The notes under the pieces: model-generated
Seen by the model: the letters and a program-made list of their open reading frames with translations, nothing else
Databases searched by the model: none
What the model was told of the DNA's origin: nothing
From: an uncultured Verrucomicrobiae bacterium
Lineage (GTDB): Bacteria > Verrucomicrobiota > Verrucomicrobiia > Chthoniobacterales > UBA10450
Reading direction: 5' to 3'
Assembly: GCA_963726745.1 (NCBI GenBank)
Contig: CAVSDR010000007.1
Coordinates: 77,817 to 141,816 of the forward strand
DNA: 64,000 bases
Shown here: piece by piece, positions 1-64,000 of the stretch
Layout: every line of letters starts with the position of its first letter
Numbering within the stretch: position 1 is the stretch's first letter
Made by a program: the position numbers and the translations under genes

Positions 1-869
1 AAGCGGACGAATGCGAGGATGCGGCCGAGATGATCGCACGACCGGATAAGGAGGCTGGTAAAAACATGCTCGCCGAAAAGGATCGCGAACGGCAAAGCCA
101 GGGCGTAGACCGGGACCGCAACGAGCGAAGTGAGCAGCGGGCGCAATTTCGATATCGGGTGCTGGAGCGAAACTCTTCCTCGAAGCAGCGCACGTCGAAG
201 CATGAATCTTCGGTTCCACCGAATCGCGGGTATCTCTTCGTAGGCGACCGCTTCGTCACACCAGGCAAACCGGAACCCTTTGCCAATCGCGCGTCGAAAG
301 AAGTCTTGGTCCTCAGCGGTCAAGAATTCCGCTCGGAAGAATGGCGGCTCGAGAGCATCGAGCACCTGCCGCTTAAAGAGGAGGTTACCGGTTCGGCCCT
401 GAGGCCACGAAAGCATCGTCCCAGTCCGATAGGTTGCTCGTTCGCAAAACCGTCCTTTGATCACCCAAGCGGGAGGTTCCACTTCGAAATGGGGTTTTAC
501 AGAACCGACGACGCCGTCGACCTCGCACTTTTCGTGCGTTTGAAAGAGAAGAAGCAGCCAGTTGGGAATCGGTAACTCGTCGTCATCGATGAAGGCGATG
601 AAATCGCCGACCGCGTGTGCCAGCGCTTCGTTCCGCGTGAGCGCAATGTTTTGGATCGGCTGCAGACAATAAATAACCGGCAACCTTGCCTGGCTCATGA
701 AAGCTTCCACGACAGGCTGGGCCGTGCCTTTTACATCGTTGTCCGCCACCACCACGGAAAAGGTAAAGCGTCCATCTGTCTCCTGCGTAGCTAGAGCCTC
801 CAAAAGGCGTCGCAGATAGTCAGCGCGCCGATAGGTGCAGATACAGACGGCGATGTGCGGCACCGCCAT
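1..869 (-). CDS. Glycosyltransferase family 2 (ExoM-like), runs off the left edge
   Basis: Manual translation from ATG at 869, preceded by AAAGGAG: MAVPHIAVCICTYRRADYLRRLL...VVVADND...NIALTRN...FIAFIDDDE. Absent from the ORF track because there is no stop in the window. Confidence 0.85.
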   Translation of the reverse strand, partial: MAVPHIAVCICTYRRADYLRRLLEALATQETDGRFTFSVVVADNDVKGTAQPVVEAFMSQARLPVIYCLQPIQNIALTRNEALAHAVGDFIAFIDDDELPIPNWLLLLFQTHEKCEVDGVVGSVKPHFEVEPPAWVIKGRFCERATYRTGTMLSWPQGRTGNLLFKRQVLDALEPPFFRAEFLTAEDQDFFRRAIGKGFRFAWCDEAVAYEEIPAIRWNRRFMLRRALLRGRVSLQHPISKLRPLLTSLVAVPVYALALPFAILFGEHVFTSLLIRSCDHLGRILAFVR

Positions 870-870
870 T

Positions 871-2595
871 TTACTCCTTTGCCAACAGATGACGCTCAAT
901 CAACTCTAGCGTCAGGATTTGACTGATCTCCGAGGTGTAATTACGCGTCCCCGACACGTGGCTTTGAACCATCTTTTCCATATGCGCCCCTTGGAGGAAC
1001 CAGCGCCCACGGGTGCGATCATCCAGGAGGATCTCTTTCACATAAGGCGCGAGTGCATCCCGATACCAGGTTCGGAAATGGTAGAATTTGTGGCGACCGA
1101 GAAAGAGTTTTTCTGGCCGGAAGGGTTTGATCGCGTGATCGAACTTTGCCAACCACTGGGGCATTCCGTAGTCGTAGGCGTATTCTGCCTTGAAGCGAAA
1201 CTGTTCGAAGGCGCCCTGCATCCAGCTAAGTGGACTGGGTTGGAACGTTATTCCACGGTCGGTTGGAATCCTCGCCAAGGCGGCGTTCCCTTCGCGAATT
1301 AGCCGGAGCGATGGGTCGGCACTGGCCAGAGCCAATTCCGGGGCGCGAAAACTCAGACCTACCAAGGCATTGTCCAAAAAGGGAGTCGCGATAGAAACCT
1401 GCGATTCCTCCACGGCAAGCCGTGCCTGGTGATGCCAGGGAATCTGCTTAAAGGCGATGAACGATTGCCGTGGCACGTTGGCTTCGTCCGCGAAAGTGCC
1501 GGCTGCTTTGGCACCAAGCGCAACCAATTCCCGGCTGAAGAGGCCCTCGTTGAGAGGGTGCGCCTTGAAGGCGACATTTCCTCGCAGGATCTCCGAGCCG
1601 TAGCTGCCTGTCACCCTCACCGGCGCAATCTTTCGGGCTTGCCGGTTTGCGTAGATTTCTACGGCGCCCGTTACGTCGAGGCCGCCGTCTGAAACCCGAA
1701 TGGCTTCCTCGGCCAAGACGGGAAACTCCTTGAGGAAATCGGACCCGATTTCGATCGTTGTGTGCGGCTGCTCACACGCCTCCGCCACTCTCCGTGCGAT
1801 CTTGACGTCGGTGGATTCGCGCAGGCTGCTGCCAAAGGTATAGCATGGCAATTCTCCCGCTGCTGGCTTCGCCCAAGCCATGATCATCCTGCCGTCAAGA
1901 CCGCCCGTCAGCGACATGCCGGCGTCCTGCTCTGTCCGGAGGTAATGCGGCAGCACCTCACGGAACGTTGTCTTTAGCGCTTGGAAGTACTGCTCTCCAT
2001 TGAGCGGCGTCTGGTTCTCCCAAACCGATCGATCGAAGTAGGTCTCCTTCCGCAGAAACGTCTCCGGGGAAAAAATCCACTTGGCACCCGCGGGCAAAAT
2101 GGAAATCCCGCGGAAGAGACTTCGATTTTGCAGGACGCAGCCACAAGAACAATACTCCGCGAGCGAGCGAGGGTCGAAGTCTCGCGTCTCCGGAAATGCC
2201 CGCAGCAAAGCTTTCGCAGCGGAAGAGAAATAGAAACCGTCTTCATTCTCCAAATAGTAGATGCGCCCAAGCCCATAACGGTCGTTGAACAAGGTAATCC
2301 GTCCCCGGCGCCGATCAGCCACCACTCCGCAGAAGCGTCCGTTTAGGCGTCCGTAGAAAGACTCGCCCTCCTCCTTATAGGACCGCAACAAGGCGCCGCG
2401 AGCTGGTTTTGGATAAACCTCACCTCGAAAAGCTACCAAAGTTTCGTTGCGCTCGTCCCAGCAAGCATCCCCGCCAGCGATGTAGGCCGCTCCCAGGTGC
2501 CACTGCTCCACCGGTGCTCCCGGAACTTCCAGAGACAGCATTCTCTCGAACTTTTCCCTTCCGAAGCCAGCTCGTCGTTGGATGAAACCTATCAA
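871..2595 (-). CDS. Asparagine synthetase-like (AsnB-type) ATP-dependent amide ligase lacking the N-terminal catalytic Cys
   Basis: ORF 871..2694: LNGRF...FNDRYGLGRIYY Ntn-like region and SLTGGLDGR PP-loop. Start moved to TTG 2595 because 2616-2688 is a tRNA. Confidence 0.8.
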   Translation of the reverse strand: MIGFIQRRAGFGREKFERMLSLEVPGAPVEQWHLGAAYIAGGDACWDERNETLVAFRGEVYPKPARGALLRSYKEEGESFYGRLNGRFCGVVADRRRGRITLFNDRYGLGRIYYLENEDGFYFSSAAKALLRAFPETRDFDPRSLAEYCSCGCVLQNRSLFRGISILPAGAKWIFSPETFLRKETYFDRSVWENQTPLNGEQYFQALKTTFREVLPHYLRTEQDAGMSLTGGLDGRMIMAWAKPAAGELPCYTFGSSLRESTDVKIARRVAEACEQPHTTIEIGSDFLKEFPVLAEEAIRVSDGGLDVTGAVEIYANRQARKIAPVRVTGSYGSEILRGNVAFKAHPLNEGLFSRELVALGAKAAGTFADEANVPRQSFIAFKQIPWHHQARLAVEESQVSIATPFLDNALVGLSFRAPELALASADPSLRLIREGNAALARIPTDRGITFQPSPLSWMQGAFEQFRFKAEYAYDYGMPQWLAKFDHAIKPFRPEKLFLGRHKFYHFRTWYRDALAPYVKEILLDDRTRGRWFLQGAHMEKMVQSHVSGTRNYTSEISQILTLELIERHLLAKE

Positions 2596-2615
2596 GTTTT
2601 CCGCGGGAAAGCGGG

Positions 2616-2688
2616 AGCCGGCGGGAGGAATTGAACACTCCATCTGCTGATTACGATTCAGCCGCTCTGGACGTTGAGCTACACCGGC
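2616..2688 (-). tRNA. Atypical tRNA-Thr(CGU) with no D-loop GG, a distorted T-stem and no encoded CCA
   Basis: Minus strand: GCCGGTG TA GCTC AACGTCCA GAGC G GCTGA ATCGTAA TCAGC AGAT GGAGTG TTCAATT CCTCC CGCCGGC T. 73-nt cloverleaf with paired acceptor, D and anticodon stems; anticodon CGT. Confidence 0.85.
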
Positions 2689-2711
2689 ATGCATTGAGAG
2701 AACAATAGGAA

Positions 2712-3635
2712 CTAATTGGCCCAGGCACTGGCTGCGCGCGACCGCCAGCGGAGAAGTGCGGTCTCGACCGGTTCAGGTAGAAACTCCCTCCAGCCGCGAT
2801 GAGCCTGACAGCGGAGCGCGAAATCGCCTTTTGCGGTCAGGGGGAGGTAATACCGCGGGACGAGCATTTGCTCGAAACCATTTCGGCGTTTGAACTCCAC
2901 TAGAGGTGCCGCGGCATTTCTCCCGTAAAAATACTGGCCGTAAACGAAATATGAGGCACCCCGGTCGACACACAGTTCAATCGCCTTCGCGAGGAGCGCG
3001 TTGGTCGGGCGCTTATCTTGGTGCGCCGCTTTAGAAAGGATCTGCATGATGCTGCCGACGCCACCGGTATAGACAGTTTTCAAGAAGCCTATGAGTTCGT
3101 CACCTAGATAGGCACAGATAAAGTCACAGCGATCCGCGTAGGTCGCGTTTTCACGGGTCACCTGTTCGATGGTTTTGCCGTAATGCCAAAAGCGCCGGCC
3201 CTGCCGTACCGGGCTTTCATCGTAGATCGCTTTGATTCCTGCGCTCATAGCGCTGTCTAAGGGTTGCGTGCGTATGACCACCCCGCGCTTGGCCGCCCGC
3301 CGGACGTTTTTGCGGGTCTCCTGCGGAATCCGATTCTCCCACCAATCCTCGAAGGTCGTGATCGGAACGACCGCCAGGTTATCCCACTCCAGTGGATACA
3401 GAAATCGAGGCTTCGAATCTCCCAGCTTCTGCGCAAATGTGAAAAGGTCGGCGCGCGTGGCGGTCCGCAGCCGGGCCGCGATTCTCTCCGGGTCTTCCAC
3501 CGGTTTCGGCTGCCACTCTTCATCCCGAATGGTCGCCGTTCGCAGCCATCGACCCGCTACCACCAAGGTATGCCCATCCACCTCCAGCGAAGGGACCCGT
3601 CTCTGGCTGCCCTTGATACTGACTGTAGTTTCCAC
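2712..3635 (-). CDS. GNAT/FemAB-like fold protein (putative acyl or aminoacyl transferase)
   Basis: WWENRIPQETRKNVRRAAKRGV and PTNALL...LVEFKRRNGF resemble Fem/GNAT_6 signatures (RxNxRKAxKxGV; FKxxxG). GTG start. Confidence 0.6.
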   Translation of the reverse strand: METTVSIKGSQRRVPSLEVDGHTLVVAGRWLRTATIRDEEWQPKPVEDPERIAARLRTATRADLFTFAQKLGDSKPRFLYPLEWDNLAVVPITTFEDWWENRIPQETRKNVRRAAKRGVVIRTQPLDSAMSAGIKAIYDESPVRQGRRFWHYGKTIEQVTRENATYADRCDFICAYLGDELIGFLKTVYTGGVGSIMQILSKAAHQDKRPTNALLAKAIELCVDRGASYFVYGQYFYGRNAAAPLVEFKRRNGFEQMLVPRYYLPLTAKGDFALRCQAHRGWREFLPEPVETALLRWRSRAASAWAN

Positions 3636-3637
3636 GG

Positions 3638-4369
3638 TTAGGCGGCTATCTGGGAGGCGCCTGCCAGCACGGGCTTCGTCAGCGTCGCGAAGGCATCGCT
3701 CATCAGGAAGCGGAATTCCTCTTCCATTATCGGGTGCGTCATCAGTTCCACTTCGTGGTCAACGCTGAGCGCGACGATTTTCGCGAGCCGCTCCATGCTT
3801 AAGTTCTGGGACAGGGCAAAAAAGTAGTCGGTCAGGCGATAACGCTGGCTAAGCCAACGATCAGAAATCCGGCGAAAGGTCCGGTTGAGCAGGTTCTTCT
3901 CGCCAGGACCGAAGGAGAAGTTTCTCCGGACGGCGCTTTGTTCCGGGATCGCTCGGGAGAACAGAAGATTAGCGCAGAGATGCATGTGCAGATGCCCATC
4001 GATCCGCGCCGGCGGGCGGCCGTAATGTCGGCTGAATTCTTCCCACTGTGCTTGGAGAGTGTAGTTGAGGGATTCACTGATCAACGGGTTGTAGACTAAC
4101 TGCGCAAGTTTGCTCGACTTCAGAAACCTGGCGACGCGTCCTTGGTGCTTTTCCAGGGTGTTTCCGACATGCCCCGAGAACGGCTCTGTGAGGTTAAGGT
4201 GGAGACCGGCCGGGATTTCATCTCCAAGAGCAATTTCCGCCGCCCGTTCTGAGTCGGCCATGAACATCATCGCGCTAACCTGGGTGACCGTCCCGCTCTT
4301 CCAGCAGCGGTGTGCAGCGTCCGTCTCCTCGACTGAGCGCCCCCAATCGTCTGCATTGACGAGCAGCAA
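3638..4369 (-). CDS. ChbG/HpnK (YdjC) family carbohydrate deacetylase
   Basis: VNADDWG, GLHLNLTE, IDGHLHMH and ELMTHP motifs. Probable TTG start at 4369. Confidence 0.85.
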   Translation of the reverse strand: MLLVNADDWGRSVEETDAAHRCWKSGTVTQVSAMMFMADSERAAEIALGDEIPAGLHLNLTEPFSGHVGNTLEKHQGRVARFLKSSKLAQLVYNPLISESLNYTLQAQWEEFSRHYGRPPARIDGHLHMHLCANLLFSRAIPEQSAVRRNFSFGPGEKNLLNRTFRRISDRWLSQRYRLTDYFFALSQNLSMERLAKIVALSVDHEVELMTHPIMEEEFRFLMSDAFATLTKPVLAGASQIAA

Positions 4370-4386
4370 AATTTGCCAGCGTTTTC

Positions 4387-5283
4387 CTAAACCGCGCGGA
4401 CGCGGCCAAACGCTGCCTTTCTCAGGAAAGTTTGGAGACGCTGCATCTGTTCGCGCCGTTGGAAATTCACCAAGTCCTGCGTGATCGGACGATCCGCCCG
4501 CCGAAGCATGGCCCAGAAGAAACCCAGGGTATCGGCACACGCGCCGAGAACATATGGCCGGCGGGTCATCTGGTAGAAAGTGCGAAAGAACTGCCAAAGA
4601 GGATGGTAACCCAGCCGATAGGACTTTTGGCCAAAACGAAAACTGGCGACCAGCTTTTGGCGGTGATTGGCCGAACCCATCGGCCGGTGATGCAAGCTAA
4701 CCTTTTCCGTGAATGTCCGCGTCTTCCATCCCTGCGCCCGAGCGCTCAGGACAGCGACCACGTCGATCCCCCCACCGGGTATCGGCCGGTAGCCGCCGAT
4801 CTCCTCGTAACACCGCCGACGAAAGAACTGACACGCGCCGGAGACGTGTTCGATATTACTGAAGCGATAGTCATAGGTTTCGCCCGCTTCGCTGAAAGGC
4901 GTTCCCACAATTCCCAGTTCCGGGTCGGCTTCGAGCTTTTGCAGGAGATACTCAAAGTAAGTCTCATCAAAGGAGAGGTCCGCATCGAGGCTGGCCAGGT
5001 AACTGTGATCGAGCTCGCTGACCGCTGCGTAACCCGCCGCAATGCAGCCGGCCTTTCCCGCAAAGTTCCGCGCCTGGCGTTCTGGCGACCGGAGTAACTG
5101 AATCCAAGAATGCTGCGCCGCATACTCGCCTACAATCTCGTCCGTCCCATCCGTTGAACCGTCACTTACAATCACCCAGCGCAAGGGCAACACAGTTTGC
5201 CGAACGACCGAATCGAGCGTGAGGCGAATGAACTGGGCTTCATTGCGCGCAGGCGTGATGAGCAGGTAGGCCGGCGCCGTCAT
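4387..5283 (-). CDS. Glycosyltransferase family 2
   Basis: LITPARNEA, VSDGSTDGT, LDAD. Confidence 0.9.
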   Translation of the reverse strand: MTAPAYLLITPARNEAQFIRLTLDSVVRQTVLPLRWVIVSDGSTDGTDEIVGEYAAQHSWIQLLRSPERQARNFAGKAGCIAAGYAAVSELDHSYLASLDADLSFDETYFEYLLQKLEADPELGIVGTPFSEAGETYDYRFSNIEHVSGACQFFRRRCYEEIGGYRPIPGGGIDVVAVLSARAQGWKTRTFTEKVSLHHRPMGSANHRQKLVASFRFGQKSYRLGYHPLWQFFRTFYQMTRRPYVLGACADTLGFFWAMLRRADRPITQDLVNFQRREQMQRLQTFLRKAAFGRVRAV

Positions 5284-5293
5284 TCTCTTTGCC

Positions 5294-6490
5294 TTAAACG
5301 GCTACTTCGACGCCCGCAGGCTTTGCGACGCGTTCACAAAGTGCTGCCAAACCTTTGAACATGGTCGCCTGCCCCCAGTGAAGCATGGGCGTCTTTGCGG
5401 TCACGAAAGGATATTGCCGGTAGTAGAAGAATCCCTCTTGATCCTGCATGTGCTCGATCGTCCAGGTGGCGACTCGCTCCGCTAAAGTCAGCGACTCCGG
5501 GTCGTCCTCGGAAAGCACGGCCAGCGTATCGATCGCCTGCGCCGCGCATTGGATGTCCACCGGAAAAGTCCGATTGTCGTAATACTTCGGGCGTCCAGTA
5601 GGCTCGAAAAAGTTTCGCTTAAAATACTCGAGTCCTTTGCGAAGGTTCTCTCCGAAAGCGGCCTCGCCCGTCGCCTGGATGAAGCGATGGAGGCTTTCCA
5701 GGTTATAGCCGGTGTGAAAGCTGTCGAACCAGCGATACTTCTCCTCCTCGCCATACCACCAGCCGCCATCGCCATGTTGCCGGCTGCAACTATAGAGCAT
5801 CGCTTCCTGCGCCACGCGAAGGTAGCTCTCGTTACCATTCTGGGCGGCTGTCCGCGCCAGCATGGCGGCGCCGAGCATATTTGAGTTGTGGATCGAACTT
5901 TGCACCTCGGCGAGATAGCTGATGCAACTCCCGCTGGAGGTTTTTTCCCGGGGCAGGTCCATGATCCAATCACATACGCTCTCCGCGATTCGGAGAAACC
6001 AGCGGTCTTGCGTCAGTTCGTAGGCCAGCACGTAGGCCTGGCCAATGAGTGCCGTCCACACAATGATCGGATCGTTGCTGGTGTAGCGGCCGCCACGCGA
6101 AGCGAAGTCGAAATGGTTACTCCAGCTGTGGTGCTGGAAGCGCGCCACTTTGTGTTGGTCGAGCCAGCGCAAGCAATCCGCTGCCTTCTCCAGGAAACTG
6201 ACCTCGCCCGTTGTCCGATAGCGTTTCAGGTAACCCCACGCCATGTAACCGCGGCCCTTGGTCGAATCCTTCGGCTGCACGCCAAGGAGCGGACGGAGGT
6301 TGATGGGAGACTGCCGGATTGCCTGGAGGAGAAGGCGCTCGCCAAAAATACTGCCAAATAATAAGGGCCGCGCCCACGAGGAAAGGCCGTCAAAAGGTTC
6401 GTAGCCTTTGTAGCTCTGCCCTTCGACCCAGCGCTGCACGCGATCGAGGCTGTCGATAAACTTAGCTGCCTTTGATTGGATCTCCTCCAT
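5294..6490 (-). CDS. Alpha/alpha-toroid (six-hairpin glycosidase/epimerase-like) protein of EPS loci
   Basis: Helical repeats with IHNSNMLGA, DSFHTG and WGQATMF. Start at MEEIQSK (ATG 6490), adjacent to the upstream stop. Confidence 0.55.
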   Translation of the reverse strand: MEEIQSKAAKFIDSLDRVQRWVEGQSYKGYEPFDGLSSWARPLLFGSIFGERLLLQAIRQSPINLRPLLGVQPKDSTKGRGYMAWGYLKRYRTTGEVSFLEKAADCLRWLDQHKVARFQHHSWSNHFDFASRGGRYTSNDPIIVWTALIGQAYVLAYELTQDRWFLRIAESVCDWIMDLPREKTSSGSCISYLAEVQSSIHNSNMLGAAMLARTAAQNGNESYLRVAQEAMLYSCSRQHGDGGWWYGEEEKYRWFDSFHTGYNLESLHRFIQATGEAAFGENLRKGLEYFKRNFFEPTGRPKYYDNRTFPVDIQCAAQAIDTLAVLSEDDPESLTLAERVATWTIEHMQDQEGFFYYRQYPFVTAKTPMLHWGQATMFKGLAALCERVAKPAGVEVAV

Positions 6491-6491
6491 A

Positions 6492-7637
6492 TCAGGCAGC
6501 GCTGCGCGCGACTTCGGCCGAACCGCGAGCAGCGTCCGGCTGTTGGAAAAACTCGCGGATGGCGCTGCAAACGTATTCACACGCTGCGTCACTCATCTCC
6601 GGATAGATTGGGAGCGAAAGAATGCGGGACTGGTTTGCGTGCGCGTTGGGGTAGTCCGCCGGCGTCGACTTTAAGCGGGCGTAAGCCGGAAGAAACGGGA
6701 GCGCTTTCGGGTAGTTCAAGACCGTGTCGATGCCAGCATCCTTCAGGTGCGCGCGGAGTTCATCGCGGCGGTCGGTGCGGATGACGTAGAGGTGGTAAAC
6801 GTGCTCGCGACCGGGCGCGACTTTCGGGAGGGTCAGACCGGGAAGGTCGCGCAGGAGTTCATCGTAACGCGCGGCCACGCGCTGGCGAGCGGCGGTCCAT
6901 TCGCGCAGGTGAGGTAATTTAGCCGACAAGATGGCGGCCTGCAGGCCGTCGAGCCGGCTATTGATGCCTTCCATGACATGATCCCCTTTTCCGCCGTGAC
7001 GTGCGTAGGTTGCGGTCCATTCGGCTAGCTTGGCGTCGTTGGTCACGAGGCATCCGGCATCGCCATAGGCGCCGAGGTTCTTGCCGGGATAAAAGGAGAA
7101 GGTCGCCGCGTTGCCGAAGGTGCCAACGGTCTGGCCTTGAAACTTCGCCAGATGCGCTTGCGCGCAATCTTCCAGGACCCAGAGCCCGCGTTCGTTAGCC
7201 AGCGACATGATCGCGCCCATGTCGGCTGGTTGCCCGTAAAGGTGCACCGGAATGATCCCTACGGTTCGCGGTCCGATTTTTTCCGCGAGCTTTACCGGAT
7301 CGATCGTGAAGGTCTCTCTATCGGTGTCGCAAAAGACCACCTGGCCGCCGGCCTGTGTGATCGCCTCCGAGCTGGAGATCCAGGAGTGCGCGGTGGTGAT
7401 GACCTCGTCGCCCGGTTGAAGTCCAAGACCGCGGAGCGCGATGTAGATCGCGTCGGTCCCGTTCGCGCAGGAGACGCAATGCTTCGTGCCCACGGCGGCC
7501 GCCCATTCCTTCTCGAAAGCATCGACGTATGGGCCGCGAATGTAGGAGGACTTCGCGATGACGTCGGCAATGACCGCATCGATCTCGGACTTGATCGTAA
7601 GATACTGCGCGTGCAGGTCGACGAAGGGAATTTTCAT
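6492..7637 (-). CDS. DegT/DnrJ/EryC1/StrS sugar aminotransferase
   Basis: MKIPFVDL, VHLYGQ, EDCAQAH, FSFYPGKNLGAYGDAG, NSRLDGLQAA. Confidence 0.95.
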   Translation of the reverse strand: MKIPFVDLHAQYLTIKSEIDAVIADVIAKSSYIRGPYVDAFEKEWAAAVGTKHCVSCANGTDAIYIALRGLGLQPGDEVITTAHSWISSSEAITQAGGQVVFCDTDRETFTIDPVKLAEKIGPRTVGIIPVHLYGQPADMGAIMSLANERGLWVLEDCAQAHLAKFQGQTVGTFGNAATFSFYPGKNLGAYGDAGCLVTNDAKLAEWTATYARHGGKGDHVMEGINSRLDGLQAAILSAKLPHLREWTAARQRVAARYDELLRDLPGLTLPKVAPGREHVYHLYVIRTDRRDELRAHLKDAGIDTVLNYPKALPFLPAYARLKSTPADYPNAHANQSRILSLPIYPEMSDAACEYVCSAIREFFQQPDAARGSAEVARSAA

Positions 7638-8116
7638 GAGGCAGAAGGATTGATCGGGCGCAGGAGCCGGGCGGGATTACCGGCGTAGATGCCAGGCTCC
7701 GAAATGTCCTTGGTTACGACCGAGCCGGCGCCAATGACCACGTGGTCGCAGATGCTCACCGGGAGGACGGTCACGTTCGTCCCGATGCTGACGTGATGGC
7801 CGATGACGGTATTTCGCCAGAGGTCGCGGCGGCCTTTGGCTGGACCGCCGATGGCAAAGAGATCGTTCACAAACATCGCGCCGTGCGAGATGAAACAATC
7901 GTCGCCGATCGTGACCAATTCGCAGATAAAAGCGTGTGACTGCACCCGGCAACGCTGCCCGATGACGACGCCGCTTTGGATTTCCACGAACGGTCCGATG
8001 AAGCTTCCGTCGCCGATGGTGCAGCCATAGAGATTGGCCGGCTCGACCACGGTGACATCCCGGCCGAAGGAGACGTTTACCAAGCCGCTGCGCAGGATGC
8101 GGGGAGAGTCGCTCAC
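7634..8116 (-). CDS. Hexapeptide-repeat sugar N-acyltransferase (WbpD/WlbB-like)
   Basis: NLYGCTIG...IGPFVEIQ...IGAGSVVTKD...GNPAR. Confidence 0.9.
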   Translation of the reverse strand: MSDSPRILRSGLVNVSFGRDVTVVEPANLYGCTIGDGSFIGPFVEIQSGVVIGQRCRVQSHAFICELVTIGDDCFISHGAMFVNDLFAIGGPAKGRRDLWRNTVIGHHVSIGTNVTVLPVSICDHVVIGAGSVVTKDISEPGIYAGNPARLLRPINPSAS

Positions 8117-9159
8117 GCCGTTGCCCCCTTAGCCAAATGACCGTTCCAAGGCCGCGCGCGCTCGAGAATGGAGACCACGCCACGCGCGTGTGACAGGCCG
8201 GTCTGAGGTTCGCGGCCTTCGCGCACGCAATCGCGGAAGTGTTCCGCTTCCACCCGCAGAGGCTCGGTGAACTTTACCTGCGGAATGACAATATCGCCGC
8301 TGCGATAGTTAAACTGCGCGATCTGCGGGTGATCGAAGTCCATGTTTTCACCAAGGATCGCGCGCCGGTCGATCCCCTTGTCGTAAATCGTGATCTTGTT
8401 CTCCGCGATGTCGTCGTAGACGACCATCTTGCGCGAGCCGACGATAATCATCTTGCGGACCTTCTGCGGGTCGAGCCAGCTCACGTGGATATTGGCGATG
8501 ACTTTGCCAGGATACTCAAGGCTCAGGAAGACCACGTCGTCGATCCCCTCCTGCATGTAAGCCATGCCTTGCCGGCAAATGGAAATCGGCTCGGGATTTC
8601 CCAGCCAATACTGGATGATGCTGATGTCGTGCGGCGCAAAGTTCCAGAGCGCATCAATGTCGGAACGGATGCGGCCGAGGTTCAAACGCTGACTGTAGAT
8701 GTAGCGCACTTCGCCGAGATCCCCGGCGTCGATCAGCCCCTTCACGTAACGCACGGCGGCGTTGTAGACGAAGGTGTGGCCGGTCATGACCACGAGCCCG
8801 CGCTCGCGGGCGCAACGCGCGAGCTCATCGACTTCCGAGGCTTTGGTAGCCAGCGGTTTCTCGACAAAGACGTGCTTGCCGGCTTCGAGCATTTGCTGCG
8901 CGAGCTGGAAATGGCTCGCGGCTGGCGTGGCGATCACGACTGCTTTCACCTCCGGATCCCGCACAACCTCATCGACCGATCCCAGCGCGCGGCTCTTCGG
9001 GAAATTTGCTTCGACAAAGGCCCGGCGTTCCTCGCTGGCGTCGACCACATACTTAACGTGGCAATCGCGCAGCGCGGAGAAATTGCGCAGGAGATTCGGT
9101 CCCCAATACCCGCAGCCGAGCTGCGCGAGGACGAAAGGTTCAGGAGCGGTGGAGGTCAA
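8113..9159 (-). CDS. Gfo/Idh/MocA NAD-dependent sugar dehydrogenase
   Basis: GCGYWGPNLLRNF, KHVFVEKP, APHD, SWLDPQKVR. Probable TTG start at 9159. Confidence 0.9.
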   Translation of the reverse strand: MTSTAPEPFVLAQLGCGYWGPNLLRNFSALRDCHVKYVVDASEERRAFVEANFPKSRALGSVDEVVRDPEVKAVVIATPAASHFQLAQQMLEAGKHVFVEKPLATKASEVDELARCARERGLVVMTGHTFVYNAAVRYVKGLIDAGDLGEVRYIYSQRLNLGRIRSDIDALWNFAPHDISIIQYWLGNPEPISICRQGMAYMQEGIDDVVFLSLEYPGKVIANIHVSWLDPQKVRKMIIVGSRKMVVYDDIAENKITIYDKGIDRRAILGENMDFDHPQIAQFNYRSGDIVIPQVKFTEPLRVEAEHFRDCVREGREPQTGLSHARGVVSILERARPWNGHLAKGATA

Positions 9160-9167
9160 AGTAAGAC

Positions 9168-10778
9168 TTAAGCAGCGACCAGAAATTCCTCGCCCGGGAG
9201 CAAGGGCCGGTCGGTAAATGCGGGGCCGCCGCCGGCGCTGCGCGGATGATGCACCCGGATTTGCAAAGGGGGCAACGCATCGGCTTCCGTCCCGAGCGCG
9301 CGCAAGCCGAGGCCTTCGCCGCTGGCGAAGGAAGCGGCGCGGCGTTTGCGGAACCAGGCGACCGCTTCGCCCGCTGTCGCCGACCACACTTTTTGTGCGC
9401 GCAATTGCTCGAGCAATTCCCGGTAAGGCTGCTCCCACAAGCGTTCCGGCGCGAGGCTGCGGTCGTGCCAGTTCACCGTCAGCACTCCGCCAAAGCGCTG
9501 ACTATTTTTAATGAAGGTGGCGATGACTTCCCCGGCTTCGGCCTCGCGCAGGTGAAGGTAGGAGGGATAGAAAAGCGCCGTGTCCATCAGGTGGAGCGGG
9601 AGTTCGAGGAGGCGCTGGGCCTTGGCTGGCTGGAAAACTTGAGTGGTTCCGTTCCGATAACCGACGCTTTCATTGTAACCCAAACTCGAATCGTAGGAGT
9701 AGCCGGCAGCTTCCAAGACCGCGGGCGAATTGGATCCAAAGAAAAGCCAATGCATGCGCACGCCGATTTCGTCCGTTCCAAGGTAAGCCTGCAACGCGGC
9801 CTGTTCCTGGCGACCGAGCTCGGCATCGCGCCAGGCATCGATTCCGTGAACCGCGATTTCATTCCCGGCCGAGTGCAAACGCTCCAAGTCTTCCCGGACA
9901 TCGGCCAATTCGTAAGCGGCGGCGCGTTTCGTCTGTTCCCGACCGGAGGCATCGAGGCCGGGCCGGCCTTTCATCGGGATGAAGAAGAAAGTGGAGACAA
10001 AGTCGCGTTCCAGTTCGAGGTAATGCGCAACCTCATCCCAGAGATCGCGCGCCTGGCCGGAGTAAATAGCCGGCAAGCTCACGGCCGCTTTCCAGTTTCG
10101 CACTAATTGCGCAAGGCTCTTCCTGCCGGTGAGCGCGTCGACGATGGAACGACCGAAAGCTCGCGCGAGAAAGCCGAACGCGGTGTGATCCCAGCGGTGG
10201 CACTTGATCCGCGGATGGTCAACGTCGTGCGTCAGGCAGACGGTAAAATCATAACCCGCCGGGACGGGCGGGATCTCAACGACGGAAACTCCGTGCTCGA
10301 TCAGCAATTCCCGCAAGATCGCGATGTGAAGATCAAGCGTCGGGGACCCGGCGAACTCCGCTGGTTGTCCCTGCTCCAGGAGATGCCGAACCTCCGCGAA
10401 AAGATCGTAACCAATGCGCAGGATGACCTGTCCCGCGCGCGCCTCCTTGCGAAAGAGAGAGCGACTGTCGCCCATTCGCAGCAAGCTTTCAGCGGAACGC
10501 GGGAAGCTCATGCAGGTCCCATAAAGCGGCAGTAATTCGTCGTGGTAGCGCGTGGGCACCCCCTGCACCGGAGCACCCAAGTCGTCGTCTAGTTCCCCGC
10601 AAGCTTGTGAGCCGTAAAACAGGACCAGGCGTGCGGAGCTTGGCGGAAGCTGGCCGGTGGTGCAGAGGAGCACGTCTTCTTCGTCCCCTGGCTCGGCAAA
10701 ATGCCAGGGAGTCTTAAAGAGCTCAAAGAACTCTCGCGCGATTGCGCGTTCCTCGTCTTTAACCGCCACGGCAATCAT
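9168..10778 (-). CDS. Polysaccharide deacetylase-like (NodB fold) protein
   Basis: CLTHDVD, EIAVHG, GVRMHWL, YDSSLG, LHLMDT, VNWH. Confidence 0.75.
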   Translation of the reverse strand: MIAVAVKDEERAIAREFFELFKTPWHFAEPGDEEDVLLCTTGQLPPSSARLVLFYGSQACGELDDDLGAPVQGVPTRYHDELLPLYGTCMSFPRSAESLLRMGDSRSLFRKEARAGQVILRIGYDLFAEVRHLLEQGQPAEFAGSPTLDLHIAILRELLIEHGVSVVEIPPVPAGYDFTVCLTHDVDHPRIKCHRWDHTAFGFLARAFGRSIVDALTGRKSLAQLVRNWKAAVSLPAIYSGQARDLWDEVAHYLELERDFVSTFFFIPMKGRPGLDASGREQTKRAAAYELADVREDLERLHSAGNEIAVHGIDAWRDAELGRQEQAALQAYLGTDEIGVRMHWLFFGSNSPAVLEAAGYSYDSSLGYNESVGYRNGTTQVFQPAKAQRLLELPLHLMDTALFYPSYLHLREAEAGEVIATFIKNSQRFGGVLTVNWHDRSLAPERLWEQPYRELLEQLRAQKVWSATAGEAVAWFRKRRAASFASGEGLGLRALGTEADALPPLQIRVHHPRSAGGGPAFTDRPLLPGEEFLVAA

Positions 10779-10786
10779 ACCTAGTT

Positions 10787-13018
10787 CTAGAACAAGCCGC
10801 TGATGGCATTCAGCAGGGCGGCCTTTTCCCGCGTCCAGGTGTGCGCCAGGTAGACTTGCTGGCCGCGGCCGACGGTTCCCAATACTTCCTCGCGATGCCG
10901 CGCCGCGAACCGAATCTTATCCGCAAGATCGTCGGCATTCCCGAGCTCGAAGTAGAGCAAGTCGTCCGAGCCAAAGTAATCGCGAATGCCTTCCGCCTCG
11001 GGCGCGATCACCGGCTTGCCGAGGGCGAGGTATTCAAAGATGCGCGTGGGCGTGTTGATCTCGGTAAAGATGTTGCGGTGATTCGGAATGATGCCGAGAT
11101 CGCACTGTTGGATCGCCTCGACGATGCCGTGGACGTTCTTCGGGCCGAGGTAATCGATATGCTCCGCGAGGCCGCGCTCGCGCGCGGAAGCGACCACGGT
11201 ATCGAAGAATCCGGTGCGTCCTCCACAGACGACAAGACGCGCTTGCGGGAGCGTTTCGCGCACGCGCTCCAGCGCATCCACCGCGAGGTCGAAGCCATTT
11301 CGCGGGACGAGCGAGCCGTGGTAAAGGATGGTGAAAGGACGCTCGGACGCGTGATGTCCGTTCGTTCCATGGCCATTGAGCGAGCCGTTCGCGGTCGTAG
11401 TCGGCTGGAATTGAAAGATGGCGTCGTCGGGGGAATTCAGGACCACGGTGATCTTGTCGGCGGCGCAACTGCGGCTGGAGTAGATCTTCTTGCAGGCCAG
11501 GTTCACCGTCAGGATGACGTCGGCAAAACCGATGCTCCAGCGCTCGAGCTTCTTCAACAGGCGCACGCTCAGGCTCTTTTCCGGAAGCCGGAAAATGGTC
11601 TGCATCAATTCCGGCATCGGATCGTGCAGATCGAGGATAACTTTGGCGCCAAAGAGCTTGGGAACAGCGGCGCTGAAGGCAAGGACGTCGGGCATGTTGT
11701 GCACATGCACGAAGTCATAGCGCCGGCGGAGAGAACGCATGGCCAGCTGCGCGAAACAGATCGCGAGGAAGGCGGAGTATTGCCCGATGTAACTTAATTT
11801 GCCGGCGCGATGGCGTTTCAGGGGCACCCGGTAAACGTGAATGTTGCCGAAGCTTTCGTGACTGGGCTGCTCGTGGTCGTCACGATCGTCGCGCAGGCAG
11901 ATGACGTCGATCGATACTCCTTCCGCGGCCAGCGCTTCAGCCGCGCGGCGCGGCCGAGGATCTGCGGGGTAGTGTGAGAAGAGCACCACAGCGGCGCGCT
12001 TGCCGCGCAGGCGGCGGAGCTTAGGCGAACGCGGGATGGCATTCGGGGCCGCGGTCGTGAGTTGATGCTCGCGCTCGCGCTTAACTTCGGCGGCAACTTC
12101 CCGAGGCAAAGGATGCCAATACTCCCCGGCGTAACGCTCGCGCAGGTAGCTAAGAAACTCGCGGTAAAGTTCCACCGGATACTCCGTCGATTTCCGCCGG
12201 CCGGTCCCGAAGGACATGTAATCCGGGTGGGTATCGAGCAGGACCATGCCGCCGTGTTGCGCGATCCAATCGAGCTTGCGCATCCAAATTTCCGGGGTGG
12301 TCTCGCGCAAGAGCAGGAAGAGGGTGGAATCCTGGGGCAGCGTGTAAGGGAGTTCCACGTAGCCTTGGCTGGAGGCGCCGGCGCCATTGCCGGCGGCCCC
12401 ATTCTCGGCCGCTTCATTTCCCACCCAGAAGGGGAAAATCGTGTGCCGACCTTCGGGCTGCGGCTCGAAAGGATCGGTGTCGAAAGTGGAAGCGTCGTAT
12501 TGGATGCCGAGCTCGTGCATCCACTCGAGTTTGTGCAGCATGAAACCGGAACGAAAACCGGCGGCACCCCACTCGCGGAGGTAATGATTAATGCGCTGCG
12601 CCTTCTGCTTAAACTCGCGGCGCGATTGGTAAAGGCGCCCATCGTGTTGCAGATCGTGCACCCCGACTTCGAAGCCTTGGGCAGTCAGGTCATCGCGCAA
12701 TTCGCGCGGCACCGTGTAACCACCTTCGGGAATGAAGTTGAAGGAAGAGCGGAAGCCGAGTTCCTGCTCCACCTGCATGAGCTCGCGGCATTTCTTTAGT
12801 CCGACCTGCGCCTCGACGTCGTGGGTCAGGACGAGCGCGAACTTCTTGCCTTCGGGCCAGCCGCGCCAGCCATCGGGCGGCGCTTCCGAGCCGGGCATGA
12901 TCGGCCAGGTGTCGCGCACATGGTCGCGCAGGCGCATGGCGAAATTTCGCCGAATGGCCGTGCGCAGAGCCTGTGGCACGAACGGCTTTACACGATAGTA
13001 GATTTTATTGCGTAACAC
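10787..13018 (-). CDS. Fusion of an N-terminal polysaccharide deacetylase-like domain and a C-terminal GT4 glycosyltransferase
   Basis: N-terminus LTHDVE/EVGVHD/ELPYTLPQD/DTHPDY; C-terminus HVHNMPD/YHGSL/PTRIFEYLALGKPVI. Confidence 0.85.
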   Translation of the reverse strand: MLRNKIYYRVKPFVPQALRTAIRRNFAMRLRDHVRDTWPIMPGSEAPPDGWRGWPEGKKFALVLTHDVEAQVGLKKCRELMQVEQELGFRSSFNFIPEGGYTVPRELRDDLTAQGFEVGVHDLQHDGRLYQSRREFKQKAQRINHYLREWGAAGFRSGFMLHKLEWMHELGIQYDASTFDTDPFEPQPEGRHTIFPFWVGNEAAENGAAGNGAGASSQGYVELPYTLPQDSTLFLLLRETTPEIWMRKLDWIAQHGGMVLLDTHPDYMSFGTGRRKSTEYPVELYREFLSYLRERYAGEYWHPLPREVAAEVKREREHQLTTAAPNAIPRSPKLRRLRGKRAAVVLFSHYPADPRPRRAAEALAAEGVSIDVICLRDDRDDHEQPSHESFGNIHVYRVPLKRHRAGKLSYIGQYSAFLAICFAQLAMRSLRRRYDFVHVHNMPDVLAFSAAVPKLFGAKVILDLHDPMPELMQTIFRLPEKSLSVRLLKKLERWSIGFADVILTVNLACKKIYSSRSCAADKITVVLNSPDDAIFQFQPTTTANGSLNGHGTNGHHASERPFTILYHGSLVPRNGFDLAVDALERVRETLPQARLVVCGGRTGFFDTVVASARERGLAEHIDYLGPKNVHGIVEAIQQCDLGIIPNHRNIFTEINTPTRIFEYLALGKPVIAPEAEGIRDYFGSDDLLYFELGNADDLADKIRFAARHREEVLGTVGRGQQVYLAHTWTREKAALLNAISGLF

Positions 13019-13107
13019 AGGTGTGAACGCTCAGGTGGCATCCAGCGGCGGATGCCTTTTCGGGATGTGGTCGCCGGCTGCGGGTGACAGTCGGACGACG
13101 GTCGCGA

Positions 13108-15273
13108 CTAGGAGTCGCTGTGAAGCCACTCCGGGGTATAGGAGTGCGCTTTGTTGAAGACCATCGAGACGTTATCGCGACCTGCGATCAAGGCCTCGTA
13201 GCCGCGTTTGACGGTCTCGCGGGCGTTCTTCTCGCCTTCCACGACGAGCAGCATCTTATCCATGAACCCGGCCATGCCGAGCGTAGGACTGGTCTGGTTT
13301 AGCGGCGGCATGTCGAAGATAATGTAGTCAAAGTCGCTCGCCTTGAGGTTCGGCATCAGGTCGAAGAATTTCTTCAAGCCGAGCTGCGCCGGACCGGTGT
13401 TTTGGCTCGCGACCGTGGCCAGGTAAAGGTTATCGGCAGCGGGCGGAACGCCGTTGTCGAGCTGGAGCGCCGCGCCGAGGGATAGCGCCGGGCGGCCATC
13501 GAAAAACGGATGCACCTCGCCTTGGCCGACATTCAGGTCGACCAGGAGCACTTTGCCTTCACCAAGCTCGGAAAAGGAAGCGGCCAGGCCCGCGGCCAAG
13601 GTCGAAGCGCCCGCGCCTTTCTTGAAGCCGGTTACGCCGACGAGCTTCGGCTTATGGGTCATGCGGTTGAGCTCGAAGTAAAGTCCCAGGCGATCGCGAA
13701 TGGCCTCGGTGTAAGGCCGGATAAAGTGCCCGGCCTCCCAAGGCATCGGGCCGCCACCGCCTTTGACTAAGGCTGAGCCGTTGCCGCTGTGGCGCCCGTT
13801 CTTTTTCCAAGGTAAGCGCAGTCGGCTGGCTCCATTCTGCCGGCAATCTGGAATGGCCACGAGGAGACGTGTGCCCAGGCGCTTTTCGAGTTCGATCGGG
13901 CGCTTAATTGTTTGGTTAAGGAGCAACTCGAACAAAAGAGTCAGCGCGATGGCGGCACCGATCCCGCCCCCGGCCAGGCCCATGACGATCTTGTCGCGCT
14001 TGCCAAACACACGCGCGGGCACGCTGGGACGCTGGACCGCGCTGATGTTCGGCATCTTCGAAGGATCTAACGCTTCGTCCACGCGCGCCTTTTCCAGGGT
14101 GCCCTTGAAGTACTTGTAGTTGGCGACTTCCAATTCCTGGTTGCGTTCGAGGTCGGCGATCTGCGAGCCGACTTCGGAAAGCTTGCGGATGCCGTCGCGG
14201 ATGTTCGTCAGGCGCTGCTTCAGCCGCTCGGATTTAGTCAGCAATCCGACCAGCTTGGCTTGTTCGCCCCCGAGCGTGAGTGCCGGACTGCCGTTCGCGG
14301 CGCCGCCGGCGATTTCGGGAAATTTCTCCTCCATCTCCGCGCGCTCCTTCTCCAGGTCGGCGATCTGCTTTTGGTGGAACTTCACGATCACGTTGTCCTC
14401 GGTGTACTTCGAGAGCACCTCCAACTCGGCGGCGCGCAGCCGTTCCAGGCGCTGGACCACTGCCTGGTAATGCTGCACATCCTTGCTCTGCACCCCGCGG
14501 GCGGTCTTTTTGCTGTCGACCGGGGCGATCGGGATCTGCTCCATCATCTTCACGCGCGCGGCCTGGTCGGCGATCTCCTCCTCGGTCGTCTGGAGTTGTT
14601 CCTGCACCTTGTTCAAGCTCGCACTCAGGGAAGCGGTACTGTCGGCTAACGAGACGATGCCTGCCTTGGACTTCAAGGCGCGCAACGCATCTTCGGTTTC
14701 GTTCAGGCGCGCATGCACCTGGTCGGTCTGCTGGGTCACGAAGTCGAACGCGCCTGCGGAACGGTGGACTTCGAGGTGTTTGTTGAAATAGCGATTCACC
14801 AATTCATCGAGCACCAGGCGCGCGAGATCGGGGTCGGCGTTCCGGTAGGCGACGAAGATGATGTTGCTCGAGCCGCTCGGCACCACCGTGAGCCCACCCG
14901 CGACCACGCCGGCCGCTTCAGTCATCGAAGGTTGCCCGGTCGCTCCCGGGATGAGGCGCTGCGGCCCGAGCGCTTCCGCCACCTGCACCGCGAGGTCCCA
15001 ACTGGTGATGATCTCCACCTCGGAGCCGATGATGTTCGCGGCCATCTTCCCGGAATTCGCATCGGGATCGATCGGCGTCCGCTCCATCACGTAACGCACC
15101 AGCAGCTTCGCGTGCGATTCATACATCGGGGTGTAGAGGATCTGCACGGTCACAGCGGCGATCACCCCAACGATTCCGCATAGGAGGATCTTCCACTTAT
15201 GCTTGAAGATGGCGAAGAGGATGTCGCCTAAACTCATCCCCGAGTAATGATTGTCTGTGAGCTCGTCTGCCAT
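13108..15273 (-). CDS. Wzc/GumC-like polysaccharide co-polymerase with a degenerate kinase domain
   Basis: Wzz-type N-terminal TM, coiled coil, second TM, VLLVDLN and IIFDMPP. Walker A reads GFKKGAGAST. Confidence 0.85.
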   Translation of the reverse strand: MADELTDNHYSGMSLGDILFAIFKHKWKILLCGIVGVIAAVTVQILYTPMYESHAKLLVRYVMERTPIDPDANSGKMAANIIGSEVEIITSWDLAVQVAEALGPQRLIPGATGQPSMTEAAGVVAGGLTVVPSGSSNIIFVAYRNADPDLARLVLDELVNRYFNKHLEVHRSAGAFDFVTQQTDQVHARLNETEDALRALKSKAGIVSLADSTASLSASLNKVQEQLQTTEEEIADQAARVKMMEQIPIAPVDSKKTARGVQSKDVQHYQAVVQRLERLRAAELEVLSKYTEDNVIVKFHQKQIADLEKERAEMEEKFPEIAGGAANGSPALTLGGEQAKLVGLLTKSERLKQRLTNIRDGIRKLSEVGSQIADLERNQELEVANYKYFKGTLEKARVDEALDPSKMPNISAVQRPSVPARVFGKRDKIVMGLAGGGIGAAIALTLLFELLLNQTIKRPIELEKRLGTRLLVAIPDCRQNGASRLRLPWKKNGRHSGNGSALVKGGGGPMPWEAGHFIRPYTEAIRDRLGLYFELNRMTHKPKLVGVTGFKKGAGASTLAAGLAASFSELGEGKVLLVDLNVGQGEVHPFFDGRPALSLGAALQLDNGVPPAADNLYLATVASQNTGPAQLGLKKFFDLMPNLKASDFDYIIFDMPPLNQTSPTLGMAGFMDKMLLVVEGEKNARETVKRGYEALIAGRDNVSMVFNKAHSYTPEWLHSDS

Positions 15274-15291
15274 GAGAGGGATTGCGGTGCC

Positions 15292-16434
15292 TTAGTCGAG
15301 ATGTGGGTAGACTAATTTCCCCAGGAGCTTGTTCACTGAAATTGGTAAATGGCGGAAGATTCCGGCGGCCCGACCCGCGAGGTCAGCGCCGCCGGCGATC
15401 CAGTCGCCGCTGGCGTCGCCGCGGTAATATTCCATCGTTTCCTCGAGCGCGCCCCAGCCGAGCTTAAAGCGCCGGAGCCCGTCGTTGCCCTGGGCGGTGC
15501 GGCCGAAGTGAAGTTGCCGGCTGCCGTTCGCTGCGAGATAGCGCATGGCTTCCCACATCGCCAGATTGCTCGCGCGAAATTCCTGCCCGCGCTCGTCGGA
15601 GGCGCCAAATTTATACAGCGCATTCTTGCCAAAGGTGAAGAAGACCGCGCCAGCCAGCGGGCGTCCGCCACGGCGGGCGAGGACGACAAAGCCAAGGCCT
15701 TGCTTGATCAGATGCTCGTGGATGTTCGAGAAAAACTTCCGCGATTGCGGGGGCGCGCCATGCCGGCGGCGGGTGCGGCAATGCAGCCGGTAATATTCGG
15801 CTATGGCTTCGCGGGAGCGCGAGACCCGGGCGGTCACGCCGCTGCGTTCCGCCTTCGCGAGATTTCGCCGGACGCTGCCGGCGAGATTCGCGCGCAGCGC
15901 TGTCGGACCGACGCCAAGGTCGAGCTTGTGACCGTAAAAGGTCTCTGCGGCCGGTGCCATTCCATCGAGGGAAGGCGCGCCGCGCAGCTCGAAGTGCTTC
16001 CACCCGCGCTCGGTCGCGAGGGCGGAAAGATGATCCAGGAGAGCCTGCTGTCTAAAACCTGGAAAGAAGAGCGGCGGAGAGAAATCGCTGAAAGGCAGAG
16101 CCACCGCGCGGCGACCGGTGAAAGCGCTCCGCACTTCCATTAACGGAAGCAGCGCGGCGGTTTTTCCCTCCTGCGAAAAGTGGAGGTAAAACGGACGATG
16201 CCCGTAGGTGGTGGTAAGCACCCGGGCCCACGCGGCGGTGTGGAAAGCAGTCGCCGCATCGTGCAGCGCGACCATTCGATCCCAATCGCCGAAAGCGAAG
16301 GGGTCCACCGTCGTAACCCGGCAAACCTGAGGCGCACTCTCCGTTTCCAAATTGCTCCCGCCAAAACGGGCACGACTGCTGATAGCAGGCTGCCGCGACA
16401 GCGGGAAGCTCTCTCGTTCGCCAAAGGAAGCCAT
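15292..16434 (-). CDS. FemAB-related GNAT protein (polysaccharide-associated)
   Basis: ALPFSD, VRRNLAKAERSGV, YKFGASD, HFGRT...GLRRFKLGWG. Start uncertain. Confidence 0.8.
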   Translation of the reverse strand: MASFGERESFPLSRQPAISSRARFGGSNLETESAPQVCRVTTVDPFAFGDWDRMVALHDAATAFHTAAWARVLTTTYGHRPFYLHFSQEGKTAALLPLMEVRSAFTGRRAVALPFSDFSPPLFFPGFRQQALLDHLSALATERGWKHFELRGAPSLDGMAPAAETFYGHKLDLGVGPTALRANLAGSVRRNLAKAERSGVTARVSRSREAIAEYYRLHCRTRRRHGAPPQSRKFFSNIHEHLIKQGLGFVVLARRGGRPLAGAVFFTFGKNALYKFGASDERGQEFRASNLAMWEAMRYLAANGSRQLHFGRTAQGNDGLRRFKLGWGALEETMEYYRGDASGDWIAGGADLAGRAAGIFRHLPISVNKLLGKLVYPHLD

Positions 16435-16448
16435 GATGCGGCTGGGTC

Positions 16449-17568
16449 TCAAGAAAGCGCGCCGACCGCCAGGCAATCCTTCACCGCGTGGGCAACGGTT
16501 TCGATCTGCTCGGGGGTTAACTCCGGAAACATTGGCAGCGAGATGAATTCATCGGAAGTCAGCTCCGAGATCGGGAAGGAGCCGCGCCGATGGCCGAGAC
16601 CAGCATACGCCTCCTGCAAATGCACCGGCACCGGATAGTGCACCCCGCAGCCGATGCCGCGCTCCTCGAGCGCGCGCAGCAGCTCGTCCCGCATCGGCAC
16701 CCGCAGGGCATAGATGTGGTAGACGTGTTTTGCGTAGGGCATTTCCACGGGCGGGCGCACATCCTCCACTCCCGCAAAGGCGCGCGTGTAGGCCGCGGCG
16801 TGGCTGCGGCGCAGTTCGTTCCCGCGCGCCAGATGTTGCAGTTTAATCCGCAGGACCGCGGCCTGGATGCCGTCCATGCGGCCGTTCCACCCAATCATCG
16901 TGTGATGGTATTTCCGCGACTGCCCATGGTCGCGCAGGGTGCGAATTTTCTCCGCGAGATCGGCCCGATCGGTCACGACCGCGCCGGCTTCGCCGAAGGC
17001 TCCAAGGTTCTTCCCCGGGTAAAAGCTGAAGCAAGCCGCGTCCGCCAGCCCCCCGACGCGGCGGCTGCGATACTCAGCGCCATGCGCCTGCGAAGCGTCC
17101 TCGATCACCGCGAGGCCATGCTCACGCGCGAAGGCCAGCGATCGGGTCCATGTCCGCCGACTGCCCGAAAAGGTGCACCGGCATGAGCGCCTTGGTGCGC
17201 GGCGTAAGCGCGGCGCGAAGCTGCGCCGGGTCCATCGTGTAGCTCTGCTCGTCGATGTCGACAAAAACAGGCGTCGCCCCGGTGTAGCTGATCGCCTCCG
17301 CCGTCGCCATGAAAGTGCTGGCTACGGTGATGACTTCGTCGCCCGGGCCGATGCCGAGCGCGAGGAGCGCAAACCAGAGCGCGTCGGTGCCATTGCCGAC
17401 GCCGCAGGCGTGGGCCACGCCGCAGAACTTCGCAAAATCTTGCTCGAATGCGGCCACGAACGGGCCGCCGGCAAAGGCACCGCTGTCCACCACTTCCTCG
17501 ATCGCACGGGAGAACTCCGTGCGATACGGAGCGTGATGTTTCTGGAGGTCGAGAAACGGAACTTTCAT
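16449..17568 (-). CDS. DegT-family aminotransferase, second copy, with one frameshift near 17140
   Basis: MKVPFLDL...VHLFGQSADMDPI (ORF 17122..17688) continues as AFAREHGL...EDASQAH...FYPGKNLGAFGEAG (ORF 16449..17264). Confidence 0.85.
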
Positions 17569-17641
17569 GCGAAAAGCTTGGCAGTCGTTAGGCAAAAAAT
17601 GGGCGCGGCGGCATCCGCGCGGTGGCGGAACTGGGCACGCC

Positions 17642-18736
17642 TCAGGCCACGGCGGCCACGGAGACGCGTCGCTTGCCGTTGGCTCCATCGACCGCGGGCG
17701 GAATCACGCTGTGGGTGCGCGAGAAACTCACCGGCGCGCCGTTGGCCTTGAGCGAGGCTGAGGAGGCCTCGAGGATGCGGACGAGGTCCAACCCGTCCTG
17801 GCCCCCGGTGTTGCACTCGATCCCCTGCTGGATGCAATCGACAAAGTGTTGGCACTCGATCTTCAGCGGCTCTTCCTGTTGGATGTGCGGGATGTAACTG
17901 TCGCCGTAGTGGTAGGAGTAATGAAATTCCGCAAACGTGTCGTAGTGCGGTGGACGCTCTACGCGCACGTCATAAACGCGGATCTTGCCGTGCGTTTTCA
18001 GGTCATCGTAAACGATCATGCGGCGCGTGCCGACGATAGTCATCTCGCGCACCTTGCGGGGCTCGAGCCAGCTGCTCTGGATGGTGGCAAAGCGCTTGTG
18101 CCGGAAAGTAAGCGACATATTGGTCACGTCCTCGATGTGCGGCGTAACGTGGCCATTTCCCTGGCAATTTACCGTCGTGGGAAACTCGCCGAGGATGTGC
18201 AGGATGATCGAGATGTCGTGCGGCGCGAGGTCCCAGGCGACATTGATGTCGTTCTGGAAGAGACCCAGGTTCAACCGGCGGGAATTGATATAGCGGATGT
18301 CGCCAAGGTCGCCGGCTTGCACAATTTCGCAGATTTTCCGGACGGGCGAGGAGTAGAGAAAAGTGTGCCCGACCATGAGCACCAGGCCATTGCGCTCAGC
18401 GATCTCGATCAGCTCCTGGCATTCCTCCGAGGAGGAGGCCATCGGTTTCTCGATCAAGGTGTGCTTGCCCGCGAGCAGCGAAGCTTTGGCGAGCGGGAAG
18501 TGATGCTTCACCGGCGTGGCGATGACGACCGCGTCGAGCTCCAGGCCGTTAAGAAAATGCTGGTAATCGGTCAGGCCCTCGACGTCGGGGTAAAGCGCCC
18601 GCATGTGCTTGAGGCGCGACTCGTTCACGTCGCACATGGCTTTGACCCGACAATTAGCCAGCGATTTGAAATTACGCACCAGGTTGGGACCCCAATAGCC
18701 GCAACCGATGACGCCGAGAGAAACAGGCTTATCCAT
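17642..18736 (-). CDS. Gfo/Idh/MocA sugar dehydrogenase, second copy
   Basis: GCGYWGPNLVRNF, EKP, DLAPHD, SWLEPRKVR. Confidence 0.92.
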   Translation of the reverse strand: MDKPVSLGVIGCGYWGPNLVRNFKSLANCRVKAMCDVNESRLKHMRALYPDVEGLTDYQHFLNGLELDAVVIATPVKHHFPLAKASLLAGKHTLIEKPMASSSEECQELIEIAERNGLVLMVGHTFLYSSPVRKICEIVQAGDLGDIRYINSRRLNLGLFQNDINVAWDLAPHDISIILHILGEFPTTVNCQGNGHVTPHIEDVTNMSLTFRHKRFATIQSSWLEPRKVREMTIVGTRRMIVYDDLKTHGKIRVYDVRVERPPHYDTFAEFHYSYHYGDSYIPHIQQEEPLKIECQHFVDCIQQGIECNTGGQDGLDLVRILEASSASLKANGAPVSFSRTHSVIPPAVDGANGKRRVSVAAVA

Positions 18737-18740
18737 GATG

Positions 18741-19733
18741 TTATTGGTTGGCCAACGAGCGGGTCTGTCGTTCGCGCTTCCACGAGGCCCGCCACGCTGT
18801 CGCGGCCCGGCTTTCCAGCAACTGCGAAACGATCGCCGGGACGGTCTTTGCGAGGATGGCCAGGTCGAGCGCCGGAGACATGTTCTTCCCGTAGAAAATA
18901 TCCATCGCGATCATCTCGCTGAAGGTGGTTTTATTTTTGCCGTTCACCTGCCAGTAGCCAGTTAGACCGGGCGGGGCGTTCACCCGCTCGCGCTGCCAGG
19001 GCTGGTAACGTCCGAATTCATGCACCGTGCAGGGCCGCGGCCCGACCAGGCTCATCTCGCCGAAGAGGACGTTGAAGAGTTGGGGCAACTCGTCGAGGCC
19101 GGCCGCACGGAGAAAGCGCCCGCAGCCGATCAGGCGGGGATCGCCCTGTGCATCCAGCTTGGTCATCGGGACGTCGGCCTCCATCAAGCGCTCGAGGTGG
19201 GATTCGTGCAACTGCGTCTCCACATTCACGCGCATCGTCCGGAATTTTGTGATTAAGAAGCGCCGGCCATGATAGCCGATGCGTTCCTGGCGATAGAAAA
19301 CCGGGCCCGGCGAGGAAAGTTTAATCCCGAGCATGATCGCCAGCATGACCGGCAACCAGAGAGGCCAGGTGGCAAGGATAAGGAAACAATCCAGGCATCG
19401 TTTCCAAAGAGGAATCTGCGCCGACTGCGGTTCTGCGGTAGTGGGCAGATCGGGCGCTTCCAGCGCAGTGGATGGGGGGGGCATGAAGTCGAGCGCAGAC
19501 GCGGCCTGGTTCGTCGAAGTGGGCGCTGGTCCGGGCTGCAGGTCGCCATCAGGAGCGAGCGCCTTGTCATGGGCGATCCGTTCCAAGACAGCGGAAGTGA
19601 TAATCTGGGAAAGAGAGTTTGGGCGAGGGGGCAGCGCCGCCGCAGCCGGATTGAAGGCCTGCGGGCGAGTGCCAGGGCGCGCCGAACGGCTGCTGCCATT
19701 CCGCTTTTCCGCCAAGTGTTCCCCGTTTCGCAT
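18741..19733 (-). CDS. Priming sugar transferase (polyprenyl-phosphate phosphoglycosyl transferase)
   Basis: KRCLD, KFRTM, DPR, LDELPQLFNV...MSLVGPRP, PGLTGYWQV. Start uncertain. Confidence 0.9.
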   Translation of the reverse strand: MRNGEHLAEKRNGSSRSARPGTRPQAFNPAAAALPPRPNSLSQIITSAVLERIAHDKALAPDGDLQPGPAPTSTNQAASALDFMPPPSTALEAPDLPTTAEPQSAQIPLWKRCLDCFLILATWPLWLPVMLAIMLGIKLSSPGPVFYRQERIGYHGRRFLITKFRTMRVNVETQLHESHLERLMEADVPMTKLDAQGDPRLIGCGRFLRAAGLDELPQLFNVLFGEMSLVGPRPCTVHEFGRYQPWQRERVNAPPGLTGYWQVNGKNKTTFSEMIAMDIFYGKNMSPALDLAILAKTVPAIVSQLLESRAATAWRASWKRERQTRSLANQ

Positions 19734-20158
19734 CGTCATTACTACGGAAAGGACGGAGTGATGGTCGGAAAGATGGAAGAAATTTGAGCGCAGGGCGGGC
19801 TGCCGCCCTTGGTCGTTCCGTCGATTGGTCGGAAAAACTCTGAGCAACTCATTAGAAAATTATGGTTAGCGACGATAAGGGTCGTATAATCGCTAGAGTG
19901 ACTGAGATAACCACAAAGGTTCTCTCATCGTCAACTCTTCTCCGCGTCCATGCCGGTAAACGCGGTCGTTCTTGGGGGTGAAAATCAGCGAATGATTTTA
20001 GGCATAATTTGTCAATGTCCTACAGCCCGCACGATCCCTGGTCTGGAAACACCTCTTCATGCCCGAAGGGGTTCAGTTGTGCGAAATTTTAAGCAGCAAC
20101 GCAAGCCCTTCTTCGGCCACCAAGGCTGGAACCGGAGCGGTTCGGTGGCGACGGGCGG

Positions 20159-20380
20159 TCAGTGTAGAGCCGGCGCCGCGGGGTGCACTGCCGTCGCGGG
20201 CGAGGCGAGGAGTCCCCTGGCTGTGGCGAAGGTCGGCCGGGCTCCTGAACGATGGCGAGGCCGCTGGACGGAATGAAAACCGCCCGCATCTTCCCAGCCT
20301 TCAGGTGCGCGGCGCGCGGCCAACGCGAGCAGGCCGACGGTGCAGATACCAGAGAGCGAGAGGATCATGGCGGTGAGCAT
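20159..20380 (-). CDS. Small membrane-anchored hypothetical protein
   Basis: MLTAMILSLSGICTVGLLALAARRAPEGWEDAGGFH: one hydrophobic segment followed by an APEGxEDxxGFH motif. Confidence 0.5.
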   Translation of the reverse strand: MLTAMILSLSGICTVGLLALAARRAPEGWEDAGGFHSVQRPRHRSGARPTFATARGLLASPATAVHPAAPALH

Positions 20381-20647
20381 GGCTTCGTTTTGAGCAGGTG
20401 ATGTGCCGACCTCTGAGAGTCTTTGCCGCTTCCACCTGAGGCAAGGAGTCCCTCGTTTGGAGTGGAAGCTGCTTAGATTTCCGCAGCCCCGTGTGAGAAA
20501 GCTGGTTTTGAGCGAACTTTTCTCGGAACTTTGACGACCGCATTGCGGAGAAGCAGGGAGACGGACTGCCGTAGACGGAGTTTCCATCGCTGCTTGCTAA
20601 AACACGAACCGCAGATAAAAACGACATCCCTCTTCCTTCGCCCCGCG

Positions 20648-22030
20648 ATGCGACACCTCCCCAGATTTTTCAGATTGCTTCAGGTTGCCGGCGGCATTGC
20701 GGCGACCTTGTCGGCTATTTCTTCGGCCGAGGCCCAGGTTGCGGTGGAAAAATTCCGCTCTTCGCCCTCCGAGGCGGGCGCCGCGTCGAGCCTGCCGGCT
20801 TCCCCGACGGACGAGGGCTCTCTTTCTTCCTCGGGAGTCGCGGTCGAGCTCGACGCTCCGAACGATCTCCCCACCCTGGAGGTAAATCCAGGGAGCGCGG
20901 TTTCGGCTGTGCCGAAGCGTTTCCAATACGCCGTCCGCCTGGCCGTTCGGGGTGTTTTTGACGACAACATCTACCTGCGCCACACCCAGCCGATTGAAGA
21001 TTTTTACTTCGCGATCGAGCCTGGCATTTCCCTCGGCTTTGGCGACATCGTGGGCGCGGAGATGAACTCCATCCGGCTCGATTACGCCCCCAGCATCTTC
21101 CTCTACGGCGAAAACTCGGCCGCGAATGCGGTGCAGCACCTGGTCCGGCTGGAAGCGCGTTACCGCTTTGCGCATCTCTCGCTCGGCCTCACCCAGGAAA
21201 TCCAACTGCTTGAAGGAGCGAATCCCGTGAGCGGCACCGCCGGTTTCAACCTCACCCCCACGATCAATCTCGACACGGGCGGGAACACCTCGGTGAACAT
21301 CTACAACACCCGCGCGACCTTCAGCTACGACCTGACCGGGAAGACTTTCGCCAGCGGCGGGGTGAATTTCAGCGCCTCTGAGTACGACGTGCAGCTCATC
21401 AGCTCGCAACAGATCCAGGGAAATCTCTTCCTTAACTACATCTACAGTCCCAAGCTCACTTTTGGCCTCGGCGGCACTCTCGGATACAACGCAGTCGAGG
21501 GCCCGAGCCCGGATCAAACTTTCGAGCAAATCAACCTGCGCCTCACCTACCAACTCAGCGGGAAAGTCAGCCTCGACGGCTCCGCCGGTCTCGAGTGGCG
21601 ACAATTTGACGGCACTCTCAGCAGCGAGACCAACCTTTCCCCGGTCTACGAGCTGGGGCTCAGCTATCAGCCTTTTGACGGCACCACGGTTTCTTTGCAG
21701 GGCTCGCGCCGGACCCAAAATTCCGCCGTCTTCGCTGGCCAGGATTACTCCACCTCGAGCATCAACCTGAGCGTCCGGCAGCGCTTCCTCCGCCGCCTTT
21801 ACCTTGGGGTCGCCGGCGGTTACGAGCGTTCCGATTATTTCAATACCGTCGCGCTCGTCTCGGCCACCCGCAGCGACGATTATCTCTTCGTCCAGCCCTC
21901 GATCGATCTGACGTTGACCCGCTACTGGACCGCGGGGATTTATTACCTCCACCGGCGCGACGACAGCTCGTTCGAGACCTATTCCTTCCATGACAATCAA
22001 TTCGGCCTTCGCACTTCGCTCAGCTTCTAG
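20648..22030 (+). CDS. Outer-membrane beta-barrel of polysaccharide export (EpsL/BBP2-like)
   Basis: Signal peptide, FDDNI, amphipathic strands, C-terminal GLRTSLSF; directly upstream of wza and wzc. Confidence 0.8.
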   Translation: MRHLPRFFRLLQVAGGIAATLSAISSAEAQVAVEKFRSSPSEAGAASSLPASPTDEGSLSSSGVAVELDAPNDLPTLEVNPGSAVSAVPKRFQYAVRLAVRGVFDDNIYLRHTQPIEDFYFAIEPGISLGFGDIVGAEMNSIRLDYAPSIFLYGENSAANAVQHLVRLEARYRFAHLSLGLTQEIQLLEGANPVSGTAGFNLTPTINLDTGGNTSVNIYNTRATFSYDLTGKTFASGGVNFSASEYDVQLISSQQIQGNLFLNYIYSPKLTFGLGGTLGYNAVEGPSPDQTFEQINLRLTYQLSGKVSLDGSAGLEWRQFDGTLSSETNLSPVYELGLSYQPFDGTTVSLQGSRRTQNSAVFAGQDYSTSSINLSVRQRFLRRLYLGVAGGYERSDYFNTVALVSATRSDDYLFVQPSIDLTLTRYWTAGIYYLHRRDDSSFETYSFHDNQFGLRTSLSF

Positions 22031-22652
22031 CGTTCTTCTCGCGCTCCTCTTTCTCGCGTTCCCTTGCCGCGGGCAAAACGTGCCGCCAGCCGCCGCCGCG
22101 CCCGCCTCGAGCAGCAATACCGGGGTGGCTGCCAGCGGCGTGAGCGCGCCAGCAGGATACCAACTCAGCGCAAACGACCAGGTCGCGGTGGAAGTTTTCG
22201 GCGAAGAGGACCTGCGCACCAACGCGCGTCTCAATGGCGAAGGGAATCTCAGCCTGCCGCTCCTTGGCTCCGTCCATGTCGCCGGACTCACCCTCACCCA
22301 GGCCGCCGCGCGGCTGACTGAGCTTTACGGGAAAGATTACCTGGTTAACCCCAAGGTAAACGTCACCCTCGTCGGCTACGCCAAGCGCCGCTTTACCGTC
22401 CTCGGCCAGGTGAATCGCCCGGGCAGCTACGAAATGCCCGATGGCAGCCCCGGCGGGATCGATTTGCTCGAAGCTGTGGCCATGGCTGGCGGCTACACCC
22501 GCATCGCTGCGCCCGAGCGGATCAGCGTCAGGCGCGAAGGAGGCAACGGCGATCAAGTCCTGCGCGTGAACGGAAAACGTGCGGCCAAGGGCGAAGGGTC
22601 TTTCGTGGTCAAGCCGGGCGATACCATCACCGTCGGCGAAAGCATTTTCTAG
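21990..22652 (+). CDS. wza: Polysaccharide export protein (Wza/OPX family, SLBB domain)
   Basis: YQLSANDQVAVEVFGEEDL, GNLSLPLLG, VLGQVNRPG, KPGDTITV. Confidence 0.88.
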   Translation: MTINSAFALRSASSVLLALLFLAFPCRGQNVPPAAAAPASSSNTGVAASGVSAPAGYQLSANDQVAVEVFGEEDLRTNARLNGEGNLSLPLLGSVHVAGLTLTQAAARLTELYGKDYLVNPKVNVTLVGYAKRRFTVLGQVNRPGSYEMPDGSPGGIDLLEAVAMAGGYTRIAAPERISVRREGGNGDQVLRVNGKRAAKGEGSFVVKPGDTITVGESIF

Positions 22653-22746
22653 CTCCGCATCCCTATACCTGAAGCTTCCATTGCCTGCCTGCCGGAATTG
22701 CGGTAGGCCTTGAAGGAAGTTTTTCCCCATCTCCCGTAAACACCCG

Positions 22747-25251
22747 ATGCCTCCGCAATCCGCCGTCTCCCCCGCTCCCGCGCCGCACCTTCCCGGCCCC
22801 GTCTTCTCGCCTACGACCGGCACCTCGATCGACCCGCATGGGGAGCGCCGCGGCTTCGATTTCCGGCAGTTCTGGCATGCGCTCATGGAGAAGCTCTGGA
22901 TCCTCGCCCTCTGTGTTTTTGGCGGCTTCTTCCTCTCGTTAGGCTATCTCGCGAAAACGCCCAAGCTCTATCAGGGCCACATCGTGCTGGAGGTCGACGT
23001 CCAGGACCCGACGCCGATCCGCTCCGAGGACCCGACGATGCGCCTGCGCGCGATGTTTCTCGCCAGCCAGGAAGCGCTGCGCACGATCGAGCAAAACCTC
23101 ACCAATCGCAGCTTGCTCGCACGCGTGATTCGCTCCGAGGGCCTGGCCGAGGATGGTGGCCGCGCCTTGCTCGGGAAATCCGTAGTCAACGATCTCGGGA
23201 AGGAAAAGGATGCCGCCAAGGACAAGGCGCCCACACCCGCCCCGTTCACCGACGCCGGTTCCGGCGGGCCCACGATCGCACAGGCTACTTTTACGCCGCT
23301 TGAGGAAGCGCTCGGCGGCGCTCTCGCGCGCATGGTCAAGCCGGTGATTCGCCGCGGCACGCGCTTGATCGATGTCTACGTGACCAACAGCGACCCGCAG
23401 CTCGCGCAGCGTCTGGCCGATTCTGTGGGGCGCGAATACATCCGCTATTCGATCGAGCGGCGCGCTTTCAGCAGCCAGGACATGCTCCGCTATCTCATGG
23501 AAGAAGAGGAGCGCCTGAAGAAAAATCTCCAAAAGAGCGAAGCCGCGGTCGCGGAATACAAAGCCACCACGCCGGATGCGCTCCAACTCGGCGGCGGCGC
23601 AGCCACCACGGGCAGCCAGCAAGGCGCGGGCAGCAGCGGCAGCCGGGGCGGCATCGTCGAGGATCGGCTGCAGGAATTAAGCAGCAAGTTGGGCCAGGCG
23701 AAGGCGGAGCGGATGCGCCTCGAGCACGAGCTGCAGCAGATCGGGGAACTCGGCGACAACGTCAGCGGCCTTCTTGCCGTGCCCAGCATCGCCGCCGCGC
23801 CGGCAGTGGTCGACCGTCGCCGCGATGTCGCCCAGCTCGAGGCCGCGGTGGCCCAGCTTTCGCAGCGCTACAAGGACAAGCATCCGAAAATGATGGCAGC
23901 GCGCGCCGCGCTCGATGAAGCCAAGGATGCCCTGCGCCGCACCGCGCTCGCGCAGCCGGATGTCTTGCGGAACCTCCTCGACCAAGCCAAAGCGGCCGAG
24001 AGCAACCTGGCCAGCACCACCGGCGAGCAGGAACAGGCGGCGAAGAATCTCAACCGCGCCGCCATTGGCTATCAGGAACTCGCGCGCCAGGCCGAGACCG
24101 ATCGGGCGCTCTACGAGAGCGTCCTTCGCCAGATCAAGGAAACCAATCTGACCAAAGATGTGAAGACGAATGCGGTGAGCATGATCGAGCGCTCGCCGCT
24201 TCCGGGCGCGCCTGTAAGTCCGCAGCCGAAAAAGGCCATCCTGCTTGGCCTCCTCGGCGGTCTCGCCGCCGGCCTTGGTTTGGTCTACGGCCTCGACATT
24301 CTCGATCGCTCGATCAAAACCGTCGACCAGGCAGAGGCGATCCTTGGTTTGCCGGTGCTCGCAGCCATGCCGGAGATCAGCAAGGAAGACGCTGCCGAGG
24401 GGACGACAATCAAAGCCGCGCCGCCCGCAGCCAGTTACCGTCTGGTCGCGGAAGCGCCGGAAGGGCCGGCCGCAGAAGCGTTCCGGAATCTGCGCGCCTC
24501 GCTTTCGCTCCTGGGCCCGGAAGCCGAGCGCCGCGTCTTCCTCTTCACCAGCGCGGTCCCGAGCGAAGGGAAAAGTTTCTCCAGCGCGAACTACTCGTTA
24601 GCCCTCGCGCAGCAAGGTCATCGCGTGCTTTTGATTGATGGCGATCTCCGCCGTCCGAGCCTGCACAAGATTTTCCTGCCTACGCAGTCGACGCAGCAGC
24701 CCGAGGAAATTCCCGGCATCGTCGACTATCTCGTGGGCGCAACTGATCTCGCCTCCGCGGTCCATTCCGTGACTGCCGACCGCCTCGATCCTTCCCTGCA
24801 AAAAGGCAACCAATCGAACATCATCGCCGCCACTGCCGGCCAGCTATTCATCCTCACCGGCGGCCGGCGCGCGCCGAACCCGGCCGAACTCTTGAGCGGC
24901 CCATCGTTCGCCCGATTGGTCGCGGAAGCTTCGCAAATGTTCGACCGCGTGGTCATCGACACCGCGCCCATTCTCGCGGTTAGCGACACGCTTTTGATGA
25001 CGCCGATGGTGCAGACCGTGTGCGTGGTCGTGCGGGCAAACAAGACGCCGCGCAATGCCGTCCAGCGCGCGCTCGGGATGCTCGCGGGCGCCGGCGGCCG
25101 GCCGGCCGGGGTGATCTTGAACCGGCTCCCGCGAAATCGTGGTGCTGGCTACTATTACTACTACGCTTCCCCCGGCTACGGCAAAGGCGAGGGCGCCTAC
25201 GGGAGCACCAGTGAGCGCTCACGGCGCTCGGGCAAAACCCGCGCGAGCTAA
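22747..25251 (+). CDS. wzc: Wzc polysaccharide co-polymerase / BY-kinase
   Basis: TSAVPSEGKS Walker A, LLIDGDLRRP, VIDTAP, and C-terminal Tyr cluster GYYYYYASPGYG. Confidence 0.92.
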   Translation: MPPQSAVSPAPAPHLPGPVFSPTTGTSIDPHGERRGFDFRQFWHALMEKLWILALCVFGGFFLSLGYLAKTPKLYQGHIVLEVDVQDPTPIRSEDPTMRLRAMFLASQEALRTIEQNLTNRSLLARVIRSEGLAEDGGRALLGKSVVNDLGKEKDAAKDKAPTPAPFTDAGSGGPTIAQATFTPLEEALGGALARMVKPVIRRGTRLIDVYVTNSDPQLAQRLADSVGREYIRYSIERRAFSSQDMLRYLMEEEERLKKNLQKSEAAVAEYKATTPDALQLGGGAATTGSQQGAGSSGSRGGIVEDRLQELSSKLGQAKAERMRLEHELQQIGELGDNVSGLLAVPSIAAAPAVVDRRRDVAQLEAAVAQLSQRYKDKHPKMMAARAALDEAKDALRRTALAQPDVLRNLLDQAKAAESNLASTTGEQEQAAKNLNRAAIGYQELARQAETDRALYESVLRQIKETNLTKDVKTNAVSMIERSPLPGAPVSPQPKKAILLGLLGGLAAGLGLVYGLDILDRSIKTVDQAEAILGLPVLAAMPEISKEDAAEGTTIKAAPPAASYRLVAEAPEGPAAEAFRNLRASLSLLGPEAERRVFLFTSAVPSEGKSFSSANYSLALAQQGHRVLLIDGDLRRPSLHKIFLPTQSTQQPEEIPGIVDYLVGATDLASAVHSVTADRLDPSLQKGNQSNIIAATAGQLFILTGGRRAPNPAELLSGPSFARLVAEASQMFDRVVIDTAPILAVSDTLLMTPMVQTVCVVVRANKTPRNAVQRALGMLAGAGGRPAGVILNRLPRNRGAGYYYYYASPGYGKGEGAYGSTSERSRRSGKTRAS

Positions 25252-26231
25252 GCCAGCTCCGCCAGTTCCGCCTGCACCATCTCGCTGACTAATTCCTCGA
25301 AGGTCGTCCGCGGGGCCCATCCGAGCTCGCGCTGAATCTTCTCGGGCGAGCCGACAAGCTGGGTGGGCTCGGCCGGCCGGGTCAGGGCTTCGCTCCGGCG
25401 CAGGTATTTCTCGGGAGCCAACTTCACTTCCGCGAAGGCCGCCTCCACAAAGTCCTGCACCGAGTGCGTCTGCCCCGTGGCCACGATGTAATCGTCAGCC
25501 GTCGGGTGCTGCAGCATGCGCCACATCGCCTCGACGTATTCGCGCGCGTGTCCCCAGTCGCGTCGCGCGGAAGTGTCGCCGAGCACGAGTTCGTCTTCCA
25601 TCCCGCGCGCGATCCGCGCGACCGCGCGCGCGATCTTCCGCGTAACGAAGTTTTCCCCGCGCCGCGGCGACTCGTGGTTATAGAGAATGCCGTTGCAAGC
25701 GAAGAGCCCGTAAGATTGCCGGTAAACCCGCACCATCTGGCTGGCAAAAACCTTGGCCACGCCATACGGGCTGGTCGGGGCAAAGCGGGTTTCCTCGGTT
25801 TGCGGCGACTCGCTCGCCCGGCCGAAAACCTCCGAGGTCGAGGCATGGTAAAACTTTACCGGCTGCGGCTGGTCGCGCACGATCTCCAGCAATCGCAAAG
25901 TAGCCATCGCGATCTCTTCGCAGGTCGATTCCGGAATCTCGAAACTCAAACCAACGTGGCTTTGTCCTGCGAGATGGTAGACCTCACTCGGCCGCACGTT
26001 TGCGAAAATTCGCCGGAGCGTCGTCCCGTCCGAGAGATCGCCGTAGTGCAGCGACAGGCATTCACCGGTGCCGGCTTCTTCGCGCCGCAGATGCTCGATG
26101 CGCGAGCGCGCAATATTGCTCGTGCGCCGCACGATCCCGTGGACCGCGTAGCCTTTGCCGAGGAGCAGCTCGGTGAGATACGATCCGTCCTGTCCCGTAA
26201 TCCCGGTGATGAGCGCAATCTTCTCGGCCAT
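25248..26231 (-). CDS. gmd: GDP-mannose 4,6-dehydratase
   Basis: ALITGITGQDGSYL, LAGQSHV, SPYGVAK, NHESPRRGENFVTRKI. Confidence 0.95.
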   Translation of the reverse strand: MAEKIALITGITGQDGSYLTELLLGKGYAVHGIVRRTSNIARSRIEHLRREEAGTGECLSLHYGDLSDGTTLRRIFANVRPSEVYHLAGQSHVGLSFEIPESTCEEIAMATLRLLEIVRDQPQPVKFYHASTSEVFGRASESPQTEETRFAPTSPYGVAKVFASQMVRVYRQSYGLFACNGILYNHESPRRGENFVTRKIARAVARIARGMEDELVLGDTSARRDWGHAREYVEAMWRMLQHPTADDYIVATGQTHSVQDFVEAAFAEVKLAPEKYLRRSEALTRPAEPTQLVGSPEKIQRELGWAPRTTFEELVSEMVQAELAELA

Positions 26232-26273
26232 GTGGCTGTTTGCTTACCGCCCCGGGGGAGCGTGCGCAACTCG

Positions 26274-27521
26274 TTAGGCCGCCGCTTCCAGCTCCGCGCG
26301 GCTGATTCCGCGGAGCTCGTAGAGCCGGATGAGCGTCTCTTCGATCAAATTGTTCGGGCACGATGCACCCGCGGTAATGCCGGCAAGAATGCGGCCTTCC
26401 GGCAGCCAGCCGCGCGTCACGACTTCCGCTTTCTGGTGCAGGTCGTAATGCGTGATTTCCTCGCGCGAGTTCAACCGCGAAGCGTTGCGCACGAAATAGG
26501 TCGGCAATTTCTCCTCGCCCATTTCCGCCAGGTGCGAAGTGTTTGAGGAGTTGTAGCCGCCGACCACGAGCAGGAAATCCATCGGCGCCGTGAGCAACTC
26601 GCGGAGCGCATCCTGGCGTTCCTGCGTCGCCCCGCAAATGGTGTCGAAGAAGCGGAAATTCTGCGCCCCCAGCTCGGCTCCGTCGCGGTCCGCGATCGCC
26701 TGGCGGATGCGGCGCTGCACTTCCTCCGTTTCGCCACGCAGCATCGTCGTCTGGTTGGCTACGCCGACCGTCCGGAGATGCAGGTCGGGATCGAAACCGG
26801 GAGAGTAGGCGTCGCGAAACTTTTCCAGAAACTGCTGCTTGTCTCCGCCGTGGCGGATGTATTCGCAGACGTAATCCGTCTCCGCGAGCGTCAGGACCAC
26901 GAGGTAATGCCCCTTGCCGTCGCCGAGCGCGCGCGAGCTGGTCGCCTTCGTTTCCTCATGCTCGGCTTTCCCGTGAATGATCGAGGTGGCCGATTCGCTG
27001 GCGTATTTCCGCACCCGTTTCCAGACACTCATGACGTCGCCGCAAGTCGTGTCCACGATCTGGCAGCCGCGCTCCTTGATTTTCTGCATCGTCGCCATCT
27101 CGGTGCCAAAAGCCGGGACGATGACCACATCCTCGGGCTGGAGATCATCGATCTCGGCCTCCTTGCCCGGGCCCATCAGGTTCTTGATCCCTAACGAGCG
27201 GATCTGCTCGTTCACCTCCGGGTTATGAATGATCTCGCCGAGAATGAAGAGCCGCCGATCCTGGAAAACTTTCCGTGCGGCATAGGCCAGGTCGATCGCC
27301 CGCTCGACGCCGTAGCAAAAGCCGAATTGCTTCGCCAGCCGCACGGTGATGTCGCCCACGCTGATGATCCCACCATTGCGCCGCACCTTGTCGACGATGT
27401 CGCTGCGATAATGCGTCTCCACCTGCTCCTGCACCGCCGTCATCACTTCGGGCGTGCGCAGGTTCACCTTCTTTTGCAAGGCAGGGGCGCCGGGGACCAG
27501 GTTTGTAGTCACAGCGAGCAC
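26274..27521 (-). CDS. ispH: 4-hydroxy-3-methylbut-2-enyl diphosphate reductase
   Basis: FGFCYGVERA, IIHN, DTTC, NQTT, TICGATQERQ, SSNT, TAGASCP. Confidence 0.95.
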   Translation of the reverse strand: MLAVTTNLVPGAPALQKKVNLRTPEVMTAVQEQVETHYRSDIVDKVRRNGGIISVGDITVRLAKQFGFCYGVERAIDLAYAARKVFQDRRLFILGEIIHNPEVNEQIRSLGIKNLMGPGKEAEIDDLQPEDVVIVPAFGTEMATMQKIKERGCQIVDTTCGDVMSVWKRVRKYASESATSIIHGKAEHEETKATSSRALGDGKGHYLVVLTLAETDYVCEYIRHGGDKQQFLEKFRDAYSPGFDPDLHLRTVGVANQTTMLRGETEEVQRRIRQAIADRDGAELGAQNFRFFDTICGATQERQDALRELLTAPMDFLLVVGGYNSSNTSHLAEMGEEKLPTYFVRNASRLNSREEITHYDLHQKAEVVTRGWLPEGRILAGITAGASCPNNLIEETLIRLYELRGISRAELEAAA

Positions 27522-27545
27522 TATCGGGCAAAGCCCGGCGCGGCG

Positions 27546-28208
27546 CTAGTCCTCCAGCAACGGACCGGCGGGCCGCGAAAAGGCCTCATCGGAAATGGAA
27601 ACGCGCAACGGCGGATCAGGCGTCTTCGAGTCGTCGATCCGCTGGATCTTTGGCCCGATGGTCGCGTCCTCCGGCTGGGTCTCGGCGATGCTCACGGGCG
27701 TGCCGATCTTCACCAGCGCGTAGAACTTCGCCGCCGCTTCACCCTTCAAGCGCAGGCAGCCGTGGCTGCGCGGGCGCACATGGACGAAGCCCTGATGAAA
27801 ACCGTAGGCGGGCGAGAATTCACACCAGTAGCCCATCGGATAGCCGACATATTTGCCGGGAATATTCTTCCCCGCTTCCGCCGGGATGATGCGGTCGCCT
27901 TGCACCCGAAAGCCGTAGGAGCCGGAGCGTTTCTTCTCGATCTTGTTATAGATTTTGAAGTTCCCTTTCGGCGTGGCTTTGCCGGGGATGCCGACGGTCG
28001 TGGCCACCGCCATGAGCACGCGGTCGCCTTCCATCACGTAGACGTTTTGCTTCGCGAGCGAAACTTTCACCCGCACGTTGCTTGGGTTGTTCGGACGCTT
28101 CGCGACCACATGGTAGCTACCGCCGCCGGTGCCGCCAGTTTCGCAACTGGTCAGCAAGGCCGCACCCGCAAGCGCGGCAAGGAACGAGAAACGGGAAAGG
28201 AGTCGCAT
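27546..28208 (-). CDS. L,D-transpeptidase (YkuD) family lipoprotein
   Basis: Lipobox LTSC; GFHQG...SHGCLRL. Confidence 0.88.
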   Translation of the reverse strand: MRLLSRFSFLAALAGAALLTSCETGGTGGGSYHVVAKRPNNPSNVRVKVSLAKQNVYVMEGDRVLMAVATTVGIPGKATPKGNFKIYNKIEKKRSGSYGFRVQGDRIIPAEAGKNIPGKYVGYPMGYWCEFSPAYGFHQGFVHVRPRSHGCLRLKGEAAAKFYALVKIGTPVSIAETQPEDATIGPKIQRIDDSKTPDPPLRVSISDEAFSRPAGPLLED

Positions 28209-28242
28209 AGGTGTGCTATTTGGCCGTGGCTCGTTCGCCTTG

Positions 28243-29244
28243 TCAACCGGTGACCGGTGGCGCGGCGATCACGCGCCCCGCCTCTTCTTTCTCCATCCGC
28301 CGGAGGAGTTTTTCGAAATGCGGCGAGCGATTCGCGTAGGCCGGATACGTCTGCGTGGCGCCATCCGGCCGGTAGCGCCAGTGCTTGTACATCCACAGCC
28401 AGGGTGCCGGGTTCGCGCGGATCACCGGCTCGAATTCATTCCAGCAAGCTTGCGCGATTTCCTGGTGCGTCGCCTCCGGCGGGAAGGAAAGCGCAGGCCG
28501 CAGGACCAGCCGATAGCGTCCATCCGGGAGCGGCTCGCAATACGTTGGGATGATCGGCGCGCCCGTCCGCTGGTGCAGAAAAGCATGCGCGAAAGTCACA
28601 CAGGTCTTCAGTCCAAAGCATTCGATCGGCACACTCGGCAGCTTCGCCGGCACCGTCAGGTCGACAGCCAGCGTCACGCTCCGCCCGGCCTGCAGCGCTT
28701 TATACAAACGCAGGATCGCGCCTTCGCGCCGGATCGTCTGGTGGCCGGAGAGTTCGCGCAGTTGATTAAAGGTCCGGTTCAGCAGGGGGTTCTTGAATTT
28801 CTGCGTCACCACCGTGCAGGGGAAACCGCGCAAACCGAGCGCGAGCGCGATCCACTCGAATCCTCCGTAATGCAGGCAGGCAAAGATCAACCCGCGATCC
28901 CCACGTTCCGCGCGCAATTGCTCCAGCGCAGAGAGATCAAGATACTGCTCCACATTTTCTCTCGTTAGGCGGCCGCTCCAGAAGAGGTCGCCCATGGCGC
29001 GCTCGAAGTATTGGTAGGATTGCCGCACCAGCGTCGCCCGCTCGCTCGCGCTCTTTTCCGGGAAAACCGTCGCCAGGTTAGCCAGCGCGATCGCCCGGCC
29101 CGGCCGGTGAATCTGCGGCGCGGCAAATCCGGTCACGTCCGCGATCCGCTGCCAAAAACCGCGCGGCAACGCCGGCACCAGATGCGCCAGGCCGCGCAGC
29201 CCGAGCCATTCCAACCAATGTCGCCAGCGTTTCCAGTGCACCAT
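28243..29244 (-). CDS. Lipid A lauroyl/palmitoleoyl acyltransferase family (LpxL-like), copy 1
   Basis: HYGGFE (HxxxxE), [18 protein letters not shown]. Confidence 0.82.
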   Translation of the reverse strand: MVHWKRWRHWLEWLGLRGLAHLVPALPRGFWQRIADVTGFAAPQIHRPGRAIALANLATVFPEKSASERATLVRQSYQYFERAMGDLFWSGRLTRENVEQYLDLSALEQLRAERGDRGLIFACLHYGGFEWIALALGLRGFPCTVVTQKFKNPLLNRTFNQLRELSGHQTIRREGAILRLYKALQAGRSVTLAVDLTVPAKLPSVPIECFGLKTCVTFAHAFLHQRTGAPIIPTYCEPLPDGRYRLVLRPALSFPPEATHQEIAQACWNEFEPVIRANPAPWLWMYKHWRYRPDGATQTYPAYANRSPHFEKLLRRMEKEEAGRVIAAPPVTG

Positions 29245-29252
29245 CTTGCTGC

Positions 29253-30260
29253 CTAACGAGCGGCTGGCTGCGGCAGGAGCGTCCGGTCGAGCTTGGCGTA
29301 CGCCGGCCGGGCCGCGATTTGTTCGAAGGCGTGCGACTCGCTCGCGTAAAACGGGTAGGGCCGCGCGGCCTGCATCGGCCGGTAGCGCCAGTGCTTATAC
29401 ATCCACATCCAGGGCGCAGGTTGTCGCCTAACGACCGGTTCAAAAGCATCCCAGCAAGCCTGTGCGATCTCCTGGTGCGTCGCTTTAGCCGGCAACTTCA
29501 CCGCCGGGAGCAGAACCACCCGGTAGCGCCCGTCGGCCAGCGGCTCGCTGTAGATCGGGATCAAGGGCGCGCCCGTCCGTTCCGCCAGCCAGGCATGCGC
29601 CACGGTGATGATCGTCTTCATTCCGAAGCACTCGATCACCACCGTCGGGTGGTGCGGCGGCAGGGTGGTATCAACTAAGAGCGCCGCGCGTCCGCCTTTC
29701 CGCAGGATCTTGAAGAGCTTCACCAGCGCCCCCTGGCGCGGCACGTTTTGATGCCCCGGACTTTCGCGCAGAGCGGTAAAGAAACGATCGAGCAGCGGGT
29801 TCTTAAACTCCTGCGTGGTCACCGCGCAGGGCAATCCGAGATACGCCGTCGCCGGGCTCATCCACTCGAAGTTGCTGTAGTGAAAGCCGCACAAAATGCA
29901 GCTCTGCTCCGGGCCGAGTTCCGCCCGCAGGCGCTCGACGTTCTCGAACTCGATGTAGTCGGCTAAATTTTCCGGCGTCAGCCGCGGCCCCCAAAAAAGG
30001 TCAAGCATCGCGCGCGCAAAGTGCCGGTAAGATTCGCGCGCGATCGCCGCAACCTCTTCCCCGCCGCGCTCCGGAAAGGCCGCCTGCAAATTCGCCCGCG
30101 CCACCGCCATTCCGCGTCGATCGAACCGCGCCGCCAGCCCGCCCAGGAATCCCCCCAGTCGGTAACAAGCCGCACGCGAAAGCCGCGGCACGATGAGTTG
30201 CACCGCCATCAAGGCGAGCCACTCCAGCCGATGCCGCACCCGTTTCCAAAAACGCCTCAC
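29253..30260 (-). CDS. Lipid A acyltransferase family (LpxL-like), copy 2
   Basis: [24 protein letters not shown]; tandem paralog of the previous gene. Confidence 0.82.
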
Positions 30261-30317
30261 CCGCGCAGCCTACGCAATCTTCTCGACGCCCGCGAGCGCC
30301 CGCGGCAAGAAGAGCGC

Positions 30318-31004
30318 ATGGCCCATGCGGTGGTTCTCGTGAGCGGCGGTTTGGATTCGGCGGTCACGCTCGCCTGCGCGCGTGCACTCGGCTTCCACAC
30401 GCACGCGCTTTCCTTTCGCTACGGCCAGCGGCATGCGGTGGAATTAGACGCTGCGCGCCGCGTGGCTGACTCGTTAGGCGCGATCGAGCAACGCGTGGCT
30501 GAGATCGACCTGCGGCTCTTCGGCGGCTCGGCTTTAACCGACGAGATCGCGGTCCCGCGCGCCCGTTCCGCCGAAGAAATGGCGGGCGGGATCCCGATCA
30601 CCTATGTGCCCGCGCGGAACACGATCTTTCTTTCCTACGCGCTCGCTTGGGCGGAGGTGCTCGGGGCCCGTGACATTTTCATCGGGGTGAATGCGGTCGA
30701 TTACAGCGGCTACCCGGATTGCCGGCCGGAGTTTCTCAAAGCCTTCGAGCACCTCGCCGCGCTCGCGACCAAGGCTGGGGTGGAAGGCGAGCGCTTCCGC
30801 GTGCACGCGCCGCTGCTCCGCCTAACGAAAGCTGAGATCGTGGAGAAAGGGACAGAATTAGGCGTCGACTTCGCGCTCACGCACAGTTGCTACGATCCCA
30901 CACCGGCAGGCGTGGCCTGTGGCTTGTGCGATTCCTGCCAGCTCCGGCTGAAGGGATTCCGCGAAGCCGGGCTCTCCGATCCAGTGCGCTACGTCGCGCG
31001 ATGA
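30318..31004 (+). CDS. queC: 7-cyano-7-deazaguanine synthase
   Basis: [29 protein letters not shown]...CGLCDSC. Confidence 0.95.
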
Positions 31005-31159
31005 AACGCCTGCGCCAGGTCTTCCCGCTGACCGTGCCGGAGCAGCGGCTGGTGCTCGCGCTGCTCCTCGCGTGGGTGCTTTATCTGTTCTTCGTCAGCG
31101 GACGAAACGAGCCACGGCCGACGCTTCAACCTTCGCCCAGCCCGGGGATGCGCCCGTAA
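31001..31159 (+). CDS. Small membrane protein
   Basis: ATGA overlap with the queC stop; [31 protein letters not shown]. Confidence 0.4.
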
Positions 31160-32016
31160 CCGACGAAATCGGGAATGCGGCCGTTGGTTGCCGCCCGGCC
31201 CGGACGCGAGACGCGGAAATCGAAGACGCTGACGCCGTAGCGCGACTCGTCGTGATAAGTGCGGCCGTCGCTCGAGCCGATCATCACCCGGCGGCCGCTC
31301 CCCTTCTCTTTCCCCAGGTAAATCATCGTGTGCGTCACCGGCGGATCACGCTCGACATCGTAAGTGCCGCTCCAGAAAAGCAGGTCGCCCGGCTTAAGTT
31401 TTTCCAGCTCGAAAGTGTCGTCTTTCCGGCTTACCACCGCTTCAAAATGGCCGGCCTTTCGCACCCAGCTGTATTGCCCACTGGCGTCGCGCGGCACTTC
31501 CTTGAGTCCGTTCTCGCGCAGCACGTAGGCGATAAAGCCCGAGCAATCCATTCCGCCATTCGCCGGATCGTCCGAGCCATATTTATAGCTCAGGTCGCGC
31601 GCGGCCAGGGCCAGCGCGGACTCGATCAGCCGCTGCACCGGCGCCGGGTAGTCCTCGAAGCCGGCGAGGTCGCTCGAGGCAATGGCGACGCCGGCAGGCT
31701 TCGCTTTCTTCTCGTTAGGCGACGCGCTGGGCGACGGACTGGGCGAGGGGCTTTCCGCCGGGGTCGGCGAGGGACTGGGCGAAGGCGACGGGCTGGGACT
31801 GGGCTTTGGACTCGGTGAAGGTGACGGCTGTTTTTTCTTCTTGGTCGAGGAGGAAGAGGAGCTGCTGCTCTTCTTCTTTTTCTTCGGCGGCGGCGTCGGC
31901 TGGAAGATCTGCTTGATCTTGCTGCCTAACGACGGCTCCGGCTGGTTCGCCGCGGAGGCCCCAAGAGCAAGCGCGCCCACGAGGAGCGCCGCCAGAATTA
32001 GCCGGCCACTTCTCAA
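31126..32016 (-). CDS. NlpC/P60 (C40) cell-wall peptidase with a Ser/Pro linker
   Basis: Signal peptide, (PS)n linker, YKYG...MDCSGF...PGDLLFW...THTMIYLG. TTG start overlaps the upstream stop. Confidence 0.88.
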   Translation of the reverse strand: MRSGRLILAALLVGALALGASAANQPEPSLGSKIKQIFQPTPPPKKKKKSSSSSSSSTKKKKQPSPSPSPKPSPSPSPSPSPSPTPAESPSPSPSPSASPNEKKAKPAGVAIASSDLAGFEDYPAPVQRLIESALALAARDLSYKYGSDDPANGGMDCSGFIAYVLRENGLKEVPRDASGQYSWVRKAGHFEAVVSRKDDTFELEKLKPGDLLFWSGTYDVERDPPVTHTMIYLGKEKGSGRRVMIGSSDGRTYHDESRYGVSVFDFRVSRPGRAATNGRIPDFVGYGRIPGLGEG

Positions 32017-33350
32017 CGCGAAAGTTCCAGGAGGACGGCTTTGTTCAGGCGGATGCCGACGTCGAGATGCTCCAGCGGAAAGTTCTCGTTCGGCGAATGC
32101 GCCCGGCAATCGGCCAGCGCGAGCCCGAGCAGGAGCGTCTCCACGCCCATGATCGTGCGGAACTGCGAGGTGATCGGGATGCTCCCGCCTTCGCGGATGA
32201 GCGCCGGTTCCTTGCCATCAAAGGCGTCGCGCAAGGCGCGCTGCGCCGCCTTGCCGACCTCCGAGTGCGGGTCGGTGAGATACCACGGGCCGCTGTGGCC
32301 ATCGACGATCTCCATGGTCACGCCCGGCGGGCAATGTTTCCGCAGGTGCGCCTTGGCCAGCTCGAGAATCTTCGGGCCCTCCTGGTTCGGGACCAGGCGG
32401 AAGGTGAGCTTCGCGAAGGCGTGACTGGCGATCACTGTCTTCGTCCCCGGCCCTTGGTAGCCGCCGCCGATGCCGTTGATCTCCGCGGTCGGCCGAGCCC
32501 ACAAACGCTCGAGCGTGCTGTAGCCTTCTTCTCCGTAGAGCGCGGGCGAACCGGTTTCGTCGAGAATGTCCTTGTCGCCATCGATCGGCAATTTCCGCCA
32601 GGCTTCGCGTTCCCAATCTTCCAGCGGCTTGACCGCATCGTAGAAACCTTCGATCGCGATGTGGCCATTCTTGTCGTGAATCGTGGCGAGCAATTGCGCG
32701 AGCGCAGTGATCGGGTTCGCGACCGCCCCGCCGAACATCCCCGAGTGCAAATCCATCTTCGAGCCGGTCATCTTGATCTCGAGCGCGGTCACGCCGCGCA
32801 GGCCGTAGCTTAAAGTCGGCACGCCTTTGGCGATCATCCCGGTATCGGAGACGACGACCACGTCCGAGCGCAGTTCCTCGAGATTCTGCGAGAGAAAATT
32901 GCCCAGGTTATCGCTCCCGATTTCTTCCTCGCCCTCGATGATCAAGTGAAGGTTCACCGGCAAGTCGCCGTCTTTCTCGATCGTCTCCTGGATGCCGAGG
33001 ATGTGCGCCAGGATCTGGCCCTTGTTATCGGTCGCGCCGCGCGCGTAGACGTAGCCGTCCTTGAGCACGGGATCGAACGGCGGCGAATCCCAAAGCTCGA
33101 GCGGATCGGGCGGTTGCACGTCGTAATGCCCGTAGATCATCACCGTCTTGCGGCCAGCTTGATGTTTATTTTTCGCCCAGACGACAGGATGGCCGGGCGT
33201 CGGGACGAGCTTCGCCTCCAGGCCGATCGCGGTCAGCTTCTCCACCAGCCAATGCGCGCACTCCGCCACTTTTTCGGAGTAAGCTTCATCGGTCGAAACG
33301 CTCGGGAACCGCAGGAAGGTGTAGTAATCTTCGAGATGACTGGCGCGCAT
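32013..33350 (-). CDS. M20 family dipeptidase
   Basis: YGHYDVQP, ARGATDNKG, EGEEEIGS, DLHSG, AHSPNE. Confidence 0.92.
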   Translation of the reverse strand: MRASHLEDYYTFLRFPSVSTDEAYSEKVAECAHWLVEKLTAIGLEAKLVPTPGHPVVWAKNKHQAGRKTVMIYGHYDVQPPDPLELWDSPPFDPVLKDGYVYARGATDNKGQILAHILGIQETIEKDGDLPVNLHLIIEGEEEIGSDNLGNFLSQNLEELRSDVVVVSDTGMIAKGVPTLSYGLRGVTALEIKMTGSKMDLHSGMFGGAVANPITALAQLLATIHDKNGHIAIEGFYDAVKPLEDWEREAWRKLPIDGDKDILDETGSPALYGEEGYSTLERLWARPTAEINGIGGGYQGPGTKTVIASHAFAKLTFRLVPNQEGPKILELAKAHLRKHCPPGVTMEIVDGHSGPWYLTDPHSEVGKAAQRALRDAFDGKEPALIREGGSIPITSQFRTIMGVETLLLGLALADCRAHSPNENFPLEHLDVGIRLNKAVLLELSR

Positions 33351-33461
33351 AGTGGCGCAGCCTAGCGCAATTCCCCGTCGGTTTGCGCAAGGGAGTTCGT
33401 CGGCCGGCGCGCGCGCGCAATCGCGCTTGTCGCTCCCCGATCTCGCCGCCAATCTTCCGCG

Positions 33462-34772
33462 ATGTCTTCCCCAACGGAATCACGCGAGGGCCTGGTGCGC
33501 GCGCTCGGCGTGCCCGGCCTAACGACCAACATCATCAACACCACCGTGGGCGCCGGCATCTTCGCGCTTCCCGCAACCGTCGCGCTCGGGCTGGGCGCGG
33601 CCGCGCCGCTCGCCTTCGTCATTTGCGCGCTCGCGATGGCGCTGGTGGTGAGTTGCTTCGCGCTCGCCGGGAGCCGGGTGGCGTTAACCGGCGGGCTCTA
33701 CGCTTACGTGGAAGTGGCTTTCGGGCGCTACGTCGGCTTCATCACTGCGGTCCTGCTCTATTTAAGCGCGGTCTTGAGCGTGGCCGGCGTGGTCGCGCTT
33801 TGCATCGGCAGTTTCACCGAGCTCTTCCCGGCGCTGAACGGCTGGTGGAGCCGCGCCTTGCTCATGTTCCTGGTCTACCTCGCGCTCGCGGCGATCAATG
33901 TCCGTGGCGTCCGCGCCGGCGGGCGCACCGTCGCGGTCGTCACCGTGGCGAAATTGATCCCGCTGCTTATTTTCGTCGCGGTCGGCTTCTTTTTCATTAA
34001 CCCCGCGGCGCTCGCCTGGCCGGGCCTGCCGGCGATGGGTGACCTGGGGAAAACCGTCCTGCTGCTCATGTTTGCCTTCGTCGGCATCGAGGTCGCGCTC
34101 GTCCCCAGCGGCGAAGTGAAGAATCCCGCGCGCACGGTCCCGCGCTCGATCTACCTCGCGCTCCTCACCACCACCGCGCTCTACATTGCCATTCAACTCG
34201 TCGGCCAGGGGATTCTCGGAAGCGATCTCGGCAAGTTCTCGCCTGCGCCCTTGGCCGAGGCCGCGGGGCGAATCGTCGGGCCGCTCGGCCGCACCGTCCT
34301 GCTCGCGGGCGCGACCATCTCCGCCTTCGGTTTTGTGGCCAGCGACATGCTGAGCTCGCCGCGCCTGCTCTTCGCGCTCGGCCGCGATCGCATCCTCCCC
34401 GCGTGGTTCGCACATCTCCATCCGCGCTTCCGTTCGCCCGATGTCGCCATCGTGGCTTACGCTGCGATTGCCTTCGCCTTCTCGCTCACCTCCACCTTCG
34501 AGTCGCTCGCGGTGATGGCGAACTCCGCCGTGCTTGTGGCTTATCTACTGTGTTGCGGGGCGACTTTGCAGCTGCTCCGGCGCGACGTCCGCGGCGACGG
34601 TGCGCCGCTCCGTTTTCCGGGTCAAAAGATCGTGCCGTTTCTCGCGATCGCGGTCGTGCTTTGGATCCTCCTGCAGGCGGAGCTGAACGTCTTCGTTTTC
34701 ATCGCCGTGGTGCTGGTGATTGCCTCGATCCTCTACGGGCTTCGGCGCCTGCAAACGCCGAAAGCGGGCTAG
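33462..34772 (+). CDS. APC family amino acid permease
   Basis: VGAGIF, GGLYAYV, FAFVGIE...GEVKNP; about 12 TM segments. Confidence 0.9.
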   Translation: MSSPTESREGLVRALGVPGLTTNIINTTVGAGIFALPATVALGLGAAAPLAFVICALAMALVVSCFALAGSRVALTGGLYAYVEVAFGRYVGFITAVLLYLSAVLSVAGVVALCIGSFTELFPALNGWWSRALLMFLVYLALAAINVRGVRAGGRTVAVVTVAKLIPLLIFVAVGFFFINPAALAWPGLPAMGDLGKTVLLLMFAFVGIEVALVPSGEVKNPARTVPRSIYLALLTTTALYIAIQLVGQGILGSDLGKFSPAPLAEAAGRIVGPLGRTVLLAGATISAFGFVASDMLSSPRLLFALGRDRILPAWFAHLHPRFRSPDVAIVAYAAIAFAFSLTSTFESLAVMANSAVLVAYLLCCGATLQLLRRDVRGDGAPLRFPGQKIVPFLAIAVVLWILLQAELNVFVFIAVVLVIASILYGLRRLQTPKAG

Positions 34773-34780
34773 ACACCCCA

Positions 34781-34828
34781 CCCCCATATCTTGTGCGCGG
34801 CGTAGCTTCGACCCCCACTTTATTGTGG
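34781..34828 (+). promoter_or_regulatory. Tandem NrdR-box-like sites upstream of smc
   Basis: CCCCCATATCTTGTGC (34781-34796) and CCCCACTTTATTGTGG (34813-34828), starts 32 bp apart; resemble acaCwAtATaTwGtg. Confidence 0.6.
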
Positions 34829-34895
34829 AAAAAGGCTTGTCACTCCGCTTCCCCGACGCTACCAACGGAAGACCGGCCGCCCCGGTTGTTCCACC

Positions 34896-37800
34896 ATGCA
34901 TCTCAAATCTCTCGAAGTTATCGGTTTCAAATCTTTTGCCGACAAAACCGCGTTCGAATTCCACCAGGGCGTGACCGCGATCGTCGGCCCCAACGGCTGC
35001 GGTAAGTCCAACGTCCTCGACGCCGTCCGCTGGGTCCTCGGAGAGCAATCGGCCAAGGCTCTCCGCGGCGGCGAAATGGCGGACGTCATCTTCAACGGGA
35101 CCGACTCGCGCAAGCCGCTCGGCTTCGCCGAGGTCTCGCTCACTTTCACCGATTGCGCGCAGCAGATGGGCGTCGATTGGCACGAGGTCCGCGTGACCCG
35201 CCGGGTCTACAAGGACGGCGCTTCCGAGTATCTGCTCAACAAGACAGCTTGCCGTCTAAAAGACATCCAGAACCTCTTCGCCGACACCGGCGTGGGCCGC
35301 AGCGCCTACTCGATCATGGAGCAGGGCAAGATCGATTTGATCCTGAGCTCGCGCCCGGAAGATCGCCGCGCGGTCTTTGAAGAAGCCGCCGGCATCACCA
35401 AATACCGCGGCCAAAAACGCGAAGCGCTCCGCAAACTGGAGGCGACCGACGCGAACCTTCTGCGCATTGGCGACATCATCAAGGAAGTGAAGCGGCAGAT
35501 CGGATCGCTCCAGCGCCAGGCCGGAAAAGCGCGCCGCTACCAGACCTTGATGACCGACCTCCAGGTCCTCGACACCCACCATTCCCGCGGAAAACTCGCG
35601 CAGCTCGAGAGCGAGCTGGCGCAGTGCCAGGAGGCAATCGCGCAGGGCGAAGAAGCCGAGCGCGCAACCCTCGAGCGGATCGAAACCGGCGAGAACTCGT
35701 TAGGCGAGAAACGCGGCGAACTCGATGCGATCGACGCGCGAGTAAGCGACGCCCGCGCCGAGGTGCAGCGATTAAACAGCGAGATGTCGACCAACCGCAG
35801 CCGGATCGAGTTCAACCGCCAGCGCGCCCAGGAAATTAGCGAACTGATCGAGCGTTACCGCCACGACATCGCCACCGCCGAGACCAAGCGCACCGAGCAG
35901 GCCACGCAGATCGAGGAAGCCGACGCGCTCATCTCGCGCACGAGCGAACTTCTCCAGGCGAAACAAGGCGAGCTCACGGGCTTGAGTGAACGCGTGAGCA
36001 CCCTGCGTCGCGAGCGTCAGGAGCGCGAAACGCAACTCGTGACCCTGCAGACGTCGCTCCAAAAAGCCGAGAATCGCCTCGCCACTTTAGCCGACGAGAT
36101 CGCGGGCACCCGAAGACCGGCGGGACAGCACGCTCGCCCGCGTGAGCGAACTCGCTTCCGAAATTGCCAGCGCCACGAGCGCGCGCGACGAAGCGGCCGA
36201 CGCGCTCGAGAACGCCCGCCGCGAGCACGAGCTGGAGCAGGCCGCGGTCGAGGCGCTCTTCGCAGCCGTGCGCACGGCCGAGGGAGAATTGCAGGCGCAC
36301 CGCCGCTCGTTAGGCGAGATCGAGACCGAGACCATCCGCCTGGAGCGCACGATCGCGGAGAAGCAATCGCGGCTCGAAATCCTGCGGCAATTAAACGAGG
36401 AAGGCGAAGGCCTGGCGAAAGGTTCGCAAGCGGTGCTCAAGGGTTTGCACGATCCCGAGCGGATCCGGCCTGCACTCGCCGGCGCGCTCGCGTCCAATCT
36501 CCAGGTCGAGCGCGAATATATCGCCGCGCTCGAGGCCGCGTTCGGTCGCAATATGCATGCGGTGGTCTTGCAGAATCCGGATTTAGCCAGCGAGATCATC
36601 CAGCAGGTGACCAGCGGCAAGCTCGGCCAGGCCGCGCTCGCGCTCCCGCAAATCACGCCGGCGGCGAGCGACGACCACCTGGTCGACCTCCCGTTAGGCG
36701 GCCTCTGCTGGGCGATCGAAAAAGTCGATGCGCCCGCGGCCTTGCAAGCGCTCGTGCGGCGTCTGCTTCGTGGCGTGGTCATCGTGCCCGACCTCGCGAC
36801 CGCGCTCCAGCTCAAGGGCTTTCACCCTGTCCTCCAGTTCGCCACGCTCGCGGGCGAATTCATTTCCACCGCGGGCGTGCTCTTTGGCGGAAGCGCCAGC
36901 AACCAGGCGACCTCGCTCCTCGGCCGCAATCTCTTGATCAACGAAACCGCCGGTGAGCTGCAGACGCTGCAGACCGAGCACGGCACGTCTCGTGGCCGAG
37001 CGCGAGCGCCGCACCGCGACTGTGCAGGCCGCGACCAGCGGCTTGGAACAAGCTCGCGCAACGCACCAGACCGCGCATCTCCAGCAATCGAATTCCGCCG
37101 CGCAGCTTCTCGTGCTCGAGCACCAGGTGCGCGTCGCGAGCGATCGCCTGCGGCAAGTGCAGAACGAACGCGGCACGCTCGAGCAGCAGACCGGCAGCGC
37201 CGACGCGCGGATTGCCCAGCTGGAAAGCGAATTGGCCACGCTCCAGCAAACGGCTAACGAACAGACCTCGCAGCGCGCGACCGCGGCCGACGCGAGCACG
37301 CAGGCGCGTTTGCACGAGGAGGAAATTAGCGAGCAACTTCAGGCTCTCCGGCTCGAGGTCGCGACCGAAAAACAGCGGCAGGAAAACCTGCTCGCACAGC
37401 GTCAGCCAATGGCGGCACGCGCCGCGGAGCTGGCGGAATTGATCGACACCCGCCGCGCCGATATTGCGAATTACGAGCGCCGCCTCGAGAGCCAGAGCGT
37501 CGAGAGCGAGCAGGCCGAAGCCGCGCTCGCCGCGCAAGCCACCGAGCTGGCCGCGGCCGAGGAACGCGTGGCCGCGATTGCGCAGGAACGGGCCGCCCGC
37601 CTCGCGGAGGTGAACCAATTAGACAGCGAATTGCGCACCGTCCGCACTTCGCTGAACGCGGTGCGCGATGCCCGCGGCCACGAGCAGGTGCGGCAGACGC
37701 AGTTGCAGTTGCGCGTGGAAAATCTCCTCGAGCACGCCACCCGGCGCTACCAGATCGACCTGCGCGAGTTCACCCCGGACCCGTATGCCTACGGCAAAAC

Positions 37801-38650
37801 GCTCCGCGTGCAGCTCAAGCGCCGCGGGAAATCCGCCGAGGAAGCGGTCGAGGTCACAGTCACGCCAGATGACGAACCGGCGGCCGAAGTGGACGCGGCA
37901 CAGCTCGAGGCGATGATCGGCGAGCTCACCCGCCAGCTCGATAACATGGGCCCGGTGAACCTCGAGGCGGTGCATGAATACGACGAGCTCGAGGAGCGTT
38001 TCCGTTTCCTCGAAGCGCAGAACAACGACCTGACCGCCTCCAAGCGCGAGTTGCTCGACGTGATCGAGAAGATCAACCGCACCACGCAGAAGCTTTTTGC
38101 CGACACTTTCGCGCAGGTGAAGATCAACTTCCGCGAGATGTTCGGCGAGCTCTTCGGCGGCGGGCGGGCCGACCTCTCGTTAGTCGACGAGAACGATCCG
38201 CTGAACTCCGGGATCGACATTATCGCCAAGCCCCCGGGCAAGCAGCCGCAGGTGATCTCGCTCCTCTCCGGCGGCGAGCGCACGATGACCGCGGTCGCGC
38301 TCCTCTTTGCGATCTACATGGTCCGGCCGAGCCCGTTCTGCATCCTCGACGAAATGGATGCGCCGCTCGACGAATCGAACATCAATCGCTTCATCAAGAT
38401 GCTCGACCGCTTCATTGGGCAGAGCCAGTTCATCATCATCACGCACAACAAGCGCACGATCGCGAAGGCCGACGTGCTCTACGGCGTGACCATGGAGGAA
38501 CGCGGCGTGAGCAAGCTCGTGGGGATGCGTCTCGCGAGCGAAAAAGGCGCCGATGGCGAACTGATCGCGAGTCCGCGCCAGAAAGCCATCGAGCCGCAGT
38601 TTCCCGCCGAGGGCGCGGAGCACACCGGCGAGCTGGCACTGAGCCGGTAG
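34896..38650 (+). CDS. smc: Chromosome segregation protein SMC, with two frameshifts (~36115, ~36990)
   Basis: GFKSFAD/GPNGCGKSN in ORF 34896; hinge region in ORF 36142; LSGGE/ILDEMDAPLD/ITHNK in ORF 36953. Confidence 0.93.
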
Positions 38651-38676
38651 GCGCGCTCACCTCACCGGGCGAAGAA

Positions 38677-39735
38677 TCAAGCCGGGCGAGGCGCGACCCC
38701 GAGCGCTCGCTGGCCCTGGAATTCCTCGTTCTGGGCGATCTTGCGCAAGAGGCGGCCGAGCAAATCCGAGCCGGTAATGATGACGCGCTCCTGCTTTGTC
38801 CAGAGGAGGATCAAATCCTTATCGATGACATCGTCGCCGGGCCTCTCCGGTTGCACCGCGAGCTGGCTTAAGACCTGGCCGAGCGGCTGCCGAGCATCGC
38901 GCACGATGAGCGGGTGATGACAGAGAAGGCTCGGATTGACCGGTGCCGGGTCAAAGAGCGCGGCGCGCACAAACGCCGGGGCACTCGCCACCAGGTGTGG
39001 TTCGTCGGCCTCGTCGGCAAACACGACCCACTTTTTCCCCGAGGCCATTAACTGGCGCAGGAATGGATCCTCGGCGGTGGGTGCAATCGGCGGGAAGACG
39101 AGCTGGCCTGCGCGCTGCGGCAACCGGATGACACTGCGCGGATCCAGCGGTTCGCCTTCCTCCCCCACCGGCAGGTCGTCCAGAGCGAGAAAGTTGACCG
39201 CGCCGGTCGCTTCAACGTGACCGATTTCCGTGCTCTGGTTGTGCGCGTGATGCTGCAGCATGCGTTGCAACTCGTGCTCGCGATACCAGACTGCGCCTTC
39301 TGGTCCAATCCACGCATCGAGCAGCCGGCCCGAAATCCATGCCACTGGCCAGAGCAGCACTTGGTAGAAGCGCAACAGCGGCGCGAAGAAGGCGGCGACG
39401 CGCAGTGCATTCCGCGAGAAATACGCCTGCGGCATGATCTCGCCTGCGATCGTGATTCCCACCGTGGAAACGAGGAAGGCGCTCATCCCGGCCAGGACGG
39501 AATCCGCCAGGAGCGTCAAGAGCACGTTGACCGCGACGTTGCCCCAAAGAATGACCGCGAGAGTGAAATTCGAATTGCGTCGCAAAGCCAGCACGCGGCG
39601 CACCCGGGGATCGCTCTCGCCGGCCGCTTCGAGACGCAGCCGGCTCAAGCTGAAGACCGCCAGGTTCATCCCCGAAAACATGGCCGACTGCGACAGACAC
39701 ACTGCAATCCCCAGCCAGGTCAGGAGGTCATTCAT
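38677..39735 (-). CDS. DUF21/CNNM-domain membrane protein
   Basis: SAMFSGMNLAVFSL, ILWGNVAVN, GEIMPQA. Confidence 0.8.
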   Translation of the reverse strand: MNDLLTWLGIAVCLSQSAMFSGMNLAVFSLSRLRLEAAGESDPRVRRVLALRRNSNFTLAVILWGNVAVNVLLTLLADSVLAGMSAFLVSTVGITIAGEIMPQAYFSRNALRVAAFFAPLLRFYQVLLWPVAWISGRLLDAWIGPEGAVWYREHELQRMLQHHAHNQSTEIGHVEATGAVNFLALDDLPVGEEGEPLDPRSVIRLPQRAGQLVFPPIAPTAEDPFLRQLMASGKKWVVFADEADEPHLVASAPAFVRAALFDPAPVNPSLLCHHPLIVRDARQPLGQVLSQLAVQPERPGDDVIDKDLILLWTKQERVIITGSDLLGRLLRKIAQNEEFQGQRALGVAPRPA

Positions 39736-39840
39736 AGGGTGGTCGATTCAAATTATCCCAGCGCGAGGCAGGCGTCAGCAAGGCCGCGCCTTTCAAAATC
39801 CGCATTTGCTGCCTCTTGACCTTGCTGCCAAAATCTCCGG

Positions 39841-40866
39841 ATGCTGCAAACTGCGGAGCCCGGCGCTAAAGAGAACCAACAGGCGCCCCCGCACGAGCGT
39901 TTCCTCGAGGCTTTCCGGTGGATGCTGCTCGCGCGCACTTTTGAAGAGAAATTGGCCAGCCTTTACCGGGGCGGGCAGATCACGGGCGGCGTCTACGTGG
40001 GCAAGGGCCAGGAGGCGGTCAGTGTGGCTTGCGGTCTCTTCTTGCGGAAAGGCGACGTCTTCGGCCCGCTGATTCGCGACCAGGCGGGACGCTCGGCGTT
40101 TGGCGAGCCTTTGCTCGATGTCACGCGGACTTATCTCGGCTCTCGCCAGGGACCGATGCGCGGGCGCGACGGGAACATTCACCGTGGCCGGCCACGCGCG
40201 GGGCAGCTGGCGATGATCAGCCACCTCGGCTCCTTGATTCCGGTGGTCGTGGGCACACTCATGGCCAAGAAGATGAAGGGCGAAAAGGATTTTGTCGGCC
40301 TAACGACCATCGGCGAAGGCGGCATGCAGACCGGTGCCACGCACGAAGGGATGAATGTGGCCGCGGTCGAGAAAGTGCCGTTTGTCCTCGTGGCCACGAA
40401 CAATCATTACGCCTACTCCACGCCGAACGACCGGCAGTTTGCCTGCGCGGACTTGGTCGATCGCGCAGCCGGCTACGGCTACGAAGGCCAGACGCTCGAC
40501 GGGACTGATCTTGCTGCCTGTTTGGAGGTGATCGGAGGTGCAGTCGAGCGCGCCCGCGCTGGTGGTCCGCCGCAGCTCGTAGTCGCCTCGATTCTCCGCC
40601 TCGCCGGCCACGGCGAACACGATGACGCCAGCTATGTCGTCCCGGAAATCCGGAAAGAAAAATTCGCGCAGGACTCGCTGCAACGCGCCGAGGATCGGAT
40701 CAAATCCGAGGGCTTGCTTACGGAAGAAGCGCTGAAGGAAATGCGCGCCGAGGCGCTCGCGGAAGTGAACGAAGCGGTGAATGCCGCGCAGCAGGAAGAT
40801 GCTCCGGTTGGCGAAGAGGAAGATTGGTGCGCGCTCTCCCGTCGCGACCTTGTGGAGCAGATTTAA
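39841..40866 (+). CDS. 2-oxoacid dehydrogenase E1 alpha subunit
   Basis: GQEA, TPP motif GEGG...NNHYAYST, RLAGHGEHD. Confidence 0.9.
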   Translation: MLQTAEPGAKENQQAPPHERFLEAFRWMLLARTFEEKLASLYRGGQITGGVYVGKGQEAVSVACGLFLRKGDVFGPLIRDQAGRSAFGEPLLDVTRTYLGSRQGPMRGRDGNIHRGRPRAGQLAMISHLGSLIPVVVGTLMAKKMKGEKDFVGLTTIGEGGMQTGATHEGMNVAAVEKVPFVLVATNNHYAYSTPNDRQFACADLVDRAAGYGYEGQTLDGTDLAACLEVIGGAVERARAGGPPQLVVASILRLAGHGEHDDASYVVPEIRKEKFAQDSLQRAEDRIKSEGLLTEEALKEMRAEALAEVNEAVNAAQQEDAPVGEEEDWCALSRRDLVEQI

Positions 40867-41834
40867 TGAGCGTCACCTACCTCGAAGCGATCCGCGAAGC
40901 GCAGGCGCACCTCCTGCGCACCGATGACCGCGTTTACCTCTATGGCCAGGATATCGCTGGCAAATTTGGCGGCGCTTTCAAGGCGACCAAGGGTCTGGCG
41001 GAACAATTTCCCGGCCGCGTCCTGAACTCGCCGATCAGCGAAGATGCCATGGTCGGCACGGCCATCGGCGCCGCGCTCGAAGGGATGCGCCCGGTGGTGG
41101 AGATGCAGTTTGCCGATTTCTCCAGCGTCGCGCTCAACCAGATCCTGAACAACGCCGGCACGCAGTATTGGCGCACCGAGATCCCCTGCCCGATCACTGT
41201 CCGCCTGCCGAGCGGCGGCACGAAAGGCAGCGGGCCGTTCCATAGCCAAAGCATGGAAGCGCTCTACGCGCACTACCCGGGCTTAATCGTGATGACGCCG
41301 GCCACAGTCGAAGACGCTTACACGATGTTGATCGAGGCGGTCGCGATCGATGACCCAGTAGTCTACTGCGAGCACAAGTATCTCTATTACCATCTCAAAG
41401 CCGACAAGCTGCCGACCGAAGGCCTGCCTGCGGGCAAGGCTCGGGTCGTTAGGCCGGGCCGCGACCTGAGCATCGTGACCTACAGCGTGATGGTGCACGA
41501 AGCGCTTACCGTAGCCGACGAGTTGAAACAGGAAGGCATCGAGGTGGAAGTGGTCGACCTGCGCACGATCAAGCCGCTCGATACCGAGACCGTGCTCGCC
41601 TCGGTCGCGCGCACCGGACGTTTGCTTTGCGTGGGGGAAGCGTTCCCGTGGGGCGGTGCGACCGCGGAAGTGATCGCGCGCGTGGCCACCGAAGGCTTCC
41701 ACCTGCTCGACGCCGCGCCTGGTCGCGTGAACGCCAAGGACACGCCGATCCCTTATCACCCAAATCTCTGGGCGGAACATCGCCCGAATGCGAAGTCGAT
41801 TGCCGCCAAAGCGCGCCAGATCCTGAGCGAATAA
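40866..41834 (+). CDS. 2-oxoacid dehydrogenase E1 beta subunit
   Basis: TYLEAI, SPISE, EMQFADF, GPFHSQ, EHK, DLRTIKPLD. Confidence 0.92.
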   Translation: MSVTYLEAIREAQAHLLRTDDRVYLYGQDIAGKFGGAFKATKGLAEQFPGRVLNSPISEDAMVGTAIGAALEGMRPVVEMQFADFSSVALNQILNNAGTQYWRTEIPCPITVRLPSGGTKGSGPFHSQSMEALYAHYPGLIVMTPATVEDAYTMLIEAVAIDDPVVYCEHKYLYYHLKADKLPTEGLPAGKARVVRPGRDLSIVTYSVMVHEALTVADELKQEGIEVEVVDLRTIKPLDTETVLASVARTGRLLCVGEAFPWGGATAEVIARVATEGFHLLDAAPGRVNAKDTPIPYHPNLWAEHRPNAKSIAAKARQILSE

Positions 41835-41838
41835 TTTT

Positions 41839-43089
41839 ATGCCGCAAGTTCCTATCACCATGCCGCAGCTCGGCGAATCCATGGCCGAGGCCACGATCGT
41901 CGCGATCAACGTCAAACCGGGCGACAAAGTCGCGGCCGACCAGGAGATCATCGAAGTCGAGACCGACAAAGCGGTCATGGGCGTGACCACTCCCTGCCCC
42001 GGCGAGATCGTGAAGATCGAGGCCGAAGTGAAAGGCGTCTACGCGGTCGGCGCTGTGCTTGGCTACATCGAAGCGAGCGAAGCCGATGCCGCACGCCTGG
42101 TGAAGAAAGCTCCGGCCGCGCCGCAAGGCGACGTGGCCAAGGAAGTCCCCGGCCGTGAGGAAGAGAAATCGTCCAACGGTTCCGGCTCGCATTTCCAGAT
42201 CGACGAAAGCGAAGTGCGCACCTTGCGCGTGGAATCCGAAGGCCAGACCGGCGGCGGTTTGCCCGTGCCCGCGAGCGCCAAGGGTGCTGGCTATTTTTCG
42301 CCGCGCGTCCGTGCGCGCATGGCCGAGCTGCAACTCACGCAGGCCGACCTCGCGGGCATCGCCGGGAGCGGCAATGCCGGCCGCATTACGGTCAAAGACC
42401 TGGAGAATTTCCTCGGCGGTCTCGAGGGCCAGACTGCGGAGAAGCCGAGCGCCATCCGCACCGGCGTGGCCGACGCGATGCGCCGCAGTTGGACTCGGCC
42501 GCTCGCGACCGTGGGCTTGTCCGTTTGCCTCGACCCGGTGCTGCAGGATCGCAAAAAGCGCGATCCAAAACCCGGCCCAGCGCTCTACGTCCTGCGCGCT
42601 TTAGCCATCGCTTTGTCCGAGCAGCCCAACGCGGCCTCACGCTTGATCGGCGGCCGTGCGATCACCTCGAAGTCGATCGACTTGGGCGTGGCCGTGGAAG
42701 CCGGCGAAGGGATCATGGTCCCGGTGATTCGGAAGGCGAACGAGACTTCGCTCGCCGATATGACCACTCGTTATACCGAACTGGTCGAGCTCGCGCGCAA
42801 GCGCCGCGTGACCGCGGAGATGACCGCCGGCGGAATCGCTTCCGTCTCCAACTTTGGCACCTTCGGCCTCGATTGGGGCACGCCAATTCCCCTGCCCGAC
42901 CAGACGCTTCTGCTCGGTCTTGGCGCCGGTAAAAAAGCGCCTACCTGGAGCGAGGAGAAGCAGCAATTTGTTCCGACGACGCAGGCGGAGCTCACGCTCA
43001 GCTTCGATCACCGCAGCCTCGATGGCGGCGGCGCGGGACGCGTGCTGCAGCGGGTCGCAGAGCTCCTCGGCACGCCCGAAAAGCTCTAG
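41839..43089 (+). CDS. 2-oxoacid dehydrogenase E2 (dihydrolipoamide acyltransferase)
   Basis: Lipoyl motif ETDKA, E3-binding GSGNAGRITVKD, catalytic DHRSLDG. Confidence 0.9.
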   Translation: MPQVPITMPQLGESMAEATIVAINVKPGDKVAADQEIIEVETDKAVMGVTTPCPGEIVKIEAEVKGVYAVGAVLGYIEASEADAARLVKKAPAAPQGDVAKEVPGREEEKSSNGSGSHFQIDESEVRTLRVESEGQTGGGLPVPASAKGAGYFSPRVRARMAELQLTQADLAGIAGSGNAGRITVKDLENFLGGLEGQTAEKPSAIRTGVADAMRRSWTRPLATVGLSVCLDPVLQDRKKRDPKPGPALYVLRALAIALSEQPNAASRLIGGRAITSKSIDLGVAVEAGEGIMVPVIRKANETSLADMTTRYTELVELARKRRVTAEMTAGGIASVSNFGTFGLDWGTPIPLPDQTLLLGLGAGKKAPTWSEEKQQFVPTTQAELTLSFDHRSLDGGGAGRVLQRVAELLGTPEKL

Positions 43090-43760
43090 AGTTTCCCGCG
43101 ATTCGCGAGCGCAAAGCGCACCAGCGCGAGGCTCCCGTGGAGGTCCAGTTTGCTGCTGACGTTCTGCCGGTGCGTCTCCACGGTTCGTGGACTAACGAAT
43201 AATTGCGCGGCAATTTCCTTGCTGCTTAAGTCGGCTGCGATCAGCCGGAGGACGCGTCGCTCCATCGGCGTGAGGCTGGCCAGGCCGGGATGCGCGCGCT
43301 CGAACTCGCCCGCGGCGTGCTGACGTTTCAGCAGGTGCGAGGAGAGCGCAGGGCTGAGGTAGGCCTCGCCCGCGGCCACCGCCTTGATCGCGGCCGCGAT
43401 GTCGGTCACGGCACTTTCCTTGAGCACGTAACCTTTCGTCCCGAGATCGAGCGCCGCCTGGAAGACCTCCTCCTCGCTATGCATGGTCAGGAACACGATC
43501 TCGGGACGCACCGTCTCCTGCTGGAGCGCGCGCGCGACCGCAAAGCCGTCCATCACCGGCATGTCGATGTCGAGCACGGCAACCGCGGGAGCATGCTCAC
43601 GAATGGCCGCGAGCGCGCTTTTGCCTTCGCCGGCCTCGGCCACGATCAGCAGGTCCTCGTCGGCCTCGATCATCTGGCGCAAGCCCTGGCGGACAATCGG
43701 ATGATCATCGGCCAGGACGATGCGAATCGGTCGCGAAATTTCAGGAGTGGTTGTGCGCAT
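43086..43760 (-). CDS. NarL/FixJ-family response regulator
   Basis: ADDHPIVR, LDIDMP, GYVLK, LuxR-type HTH SKEIA...TVETHR. Confidence 0.93.
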   Translation of the reverse strand: MRTTTPEISRPIRIVLADDHPIVRQGLRQMIEADEDLLIVAEAGEGKSALAAIREHAPAVAVLDIDMPVMDGFAVARALQQETVRPEIVFLTMHSEEEVFQAALDLGTKGYVLKESAVTDIAAAIKAVAAGEAYLSPALSSHLLKRQHAAGEFERAHPGLASLTPMERRVLRLIAADLSSKEIAAQLFVSPRTVETHRQNVSSKLDLHGSLALVRFALANRGKL

Positions 43761-46710
43761 AGGGCAGGTGAATCACGATGCGGGTGCCTTTGCCGGGTGT
43801 GGTCTCAACCGAGTGCGAGCCGTCGAGCAGGCGCACCCGTTCTGCGATTCCCAGCAGGCCGAAGCCGCGCTGTTCACTCTCGGAAACAGCAGCGAGATCG
43901 AACCCACGGCCGTTATCCTCGATCGTGAGATGCACCGCGTCCTCCTGCACCACCAGGCGGACGGTCGCGTCGGTCGCGCCAGCGTGTTTGATGATGTTGT
44001 TCAAGCTCTCCTGCACGATCCGGTAGACGCTGATTTCCGCTTCCGGCGGGAAGAGGCCGGCGAGTTCATCGATATCCGCCTCGATTGAGAGTCCGCCGCC
44101 CGGCGCAGCCTTGTTCAGCATCGAGCGCAAAGCTTTCGTTAGGCCGAGTCGGTCGAGCAGGTACGGCCGGAGGTTGTGCGCGATTTCGCGCACCTCGCCG
44201 ATGGCCTGCGCAGAGTGTTCCGTGATTTGCTCGATCTGGCGTTGCGCGCTTGGGAGATCGGTCGCGTTTTGCGCGGCCGCGAGGGCGCGGTTGTTGATCA
44301 TCGCGAGGGTTTGCCCGAGGCCATCGTGCAGCTCCGCGGCGACGCGGCGACGTTCAGTCTCGTGGGCCGCAATCAGCCGCCGCGAGAAATCGCGCTGCAT
44401 TGCAAAGCGCTGGCGTAATTGGCGCCCGCGCCACCAGAAGCCGAGCACCATCATCGCCCCCAGAAGCCCTGCGCCTAACGAGAGAAACCACCAGGTCTGC
44501 CAGAACGGCGGCAGCATCACGATCGGCAGACTGGTGACCGCGCTCCAGACGCCATCGCCATTATCGGCGCGCACCCGAAAGCTGTAGGAGCCGGGCGGGA
44601 GGTGCGAAAAATACGCCGTGCGCCGGGTCTCCGCGTTCGTCCATTCGCGGGTCAGGCCAGCCATTTGATACTCGAAGCGGACCTCCTGCGGACGCTGCCA
44701 GCTCAGGCCGGCGTAATGGATCTCCAGCTCTTCCTCGCCCGGGCGAAGGGTGAGCTTGCTGCCTAACGAGTGCAGCTGGTGATCGATCAGCGCGCTTTCC
44801 AGGACTACCCGCGGCGGCGCCTCGTTTTGCTTCGCCGGATCGACCACGGCCACGCCTTTGATCGTGGGAAACCAGAGTGTCCCGTCACGCATCTTCCAGC
44901 CCGCCGGCGTGGCGCCATTGCACTCGCGGCTGATCATCCCATCGGCGGAGCCGTAGCCGTAGGAATGCACCCGCGTGGCCTGGCCATCTGCGACCGCATT
45001 TAACTCCGCAAGACGGGCGCGATAAATGCCTTTGTTCCCGCTCATCCAAAGATTGCCGGCGTCATCCTCCAGGATGGAGAACGCGAGGTCGTCGTAGAGC
45101 CCTTGGTGGCTGGTAATGACGGCAAACTTTTCGTCTTTTCGCCGAACCAAACCACCGCCATGCGTGCCGATCCAGAGCGCGCCGGAGCGATCCTCGTAGA
45201 AACCCAGGATGTGATTATCCGGGAGACCATTGGCCGTCGTCCACGAGGTGAAGTTGCCGTCTGCGACACGCGTGAGCCCGTCATGAATCGTGCCGATCCA
45301 AACATTGCCGGCACGATCTTCGAAGAGGCTTTCGACATGGGCCTCGCGCAGGAGTGGCGTCGCCAGCGCAAGCTGGCCCGAGCCATCGGCGGCGCCGACA
45401 AAGAGACCGCGGACGGTGCCAACCCAAAGGCGGCCGGCTCGATCGCACAGCAACGCAATCACTGCGGGGATTTTTTGCCCGGGCCATAACGGCGTCTGCT
45501 GGCCTCCCTCCAGCCGAGCCAGCTCATGCCCTGGCATGCCGGGAGCGACAAAGAGTGTTCCGGTCGCGCTCCTGGCCAGAGTATTCGCGCGCGCGTTTGC
45601 CGCCATCTGGAAAACGCCGCCTGCGAAGCGAAACAGTGCCTTGGAACTTCCAACCCAAATCGTCCCCGTTTCGTCCTGGATAACCGGGCGGATGGAATCG
45701 CCCAGCAAGCCATCGCGGCTGGTGTAAACGCCGATGCGACCATGCCGGAGGCGGATCAAGCCATCGGCGTAGGTGCCGACCCAGAGGTCGCCTTCAGCGT
45801 CCGGATAAAGCACGCGAACGGGGGATTGCCCTAACGAGTCTTGCGTGGCGCACTCGCGAAAATCGCCGGCGGCATCTTGCTGGTAAATTTTCCCCTCGCT
45901 CGTGCCGATCCATAACCGGGCGTCCGGGCCGAAGGCGAGCGCGCTCACGCCCGCATTGAGCGGAGGCGGTTGGTCGCCACGCGAGACGAACTCTCCGCCC
46001 TCAAACCGGAGTAGGCCCTGCCCGGTCCCCGCCCATAGTCCCGTGCGATCCGCGGCCAGCGCGATCACTGCTTCCGCGCGCGCCTCTGGCAGCGGAAAGG
46101 CCGTAAAGGCCTCACCGCGAATTCGGCCTAACGAACCATCGAGGCCAAGCCAAAGATCGCCCGCGGGGTCGACCGCGAGCGCTTGCACATGGCTGGCGGA
46201 CAACCCGGCGGCGGTGTCGAAATTCGTCCAGTGTCCCTCTTTCCACCGGCTGACGCCGTGGCCGAGCGTACCCACCCAGACGGCCCCAGTCGGATCCTCC
46301 GCGAGCGCGGTCACGTAGTCATCGCCCAGCCCGTCCTGTGCAGTCACAAGGCGAAAGCGGCCGTTCTCATAACGGGTGAGCCCGCCGCCCGCGGTCCCGA
46401 TCCAGAGGGTGCCGGCGTGATCTTCCAGGAGCGAAGTGACATGGCTATTCGCCAGCTCCGGCGTGTTCGTCCGGTCGAAGATCGCGAAGCGCACCCCATC
46501 GAACCGCGCGAGGCCCTCGATCGTGCCCAGCCAGAGGTAGCCGTCGCGGGTGTGGGTCACGGCGAGCACGCTGTTCTGCGGCAGACCATCTTCGTCCTGC
46601 CAAAAGCGCACCTGGTAGCGCGGCGGAAAAGTTGCCGGCAACTTCTCGTCCGCGAACAGGGGATGCGCCGCGGCACAAAAGAGAAGCCCAAGGACGACCA
46701 GACATTTCAT
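43741..46710 (-). CDS. Sensor histidine kinase with periplasmic beta-propellers, Y_Y_Y domain and HisKA_3
   Basis: Repeated (D)xxGxLWxGT blades, LPPGSYSFRV, one TM, AELHDGLGQ, DNGRGF, GLLG. Confidence 0.92.
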   Translation of the reverse strand: MKCLVVLGLLFCAAAHPLFADEKLPATFPPRYQVRFWQDEDGLPQNSVLAVTHTRDGYLWLGTIEGLARFDGVRFAIFDRTNTPELANSHVTSLLEDHAGTLWIGTAGGGLTRYENGRFRLVTAQDGLGDDYVTALAEDPTGAVWVGTLGHGVSRWKEGHWTNFDTAAGLSASHVQALAVDPAGDLWLGLDGSLGRIRGEAFTAFPLPEARAEAVIALAADRTGLWAGTGQGLLRFEGGEFVSRGDQPPPLNAGVSALAFGPDARLWIGTSEGKIYQQDAAGDFRECATQDSLGQSPVRVLYPDAEGDLWVGTYADGLIRLRHGRIGVYTSRDGLLGDSIRPVIQDETGTIWVGSSKALFRFAGGVFQMAANARANTLARSATGTLFVAPGMPGHELARLEGGQQTPLWPGQKIPAVIALLCDRAGRLWVGTVRGLFVGAADGSGQLALATPLLREAHVESLFEDRAGNVWIGTIHDGLTRVADGNFTSWTTANGLPDNHILGFYEDRSGALWIGTHGGGLVRRKDEKFAVITSHQGLYDDLAFSILEDDAGNLWMSGNKGIYRARLAELNAVADGQATRVHSYGYGSADGMISRECNGATPAGWKMRDGTLWFPTIKGVAVVDPAKQNEAPPRVVLESALIDHQLHSLGSKLTLRPGEEELEIHYAGLSWQRPQEVRFEYQMAGLTREWTNAETRRTAYFSHLPPGSYSFRVRADNGDGVWSAVTSLPIVMLPPFWQTWWFLSLGAGLLGAMMVLGFWWRGRQLRQRFAMQRDFSRRLIAAHETERRRVAAELHDGLGQTLAMINNRALAAAQNATDLPSAQRQIEQITEHSAQAIGEVREIAHNLRPYLLDRLGLTKALRSMLNKAAPGGGLSIEADIDELAGLFPPEAEISVYRIVQESLNNIIKHAGATDATVRLVVQEDAVHLTIEDNGRGFDLAAVSESEQRGFGLLGIAERVRLLDGSHSVETTPGKGTRIVIHLPYAHNHS

Positions 46711-46758
46711 CGTGCGCAGTCCCACTAAAGATGGCCCGCGCGCTTCTGGCGATCTCCT

Positions 46759-49700
46759 TCACCGTTGGAAATGCCGGCGGATTGGCCGCCACGCCAGGAG
46801 GGCCGCGCCAATGAAAAGCATCCCCCAGGTCGCCGGTTCAGGGACAGGCGCCGCGCCGAGGTAAGTAAGGGTAATGTCGTTAGGCAAAGCGCCCCCGTCG
46901 GCATTGGCGGCGTAATTGACCGAAAAGATGCCCGCGGGACTGGCGTAGACTCCGCCCGGCGCGTTGGCAAAATTGCCGATGACCGGAGAGCTGCCGCCGT
47001 CGATCACGATCGCGAAGACCTGGTTCTGTCCCGGCGTAAAACCATTGACCAGGCTCACCATCAAATTCCCGGCGAGGGTCAACTGGCCGGACATCAAAAC
47101 TTGATCATAACCGGTGCCGCCGTTCGTCCCTCCGAGTTCGATGCTCAGGGTCGAGCCCAGGCCTAACGAGAGATCGTTCGCAATGGTCAACTGTCCGGGG
47201 CTATTTCCCGGAGCGAGCGTGCCGCCTGCTTGCACGCTGACGGGACCAGCAATGCGCCCGCCTCCGCCGAGGGTAGCGCCGTTTTGCACCGCGACTGCGC
47301 CGGAACCGGTGCCGGAAAGGGCAGGATTGTTCACCAGCAAAGTCCCGCCCTGCACTACGGTCCCGCCGGAGTAGAGGTTGCTGCCGCTAAGATTGAGCGT
47401 GCCGCCGCCGGTTTTGTTGAGCTGCGTGGCCAGGCCGTTGTCGCCATTCGCGATGCTCCCTGGAACGCTAAGGGTGCCGCCATTGGCTACCGAGATCGTG
47501 CCGGCGCCATTCGCGGTGGGCGCTTCCAGATGCAGCGATCCGCTGTAGGTGGAAGTCGCGGAATTGTCGGCGGTCACGCTGCCGCGAACGTTGACATAGC
47601 CAGTGCCAGTGGTGACCGCGCCACCATTGATCGCGAGGTTGGTGATGGACTCCGCGAAGGAGTTCAAATCGAGCAGGCCGCCGGCGTTCACCGTGATGCT
47701 CTTGTCGTCGCGGACCTGACTGGACGCTCCGTAGCGGACGATGGTGCCGCCATTCACCGTGAGATTGCCGCCCATCGCGCTGCCGAAAGCATTCTCAGGT
47801 CCTTGTCCGCGCTTGCTCAGCACCAAAGTGCCGCCGTTCACCACTGTGTCCCCGGTGTAGGTGTTCGGTGTATTGCCGGAGAAGATCAGGCTGCCGCCGC
47901 CCTGCTTGTTGAGTTGCGCCGGCAGGCCGTTGTCACCGTTGGCGATCACGCCGGAAATGTCGAAGAGTCCTCCGGCTGCCACCGAGATATTGCGCGCGGC
48001 ATTCGCCGTGGGCGCTTCGAAATGCAGGTTGCCGGCGTAGCTCGAGAAGGTCGAGTTGTTGGCGGCGATCGTTCCGCGCACATTCAGGTAACCGGCGCCG
48101 GTGATAACACTGCCGCCGTTAACCGTGAGATCCACGATGGACTCGGCAAAGCCGTTCAAGTCGAGCGTGCCCGCGTTGATGATGCTCTTATCGTCGCGCA
48201 CCTGGCTGTCGGCGCCGTAGCGAACGGTCGCGCCGCTGCTGACAAAAAGATTGCCGCCCATCGCGCTGCCGAAATTAGCCGGCGCGCCGACGTTGGTCTT
48301 CGCCAGCACGAGCGTGCCGTTGTTTACGAAGGTGTCACCGGCGTAGGTGTTGGGCGACGCGCCGCTGAATGTGAGCGTGCCAGCGCCGCTCTTGACCAGG
48401 CCGCCACTGCCGCTGATCACGCCGGCAAAGGTCTGCGCGTTCGGGTTGGCAAAGGCGAGGGTGGCGTTGTTGATGATGTTGCCGAGAACGCTGCTGTTCG
48501 CGGAGGTGCTGTTGCCGAGCTGCAAGGTCCCGCCGCTGATGGTGGTGCCGCCGGTGTAGGTGTTCGCCCCCGCGAGCGTGAGCGTGCCAGCGCCGGACTT
48601 GGTCAGACCTCCATCGCTCGCAGCATCGCCAGCGATGGTGGAATGAATCAGCGGGGCAGCGAGGCTGACGTTGAAGCCGTTCGTATCGATCTTCGCGCCG
48701 CCGTTTCGCACCTGATTTGTCCCGACGCTCACAGCGAAGTTCGCAGTCGCCTGGAGCGTGCCGCCATTGAAATTGAAGAGGCCGTTTCCAGCGCTGATCG
48801 CGTTTAATCCGGAGGTGCGGAGCAGACCGCCGTCGAGGTTATAGCTGCCTCCGGCGCCGAAGAGGATCTGGGTGGCCGTGACGGTGCCGCCGCTTTGCTG
48901 CACCAGGCCGGAAGTTGGTTACGCCTAGCCTGAAAGGTTACCGACCGCGAGGGAGGTGCTCGCGCCACTGACCGGTAAGGTCGGGTGCCACGGAAACACC
49001 TCTAGCTCGATCGAAATGGGTCAAGCCATCAACTTTGTAGGAGCCCGATGTTCACGCCATTATTCGCGAGGCTGTCGAGATCGAGCTTGTGCGCCGGCGA
49101 CGAAGGGATATCGTCCCCCCGATCGTTGTTGAAGCCGCTCTTCGCGCCCACGGCACCGGTGGAGACTGGTTCCCCGAGAAGCTGAGGGTCCGATATCGTT
49201 GTCTACTTGTGTGATCCTTCAAGATCCCGCCGGAAACGCTGAGATCGGCAGTCACCGTGCCGCCCAGGGCTGAGGAAAGAAGTGCCGGTAAGGCTGCCGT
49301 TCTGGATCGTGCCGCCGCTAGGAGCTGCGGTTCTGGCCTCCAGAGATGGATATGCCGCCCAGGTTGATCGCTCCCACGGTCTGGCTGGTGCCGCCGAGGT
49401 CGAGATCAGAGCAGAGCTGTAAATGTTCAAGGTATTGCCGGTGATTTCCCAGTGTGCCGGCGCCGGTGAGTCGCCAGGATTGTGAAGTTGAAGTTCGTGA
49501 GGTGATGGGCCCGGAAAACGCATTAGGGGCGCTTAAGGTCAGAGGCCCCGACCAAAGATAAGCCCGCCCGTGTTGGAGCTACTGAGGGGAGAGCCAAAGG
49601 TTGATGCTTTGAGTGCGAGGCTTGTGCTGAAGATAAAGATTGTCCAGCACTATTGGCGATGCGGCCCGAGGGGTCGCTCGAAGTGGCGTCGAGCTGCAGA

Positions 49701-51750
49701 ACACCACCGTTGAATTGGATCGGACCTGAGCTGCCCAAAGCTCCCGCGCTGGCGGCGAAAAGCGTGCCATCATTCAGGAACGTGCCGCCGGTGTAGGTGT
49801 TGTTGCCACTCAGCGTCAGCGTCTTGGTGCGCGCTCCATTCAGATAGGCCGCGCCGGTGCCCGCCAGATTGGCGCTGACGTTGGCATCACCACTGTTGCC
49901 GTCTCGGCCGGGAATGAACGTGCCGATAAGTTGAAGAGTTGGCCGATCAAGGTGCCATTCCGAATGACGCCGCCGAGCCCGATATCGCTTGAGCCGGCTA
50001 AGTTCACAGTCCCGGCGCTCTGGTTTGTGCCGCCTAAATCAAGGAAGCCTCCGCCGACCGTGAGCGTGCTCGCGGTATTCCCGAGCGTGCCCGCGCCGCT
50101 GATCGCCAGCGTGCCGCGCGTAACCATGGTGCCGCCGGAGTAGCTGTTGTGCCCGGTCAGCGTCGCGACGGAATTGTCTCCCAGTTTGGTCAGCCTGCCG
50201 TTCCCCGCCAGCACAGCGCTCACAGTGGAGTTTGCGAGGAAAGAATAGCCGGTGGCGGTGAGCGTGCCGTTCAGGATGTCGCCGCCGTTATTCGTCACCA
50301 ACCCGACCGCTGGTTGATCCCGCCGAGATTCAGCGAACCGCCATTGAACGTGAGCGCGCCGGTGCCGCTGCCGAGCCGCCCCGCGCCGCTCAGCGCGATG
50401 GTCCCGCCATTGATCGTCGTCCCGCCAGTGTAGTTGTTTGCCGCGGTCAGCGTGAGGGCGCCGCTGCCGAGCTTGAGCAAGCCGAGCACATTCGCGCCGC
50501 CATTCGGATTGGCGATCAGGCCGGAGTAGGTCAGCCCGCCGATTGCGTCCGTGGTGTCGATGCCGATGGCAGCGCCCGAAGCGAAGCCCACAGGCACACC
50601 ATTGCGACCAACGCCGCTGAGCAGACCGCCGATCGAGTTTGCGCCGGAAGTCGCGTTCGTAAATTCGCCCGGGCCGCCGGCCGCGACGGCGAGCGTTCCG
50701 CCACTGAGCACCGCGATCGCGCCCGTCGCTGGGCATCGAATCAAGCGACGAAAACAGCAGGATGCCGGCATTGATCCTGGTCCCGCCAGTGTAGGTGTTC
50801 CCTGGCGCAAGCGTGAGCATCCCCGCGCCCAGCTTCGTCAGGCCGCCGTCCACACCGGCATCGCCCGGGATAATCGAGTGCACGAGGGGTTCAGAGAGGG
50901 CGACGTTCTTGTTATTCGTATCGATCTTCGCTCCGCCGTCGCGCACGTTCGCGACGCTGAGGTTGCCCAGGAAGCTGGCGTTATCCCGCACGGCCTGAAG
51001 GGTGCCGCCGTTGAAGTTGAACGTGCTCGTGCCCTGCCCTCCCGCCACTTGGCCAACGCTGACGAGCCGCCGAACAAATTGTAAACGCCCTGACCACCCG
51101 CCATCTCGGCGAGCAGGATGGAATCGACCGTATGCGTGCCGCCGGTCTGATTGATGACGCCGCGTACCCTGACGGCCGATCGTCTCTCTGTTGGCCAGAA
51201 TGACGCCGTTCCCGAGATTCACGGTTCCCGAACTGCCGGAATTGACGCCCAGAATCGCAAGGCCGAAACGGTCGTTCCAATCCGACGTGCCGCCGGTCTG
51301 GTTGAGAATGCCGATACCGCGATCGCCGATGTTGACTTGGGTGGCGCTGTAGAATGTGCCGCCGCTCAGGTTGACCGTGCCGGTGACGTTTGCGGAGGCA
51401 CCGAGGGAGAGGAGACCCGCGGCGTTGAGCGTGCCACTGCTCTGGTTGAGCGTGCCGCTACTGGTATCTCCCACCACGATGGCACTGTAGGTGGTATCGC
51501 CGCCGGGATAGGTGTAGGTGCCGTTGATGACCAGGTCCGACGTGGGACTGCCGGGTGCCGCAAGGGTGCGGAGCTCCCAGCCGAGACGGCCAGAGCGCCG
51601 AGCCCAGAACGCGAGAATCGGCCGTCCGCCAAGTAGCCAGCGCTGACGAGTCGCGTCCGAAGAGCGGAGATCATCCGCCCGCAGCGCGGCACGGAAGGGG
51701 AAAGCAGCAGACAAGCAGAGAGAGCGCGAGCAAAGGATGCATCTCTTCAT
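46759..51750 (-). CDS. Large autotransporter-associated beta-strand repeat protein with PEP-CTERM; multiple frameshifts and a garbled segment ~48900-49800
   Basis: Many GLTKxGxGTLTLxxxNTYTGGTT repeats across ORFs 49840..51750, 50295..50810 and 46759..48903; C-terminal VPEPATWGMLFIGAALLAWRPIRR. Confidence 0.8.
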
Positions 51751-51786
51751 GCGCCGCAGCGTGCCGGGCCGGCTCTGCCCGCGCCA

Positions 51787-51827
51787 TCCGTAGCCCTACT
51801 GAATTTTTCTACGTGGGACTACGTAGA
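51787..51827. promoter_or_regulatory. Two 7-2-7 inverted-repeat sites (candidate NarL-type response regulator operators)
   Basis: TCCGTAG-CC-CTACTGA (51787-51802) and TACGTGG-GA-CTACGTA (51810-51825) in the divergent intergenic region. Confidence 0.5.
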
Positions 51828-51832
51828 GACGT

Positions 51833-52345
51833 TTGCGCCGCGTGCGCCCGCGGCGACTTTTCGCGGTGCGCTCATCTCGCTGGCTCTTTTTGCTCTCGTT
51901 AGGCTTGAGCCTTGGTTTGCCGGGCTGCCAGCGGCCGATTCCGCCTGCCGCCGACCACGACGCCATCGTGGCGGTGGTGGAGGGATTCCACGCCGCGCTG
52001 GAACAAGGCGACAGCAGCGCCGCGCTCGATTTCCTCGCGCCCGATGCCCAGGTCCTCGAGTCGGGCGGGCGCGAGACGCGCGAACAATATGCCGGCAATC
52101 ATCTCGGCGAGGACATCCGCTTTGCGCGCACGGTGCCGAGCCAGCGCGCGGGCTTGATCGTGCGGCAGGAAGGCGATGTCGCCTGGACCACGCAAACTTC
52201 GCGCACCGCCGGCAGCTATCTCGGCCGCGCGCTCGAGAGCGAAGGCGCCGAGCTCATGGTCCTGGCGAAAACGCAGGCCGGCTGGAAGATTCGCGCGATT
52301 CATTGGTCGAGCCATTCGCACGCGACCCAGGTGCCGGCGCATTGA
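51833..52345 (+). CDS. NTF2/SnoaL-like (DUF4440) lipoprotein
   Basis: Lipobox LPGC; FHAALEQGD...GWKIRAIHWSS. Confidence 0.78.
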   Translation: MRRVRPRRLFAVRSSRWLFLLSLGLSLGLPGCQRPIPPAADHDAIVAVVEGFHAALEQGDSSAALDFLAPDAQVLESGGRETREQYAGNHLGEDIRFARTVPSQRAGLIVRQEGDVAWTTQTSRTAGSYLGRALESEGAELMVLAKTQAGWKIRAIHWSSHSHATQVPAH

Positions 52346-52415
52346 GTCGCAGGGCGCCCGACGCCGTCGCCTTCCGCCCTTGTTCCAGCACTGGGCTGTT
52401 TTAAGCTCCTGCCTT

Positions 52416-54534
52416 ATGTCGCTCCTTCGCTGTTGTTCGCTCAGCCTGCTTGCCGCGTCGCTCTTGGCCCCCGCCGCTTTTGCCGATGAAGGCATGTGGC
52501 TCTTCAACCAGCCGCCGCTGGAGCAATTGAAAGCCAGGTATCAGTTCGACCCCCACGCCGGAGTGGCTGGAGCATTTGCAGAAATCGAGCGTGCGCTTCA
52601 ACTCCGGCGGGAGCGGTTCCTTCGTCGGTCCCAACGGGCTCGTGATCACGAATCATCACGTCGGTCTCGACACCCTGCAGAAATTCTCCACCGAGAAAAA
52701 CAACTACGTGCGCGACGGCTTCTTCGCGAAGACTGCGAAGGACGAAATCAAGGCGACCGACCTCGAGCTCAACGTCCTCCTGTCGATCGAAGACGTGACC
52801 GCGCGAGTGAACGGCGCGGTCAAGGAAGGCCTGCCACCCGACGAGGCAAACGCGGCGCGCCGGAGCGTGATCGCCGGGATCGAGAAGGAATCGAAAGAAA
52901 AGACCGGCCTGCGCTCCGATGTGGTCACGCTTTACCAGGGCGGCGCCTACCATCTTTACCGTTACAAGCGCTACGACGACGTCCGCCTGGTCTTCGCGCC
53001 GGAGCAACAGGCAGCCTTCTATGGCGGCGACCCGGATAACTTCGAGTATCCGCGCTTCGATCTCGATGTCTGTTTCTTCCGCGCCTACGAAAACGGCCAG
53101 CCGGCCAAGCCCGAGCATTACCTGAAGTGGAACGCGCAAGGCCCGGCCGACGGCGAACTCATCTTCGTCAGCGGCCACCCCGGCAAAACCGACCGCCAAC
53201 TCGCAGTCAGCGAGCTCGCCGACATGCGCGATCACGAAGCGCCTTACATCCTCGACATGCTCAAGCGTCGCGAAGTGCTCCTGACTGCATTTTCCTCGCG
53301 GAGTTTTGAGAATGCGCGCCGCGCCAAGGAGGACCTCTTCGGCCTGCAGAATTCGCGCAAGGTTTTCGACGGGATCGAGGCCGCGCTGCTCGACCCGGAG
53401 ATCTGGGGCTCGATCAAGGCGCGCGAGGAGAAGCTCCGCGCCTCCATGAAAGACGCGGGCGCGGCCTTCCGGCAAATCGAGGAAGCCCAGGCCGAGACCG
53501 CGAAAATCCTGCCGACTTATCGCTACTTCGAGCAAGCCCGCGGCAAGGCCAGCGCCGGTTACCGCGGCGCCGCGCGCGATTCAACAGTGTGCTGTTTAAA
53601 TACGCCCGCCGCCTCCTGCGGCATGCGGAGGAAATGCCGAAGCCCAATGGCGAACGCTTTCCCGAGTTTCGCGACAGCAACAAGGAGTCGCTCGAGCTGG
53701 ATCTCTTCTCGACTGCGCCGATCCATGAAGACCTCGAGCTGGTGAACCTGACCGACTCGTTAACCGACATGGCCAACGCCTTCGGCGCGGAGGATGCGCT
53801 TGTGCAGAAAGTGCTCGCCGGCAAATCGCCGCGCGAGCGTGCGGCCGAACTGGTCAATGGCTCGAAGCTCAAAGAAGTGGCGACGCGTCAGGAACTTTAC
53901 CGGGGCGATGCCGCCGCGCTCGCGGCCTCGAAGGACCCGATGATCGAACTCGCGCGCCTGATCGATGGTCCCGCGCGCGCCGCGCGGAAAACTTTCGAAC
54001 GCGAAGACGAACGGAAAGAGCAGGCTTACGCCGAGATCGCGAAAGCCCGCTTCGCGCTCGAAGGGCACGAGCACTTATCCGGACGCGACCTTCACCCTGC
54101 GCCTCTCCTTTGGCGAAGTGAAAGGCTACGAGGAGAACGGAAAGCAGGTCCCCGCGCACACGACTTTCGCCGGCCTCTACGAACGCGCGGCGGAGCACAA
54201 CAACCAGCCGCCCTTCGACCTCCCGAAGCGCTGGATCGACCGCAAAGCGAAGCTCAACTTAAGCACCCCATTCGATTTCGTGGCCACGCCCGACATCATC
54301 GGCGGAAACAGCGGCAGTCCCGTGGTCAACAAGGCGAACGAATTCGTCGGCATCATTTTCGACGGCAACATCCAGTCGCTCTCCGGCGACGTGGCTTACA
54401 CCGAGAAACAGGCGCGCGCGGTCAGCGTCGATAGCGCCGCCATCACCGAGGCGCTCCGAAAAGTCTACGACGCCGGCTCGTTGGCCGACGAGTTGGAAGG
54501 CGCGGAAGAAGTACGCGGTCGCGGCCGCGCGTAG
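52416..54534 (+). CDS. S46 family dipeptidyl peptidase, frameshifted (~52555, ~53570, ~54065)
   Basis: ADEGMWLF, GSGSFV...TNHHV, DPDNFEYPR, YPDATFTLRLSFG, DIIGGNSGSPV across four ORFs. Confidence 0.9.
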
Positions 54535-55338
54535 GCGGTGGACGCCCCTCGCCAGAGCTGCTTGAGCAATCTCCGCCAGCGCACCCAGGCGTCGTCGCGC
54601 GCTTTCTTGTTCTCCGGCGAGGCATCAGGCGCTTCGCCGGCGCGCATGAAGCCGTGGCCCGCGCCCTGGTAGATCACCGGCTCGTATTTCTTCCCGGCCG
54701 CTTTCATTAGCTCCTCGGCCTTCGCGATGGTCGCGTTCACCCGCTCATCGTTCTCGCCGTAGAAGCCGTAGACCGGCCCGGAGATTTTCGCCGCCTCCGC
54801 GGCTTCATCGATCGCCGTCCCGTAAAACGAAAACGCTGCCTGCATCTGCGGATTGGCCGCGGCGTATTGGAAAGCCCAGCCGCCACCCCAGCAGAACCCG
54901 GCCACCGCCAGCTTGTCATTCGCGGCCGGAAGTTTCCGCGCATATTCCGCCGTCGCGTTGAGGTCGGCCAGCACCTGCTCCTTCGGCAGCGCGGAGATCG
55001 CTTTCCGCGCGCCGTCCACATCGTCGAAGGTCTGGCCGCTCAGGAGATCGGGCGCGATCGCGATCACGCCCGCTTCCGCGAGTTGATCGCACACGCCGCG
55101 CACCCAGTCGGTCAGGCCAAAGATTTCGTGGATCACGAGCACCACCGGCGCCTTCTCTTTCCGCTCCGGATAAACCACGAAAGCCTTCAGCGTGCGTTCG
55201 CCCGATTGGTATTGGACCCATTCCCCATGGCGCGGCGAATCATTCAGCCGCCCCTTGGCCCACTCCTGGGCCTGCGCCATTCCTGCGAGACCGACGAGCA
55301 AGGCCAGCGCGCCGGATGATGATCCAGTTGGTCTTCAT
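54465..55338 (-). CDS. Dienelactone hydrolase family protein (signal-peptide frameshift; 3' end uncertain)
   Basis: IHEIFGL, GFCWGG, GAGHGF. Confidence 0.88.
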
Positions 55339-55342
55339 GAAT

Positions 55343-55756
55343 CTAGTTACGCGCGCCACCGCCGTTGAGTGTCGCGTTCTTCCGAAAGATGATGCTGTCG
55401 AGGCTAAGCGGTCCGGCCCCGCGGAAAAACATGTAGAGGAAGACAAAGCAATAAAGCACCGCCATCTCGCCTTTGTTGATCACCGGGAGGAAACCCTGCG
55501 GCGCGTGCGCCATGAAATACGCCACCGCCATCAAGCCGCTCGCGAGGAACGCCGCCGGCCGGGTGAGCAGGCCGAAGGCAATCAACAACCCGCCCACGAG
55601 CTCGATCGCTCCCGCGACCAGCATCATCCCGGTTGCATGGCCTTTGCCGCCAAACATGCCGAGAAGTTTTTGCGCGCCGTGGCAGGCGAACATGAGGCCT
55701 GAGACCAGGCGCAGGAGCGCGTAGGCGTAAGGGGAGAAGCGGTCGAGTGAATTCAT
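55343..55756 (-). CDS. DoxX family membrane protein
   Basis: LLRLVSGLMFACHGAQKL...ELVGG...MAVAYFMAH...NKGE. Confidence 0.88.
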   Translation of the reverse strand: MNSLDRFSPYAYALLRLVSGLMFACHGAQKLLGMFGGKGHATGMMLVAGAIELVGGLLIAFGLLTRPAAFLASGLMAVAYFMAHAPQGFLPVINKGEMAVLYCFVFLYMFFRGAGPLSLDSIIFRKNATLNGGGARN

Positions 55757-55845
55757 CGCCAGAGGCTGCGGAGCGGCCCGCGCGCTGTCAAGATTCCGCT
55801 GCGAATCCCCGCAGCGTCGCGGCCACACCCGCGCTAAACTCCCGC

Positions 55846-57088
55846 GTGGAGAGCGAACGCATCGTCATCGTGGGCGGAGGCGCGGCCGGCTTTTTCGCCG
55901 CGATCGCCTGCGCGGAGGCGCGCCCGGCGAAACAGCGTGCGCCTGCTCGAGCGCGGCTCGCATTTTCTCACCAAGGTGCGCATCTCCGGCGGCGGCCGCT
56001 GCAATGTCACCCACTCTCCCGCGCTCGAGCGCCGGATCTTTGCCGCCCGTTACCCGCGAGGCGAACGCGCGCTGCTCTCCGCGCTCCACCGCTTTTCGCC
56101 GGAGGATTGCGTGGCCTGGTTCGAGCGCCGGGGCGTGCGGCTGAAGACGGAAGCGGACGGCCGGATGTTTCCGGTGACCGACTCTTCCGGGACGGTGATC
56201 GATTGCTTCCTGCACGAGGCCGAGGCCGCGGGGGTGAAACTCTGGCCGCGCATCGGCGTGGAGCGGGCGACGAAAACAGACAGCGCTTTCACCCTCGAGC
56301 TTTCCGATGGCGGCGCGCTCGAATGCGATCGCCTGCTGCTCGCCACCGGCGGCGCGCGCGACCCGCGCGGCGCGGAGCTGGCGCAGTCGTTAGGCCACAC
56401 GATCGAGCCCGCGGTGCCTTCGCTTTTTTCGCTGCACATTGACTGCGAATGGCTGCGCAATCTTCCCGGCGTGGCCGCGCCCGAGGTGGAACTGACGGTG
56501 CCTGGCCTGCGCCTGCGCGAGCGCGGCCCGCTCCTGATCACGCACCACGGCATCAGCGGGCCGGCCGTCCTGCGCCTTTCCGCCTGGGGCGCCCGCCTCC
56601 TCGCGGAGACCGATTATGCCTTCACGCTGCGCTGCAACTGGCTGCCCGCTCTGACCGCCGATGAAATCAGCGCCGAGTTCCAGCGCCGCCGCGAAAGCGA
56701 TGGCAAAAAACGCGTCGGCGGTTTCCCGATCGCGCCGCTGCCTGGCCGGCTCTGGGAAGCGCTCACCCGCGCCGCGCGCATCCCGGAGGAAACGATCTGG
56801 ACCGCGCTTTCGCGTGCGCAATCCCTCGCGCTGGTGGCGTTGCTCACGCGCGCTGAATTCCCGGTCGTGGGGAAGACCTTGAACAAGGATGAGTTTGTCA
56901 CCTGCGGTGGCGTGCGCCTGAGCGAGGTGGACTTCCGCACGATGGAAAGCCGGATCACGCCGCGGCTTTATTTCGCCGGCGAATTGCTCGACATCGATGG
57001 GATCACCGGCGGCTTCAATTTTCAATCGGCCTGGAGCACCGGCTGGATCGCCGGCCATGCCATGGCCGGGACGGCGCCTGCGAAATGA
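55846..57088 (+). CDS. HI0933/BaiN-family flavoprotein (frameshift ~55935)
   Basis: IVGGGAAG, KVRISGGGRCNVT, LATGG, VTCGGV, GELLDIDGITGGFNFQ. Confidence 0.9.
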
Positions 57089-57525
57089 AAGCGCCACTGC
57101 CTAACGAGCGCGCGCTCGCCGAAGTGCGCGCAGTCTATGCCGACCTCGAACGCCGCCCGGTGGAGCGAAACTGCACGCGGCTGCAAGAGTGTTGCCATTT
57201 CAAGCTCACCGGCCGCACGCCTTACCTGACCAAAGGCGAGGCGCTCCTGGCCGCGAAAGCTTTCCGCGCCACCGGCCGGAAGAGCTTGCCGGCTAATTCC
57301 GCCGGCGTCTGCCCGATGCTCGACCGCGCCACCGGGAATTGCCTCATCTACTCCGCGCGGCCGTTCGGTTGCCGCACGCATTTTTGCCCCGCAGCCGGCG
57401 GCCCTTACGCCCGCCGCGATGTGCTCGACCTCATCCGCCGCCTCGAAGCGGTCGATGCCCAACTCGGCGGCAAGGCCCGCGCATGCTGCCCGGCGCGGTC
57501 GCGGAGCGCATTGAACGAGCTCTAG
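57085..57525 (+). CDS. YkgJ-family cysteine-cluster protein
   Basis: CTRLQECC...CPML...CLIYSARPFGCRTHFC. Confidence 0.82.
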   Translation: MKAPLPNERALAEVRAVYADLERRPVERNCTRLQECCHFKLTGRTPYLTKGEALLAAKAFRATGRKSLPANSAGVCPMLDRATGNCLIYSARPFGCRTHFCPAAGGPYARRDVLDLIRRLEAVDAQLGGKARACCPARSRSALNEL

Positions 57526-57540
57526 CGGTCGCAGCGCACT

Positions 57541-57680
57541 CCGGGGAGCGCAGGCTGCCAGCCTGCCGGTCGCGGCAGCTTGCCGCGACCACCCGGGGGA
57601 AGCTGTGATCAACCGAGCCACGCCACTCGTGTTTCCGGCAGGTTGCCGGAAACGGCAGGCTGGCAGCCTGCGCTCCCCGG
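57541..57680. repeat. REP/REPIN-like nested palindrome
   Basis: Perfect 28-bp inverted repeat CCGGGGAGCGCAGGCTGCCAGCCTGCCG (57541-57568 / 57653-57680) enclosing two smaller hairpins, between convergent genes. Confidence 0.8.
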
Positions 57681-57688
57681 ACAAGACG

Positions 57689-58534
57689 TTACGCCGCCTT
57701 CTTGTGCGCGGTCTTCTTCGCGCTTTTCCCTTTGCTCTTGGCGCTCTTCTTCGCTTCGCCTTGCGATTGCTTCAGGCTCTGTTGCAGGACCGCCACCAGG
57801 TCGATCACCTTCGTCGGCGCCGGGCCTTTCTTTGGCTTCGACTCGATCTCTTTCCCGCCCGATTCCACCTTCTCCTCGATCACGTCCATCAAGGCCTCGC
57901 GGTAATCGTCCTTATATTTCTCCGGGTCCCATTTCCCGGTCATGCTTCCGACGAGCGACTTCGCCATCTCGAGCTCCTTCTTTCCCGGGTTAAGTTTCTT
58001 CGGGACGTTCAGCTTCGACGAATCGGAAAGCTCGTCGGCAAAGTGCATCAGCTCCAGCACGAGCACGTCCTTCATCGCTTTCACCCCGGCGAGATATTGC
58101 CGGGTTTTGATCACCACCTTGGCGATGCCGACCTTGTTCTCGCTCGCGAGCGCCTCGCGCAGGAGCACATAAGCCTTGTCGCCGCCCTTCTGCGGCTCGA
58201 GGAAATACGGCTTGTAAAAATACATCGGGTCGATCTCCTCCACGTCCACGAAATCCTGGATGTCGACCGTCTTGGTGGCCTCCAGGTCGACGCGCTGGAA
58301 ATCCTTTTCGTTCAGGACGACGAACTTCCCCTTCTCGTATTCGTAGCCCTTCACGATGTCGTCCCACTCGACTTCCTTGCCGTCCTTTTCCGCGACCCGC
58401 TTGTAGTTCACCGGGCTGTGATCGCTCCCCCGCAGAAGGCGAAATTTCAGATCCTCCCGCCGCGTCGCCGAGTAGAGCGCGATCGGGATATTGACCAGGC
58501 CAAACGAGATACTTCCCTTCCAAATTGCACGCAT
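57689..58534 (-). CDS. ku: NHEJ DNA end-binding protein Ku
   Basis: MRAIWKGSISFGLVNIP, IVKGYEY, KPYFL, YKDDY, VIDLVAVLQQSL, Lys-rich tail. Confidence 0.95.
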   Translation of the reverse strand: MRAIWKGSISFGLVNIPIALYSATRREDLKFRLLRGSDHSPVNYKRVAEKDGKEVEWDDIVKGYEYEKGKFVVLNEKDFQRVDLEATKTVDIQDFVDVEEIDPMYFYKPYFLEPQKGGDKAYVLLREALASENKVGIAKVVIKTRQYLAGVKAMKDVLVLELMHFADELSDSSKLNVPKKLNPGKKELEMAKSLVGSMTGKWDPEKYKDDYREALMDVIEEKVESGGKEIESKPKKGPAPTKVIDLVAVLQQSLKQSQGEAKKSAKSKGKSAKKTAHKKAA

Positions 58535-58622
58535 AACAAAAAGGAATACGCGCCTCGTCCCGAGCGCGGCGGTCTGTTCCGCAGCGAATCGTGCGCGACC
58601 TTAGCCAGCAGGATGAGGGCAC

Positions 58623-58649
58623 AAAAAAACGGCGATCAAATGATCGCCG
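58623..58649 (-). terminator. Rho-independent terminator after the second EPS operon
   Basis: Minus strand CGGCGATCA-TT-TGATCGCCG followed by TTTTTTT. Confidence 0.7.
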
Positions 58650-58671
58650 CTACAGCTTCGCCACCGGGCGC

Positions 58672-58731
58672 TCCTAAACTCCTAGCCTCCTATCTCCCTT
58701 TCCACTTTCTCCTTCCACCTTTCCACTTTCC
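58672..58731. repeat. Degenerate heptamer tandem repeats (CTCCTAA / TTTCCAC type)
   Basis: ctcctaa actccta gcctcct atctccc tttccac tttctcc ttccacc tttccac. Confidence 0.6.
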
Positions 58732-60255
58732 TACTGCCCTTTGCCAAACAACACCGTGTAGATCGTTTTCAAGACAATCATCAGGTCCAGCTTCAGCGAG
58801 TAGTTCCGAATGTAGTAAAGGTCGTATTTCAGCTTCTCGATCGCGTCCTGATCGCTTTCGCCATAAGGATAATTCACCTGCGCCCAGCCGGTGATCCCCG
58901 GTTTCACCAGGTGCCGGAAATGGTAGAACGGGATCGTCTTCTCGTAACGCTCGGCGCACTTGATCCACTCCGCGCGCGGACCGATCAAGCTCATCTCGCC
59001 TTTGAAGACATTGACCAGCTGCGGCAACTCATCGAGGCGCATCTTCCGCAGCCGGGAACCGATGCGCGTGATCCGTGGATCGTTCCGGCGCGTGTAGATA
59101 TCGTCCTCGCCGCATGCCTCGTCGGTGCGCGCAAACATGGTGCGAAATTTATAGACCGTGAACGGCTCGTTATCCCGGCCCACGCGCGTTTGCTCGAAGA
59201 TCGCCGGCCGCCCGTTCTCCCACCAGATCGCGATGCGAGCACCGATGACGAAGACCGGCGAAAGCAGCGCGATCAGGAGCATGGAAAAGACGAGATCGAA
59301 GAGGCGCTTCAGGTAATGGAAAGGCGAGTTGCGCGCGAGTTGGAAACCGCGTCTGGAGCGGCCAGAAGGGATCGAGCGATTGCACCGGGAGATACCGCCA
59401 GTGCGCCTCGTGAAACGACTCCAGGGTGTAGACCCGCGCGCGATAAAACTGCGTGCGCACGAGCGTGTCGAGCAACTCGGGCCGCAACTGATCCACCCGC
59501 TCCGCCAGGACCACGCCGCTGTAGCTTTGGTCGAGCCGCTGCAGCTTCGTCTCGAAGTCGCCCTCGACATCGGCGAACCCGGACCCGCGATATGCTGGCC
59601 CACGCGCGCGCGGTCCACGTCCACAAACTCGAGCCGCTGGCGATTAACCGACAACTTGTAGGAGCGGTAAAACTCCACCGCCAACTCTCCACTCCCGACC
59701 ACCAGGAAAGCCTTGTTCGCCGTGGCCGCAGAAACAAACACCCGCACCACCCGGCGGTAGATTAACGAGACGACCAGGAAGCCGCAAAGCTGATCAGGAA
59801 AGCGCGCCGCGGCTCGGCCTCATCGACTGGTCGAAGGTCGCGGCCGCGTAGACCAGGACCGCGCTCCCCGCCGCCGCCGCCACCAGCGCCAGGATATGCT
59901 CCGTGGCATAAGGCAGCCCACGGAATTCCGTTTGCCGGTCGTAACCCCCGATGACAAAAAGCGCGACGATGATCGAAGCCACCTGGAGCAACGCCACCAG
60001 GAAAAACTGCAGCGGCGTCACATAAAAAGCGTCCACCCGCAGCGTCGTCGCCAGCGCGTAGATCCCCATCCAGACGGCGAGATCGAGCGCAACCAAGCCG
60101 GCAGAAATGATCCACTCATGCCGGAGAAGCTTCCGCAGTTGGCGAAAATGCATGCGCTCTGGCGCCGTGGAACGCGGCGCTGAAATCTCCCGCTCCCGAA
60201 GAGGGATCTCCCCGTGGCGGGAGTCATTTTCCAGGGTAGGAGCAGGCGCACTCAT
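58731..60255 (-). CDS. Exopolysaccharide polyprenyl glycosylphosphotransferase (WcaJ-like), several frameshifts
   Basis: N-terminal TM segments in ORF 59794..60255; C-terminal KRLFD, YKFRTM, DPRIT, LDELPQL, KPGITGWAQV, YDLYY. Confidence 0.88.
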
Positions 60256-60330
60256 AGCTAACGGGGGACAGGGGGAACCAAGATTAATTTATTCAGTGCG
60301 CAGCGTCACCAACAACCGGTTGGAGGCAAA

Positions 60331-60566
60331 AAGCTGAAATTCTGAAAAGCTGAGACGCTGAAATCTTTCGCCACGTCGCCTTCCCCTCCCCCCCACTTTC
60401 GCCTTCCGCCTTCCGCCTTCCGCCTTCGCCTTTCGCCTTCCGCCTTTCGCCTTTCGCCTTTCGCCTTTCAGCCTTTCAGCCTTTCAGCCTTTCAGCCTTT
60501 CAGCCTTTCAGCCTTTCAGCCTTTCAGCCTTTCAGCCTTTCAGCTTTTCAGCTTTTCAGCTTTTCA
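60331..60566. repeat. Short tandem repeat array: CTGAAA arm, 7-mers (TTCCGCC/TTTCGCC) and about 12 8-mers GC(C/T)TTTCA
   Basis: Directly visible in the intergenic region between the WcaJ-like gene and asnB. Confidence 0.9.
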
Positions 60567-62361
60567 AGAAATCCCATGGCGCTCGATGAAACTCTCGAGC
60601 GCAAACAGGCACCACGTCCGATACCAGTTGCGCAGCGGCACCGGGCTCGACTTCTCGATCCGCGCGAAGACTTCCTGCCATTCGCCCGCCACCCAGTCGC
60701 GGAACGGGAAAGGTAAAGCCCTGCTTGGGCCGTTCGCGCACCCATTGCGGGATCTCCGGGATCGCGTCGAGCAGAAGTTGCTTGCCCTGCGCCAGCCGCA
60801 GCTGCGCCGGGATCCGTTGGATCGCCTCGACGAAGTGGCTGTCGACAAACGGCACCCGCAATTCCAGGCTCCAGGCCATGCTCATGACATCACTGTCGCG
60901 CAGGAGTTGGTTCCGCATGTAGCGCGTCAGCTCGAGGTAACTCACCTCGTCTTCCAGCGTCGGCTGCGGCGGCACGTGCAGGGCAATGCCGGAGCGCGCT
61001 TGTCCGCCGGCAAGCCCGTAACGCGGGAGCAAACGCTCCACTTCGCGCGGGGTAAAAATTCCGCGCATCGCCCAGTAGGCCGCGGCGGTGATCGGCGCAT
61101 CGGTCAGGAAACGCCCGAGGCGATTCATCCGCGGCGAAAGCAGCCCGCTTTGCATCTGACCGCCGACCAGCCGACGCATCGGCGCCACCGGGGTGAGCCA
61201 GCGGCTGGCCTCCACCATCCGCGGCACTTTCTGGAACGATTGATACCCGCCGAACAGCTCGTCCCCGCCCAGGCCCGAAAGCACCACCTTCAACCCGTGA
61301 TCGTGTGCCAACCGCGCAACGCAAAAAGTGTTGAAACCATCGATGCTCGGCTGGTCGGCGCTTTCGAGAAATTGGTGGAGCAGCTGCTTTGCCGTCTCTG
61401 AATCCAACCGCCAGTCGGTGTGCTTCGCCCCGAAATGCGCCGCCGTCCGCGCTGCCACTTCGCCCTCGTTGAAGTTCGGATCCTCGAAGGAAATGCAAAA
61501 CGTCCGCAGCTCGCTCCGCTTCTCCTGCGCTGCCAGCGCCACCACCGCGGTGGAATCGATCCCGCCGCTTAGGAACACGCCCACCGGCACATCGCTCACC
61601 AGGTGCCGCTGCACCGATTCCTGCAGCGCCTGCCGCACCGTCGCGGCCGCTTCTTCCCGGCTCGACCCATCCTTCCCGAACTGGATGTCCCAATATTTTG
61701 TCAGCCGCATCTCTCCTTTGCGCCAGGTAAGATAATGCCCCGGCGGCAGGAGCTTGATCCCGTCAATCAGTGTCGCCGGCTCCGGGACCGCGCCGAAAAG
61801 CAGGTAACCCGACACCGCGGCCGCGGAGAGCTTGCGCGGAACGAGACCCGTTTGGAGCAGCGTCCGGATCTCAGACGCAAATAACAGCCGCTCCCCGCCG
61901 GCGTGGTAATAGACCGGCTTCACCCCCAGCGGCCCGCGCGCCAGGAAGAGCGACTCCTCCTGCTCGTCCCAGATCGCGATCCCGAACATGCCGGCAAACT
62001 CGCGCACGCAATCCGGCCCGAAACGGGCAAACATCTTCAGGATCACCTCCGTGTCACTGTGCGACGCGAAGGTTTCGCCCTCCGCGATCAGCTCCGTCCG
62101 CAGCGCGTCGAAGTTATAGATCTCGCCGTTAAAAACGATCGTGTAACGCCCATCCGCCGTCTGCATCGGCTGATGCCCCGCCGGGCTCAGGTCCAGGATC
62201 GCCAGCCGCGTATTCACCAGTCCCGCCGTCCCCCGCCGCGAAACAAAAAACCCATGGTCATCCGGCCCGCGATGCCGCAAATCGCGCTCAAACCCACGGA
62301 GCACCTGCTCCAGCGCCTCCGCGCTCAAGCCCGTATTAATCGCTCCCGCTATGCCGCACAT
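60564..62361 (-). CDS. asnB: Asparagine synthase (glutamine-hydrolysing) family amidotransferase; frameshift near 60710
   Basis: MCGIAG, HRGPD, RLAILDLS, FNGEIYN, FLSGGIDS, SGLGGDELFGGY, LLRDSD; true C-terminus in ORF 60564..60848. Confidence 0.92.
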
Positions 62362-62400
62362 TTTTTGAAAAGGAGAAAGGCTAAAGGAGGAAGGAGAAAG

Positions 62401-62775
62401 TTATTCCCTTCAAACGCTTCGCGCGGTGCAGAATGGTGACGAAGATTGCGCAGCAAGCTACCGCAATCGGTCTTCCTGCAGAAGCGCTGATCGCAATCGA
62501 GGTTCTGTGCGTTAGCCGCTAACTTCCTTGAGAAGCTCCAGCCAATACTGCGTTTCGGCGGCTTCCTTCTGCACAGATCCCGATCTTGTTCGCTGAAGTC
62601 CGCGCCTCGAAACCCCTCGGTTCGCTTCGCGATAGTTGTGCGCCGACCGAGGTCGCCGAACGCAGAAGTTGCCGGGCCGAGAATTTCGCACTCCCGCGTC
62701 CGTGGCAGCGCCGAAGTAAAGCCGAATCACCGCCAAGGAGAAAGCTTTGGTCCGCTGCTCGAGATCCTTCTCCAC
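62401..62775 (-). pseudogene. Four-helix-bundle protein (23S rRNA IVP / Avd-like family), multiply frameshifted
   Basis: DLEQRTKAFSLAVIRL / QLLRSATSVGA / NYREANR / KEAAETQYWLELL / AIFVTI spread across frames. Confidence 0.8.
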
Positions 62776-63036
62776 CTTCTACTTTAGCCTTTCCACTTTT
62801 TCCTTCGGTTTGTGCAGCGGCTCGAGGACTTCCTCGAGCCGCTGAACAAACCGCCCATATCCATACGCCTCGATCACCGCCGCCCGCAGCTTCTCCGGAT
62901 GAAAGATGATTTCCGGAATGACGACGCCGGAAGCTCAATTTCAGAATTTCAGTGTTCCACTTTTCAGCATTTGCCCTTTCAGGAAGGAGGTCAGGGTTCG
63001 CTGTATCAGATCTTCAGATTTTCAGTTTTCAGCCTT

Positions 63037-64000
63037 TCAGTTTTTTGCCGCTCCAAGAATCGCGATCAGCGTGCTCGCGATTTGAGCGACATCATCCGGG
63101 TCCACCAACACCCCCAGCTTGCCGCCTAAAACCGCATCGACACTGCCATCCTTGTTTCCGGCGATCACCGGCTTGCCGCAGGCCATCGCCTCCAGGAAAA
63201 CAATCCCAAACCCTTCGCCTTTGCTCGGCATCGCAAAGACATCGCAGAGGTTGTAGTGCTCCCGCAGCTCATGCTCCGGCACGTAACCCGCCAGGATCAC
63301 GTTCTCGGCCACGCCCAGTTGCTCGATCAATCCCTCAATCCGCGCCCGGTCCGGCCCGCGCCCGCCCAGGATATAACGCACGTCCGGAAACTCCCGCACG
63401 ATCGCCGGCAACGCCCGCAACACCTGGTCATAACCCTTATACCGCTCCTCGCTCGCCAGCCGCGCGATCGTCAGGATCACCGGTTGCTCCGGCCGCAGAC
63501 CGTAACGTTTCAGAAGAAACCGCGGCTTGGCCCCGGGCCGGAAACGCTCCGGATCGAAAGTGTTCGGCAGGACCGCCACCGTCTCCGGGCTGACCCCGAG
63601 AGCCGCGGCCATGCGCACGCGCGTGAACTCGCTCACAGCCAAGAGACCCGCGGTTGCGCGCAGGGCGTGGCGCACACTCCGCTTGGGGATATCCCAGACC
63701 TCCACCCCGTGGCCAATGGCGATGAAAGGGATGCCAAAAGTCCGGCGGAGCGATTCGGCCACCGGCGTGAAGTTCACATGGGTGATCACAATCAGATCCG
63801 GCCGATCCCGCGCGCCATGTCTAAACAAAGCGGCCGAAAAAGCCGCCGTGCGCAGCTTTTCCGGCCACCAGCCCAGAGGGACAAAACGGTCCCATTCCTC
63901 CGCGCTTTCGGGAAAGGAAGTGTCGTTCTTCGCCAGCAACGTCAACTGCGCGCGCGGAAGACATTCTCGCAGGCCCCGGGTCAGGAACCGCGAAAAAGTT
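63037..64000 (-). CDS. GT4 glycosyltransferase (5' end outside the window; probable C-terminal segment at 62779-62934)
   Basis: HGVEVW, VSEFT, RYKGYD, DVFAMPSKGEGFGIVFLEAMACGKPV. Confidence 0.92.
   Translation of the reverse strand, partial: TFSRFLTRGLRECLPRAQLTLLAKNDTSFPESAEEWDRFVPLGWWPEKLRTAAFSAALFRHGARDRPDLIVITHVNFTPVAESLRRTFGIPFIAIGHGVEVWDIPKRSVRHALRATAGLLAVSEFTRVRMAAALGVSPETVAVLPNTFDPERFRPGAKPRFLLKRYGLRPEQPVILTIARLASEERYKGYDQVLRALPAIVREFPDVRYILGGRGPDRARIEGLIEQLGVAENVILAGYVPEHELREHYNLCDVFAMPSKGEGFGIVFLEAMACGKPVIAGNKDGSVDAVLGGKLGVLVDPDDVAQIASTLIAILGAAKN

Follow-up and report, generated by a model that had tools for sequence, protein, structure and literature searches.

A dense, strand-neutral nonamer in a Chthoniobacterales family, phase-locked to an 11.3-bp A/T periodicity and resembling an uptake sequence

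The receptor of an uptake sequence would be a pilin, such as ComP, which reads DUS, or the predicted PpdA/ComN. Sequence-specific uptake has been described in two proteobacterial families only (PMC7811141, bioRxiv 2025.10.24.684340). The USS of Pasteurellaceae combines a core with helically phased T-tracts, and kinking has been proposed (PMC3458573). About half of DUS and USS copies are in terminators (bioRxiv 2025.10.24.684340), and the tripeptides that these sequences encode are enriched about twofold (PMC2817400). For the cyanobacterial HIP1, connections both with transformation and with order on the scale of the chromosome have been described (PMC5861425; bioRxiv 2024.09.10.611283). Periodic flanks, with a period of 10.75 bp, also characterize the E. 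coli gyrase motif (PMC6379681). The role of the roughly 11-bp periodicity of bacterial genomes is unsettled (PMC4132750, PMC7537859), and its link to supercoiling is disputed (PMC7537859).

The nonamer considered here, M1 (TCGTTAGGC), is found in a 64,000-nucleotide stretch of DNA (the window) belonging to a Chthoniobacterales genome of 3.41 Mb in 7 contigs (G000). The accessible parts of the open-access literature hold no account of M1, nor of uptake sequences in Verrucomicrobia; word lists in the supplements of k-mer surveys could hold it. M1 is probably the bare recognition word, common to one soil Chthoniobacterales family, of a predicted sequence-specific DNA-binding factor. An earlier note on the window had listed 26 octamers, 13 on each strand, 24 of them extending to the nonamer, and seven one-mismatch variants. 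All of these coordinates are exact and all seven variants are present. As a chance level, 100 dinucleotide shuffles of the window gave 1.11 octamers and 0.38 nonamers and never reached the observed count. The copies are given below, with the hybrid sites at which M1 meets a second word, M2 (SAWNKYGYYGNCTAW; 18 bp, searched with a 15-base pattern).

17585..17593, plus strand: M1 at the 5' end of a sugar aminotransferase gene, the first after a 17.5-kb polysaccharide cluster without the nonamer
22936..22944, plus strand: M1 within a wzc-like gene (22747-25251)
26271..26279, plus strand: M1 overlaps the TAA that ends ispH (minus strand, 26274-27521)
27190..27197, minus strand: M1 octamer coding Ser-Leu-Gly in ispH
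28962..28970, plus strand: M1 within a lipid A acyltransferase-like gene (28243-29244)
29242..29259, plus strand: hybrid M2/M1 site; the left arm of M2 overlaps M1 (minus strand, 29251-29259), which contains the TAG stop of gene 29253-30260
29426..29434, minus strand: M1 within a second lipid A acyltransferase-like gene
30471..30479, plus strand: M1 within queC
30820..30828, minus strand: M1 within queC, oriented opposite to the copy at 30471
31712..31720, plus strand: M1 within gene 31126-31980
31915..31932, plus strand: hybrid M2/M1 site within the same gene, 31126-31980; M1 on the minus strand, 31924-31932
33517..33525, minus strand: M1 within an amino acid transporter gene
35697..35705, plus strand: M1 within smc
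36307..36315, plus strand: M1 within smc
40298..40306, minus strand: M1 within an E1-alpha dehydrogenase gene
41446..41454, plus strand: M1 within an E1-beta dehydrogenase gene
44136..46134: five copies in a sensor kinase gene (43741-46725), at 44136 (plus), 44473 (minus), 44761 (minus), 45830 (minus, octamer) and 46126 (minus)
46877..47169: two copies in the gene of a beta-strand-repeat PEP-CTERM protein, at 46877 (plus) and 47161 (minus)
51896..51904, plus strand: M1 at the start of called gene 51890-52345
56387..56395, plus strand: M1 within a flavoprotein gene (55937-57088)
57099..57107, minus strand: M1 within gene 57085-57525, the last copy of the window
3246..37633: 13 M2 sites, on the plus strand at 3246, 9491, 25278, 29242 and 31915, and on the minus strand at 6919, 7195, 18654, 29078, 29485, 36087, 36583 and 37619

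The enrichment is not confined to the window. The whole genome carries 1312 copies (631 plus, 681 minus), at 0.32–0.53 per kb on each of the 7 contigs, and M1 words head the lists of 8-, 9- and 10-mers ranked against an order-4 Markov model. Codon-aware nulls leave the enrichment standing: called genes hold 963 copies, compared with means of 12.95 in a genome-wide synonymous shuffle and 21.45 in a within-gene codon shuffle (20 runs each). Conditioning the shuffle on the amino acid that follows gives 62, a null inflated by M1 itself. As the earlier note had claimed, most copies occupy coding sequence in different frames; all four open frames are in use (446, 73, 229, 213). Stop codons are overlapped by 157 nonamers and by 217 octamers (97+120). 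Density is 0.69–0.93 per kb in intergenic DNA and 0.50 per kb in genes, a weak intergenic enrichment, and a contig-level scan in steps of 100 kb shows an even spread over every contig, also where the skew changes in contig C2. The profile (17.5 bits) has a core of 7 almost invariant bases between graded flanks, differs from its own reverse complement, and extends in the 5' direction as W-S-S-A-C; beyond it, flanks are not common to the copies. The copies that the earlier note described are thus all real, but it had missed the 5' extension, M2, and the helical phasing treated below.

The distribution over genomes was surveyed with the M1 octamer in 150 genomes of the family and 108 genomes of 15 other families. 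The latter serve as the true baseline, since a reversed-pattern control gives too high a background. Density exceeds 20/Mb in 149 of the 150 family genomes and reaches at most about 18/Mb in the other families. Together with the codon shuffles and the strand counts, this bears out the proposal of a lineage-specific, genome-wide and strand-symmetric signal at the DNA level. Since the enrichment recurs in 149 of the 150 further genomes of the family, an adapter or assembly artefact is rejected. Within the family, densities run from 7 to 1480/Mb; G000 has 0.44 octamers per kb, G080 up to 1.48 per kb, the densest genomes have M1 up to once per 700 bases, and G058 has lost it. A scan for phages with a 14-base pattern returned 60 loci with at most three octamers each; it is uninformative, because none is a recognized phage of this family.

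M1 shows no polarity of the kind known for Chi and KOPS, as had been proposed: by GC skew, 515 copies lie on the G-rich and 489 on the C-rich strand of the unordered contigs (p=0.43). Pairs of copies less than 250 bp apart are disfavored in G000 in all four orientations (155 pairs, 319±20 expected), the pattern to be expected when a further site close by brings no gain (PMC7811141). This self-avoidance was not reproduced in five relatives (observed/expected 349/372, 58/62, 48/61, 40/42) and is rejected as a family trait. Inverted terminator pairs are absent in G000, where close opposite pairs fall below expectation; GCCTAACGA followed by the inverted core occurs 17 times, compared with 33 in the control, and a role in termination is rejected.

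M1 is held as DNA rather than as protein. One ispH leucine is coded TTA in 71 of 81 orthologues, and at the octamer at 27190 the heptamer TCGTTAG is kept in 69 of the 78 orthologues that have Ser-Leu-Gly (SLG). The earlier note had already stated that protein sequence does not explain the copies. M1 arises in place inside orthologous genes: across the 81 ispH orthologues it appears in frame at five positions, and three genomes have SLG where others have SVG or TVG. Encoded tripeptides are enriched in G000 (SLG 1.64-fold, PNE 2.55-fold, PND 1.49-fold), with 447 of 761 SLG coded by the nonamer; in about 29,500 residues of G080, PN[DE] occurs 52 times and its reverse four times. With GC3 and low-GC stretches as proxies, M1 is scarce in newly acquired DNA. 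Occupancy of SLG is 0.34 in the lowest GC3 eighth and 0.73–0.78 in the top three, and a 25-kb stretch of contig C7 with 58% GC has no 7-mer at all. The 1.56-kb 16S rRNA gene also has no M1, weak evidence by itself.

A/T dinucleotides at −200 to −25 and +30 to +200 oscillate with a period of 11.3 bp that is phase-locked to M1. With sites matched in W/S pattern as controls, the amplitude is 7.7±0.8 in G000 (controls 1.4±0.4), 8.1±1.5 in G080 (2.7±0.8) and 4.2±1.4 in four pooled genomes (−1.3±0.6), and the phase is 4.5–4.6 in all three independent sets. The signal sits on codon positions 3 and 1; because position 2 carries no clear signal, protein helices are rejected as its source. The z value of M1 is the highest among 6122 7-mers without A-tracts. 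M1 follows the periodic signal and does not make it, because the signal persists far from both M1 and M2 (7.9±0.6) and A-tract words show larger amplitudes (10–15). Helical phasing between pairs of M1 sites was not found.

M2 has about 1600 sites in G000 and has the core TTAGSC in common with M1. Among 151 genomes it is abundant in two only, G000 and the unpublished genome G045, which represent two genera and a pattern that does not follow the phylogeny. G066 has a third word, M3. An EM model of M2 drifted into codon periodicity and was dropped.

By analogy with known systems, we would put at about an even chance that M1 is a tag resembling an uptake sequence, that biased uptake and recombination have spread it, and that it is best read on DNA bent in one direction. 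The factor would act in natural transformation, and fragments bearing M1 would be taken up or recombined more often, so that, as in the drive proposed for USS and DUS, M1 would spread to every place the protein tolerates, stop codons included, even at the price of changed amino acids. The reader may prefer M1 in a single rotational orientation with respect to the A/T bending around it, which would be expected of a factor that has to bend or kink the DNA, and the long reach of the phase may be inherited from the 11.3-bp signal of the genome itself. M2 would represent another such specificity, built on the same core and coexisting with M1 in G000.

The genes bearing on this uptake reading give a mixed picture. 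The family has comEC in 143 of 150 genomes, its presence not tracking M1 density, and dprA, a type IV pilus secretin, PilM, ATPases and 16 pilin-type genes are present. Among the 38 genomes above 400/Mb, 36 were found to have a fusion of a nuclease with ComEA, as were 62 of the 112 below, kin not being independent; the fusion occurs in the lowest-density genera too and was not found in genera keeping 130–310/Mb. In G000 the nuclease-ComEA gene is split, the ComEA-type domain being a separate, apparently broken piece. No ComP scored above the cut-off. The pilins tested as reader are rejected: they vary fast and do not track M1 density, although in one of these comparisons the best match was not the orthologous pilin in every genome. 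G045 (32/Mb) and G170 (728/Mb) have a FimT-like pilin with 70% identity between them, and a tip cassette is present in G058, which lacks M1, and was not found in G013, G024 or G170. The other pilins, compared in three genomes, show no sign of transfer between G000 and G045. The phase extending to 200 bp counts against the uptake reading, since it fits an intracellular setting at least as well.

That setting is the basis of the most serious alternative, rather unlikely in our estimate, in which M1 is bound inside the cell by a protein that shapes the chromosome or its topology (a nucleoid protein, or one that positions gyrase or SMC). It would recognize bent, supercoiled DNA from a fixed side of the helix, and selection on its binding would maintain about one site per 1–2 kb. 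The constant phase, the rank of M1 among 7-mers, the periodic flanks of the gyrase motif and the invariance of the word across the family, which suits a conserved reader, all speak for such a protein, as does a ribosomal protein cluster that keeps 10 sites in 20.5 kb, five at gene junctions. A density range as wide as that of this family, with a loss in G058, would be odd for a core function, and the periodic signal also exists away from the words and is stronger at A-tracts; the supercoiling link is itself disputed. M1 and M2 show no mutual exclusion (cross ratio about 1.0–1.3), which counts against a large wrapped particle. An extra ParB or HU as reader is not supported in the five genomes searched for each: G000, G045, G013 and G058 have a single ParB and G015 has two, and HU numbers at most one per genome. 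Of the three functions offered by the earlier note, uptake and nucleoid binding are the more probable ones, and methylation or repair is weakened because M1 is not palindromic and the family's orphan methyltransferase also occurs where M1 is absent.

It is improbable, in our view, that M1 is a HIP1-like methylated site, either produced by biased repair or stimulating recombination of incoming DNA after uptake. An orphan beta-class methyltransferase occurs in 142 of 150 family genomes, and the 7-base core has A second-last, presumably the form of MmeI-family and BREX sites. Methylated HIP1 raises Synechococcus transformation (bioRxiv 2024.09.10.611283). As a partner of M1, however, the orphan enzyme fails: G058 has it without M1, and so do 13 other-family genomes with M1 at background level; its likelier target is probably GTAC, which is avoided (rho 0.16), and the asymmetry and graded flanks of M1 are unlike a sharp enzyme site. 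Very little probability attaches to a directional signal for replication or recombination, such as Chi or KOPS, or to remains of integron attC or REP-like elements, although GTTAGGC within M1 is what we take to be the attC core form, octamers overlap stop codons, and the few copies in two other-family genomes cluster at 400–900 bp. Chi and KOPS are rejected on the lack of skew polarity, with avoidance independent of orientation, and attC on the deficit of the inverted partner, which should lie 40–140 bp away, and the lack of an integron integrase above the cut-off; the dissimilar flanks and the in-frame copies in orthologous genes also speak against this group of readings. A broader formulation, which we put forward tentatively, treats M1 as a rotationally positioned address that recurs at intervals of about 1 kb in a fixed phase to the 11-bp A/T periodicity. 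Its reader would be unrelated to ComP, HIP1 methyltransferases, ParB or HU, and lineages could exchange the specificity or carry two of them (M1, M2, M3). Such an address would amount to a third independent code for DNA uptake or else to a new kind of code for chromosome positioning.

If M1 is an uptake tag, a third case would be added from outside the proteobacteria, and transformation would have to be frequent in these uncultured soil bacteria; the 200-fold density range among 150 genomes, with one loss and two replacement words, would then supply contrasts for separating molecular drive from selection. With an intracellular reader, M1 would instead give the periodicity of roughly 11 bp in bacterial genomes a sharply defined point of reference. 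On either reading the 9-base word is a bait by which the reader may be found through pull-down.

Among the closest known systems is USS, which has an asymmetric 9-base core, about one copy per kb on both strands and mostly in genes, tripeptide enrichment, scarcity in newly acquired DNA, origin by point mutation, and graded flanks with helically phased A/T (PMC7811141, PMC2817400, PMC3458573). M1 differs in its unrelated sequence, its phylum, its lack of inverted terminator pairs and its weak intergenic enrichment; its A/T phase reaches 200 bp, compared with two turns in USS, and no receptor was found for it. DUS dialects of Neisseriaceae, read by ComP, differ in word between relatives around a common CTG core (PMC3630211), much as M1 and M2 have TTAGSC in common. 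All DUS dialect genomes show inverted pairs, unlike M1, for which no ComP scored above the cut-off either; in G000 two words coexist, and M2 is distributed over two genera against the phylogeny. HIP1 is likewise very abundant, strand-neutral, located in coding DNA and unsettled in function (PMC5861425; bioRxiv 2024.09.10.611283), but M1 is no palindrome, no matching methyltransferase was found, and the periodicity measured around it is helical (11.3 bp), that of HIP1 spanning tens of kb. The E. coli gyrase motif has a central site with periodic flanks on both sides, as M1 does (PMC6379681); it is degenerate, 130 bp long and has a period of 10.75 bp, in contrast to the sharp 7–9-base core and 11.3-bp period of M1.

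The 26 octamers and 24 nonamers that had been read by eye in the window all lie where the earlier note placed them, against chance expectations of 1.11 and 0.38, and its seven one-mismatch variants are also present. The source genome, G000 (3.41 Mb in 7 contigs, 62–64% GC; the window is part of C7), carries 1312 copies of the nonamer, here M1 (631 on the forward and 681 on the reverse strand), and 2025 of its 7-base core, TCGTTAG. The excess withstands a codon-aware null, with 963 copies in genes against 13–21 in synonymous shuffles. An EM model yields ~2150 sites and 17.5 bits; TCGTTAG is near-invariant, followed by G (0.77) and C (0.90) and preceded by a 5′ extension, W-S-S-A-C, beyond which the copies share no common flanks. 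Variants at positions 2, 8, and 9 are up to 20-fold above the codon null, and those at the remaining positions are equal or close to it. By a self-trained gene caller (2987 genes, 85% coding; frameshifted pieces missed), the 1312 copies divide into 961 within genes, in four open frames, 157 on stop codons, and 194 outside called genes. Overlapping split frames in smc (window 34896–38650), a sugar aminotransferase (16449–17688), and a pilus secretin (L089:7701–10374) are probably long-read indel errors. At L173:6845–9205, a 16S rRNA gene is followed by two tRNAs; the remaining 10.8 kb of that locus contains no 23S match, so the rRNA genes appear unlinked.

M1 is real and family-wide, and the literature searched contains no description of it. 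In 150 genomes of the family, which we take to be that of Ca. Udaeobacter (at least 85% complete, 28 genera, drawn from a larger group), octamer density has a median of 129 per Mb and spans 7–1482, exceeding 20 in 149 and 400 in 38; in 108 genomes from 15 other families it is ~18 per Mb or less. This range holds without the unpublished genomes G001, G045, G148, and G008. G058 has zero 7-mers across 80 kb. The sparse TCGTTAGGC copies of two genomes from other families are grouped, 400–900 bp apart (G028:C2:640583–642996 and C7:94047–96643; G029:C75), in a manner resembling integron cassette arrays.

M1 behaves as a protein-type recognition word under lasting constraint at the DNA level, with a rotational preference. 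The nonamer encodes 447 of the 761 SLG and 212 of the 381 PN[DE] tripeptides of G000, and these exceed expectation (SLG 1.64×, PNE 2.55×, PND 1.49×); in G080, 52 PN[DE] tripeptides were counted, against 4 in the reversed order. One ispH leucine is TTA in 71 of 81 orthologues (best 80 of 381 found), whereas 30 other conserved leucine columns have TTA in 53 of 2387 cases. Further sites in these orthologues are sporadic, three of them with SLG where SVG or TVG prevails in relatives.

Polarity relative to GC skew is absent in G000 (515 against 489), and counts per 100 kb are even. Density is reduced in low-GC stretches and low-GC3 genes, and intergenic density is just 1.4–1.9 times genic density. 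Window positions 1–17500 and 57200–64000, with 2 and 0 seven-mers, respectively, hold polysaccharide gene clusters of lower GC, which are probably acquired DNA. The ribosomal protein cluster, over 20.5 kb, has 10 sites, five of them on gene junctions. Copies in G000 avoid one another below ~250 bp in every orientation (155 pairs against 319 ± 20; minimum of 200 jittered sets, 269), an avoidance not seen with five control words. With another copy inside 200 bp, SLG/PN[DE] occupancy drops from 424/613 to 68/152 (p = 5e-8). Because avoidance is slight or nil in five relatives (observed/expected 349/372, 58/62, 48/61, 40/42), it is not a family trait.

Flanking A/T dinucleotides show an 11.3-bp oscillation phase-locked to M1. 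A general A-tract periodicity of 11.3 bp, reaching ~250 bp, is strong in G000, and controls therefore matter. Control positions matched for W/S pattern give an amplitude of 1.4 ± 0.4 in G000, against 7.7 ± 0.8 at its 2025 sites; the corresponding values are 2.7 ± 0.8 and 8.1 ± 1.5 in G080 (847 sites, 500 kb), and −1.3 ± 0.6 and 4.2 ± 1.4 in four pooled genomes (640 sites). The phase is the same in G000, G080, and the four-genome set, and is carried by codon positions 3 and 1; in three smaller genome sets it is not clear individually. The locked oscillation peaks adjoining the word and fades out by 250 bp, and a periodic signal is present far from M1 as well. A-tract words exceed M1 in amplitude; among non-A-tract 7-mers its rank is 79 of 6122 (G000) or 331 of 2212 (G080). 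Given the excess over W/S-matched controls, the TTA of M1 shares a helical face with nearby A-tracts more often than its letters account for. The general 11.3-bp periodicity is also strong in G080, and G058, G066, G005, and G170 show it weakly.

G000 carries a second word, M2, 18 bp long and loosely palindromic, with ~1600 sites (S-A-W-N-K-Y-G-Y-Y-G-G-C-T-A-W-W-T-Y). Within the window its sites fall in this stretch:

3246–37633: span of M2 sites

Its core pattern, hybrids with M1 counted, occurs 1533 times in genes against 128–143 in shuffles. The strict pattern numbers 689 in G000, 331 in the unpublished G045 (a different genus, low in M1), 31 in G015, and no more than 19 in any of the remaining 148 family genomes. 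TTAGSC is common to both words, and a full M2 arm lies on 80 of 1312 M1 sites (2.8 expected). M2 avoids its own copies but not M1, and is likewise helically phased (7.9 ± 1.0). A search for its determinant found none. A third word, CAAGATCGACAAT, has 19 exact 11-mers within 100 kb of G066 (regions L097–L100, L172) and is almost missing from ten other genomes sampled.

What reads M1? The word would be read during DNA uptake if an uptake-type drive maintains it, a proposal with about an even chance of being right; it best accounts for altered amino acids at thousands of sites, the 200-fold span of densities, the loss of the word, and its replacement by others. G000 carries comEC, dprA, PilM, pilus ATPases, three secretin matches, and 16 pilin-type genes; comEC occurs in 143 of 150 family genomes whatever the M1 density. 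ComP scores below cut-off in G000, and none of the pilins tested tracked M1 or M2. A minor-pilin cassette, differing in sequence and position among four genera (L168:9578–12133; L170, L171, L172), adjoins their conserved prs-rplY-pth-rpsF-ssb-dprA-topA block. In one protein (L332:781–1683), a hydrophobic stretch at the N terminus precedes a staphylococcal-nuclease domain fused to a helix-hairpin-helix ComEA domain. Counting weak partial matches, and with related genomes not independent of one another, it turned up in 36 of the 38 high-density genomes and in 62 of the remaining 112. It occurs in the lowest-density genera too and cannot be the reader; in G000 the nuclease is unfused (C4:17230–17874) and a ComEA piece at C2:230178 looks broken.

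An intracellular reader that shapes the chromosome best accounts for the helical phase and the invariant sequence, and is a possible, less probable, explanation; G000 has no additional ParB or HU. A methylation route fits poorly and is unlikely. The orphan beta-class (SPPY) methyltransferase (G000:C3:981251–982039; L084:16251–17042), present in 142 of 150 family genomes, is not supported as a partner, since it occurs where M1 is absent too; its target may be GTAC, strongly avoided in G000 (rho 0.16). A directional or mobile origin is also a poor fit and highly improbable; no IntI scored above cut-off.

An uptake role for M1 is proposed by analogy with the USS of Pasteurellaceae and the DUS of Neisseriaceae, which are among the systems compared with it from the literature (PMC7811141, PMC2817400, PMC3630211, PMC3458573, PMC5861425, PMC8897410, PMC6379681, PMC7537859, PMC12616744, PMC4132750, bioRxiv 2024.09.10.611283, bioRxiv 2025.10.24.684340). 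M1 does not form terminator pairs, no inverted pairs having been found in G000, and no receptor for it emerged among the pilins tested; partly for these reasons we do not assign it to their class. It is in genomic signature that M1 and the USS and DUS are alike.
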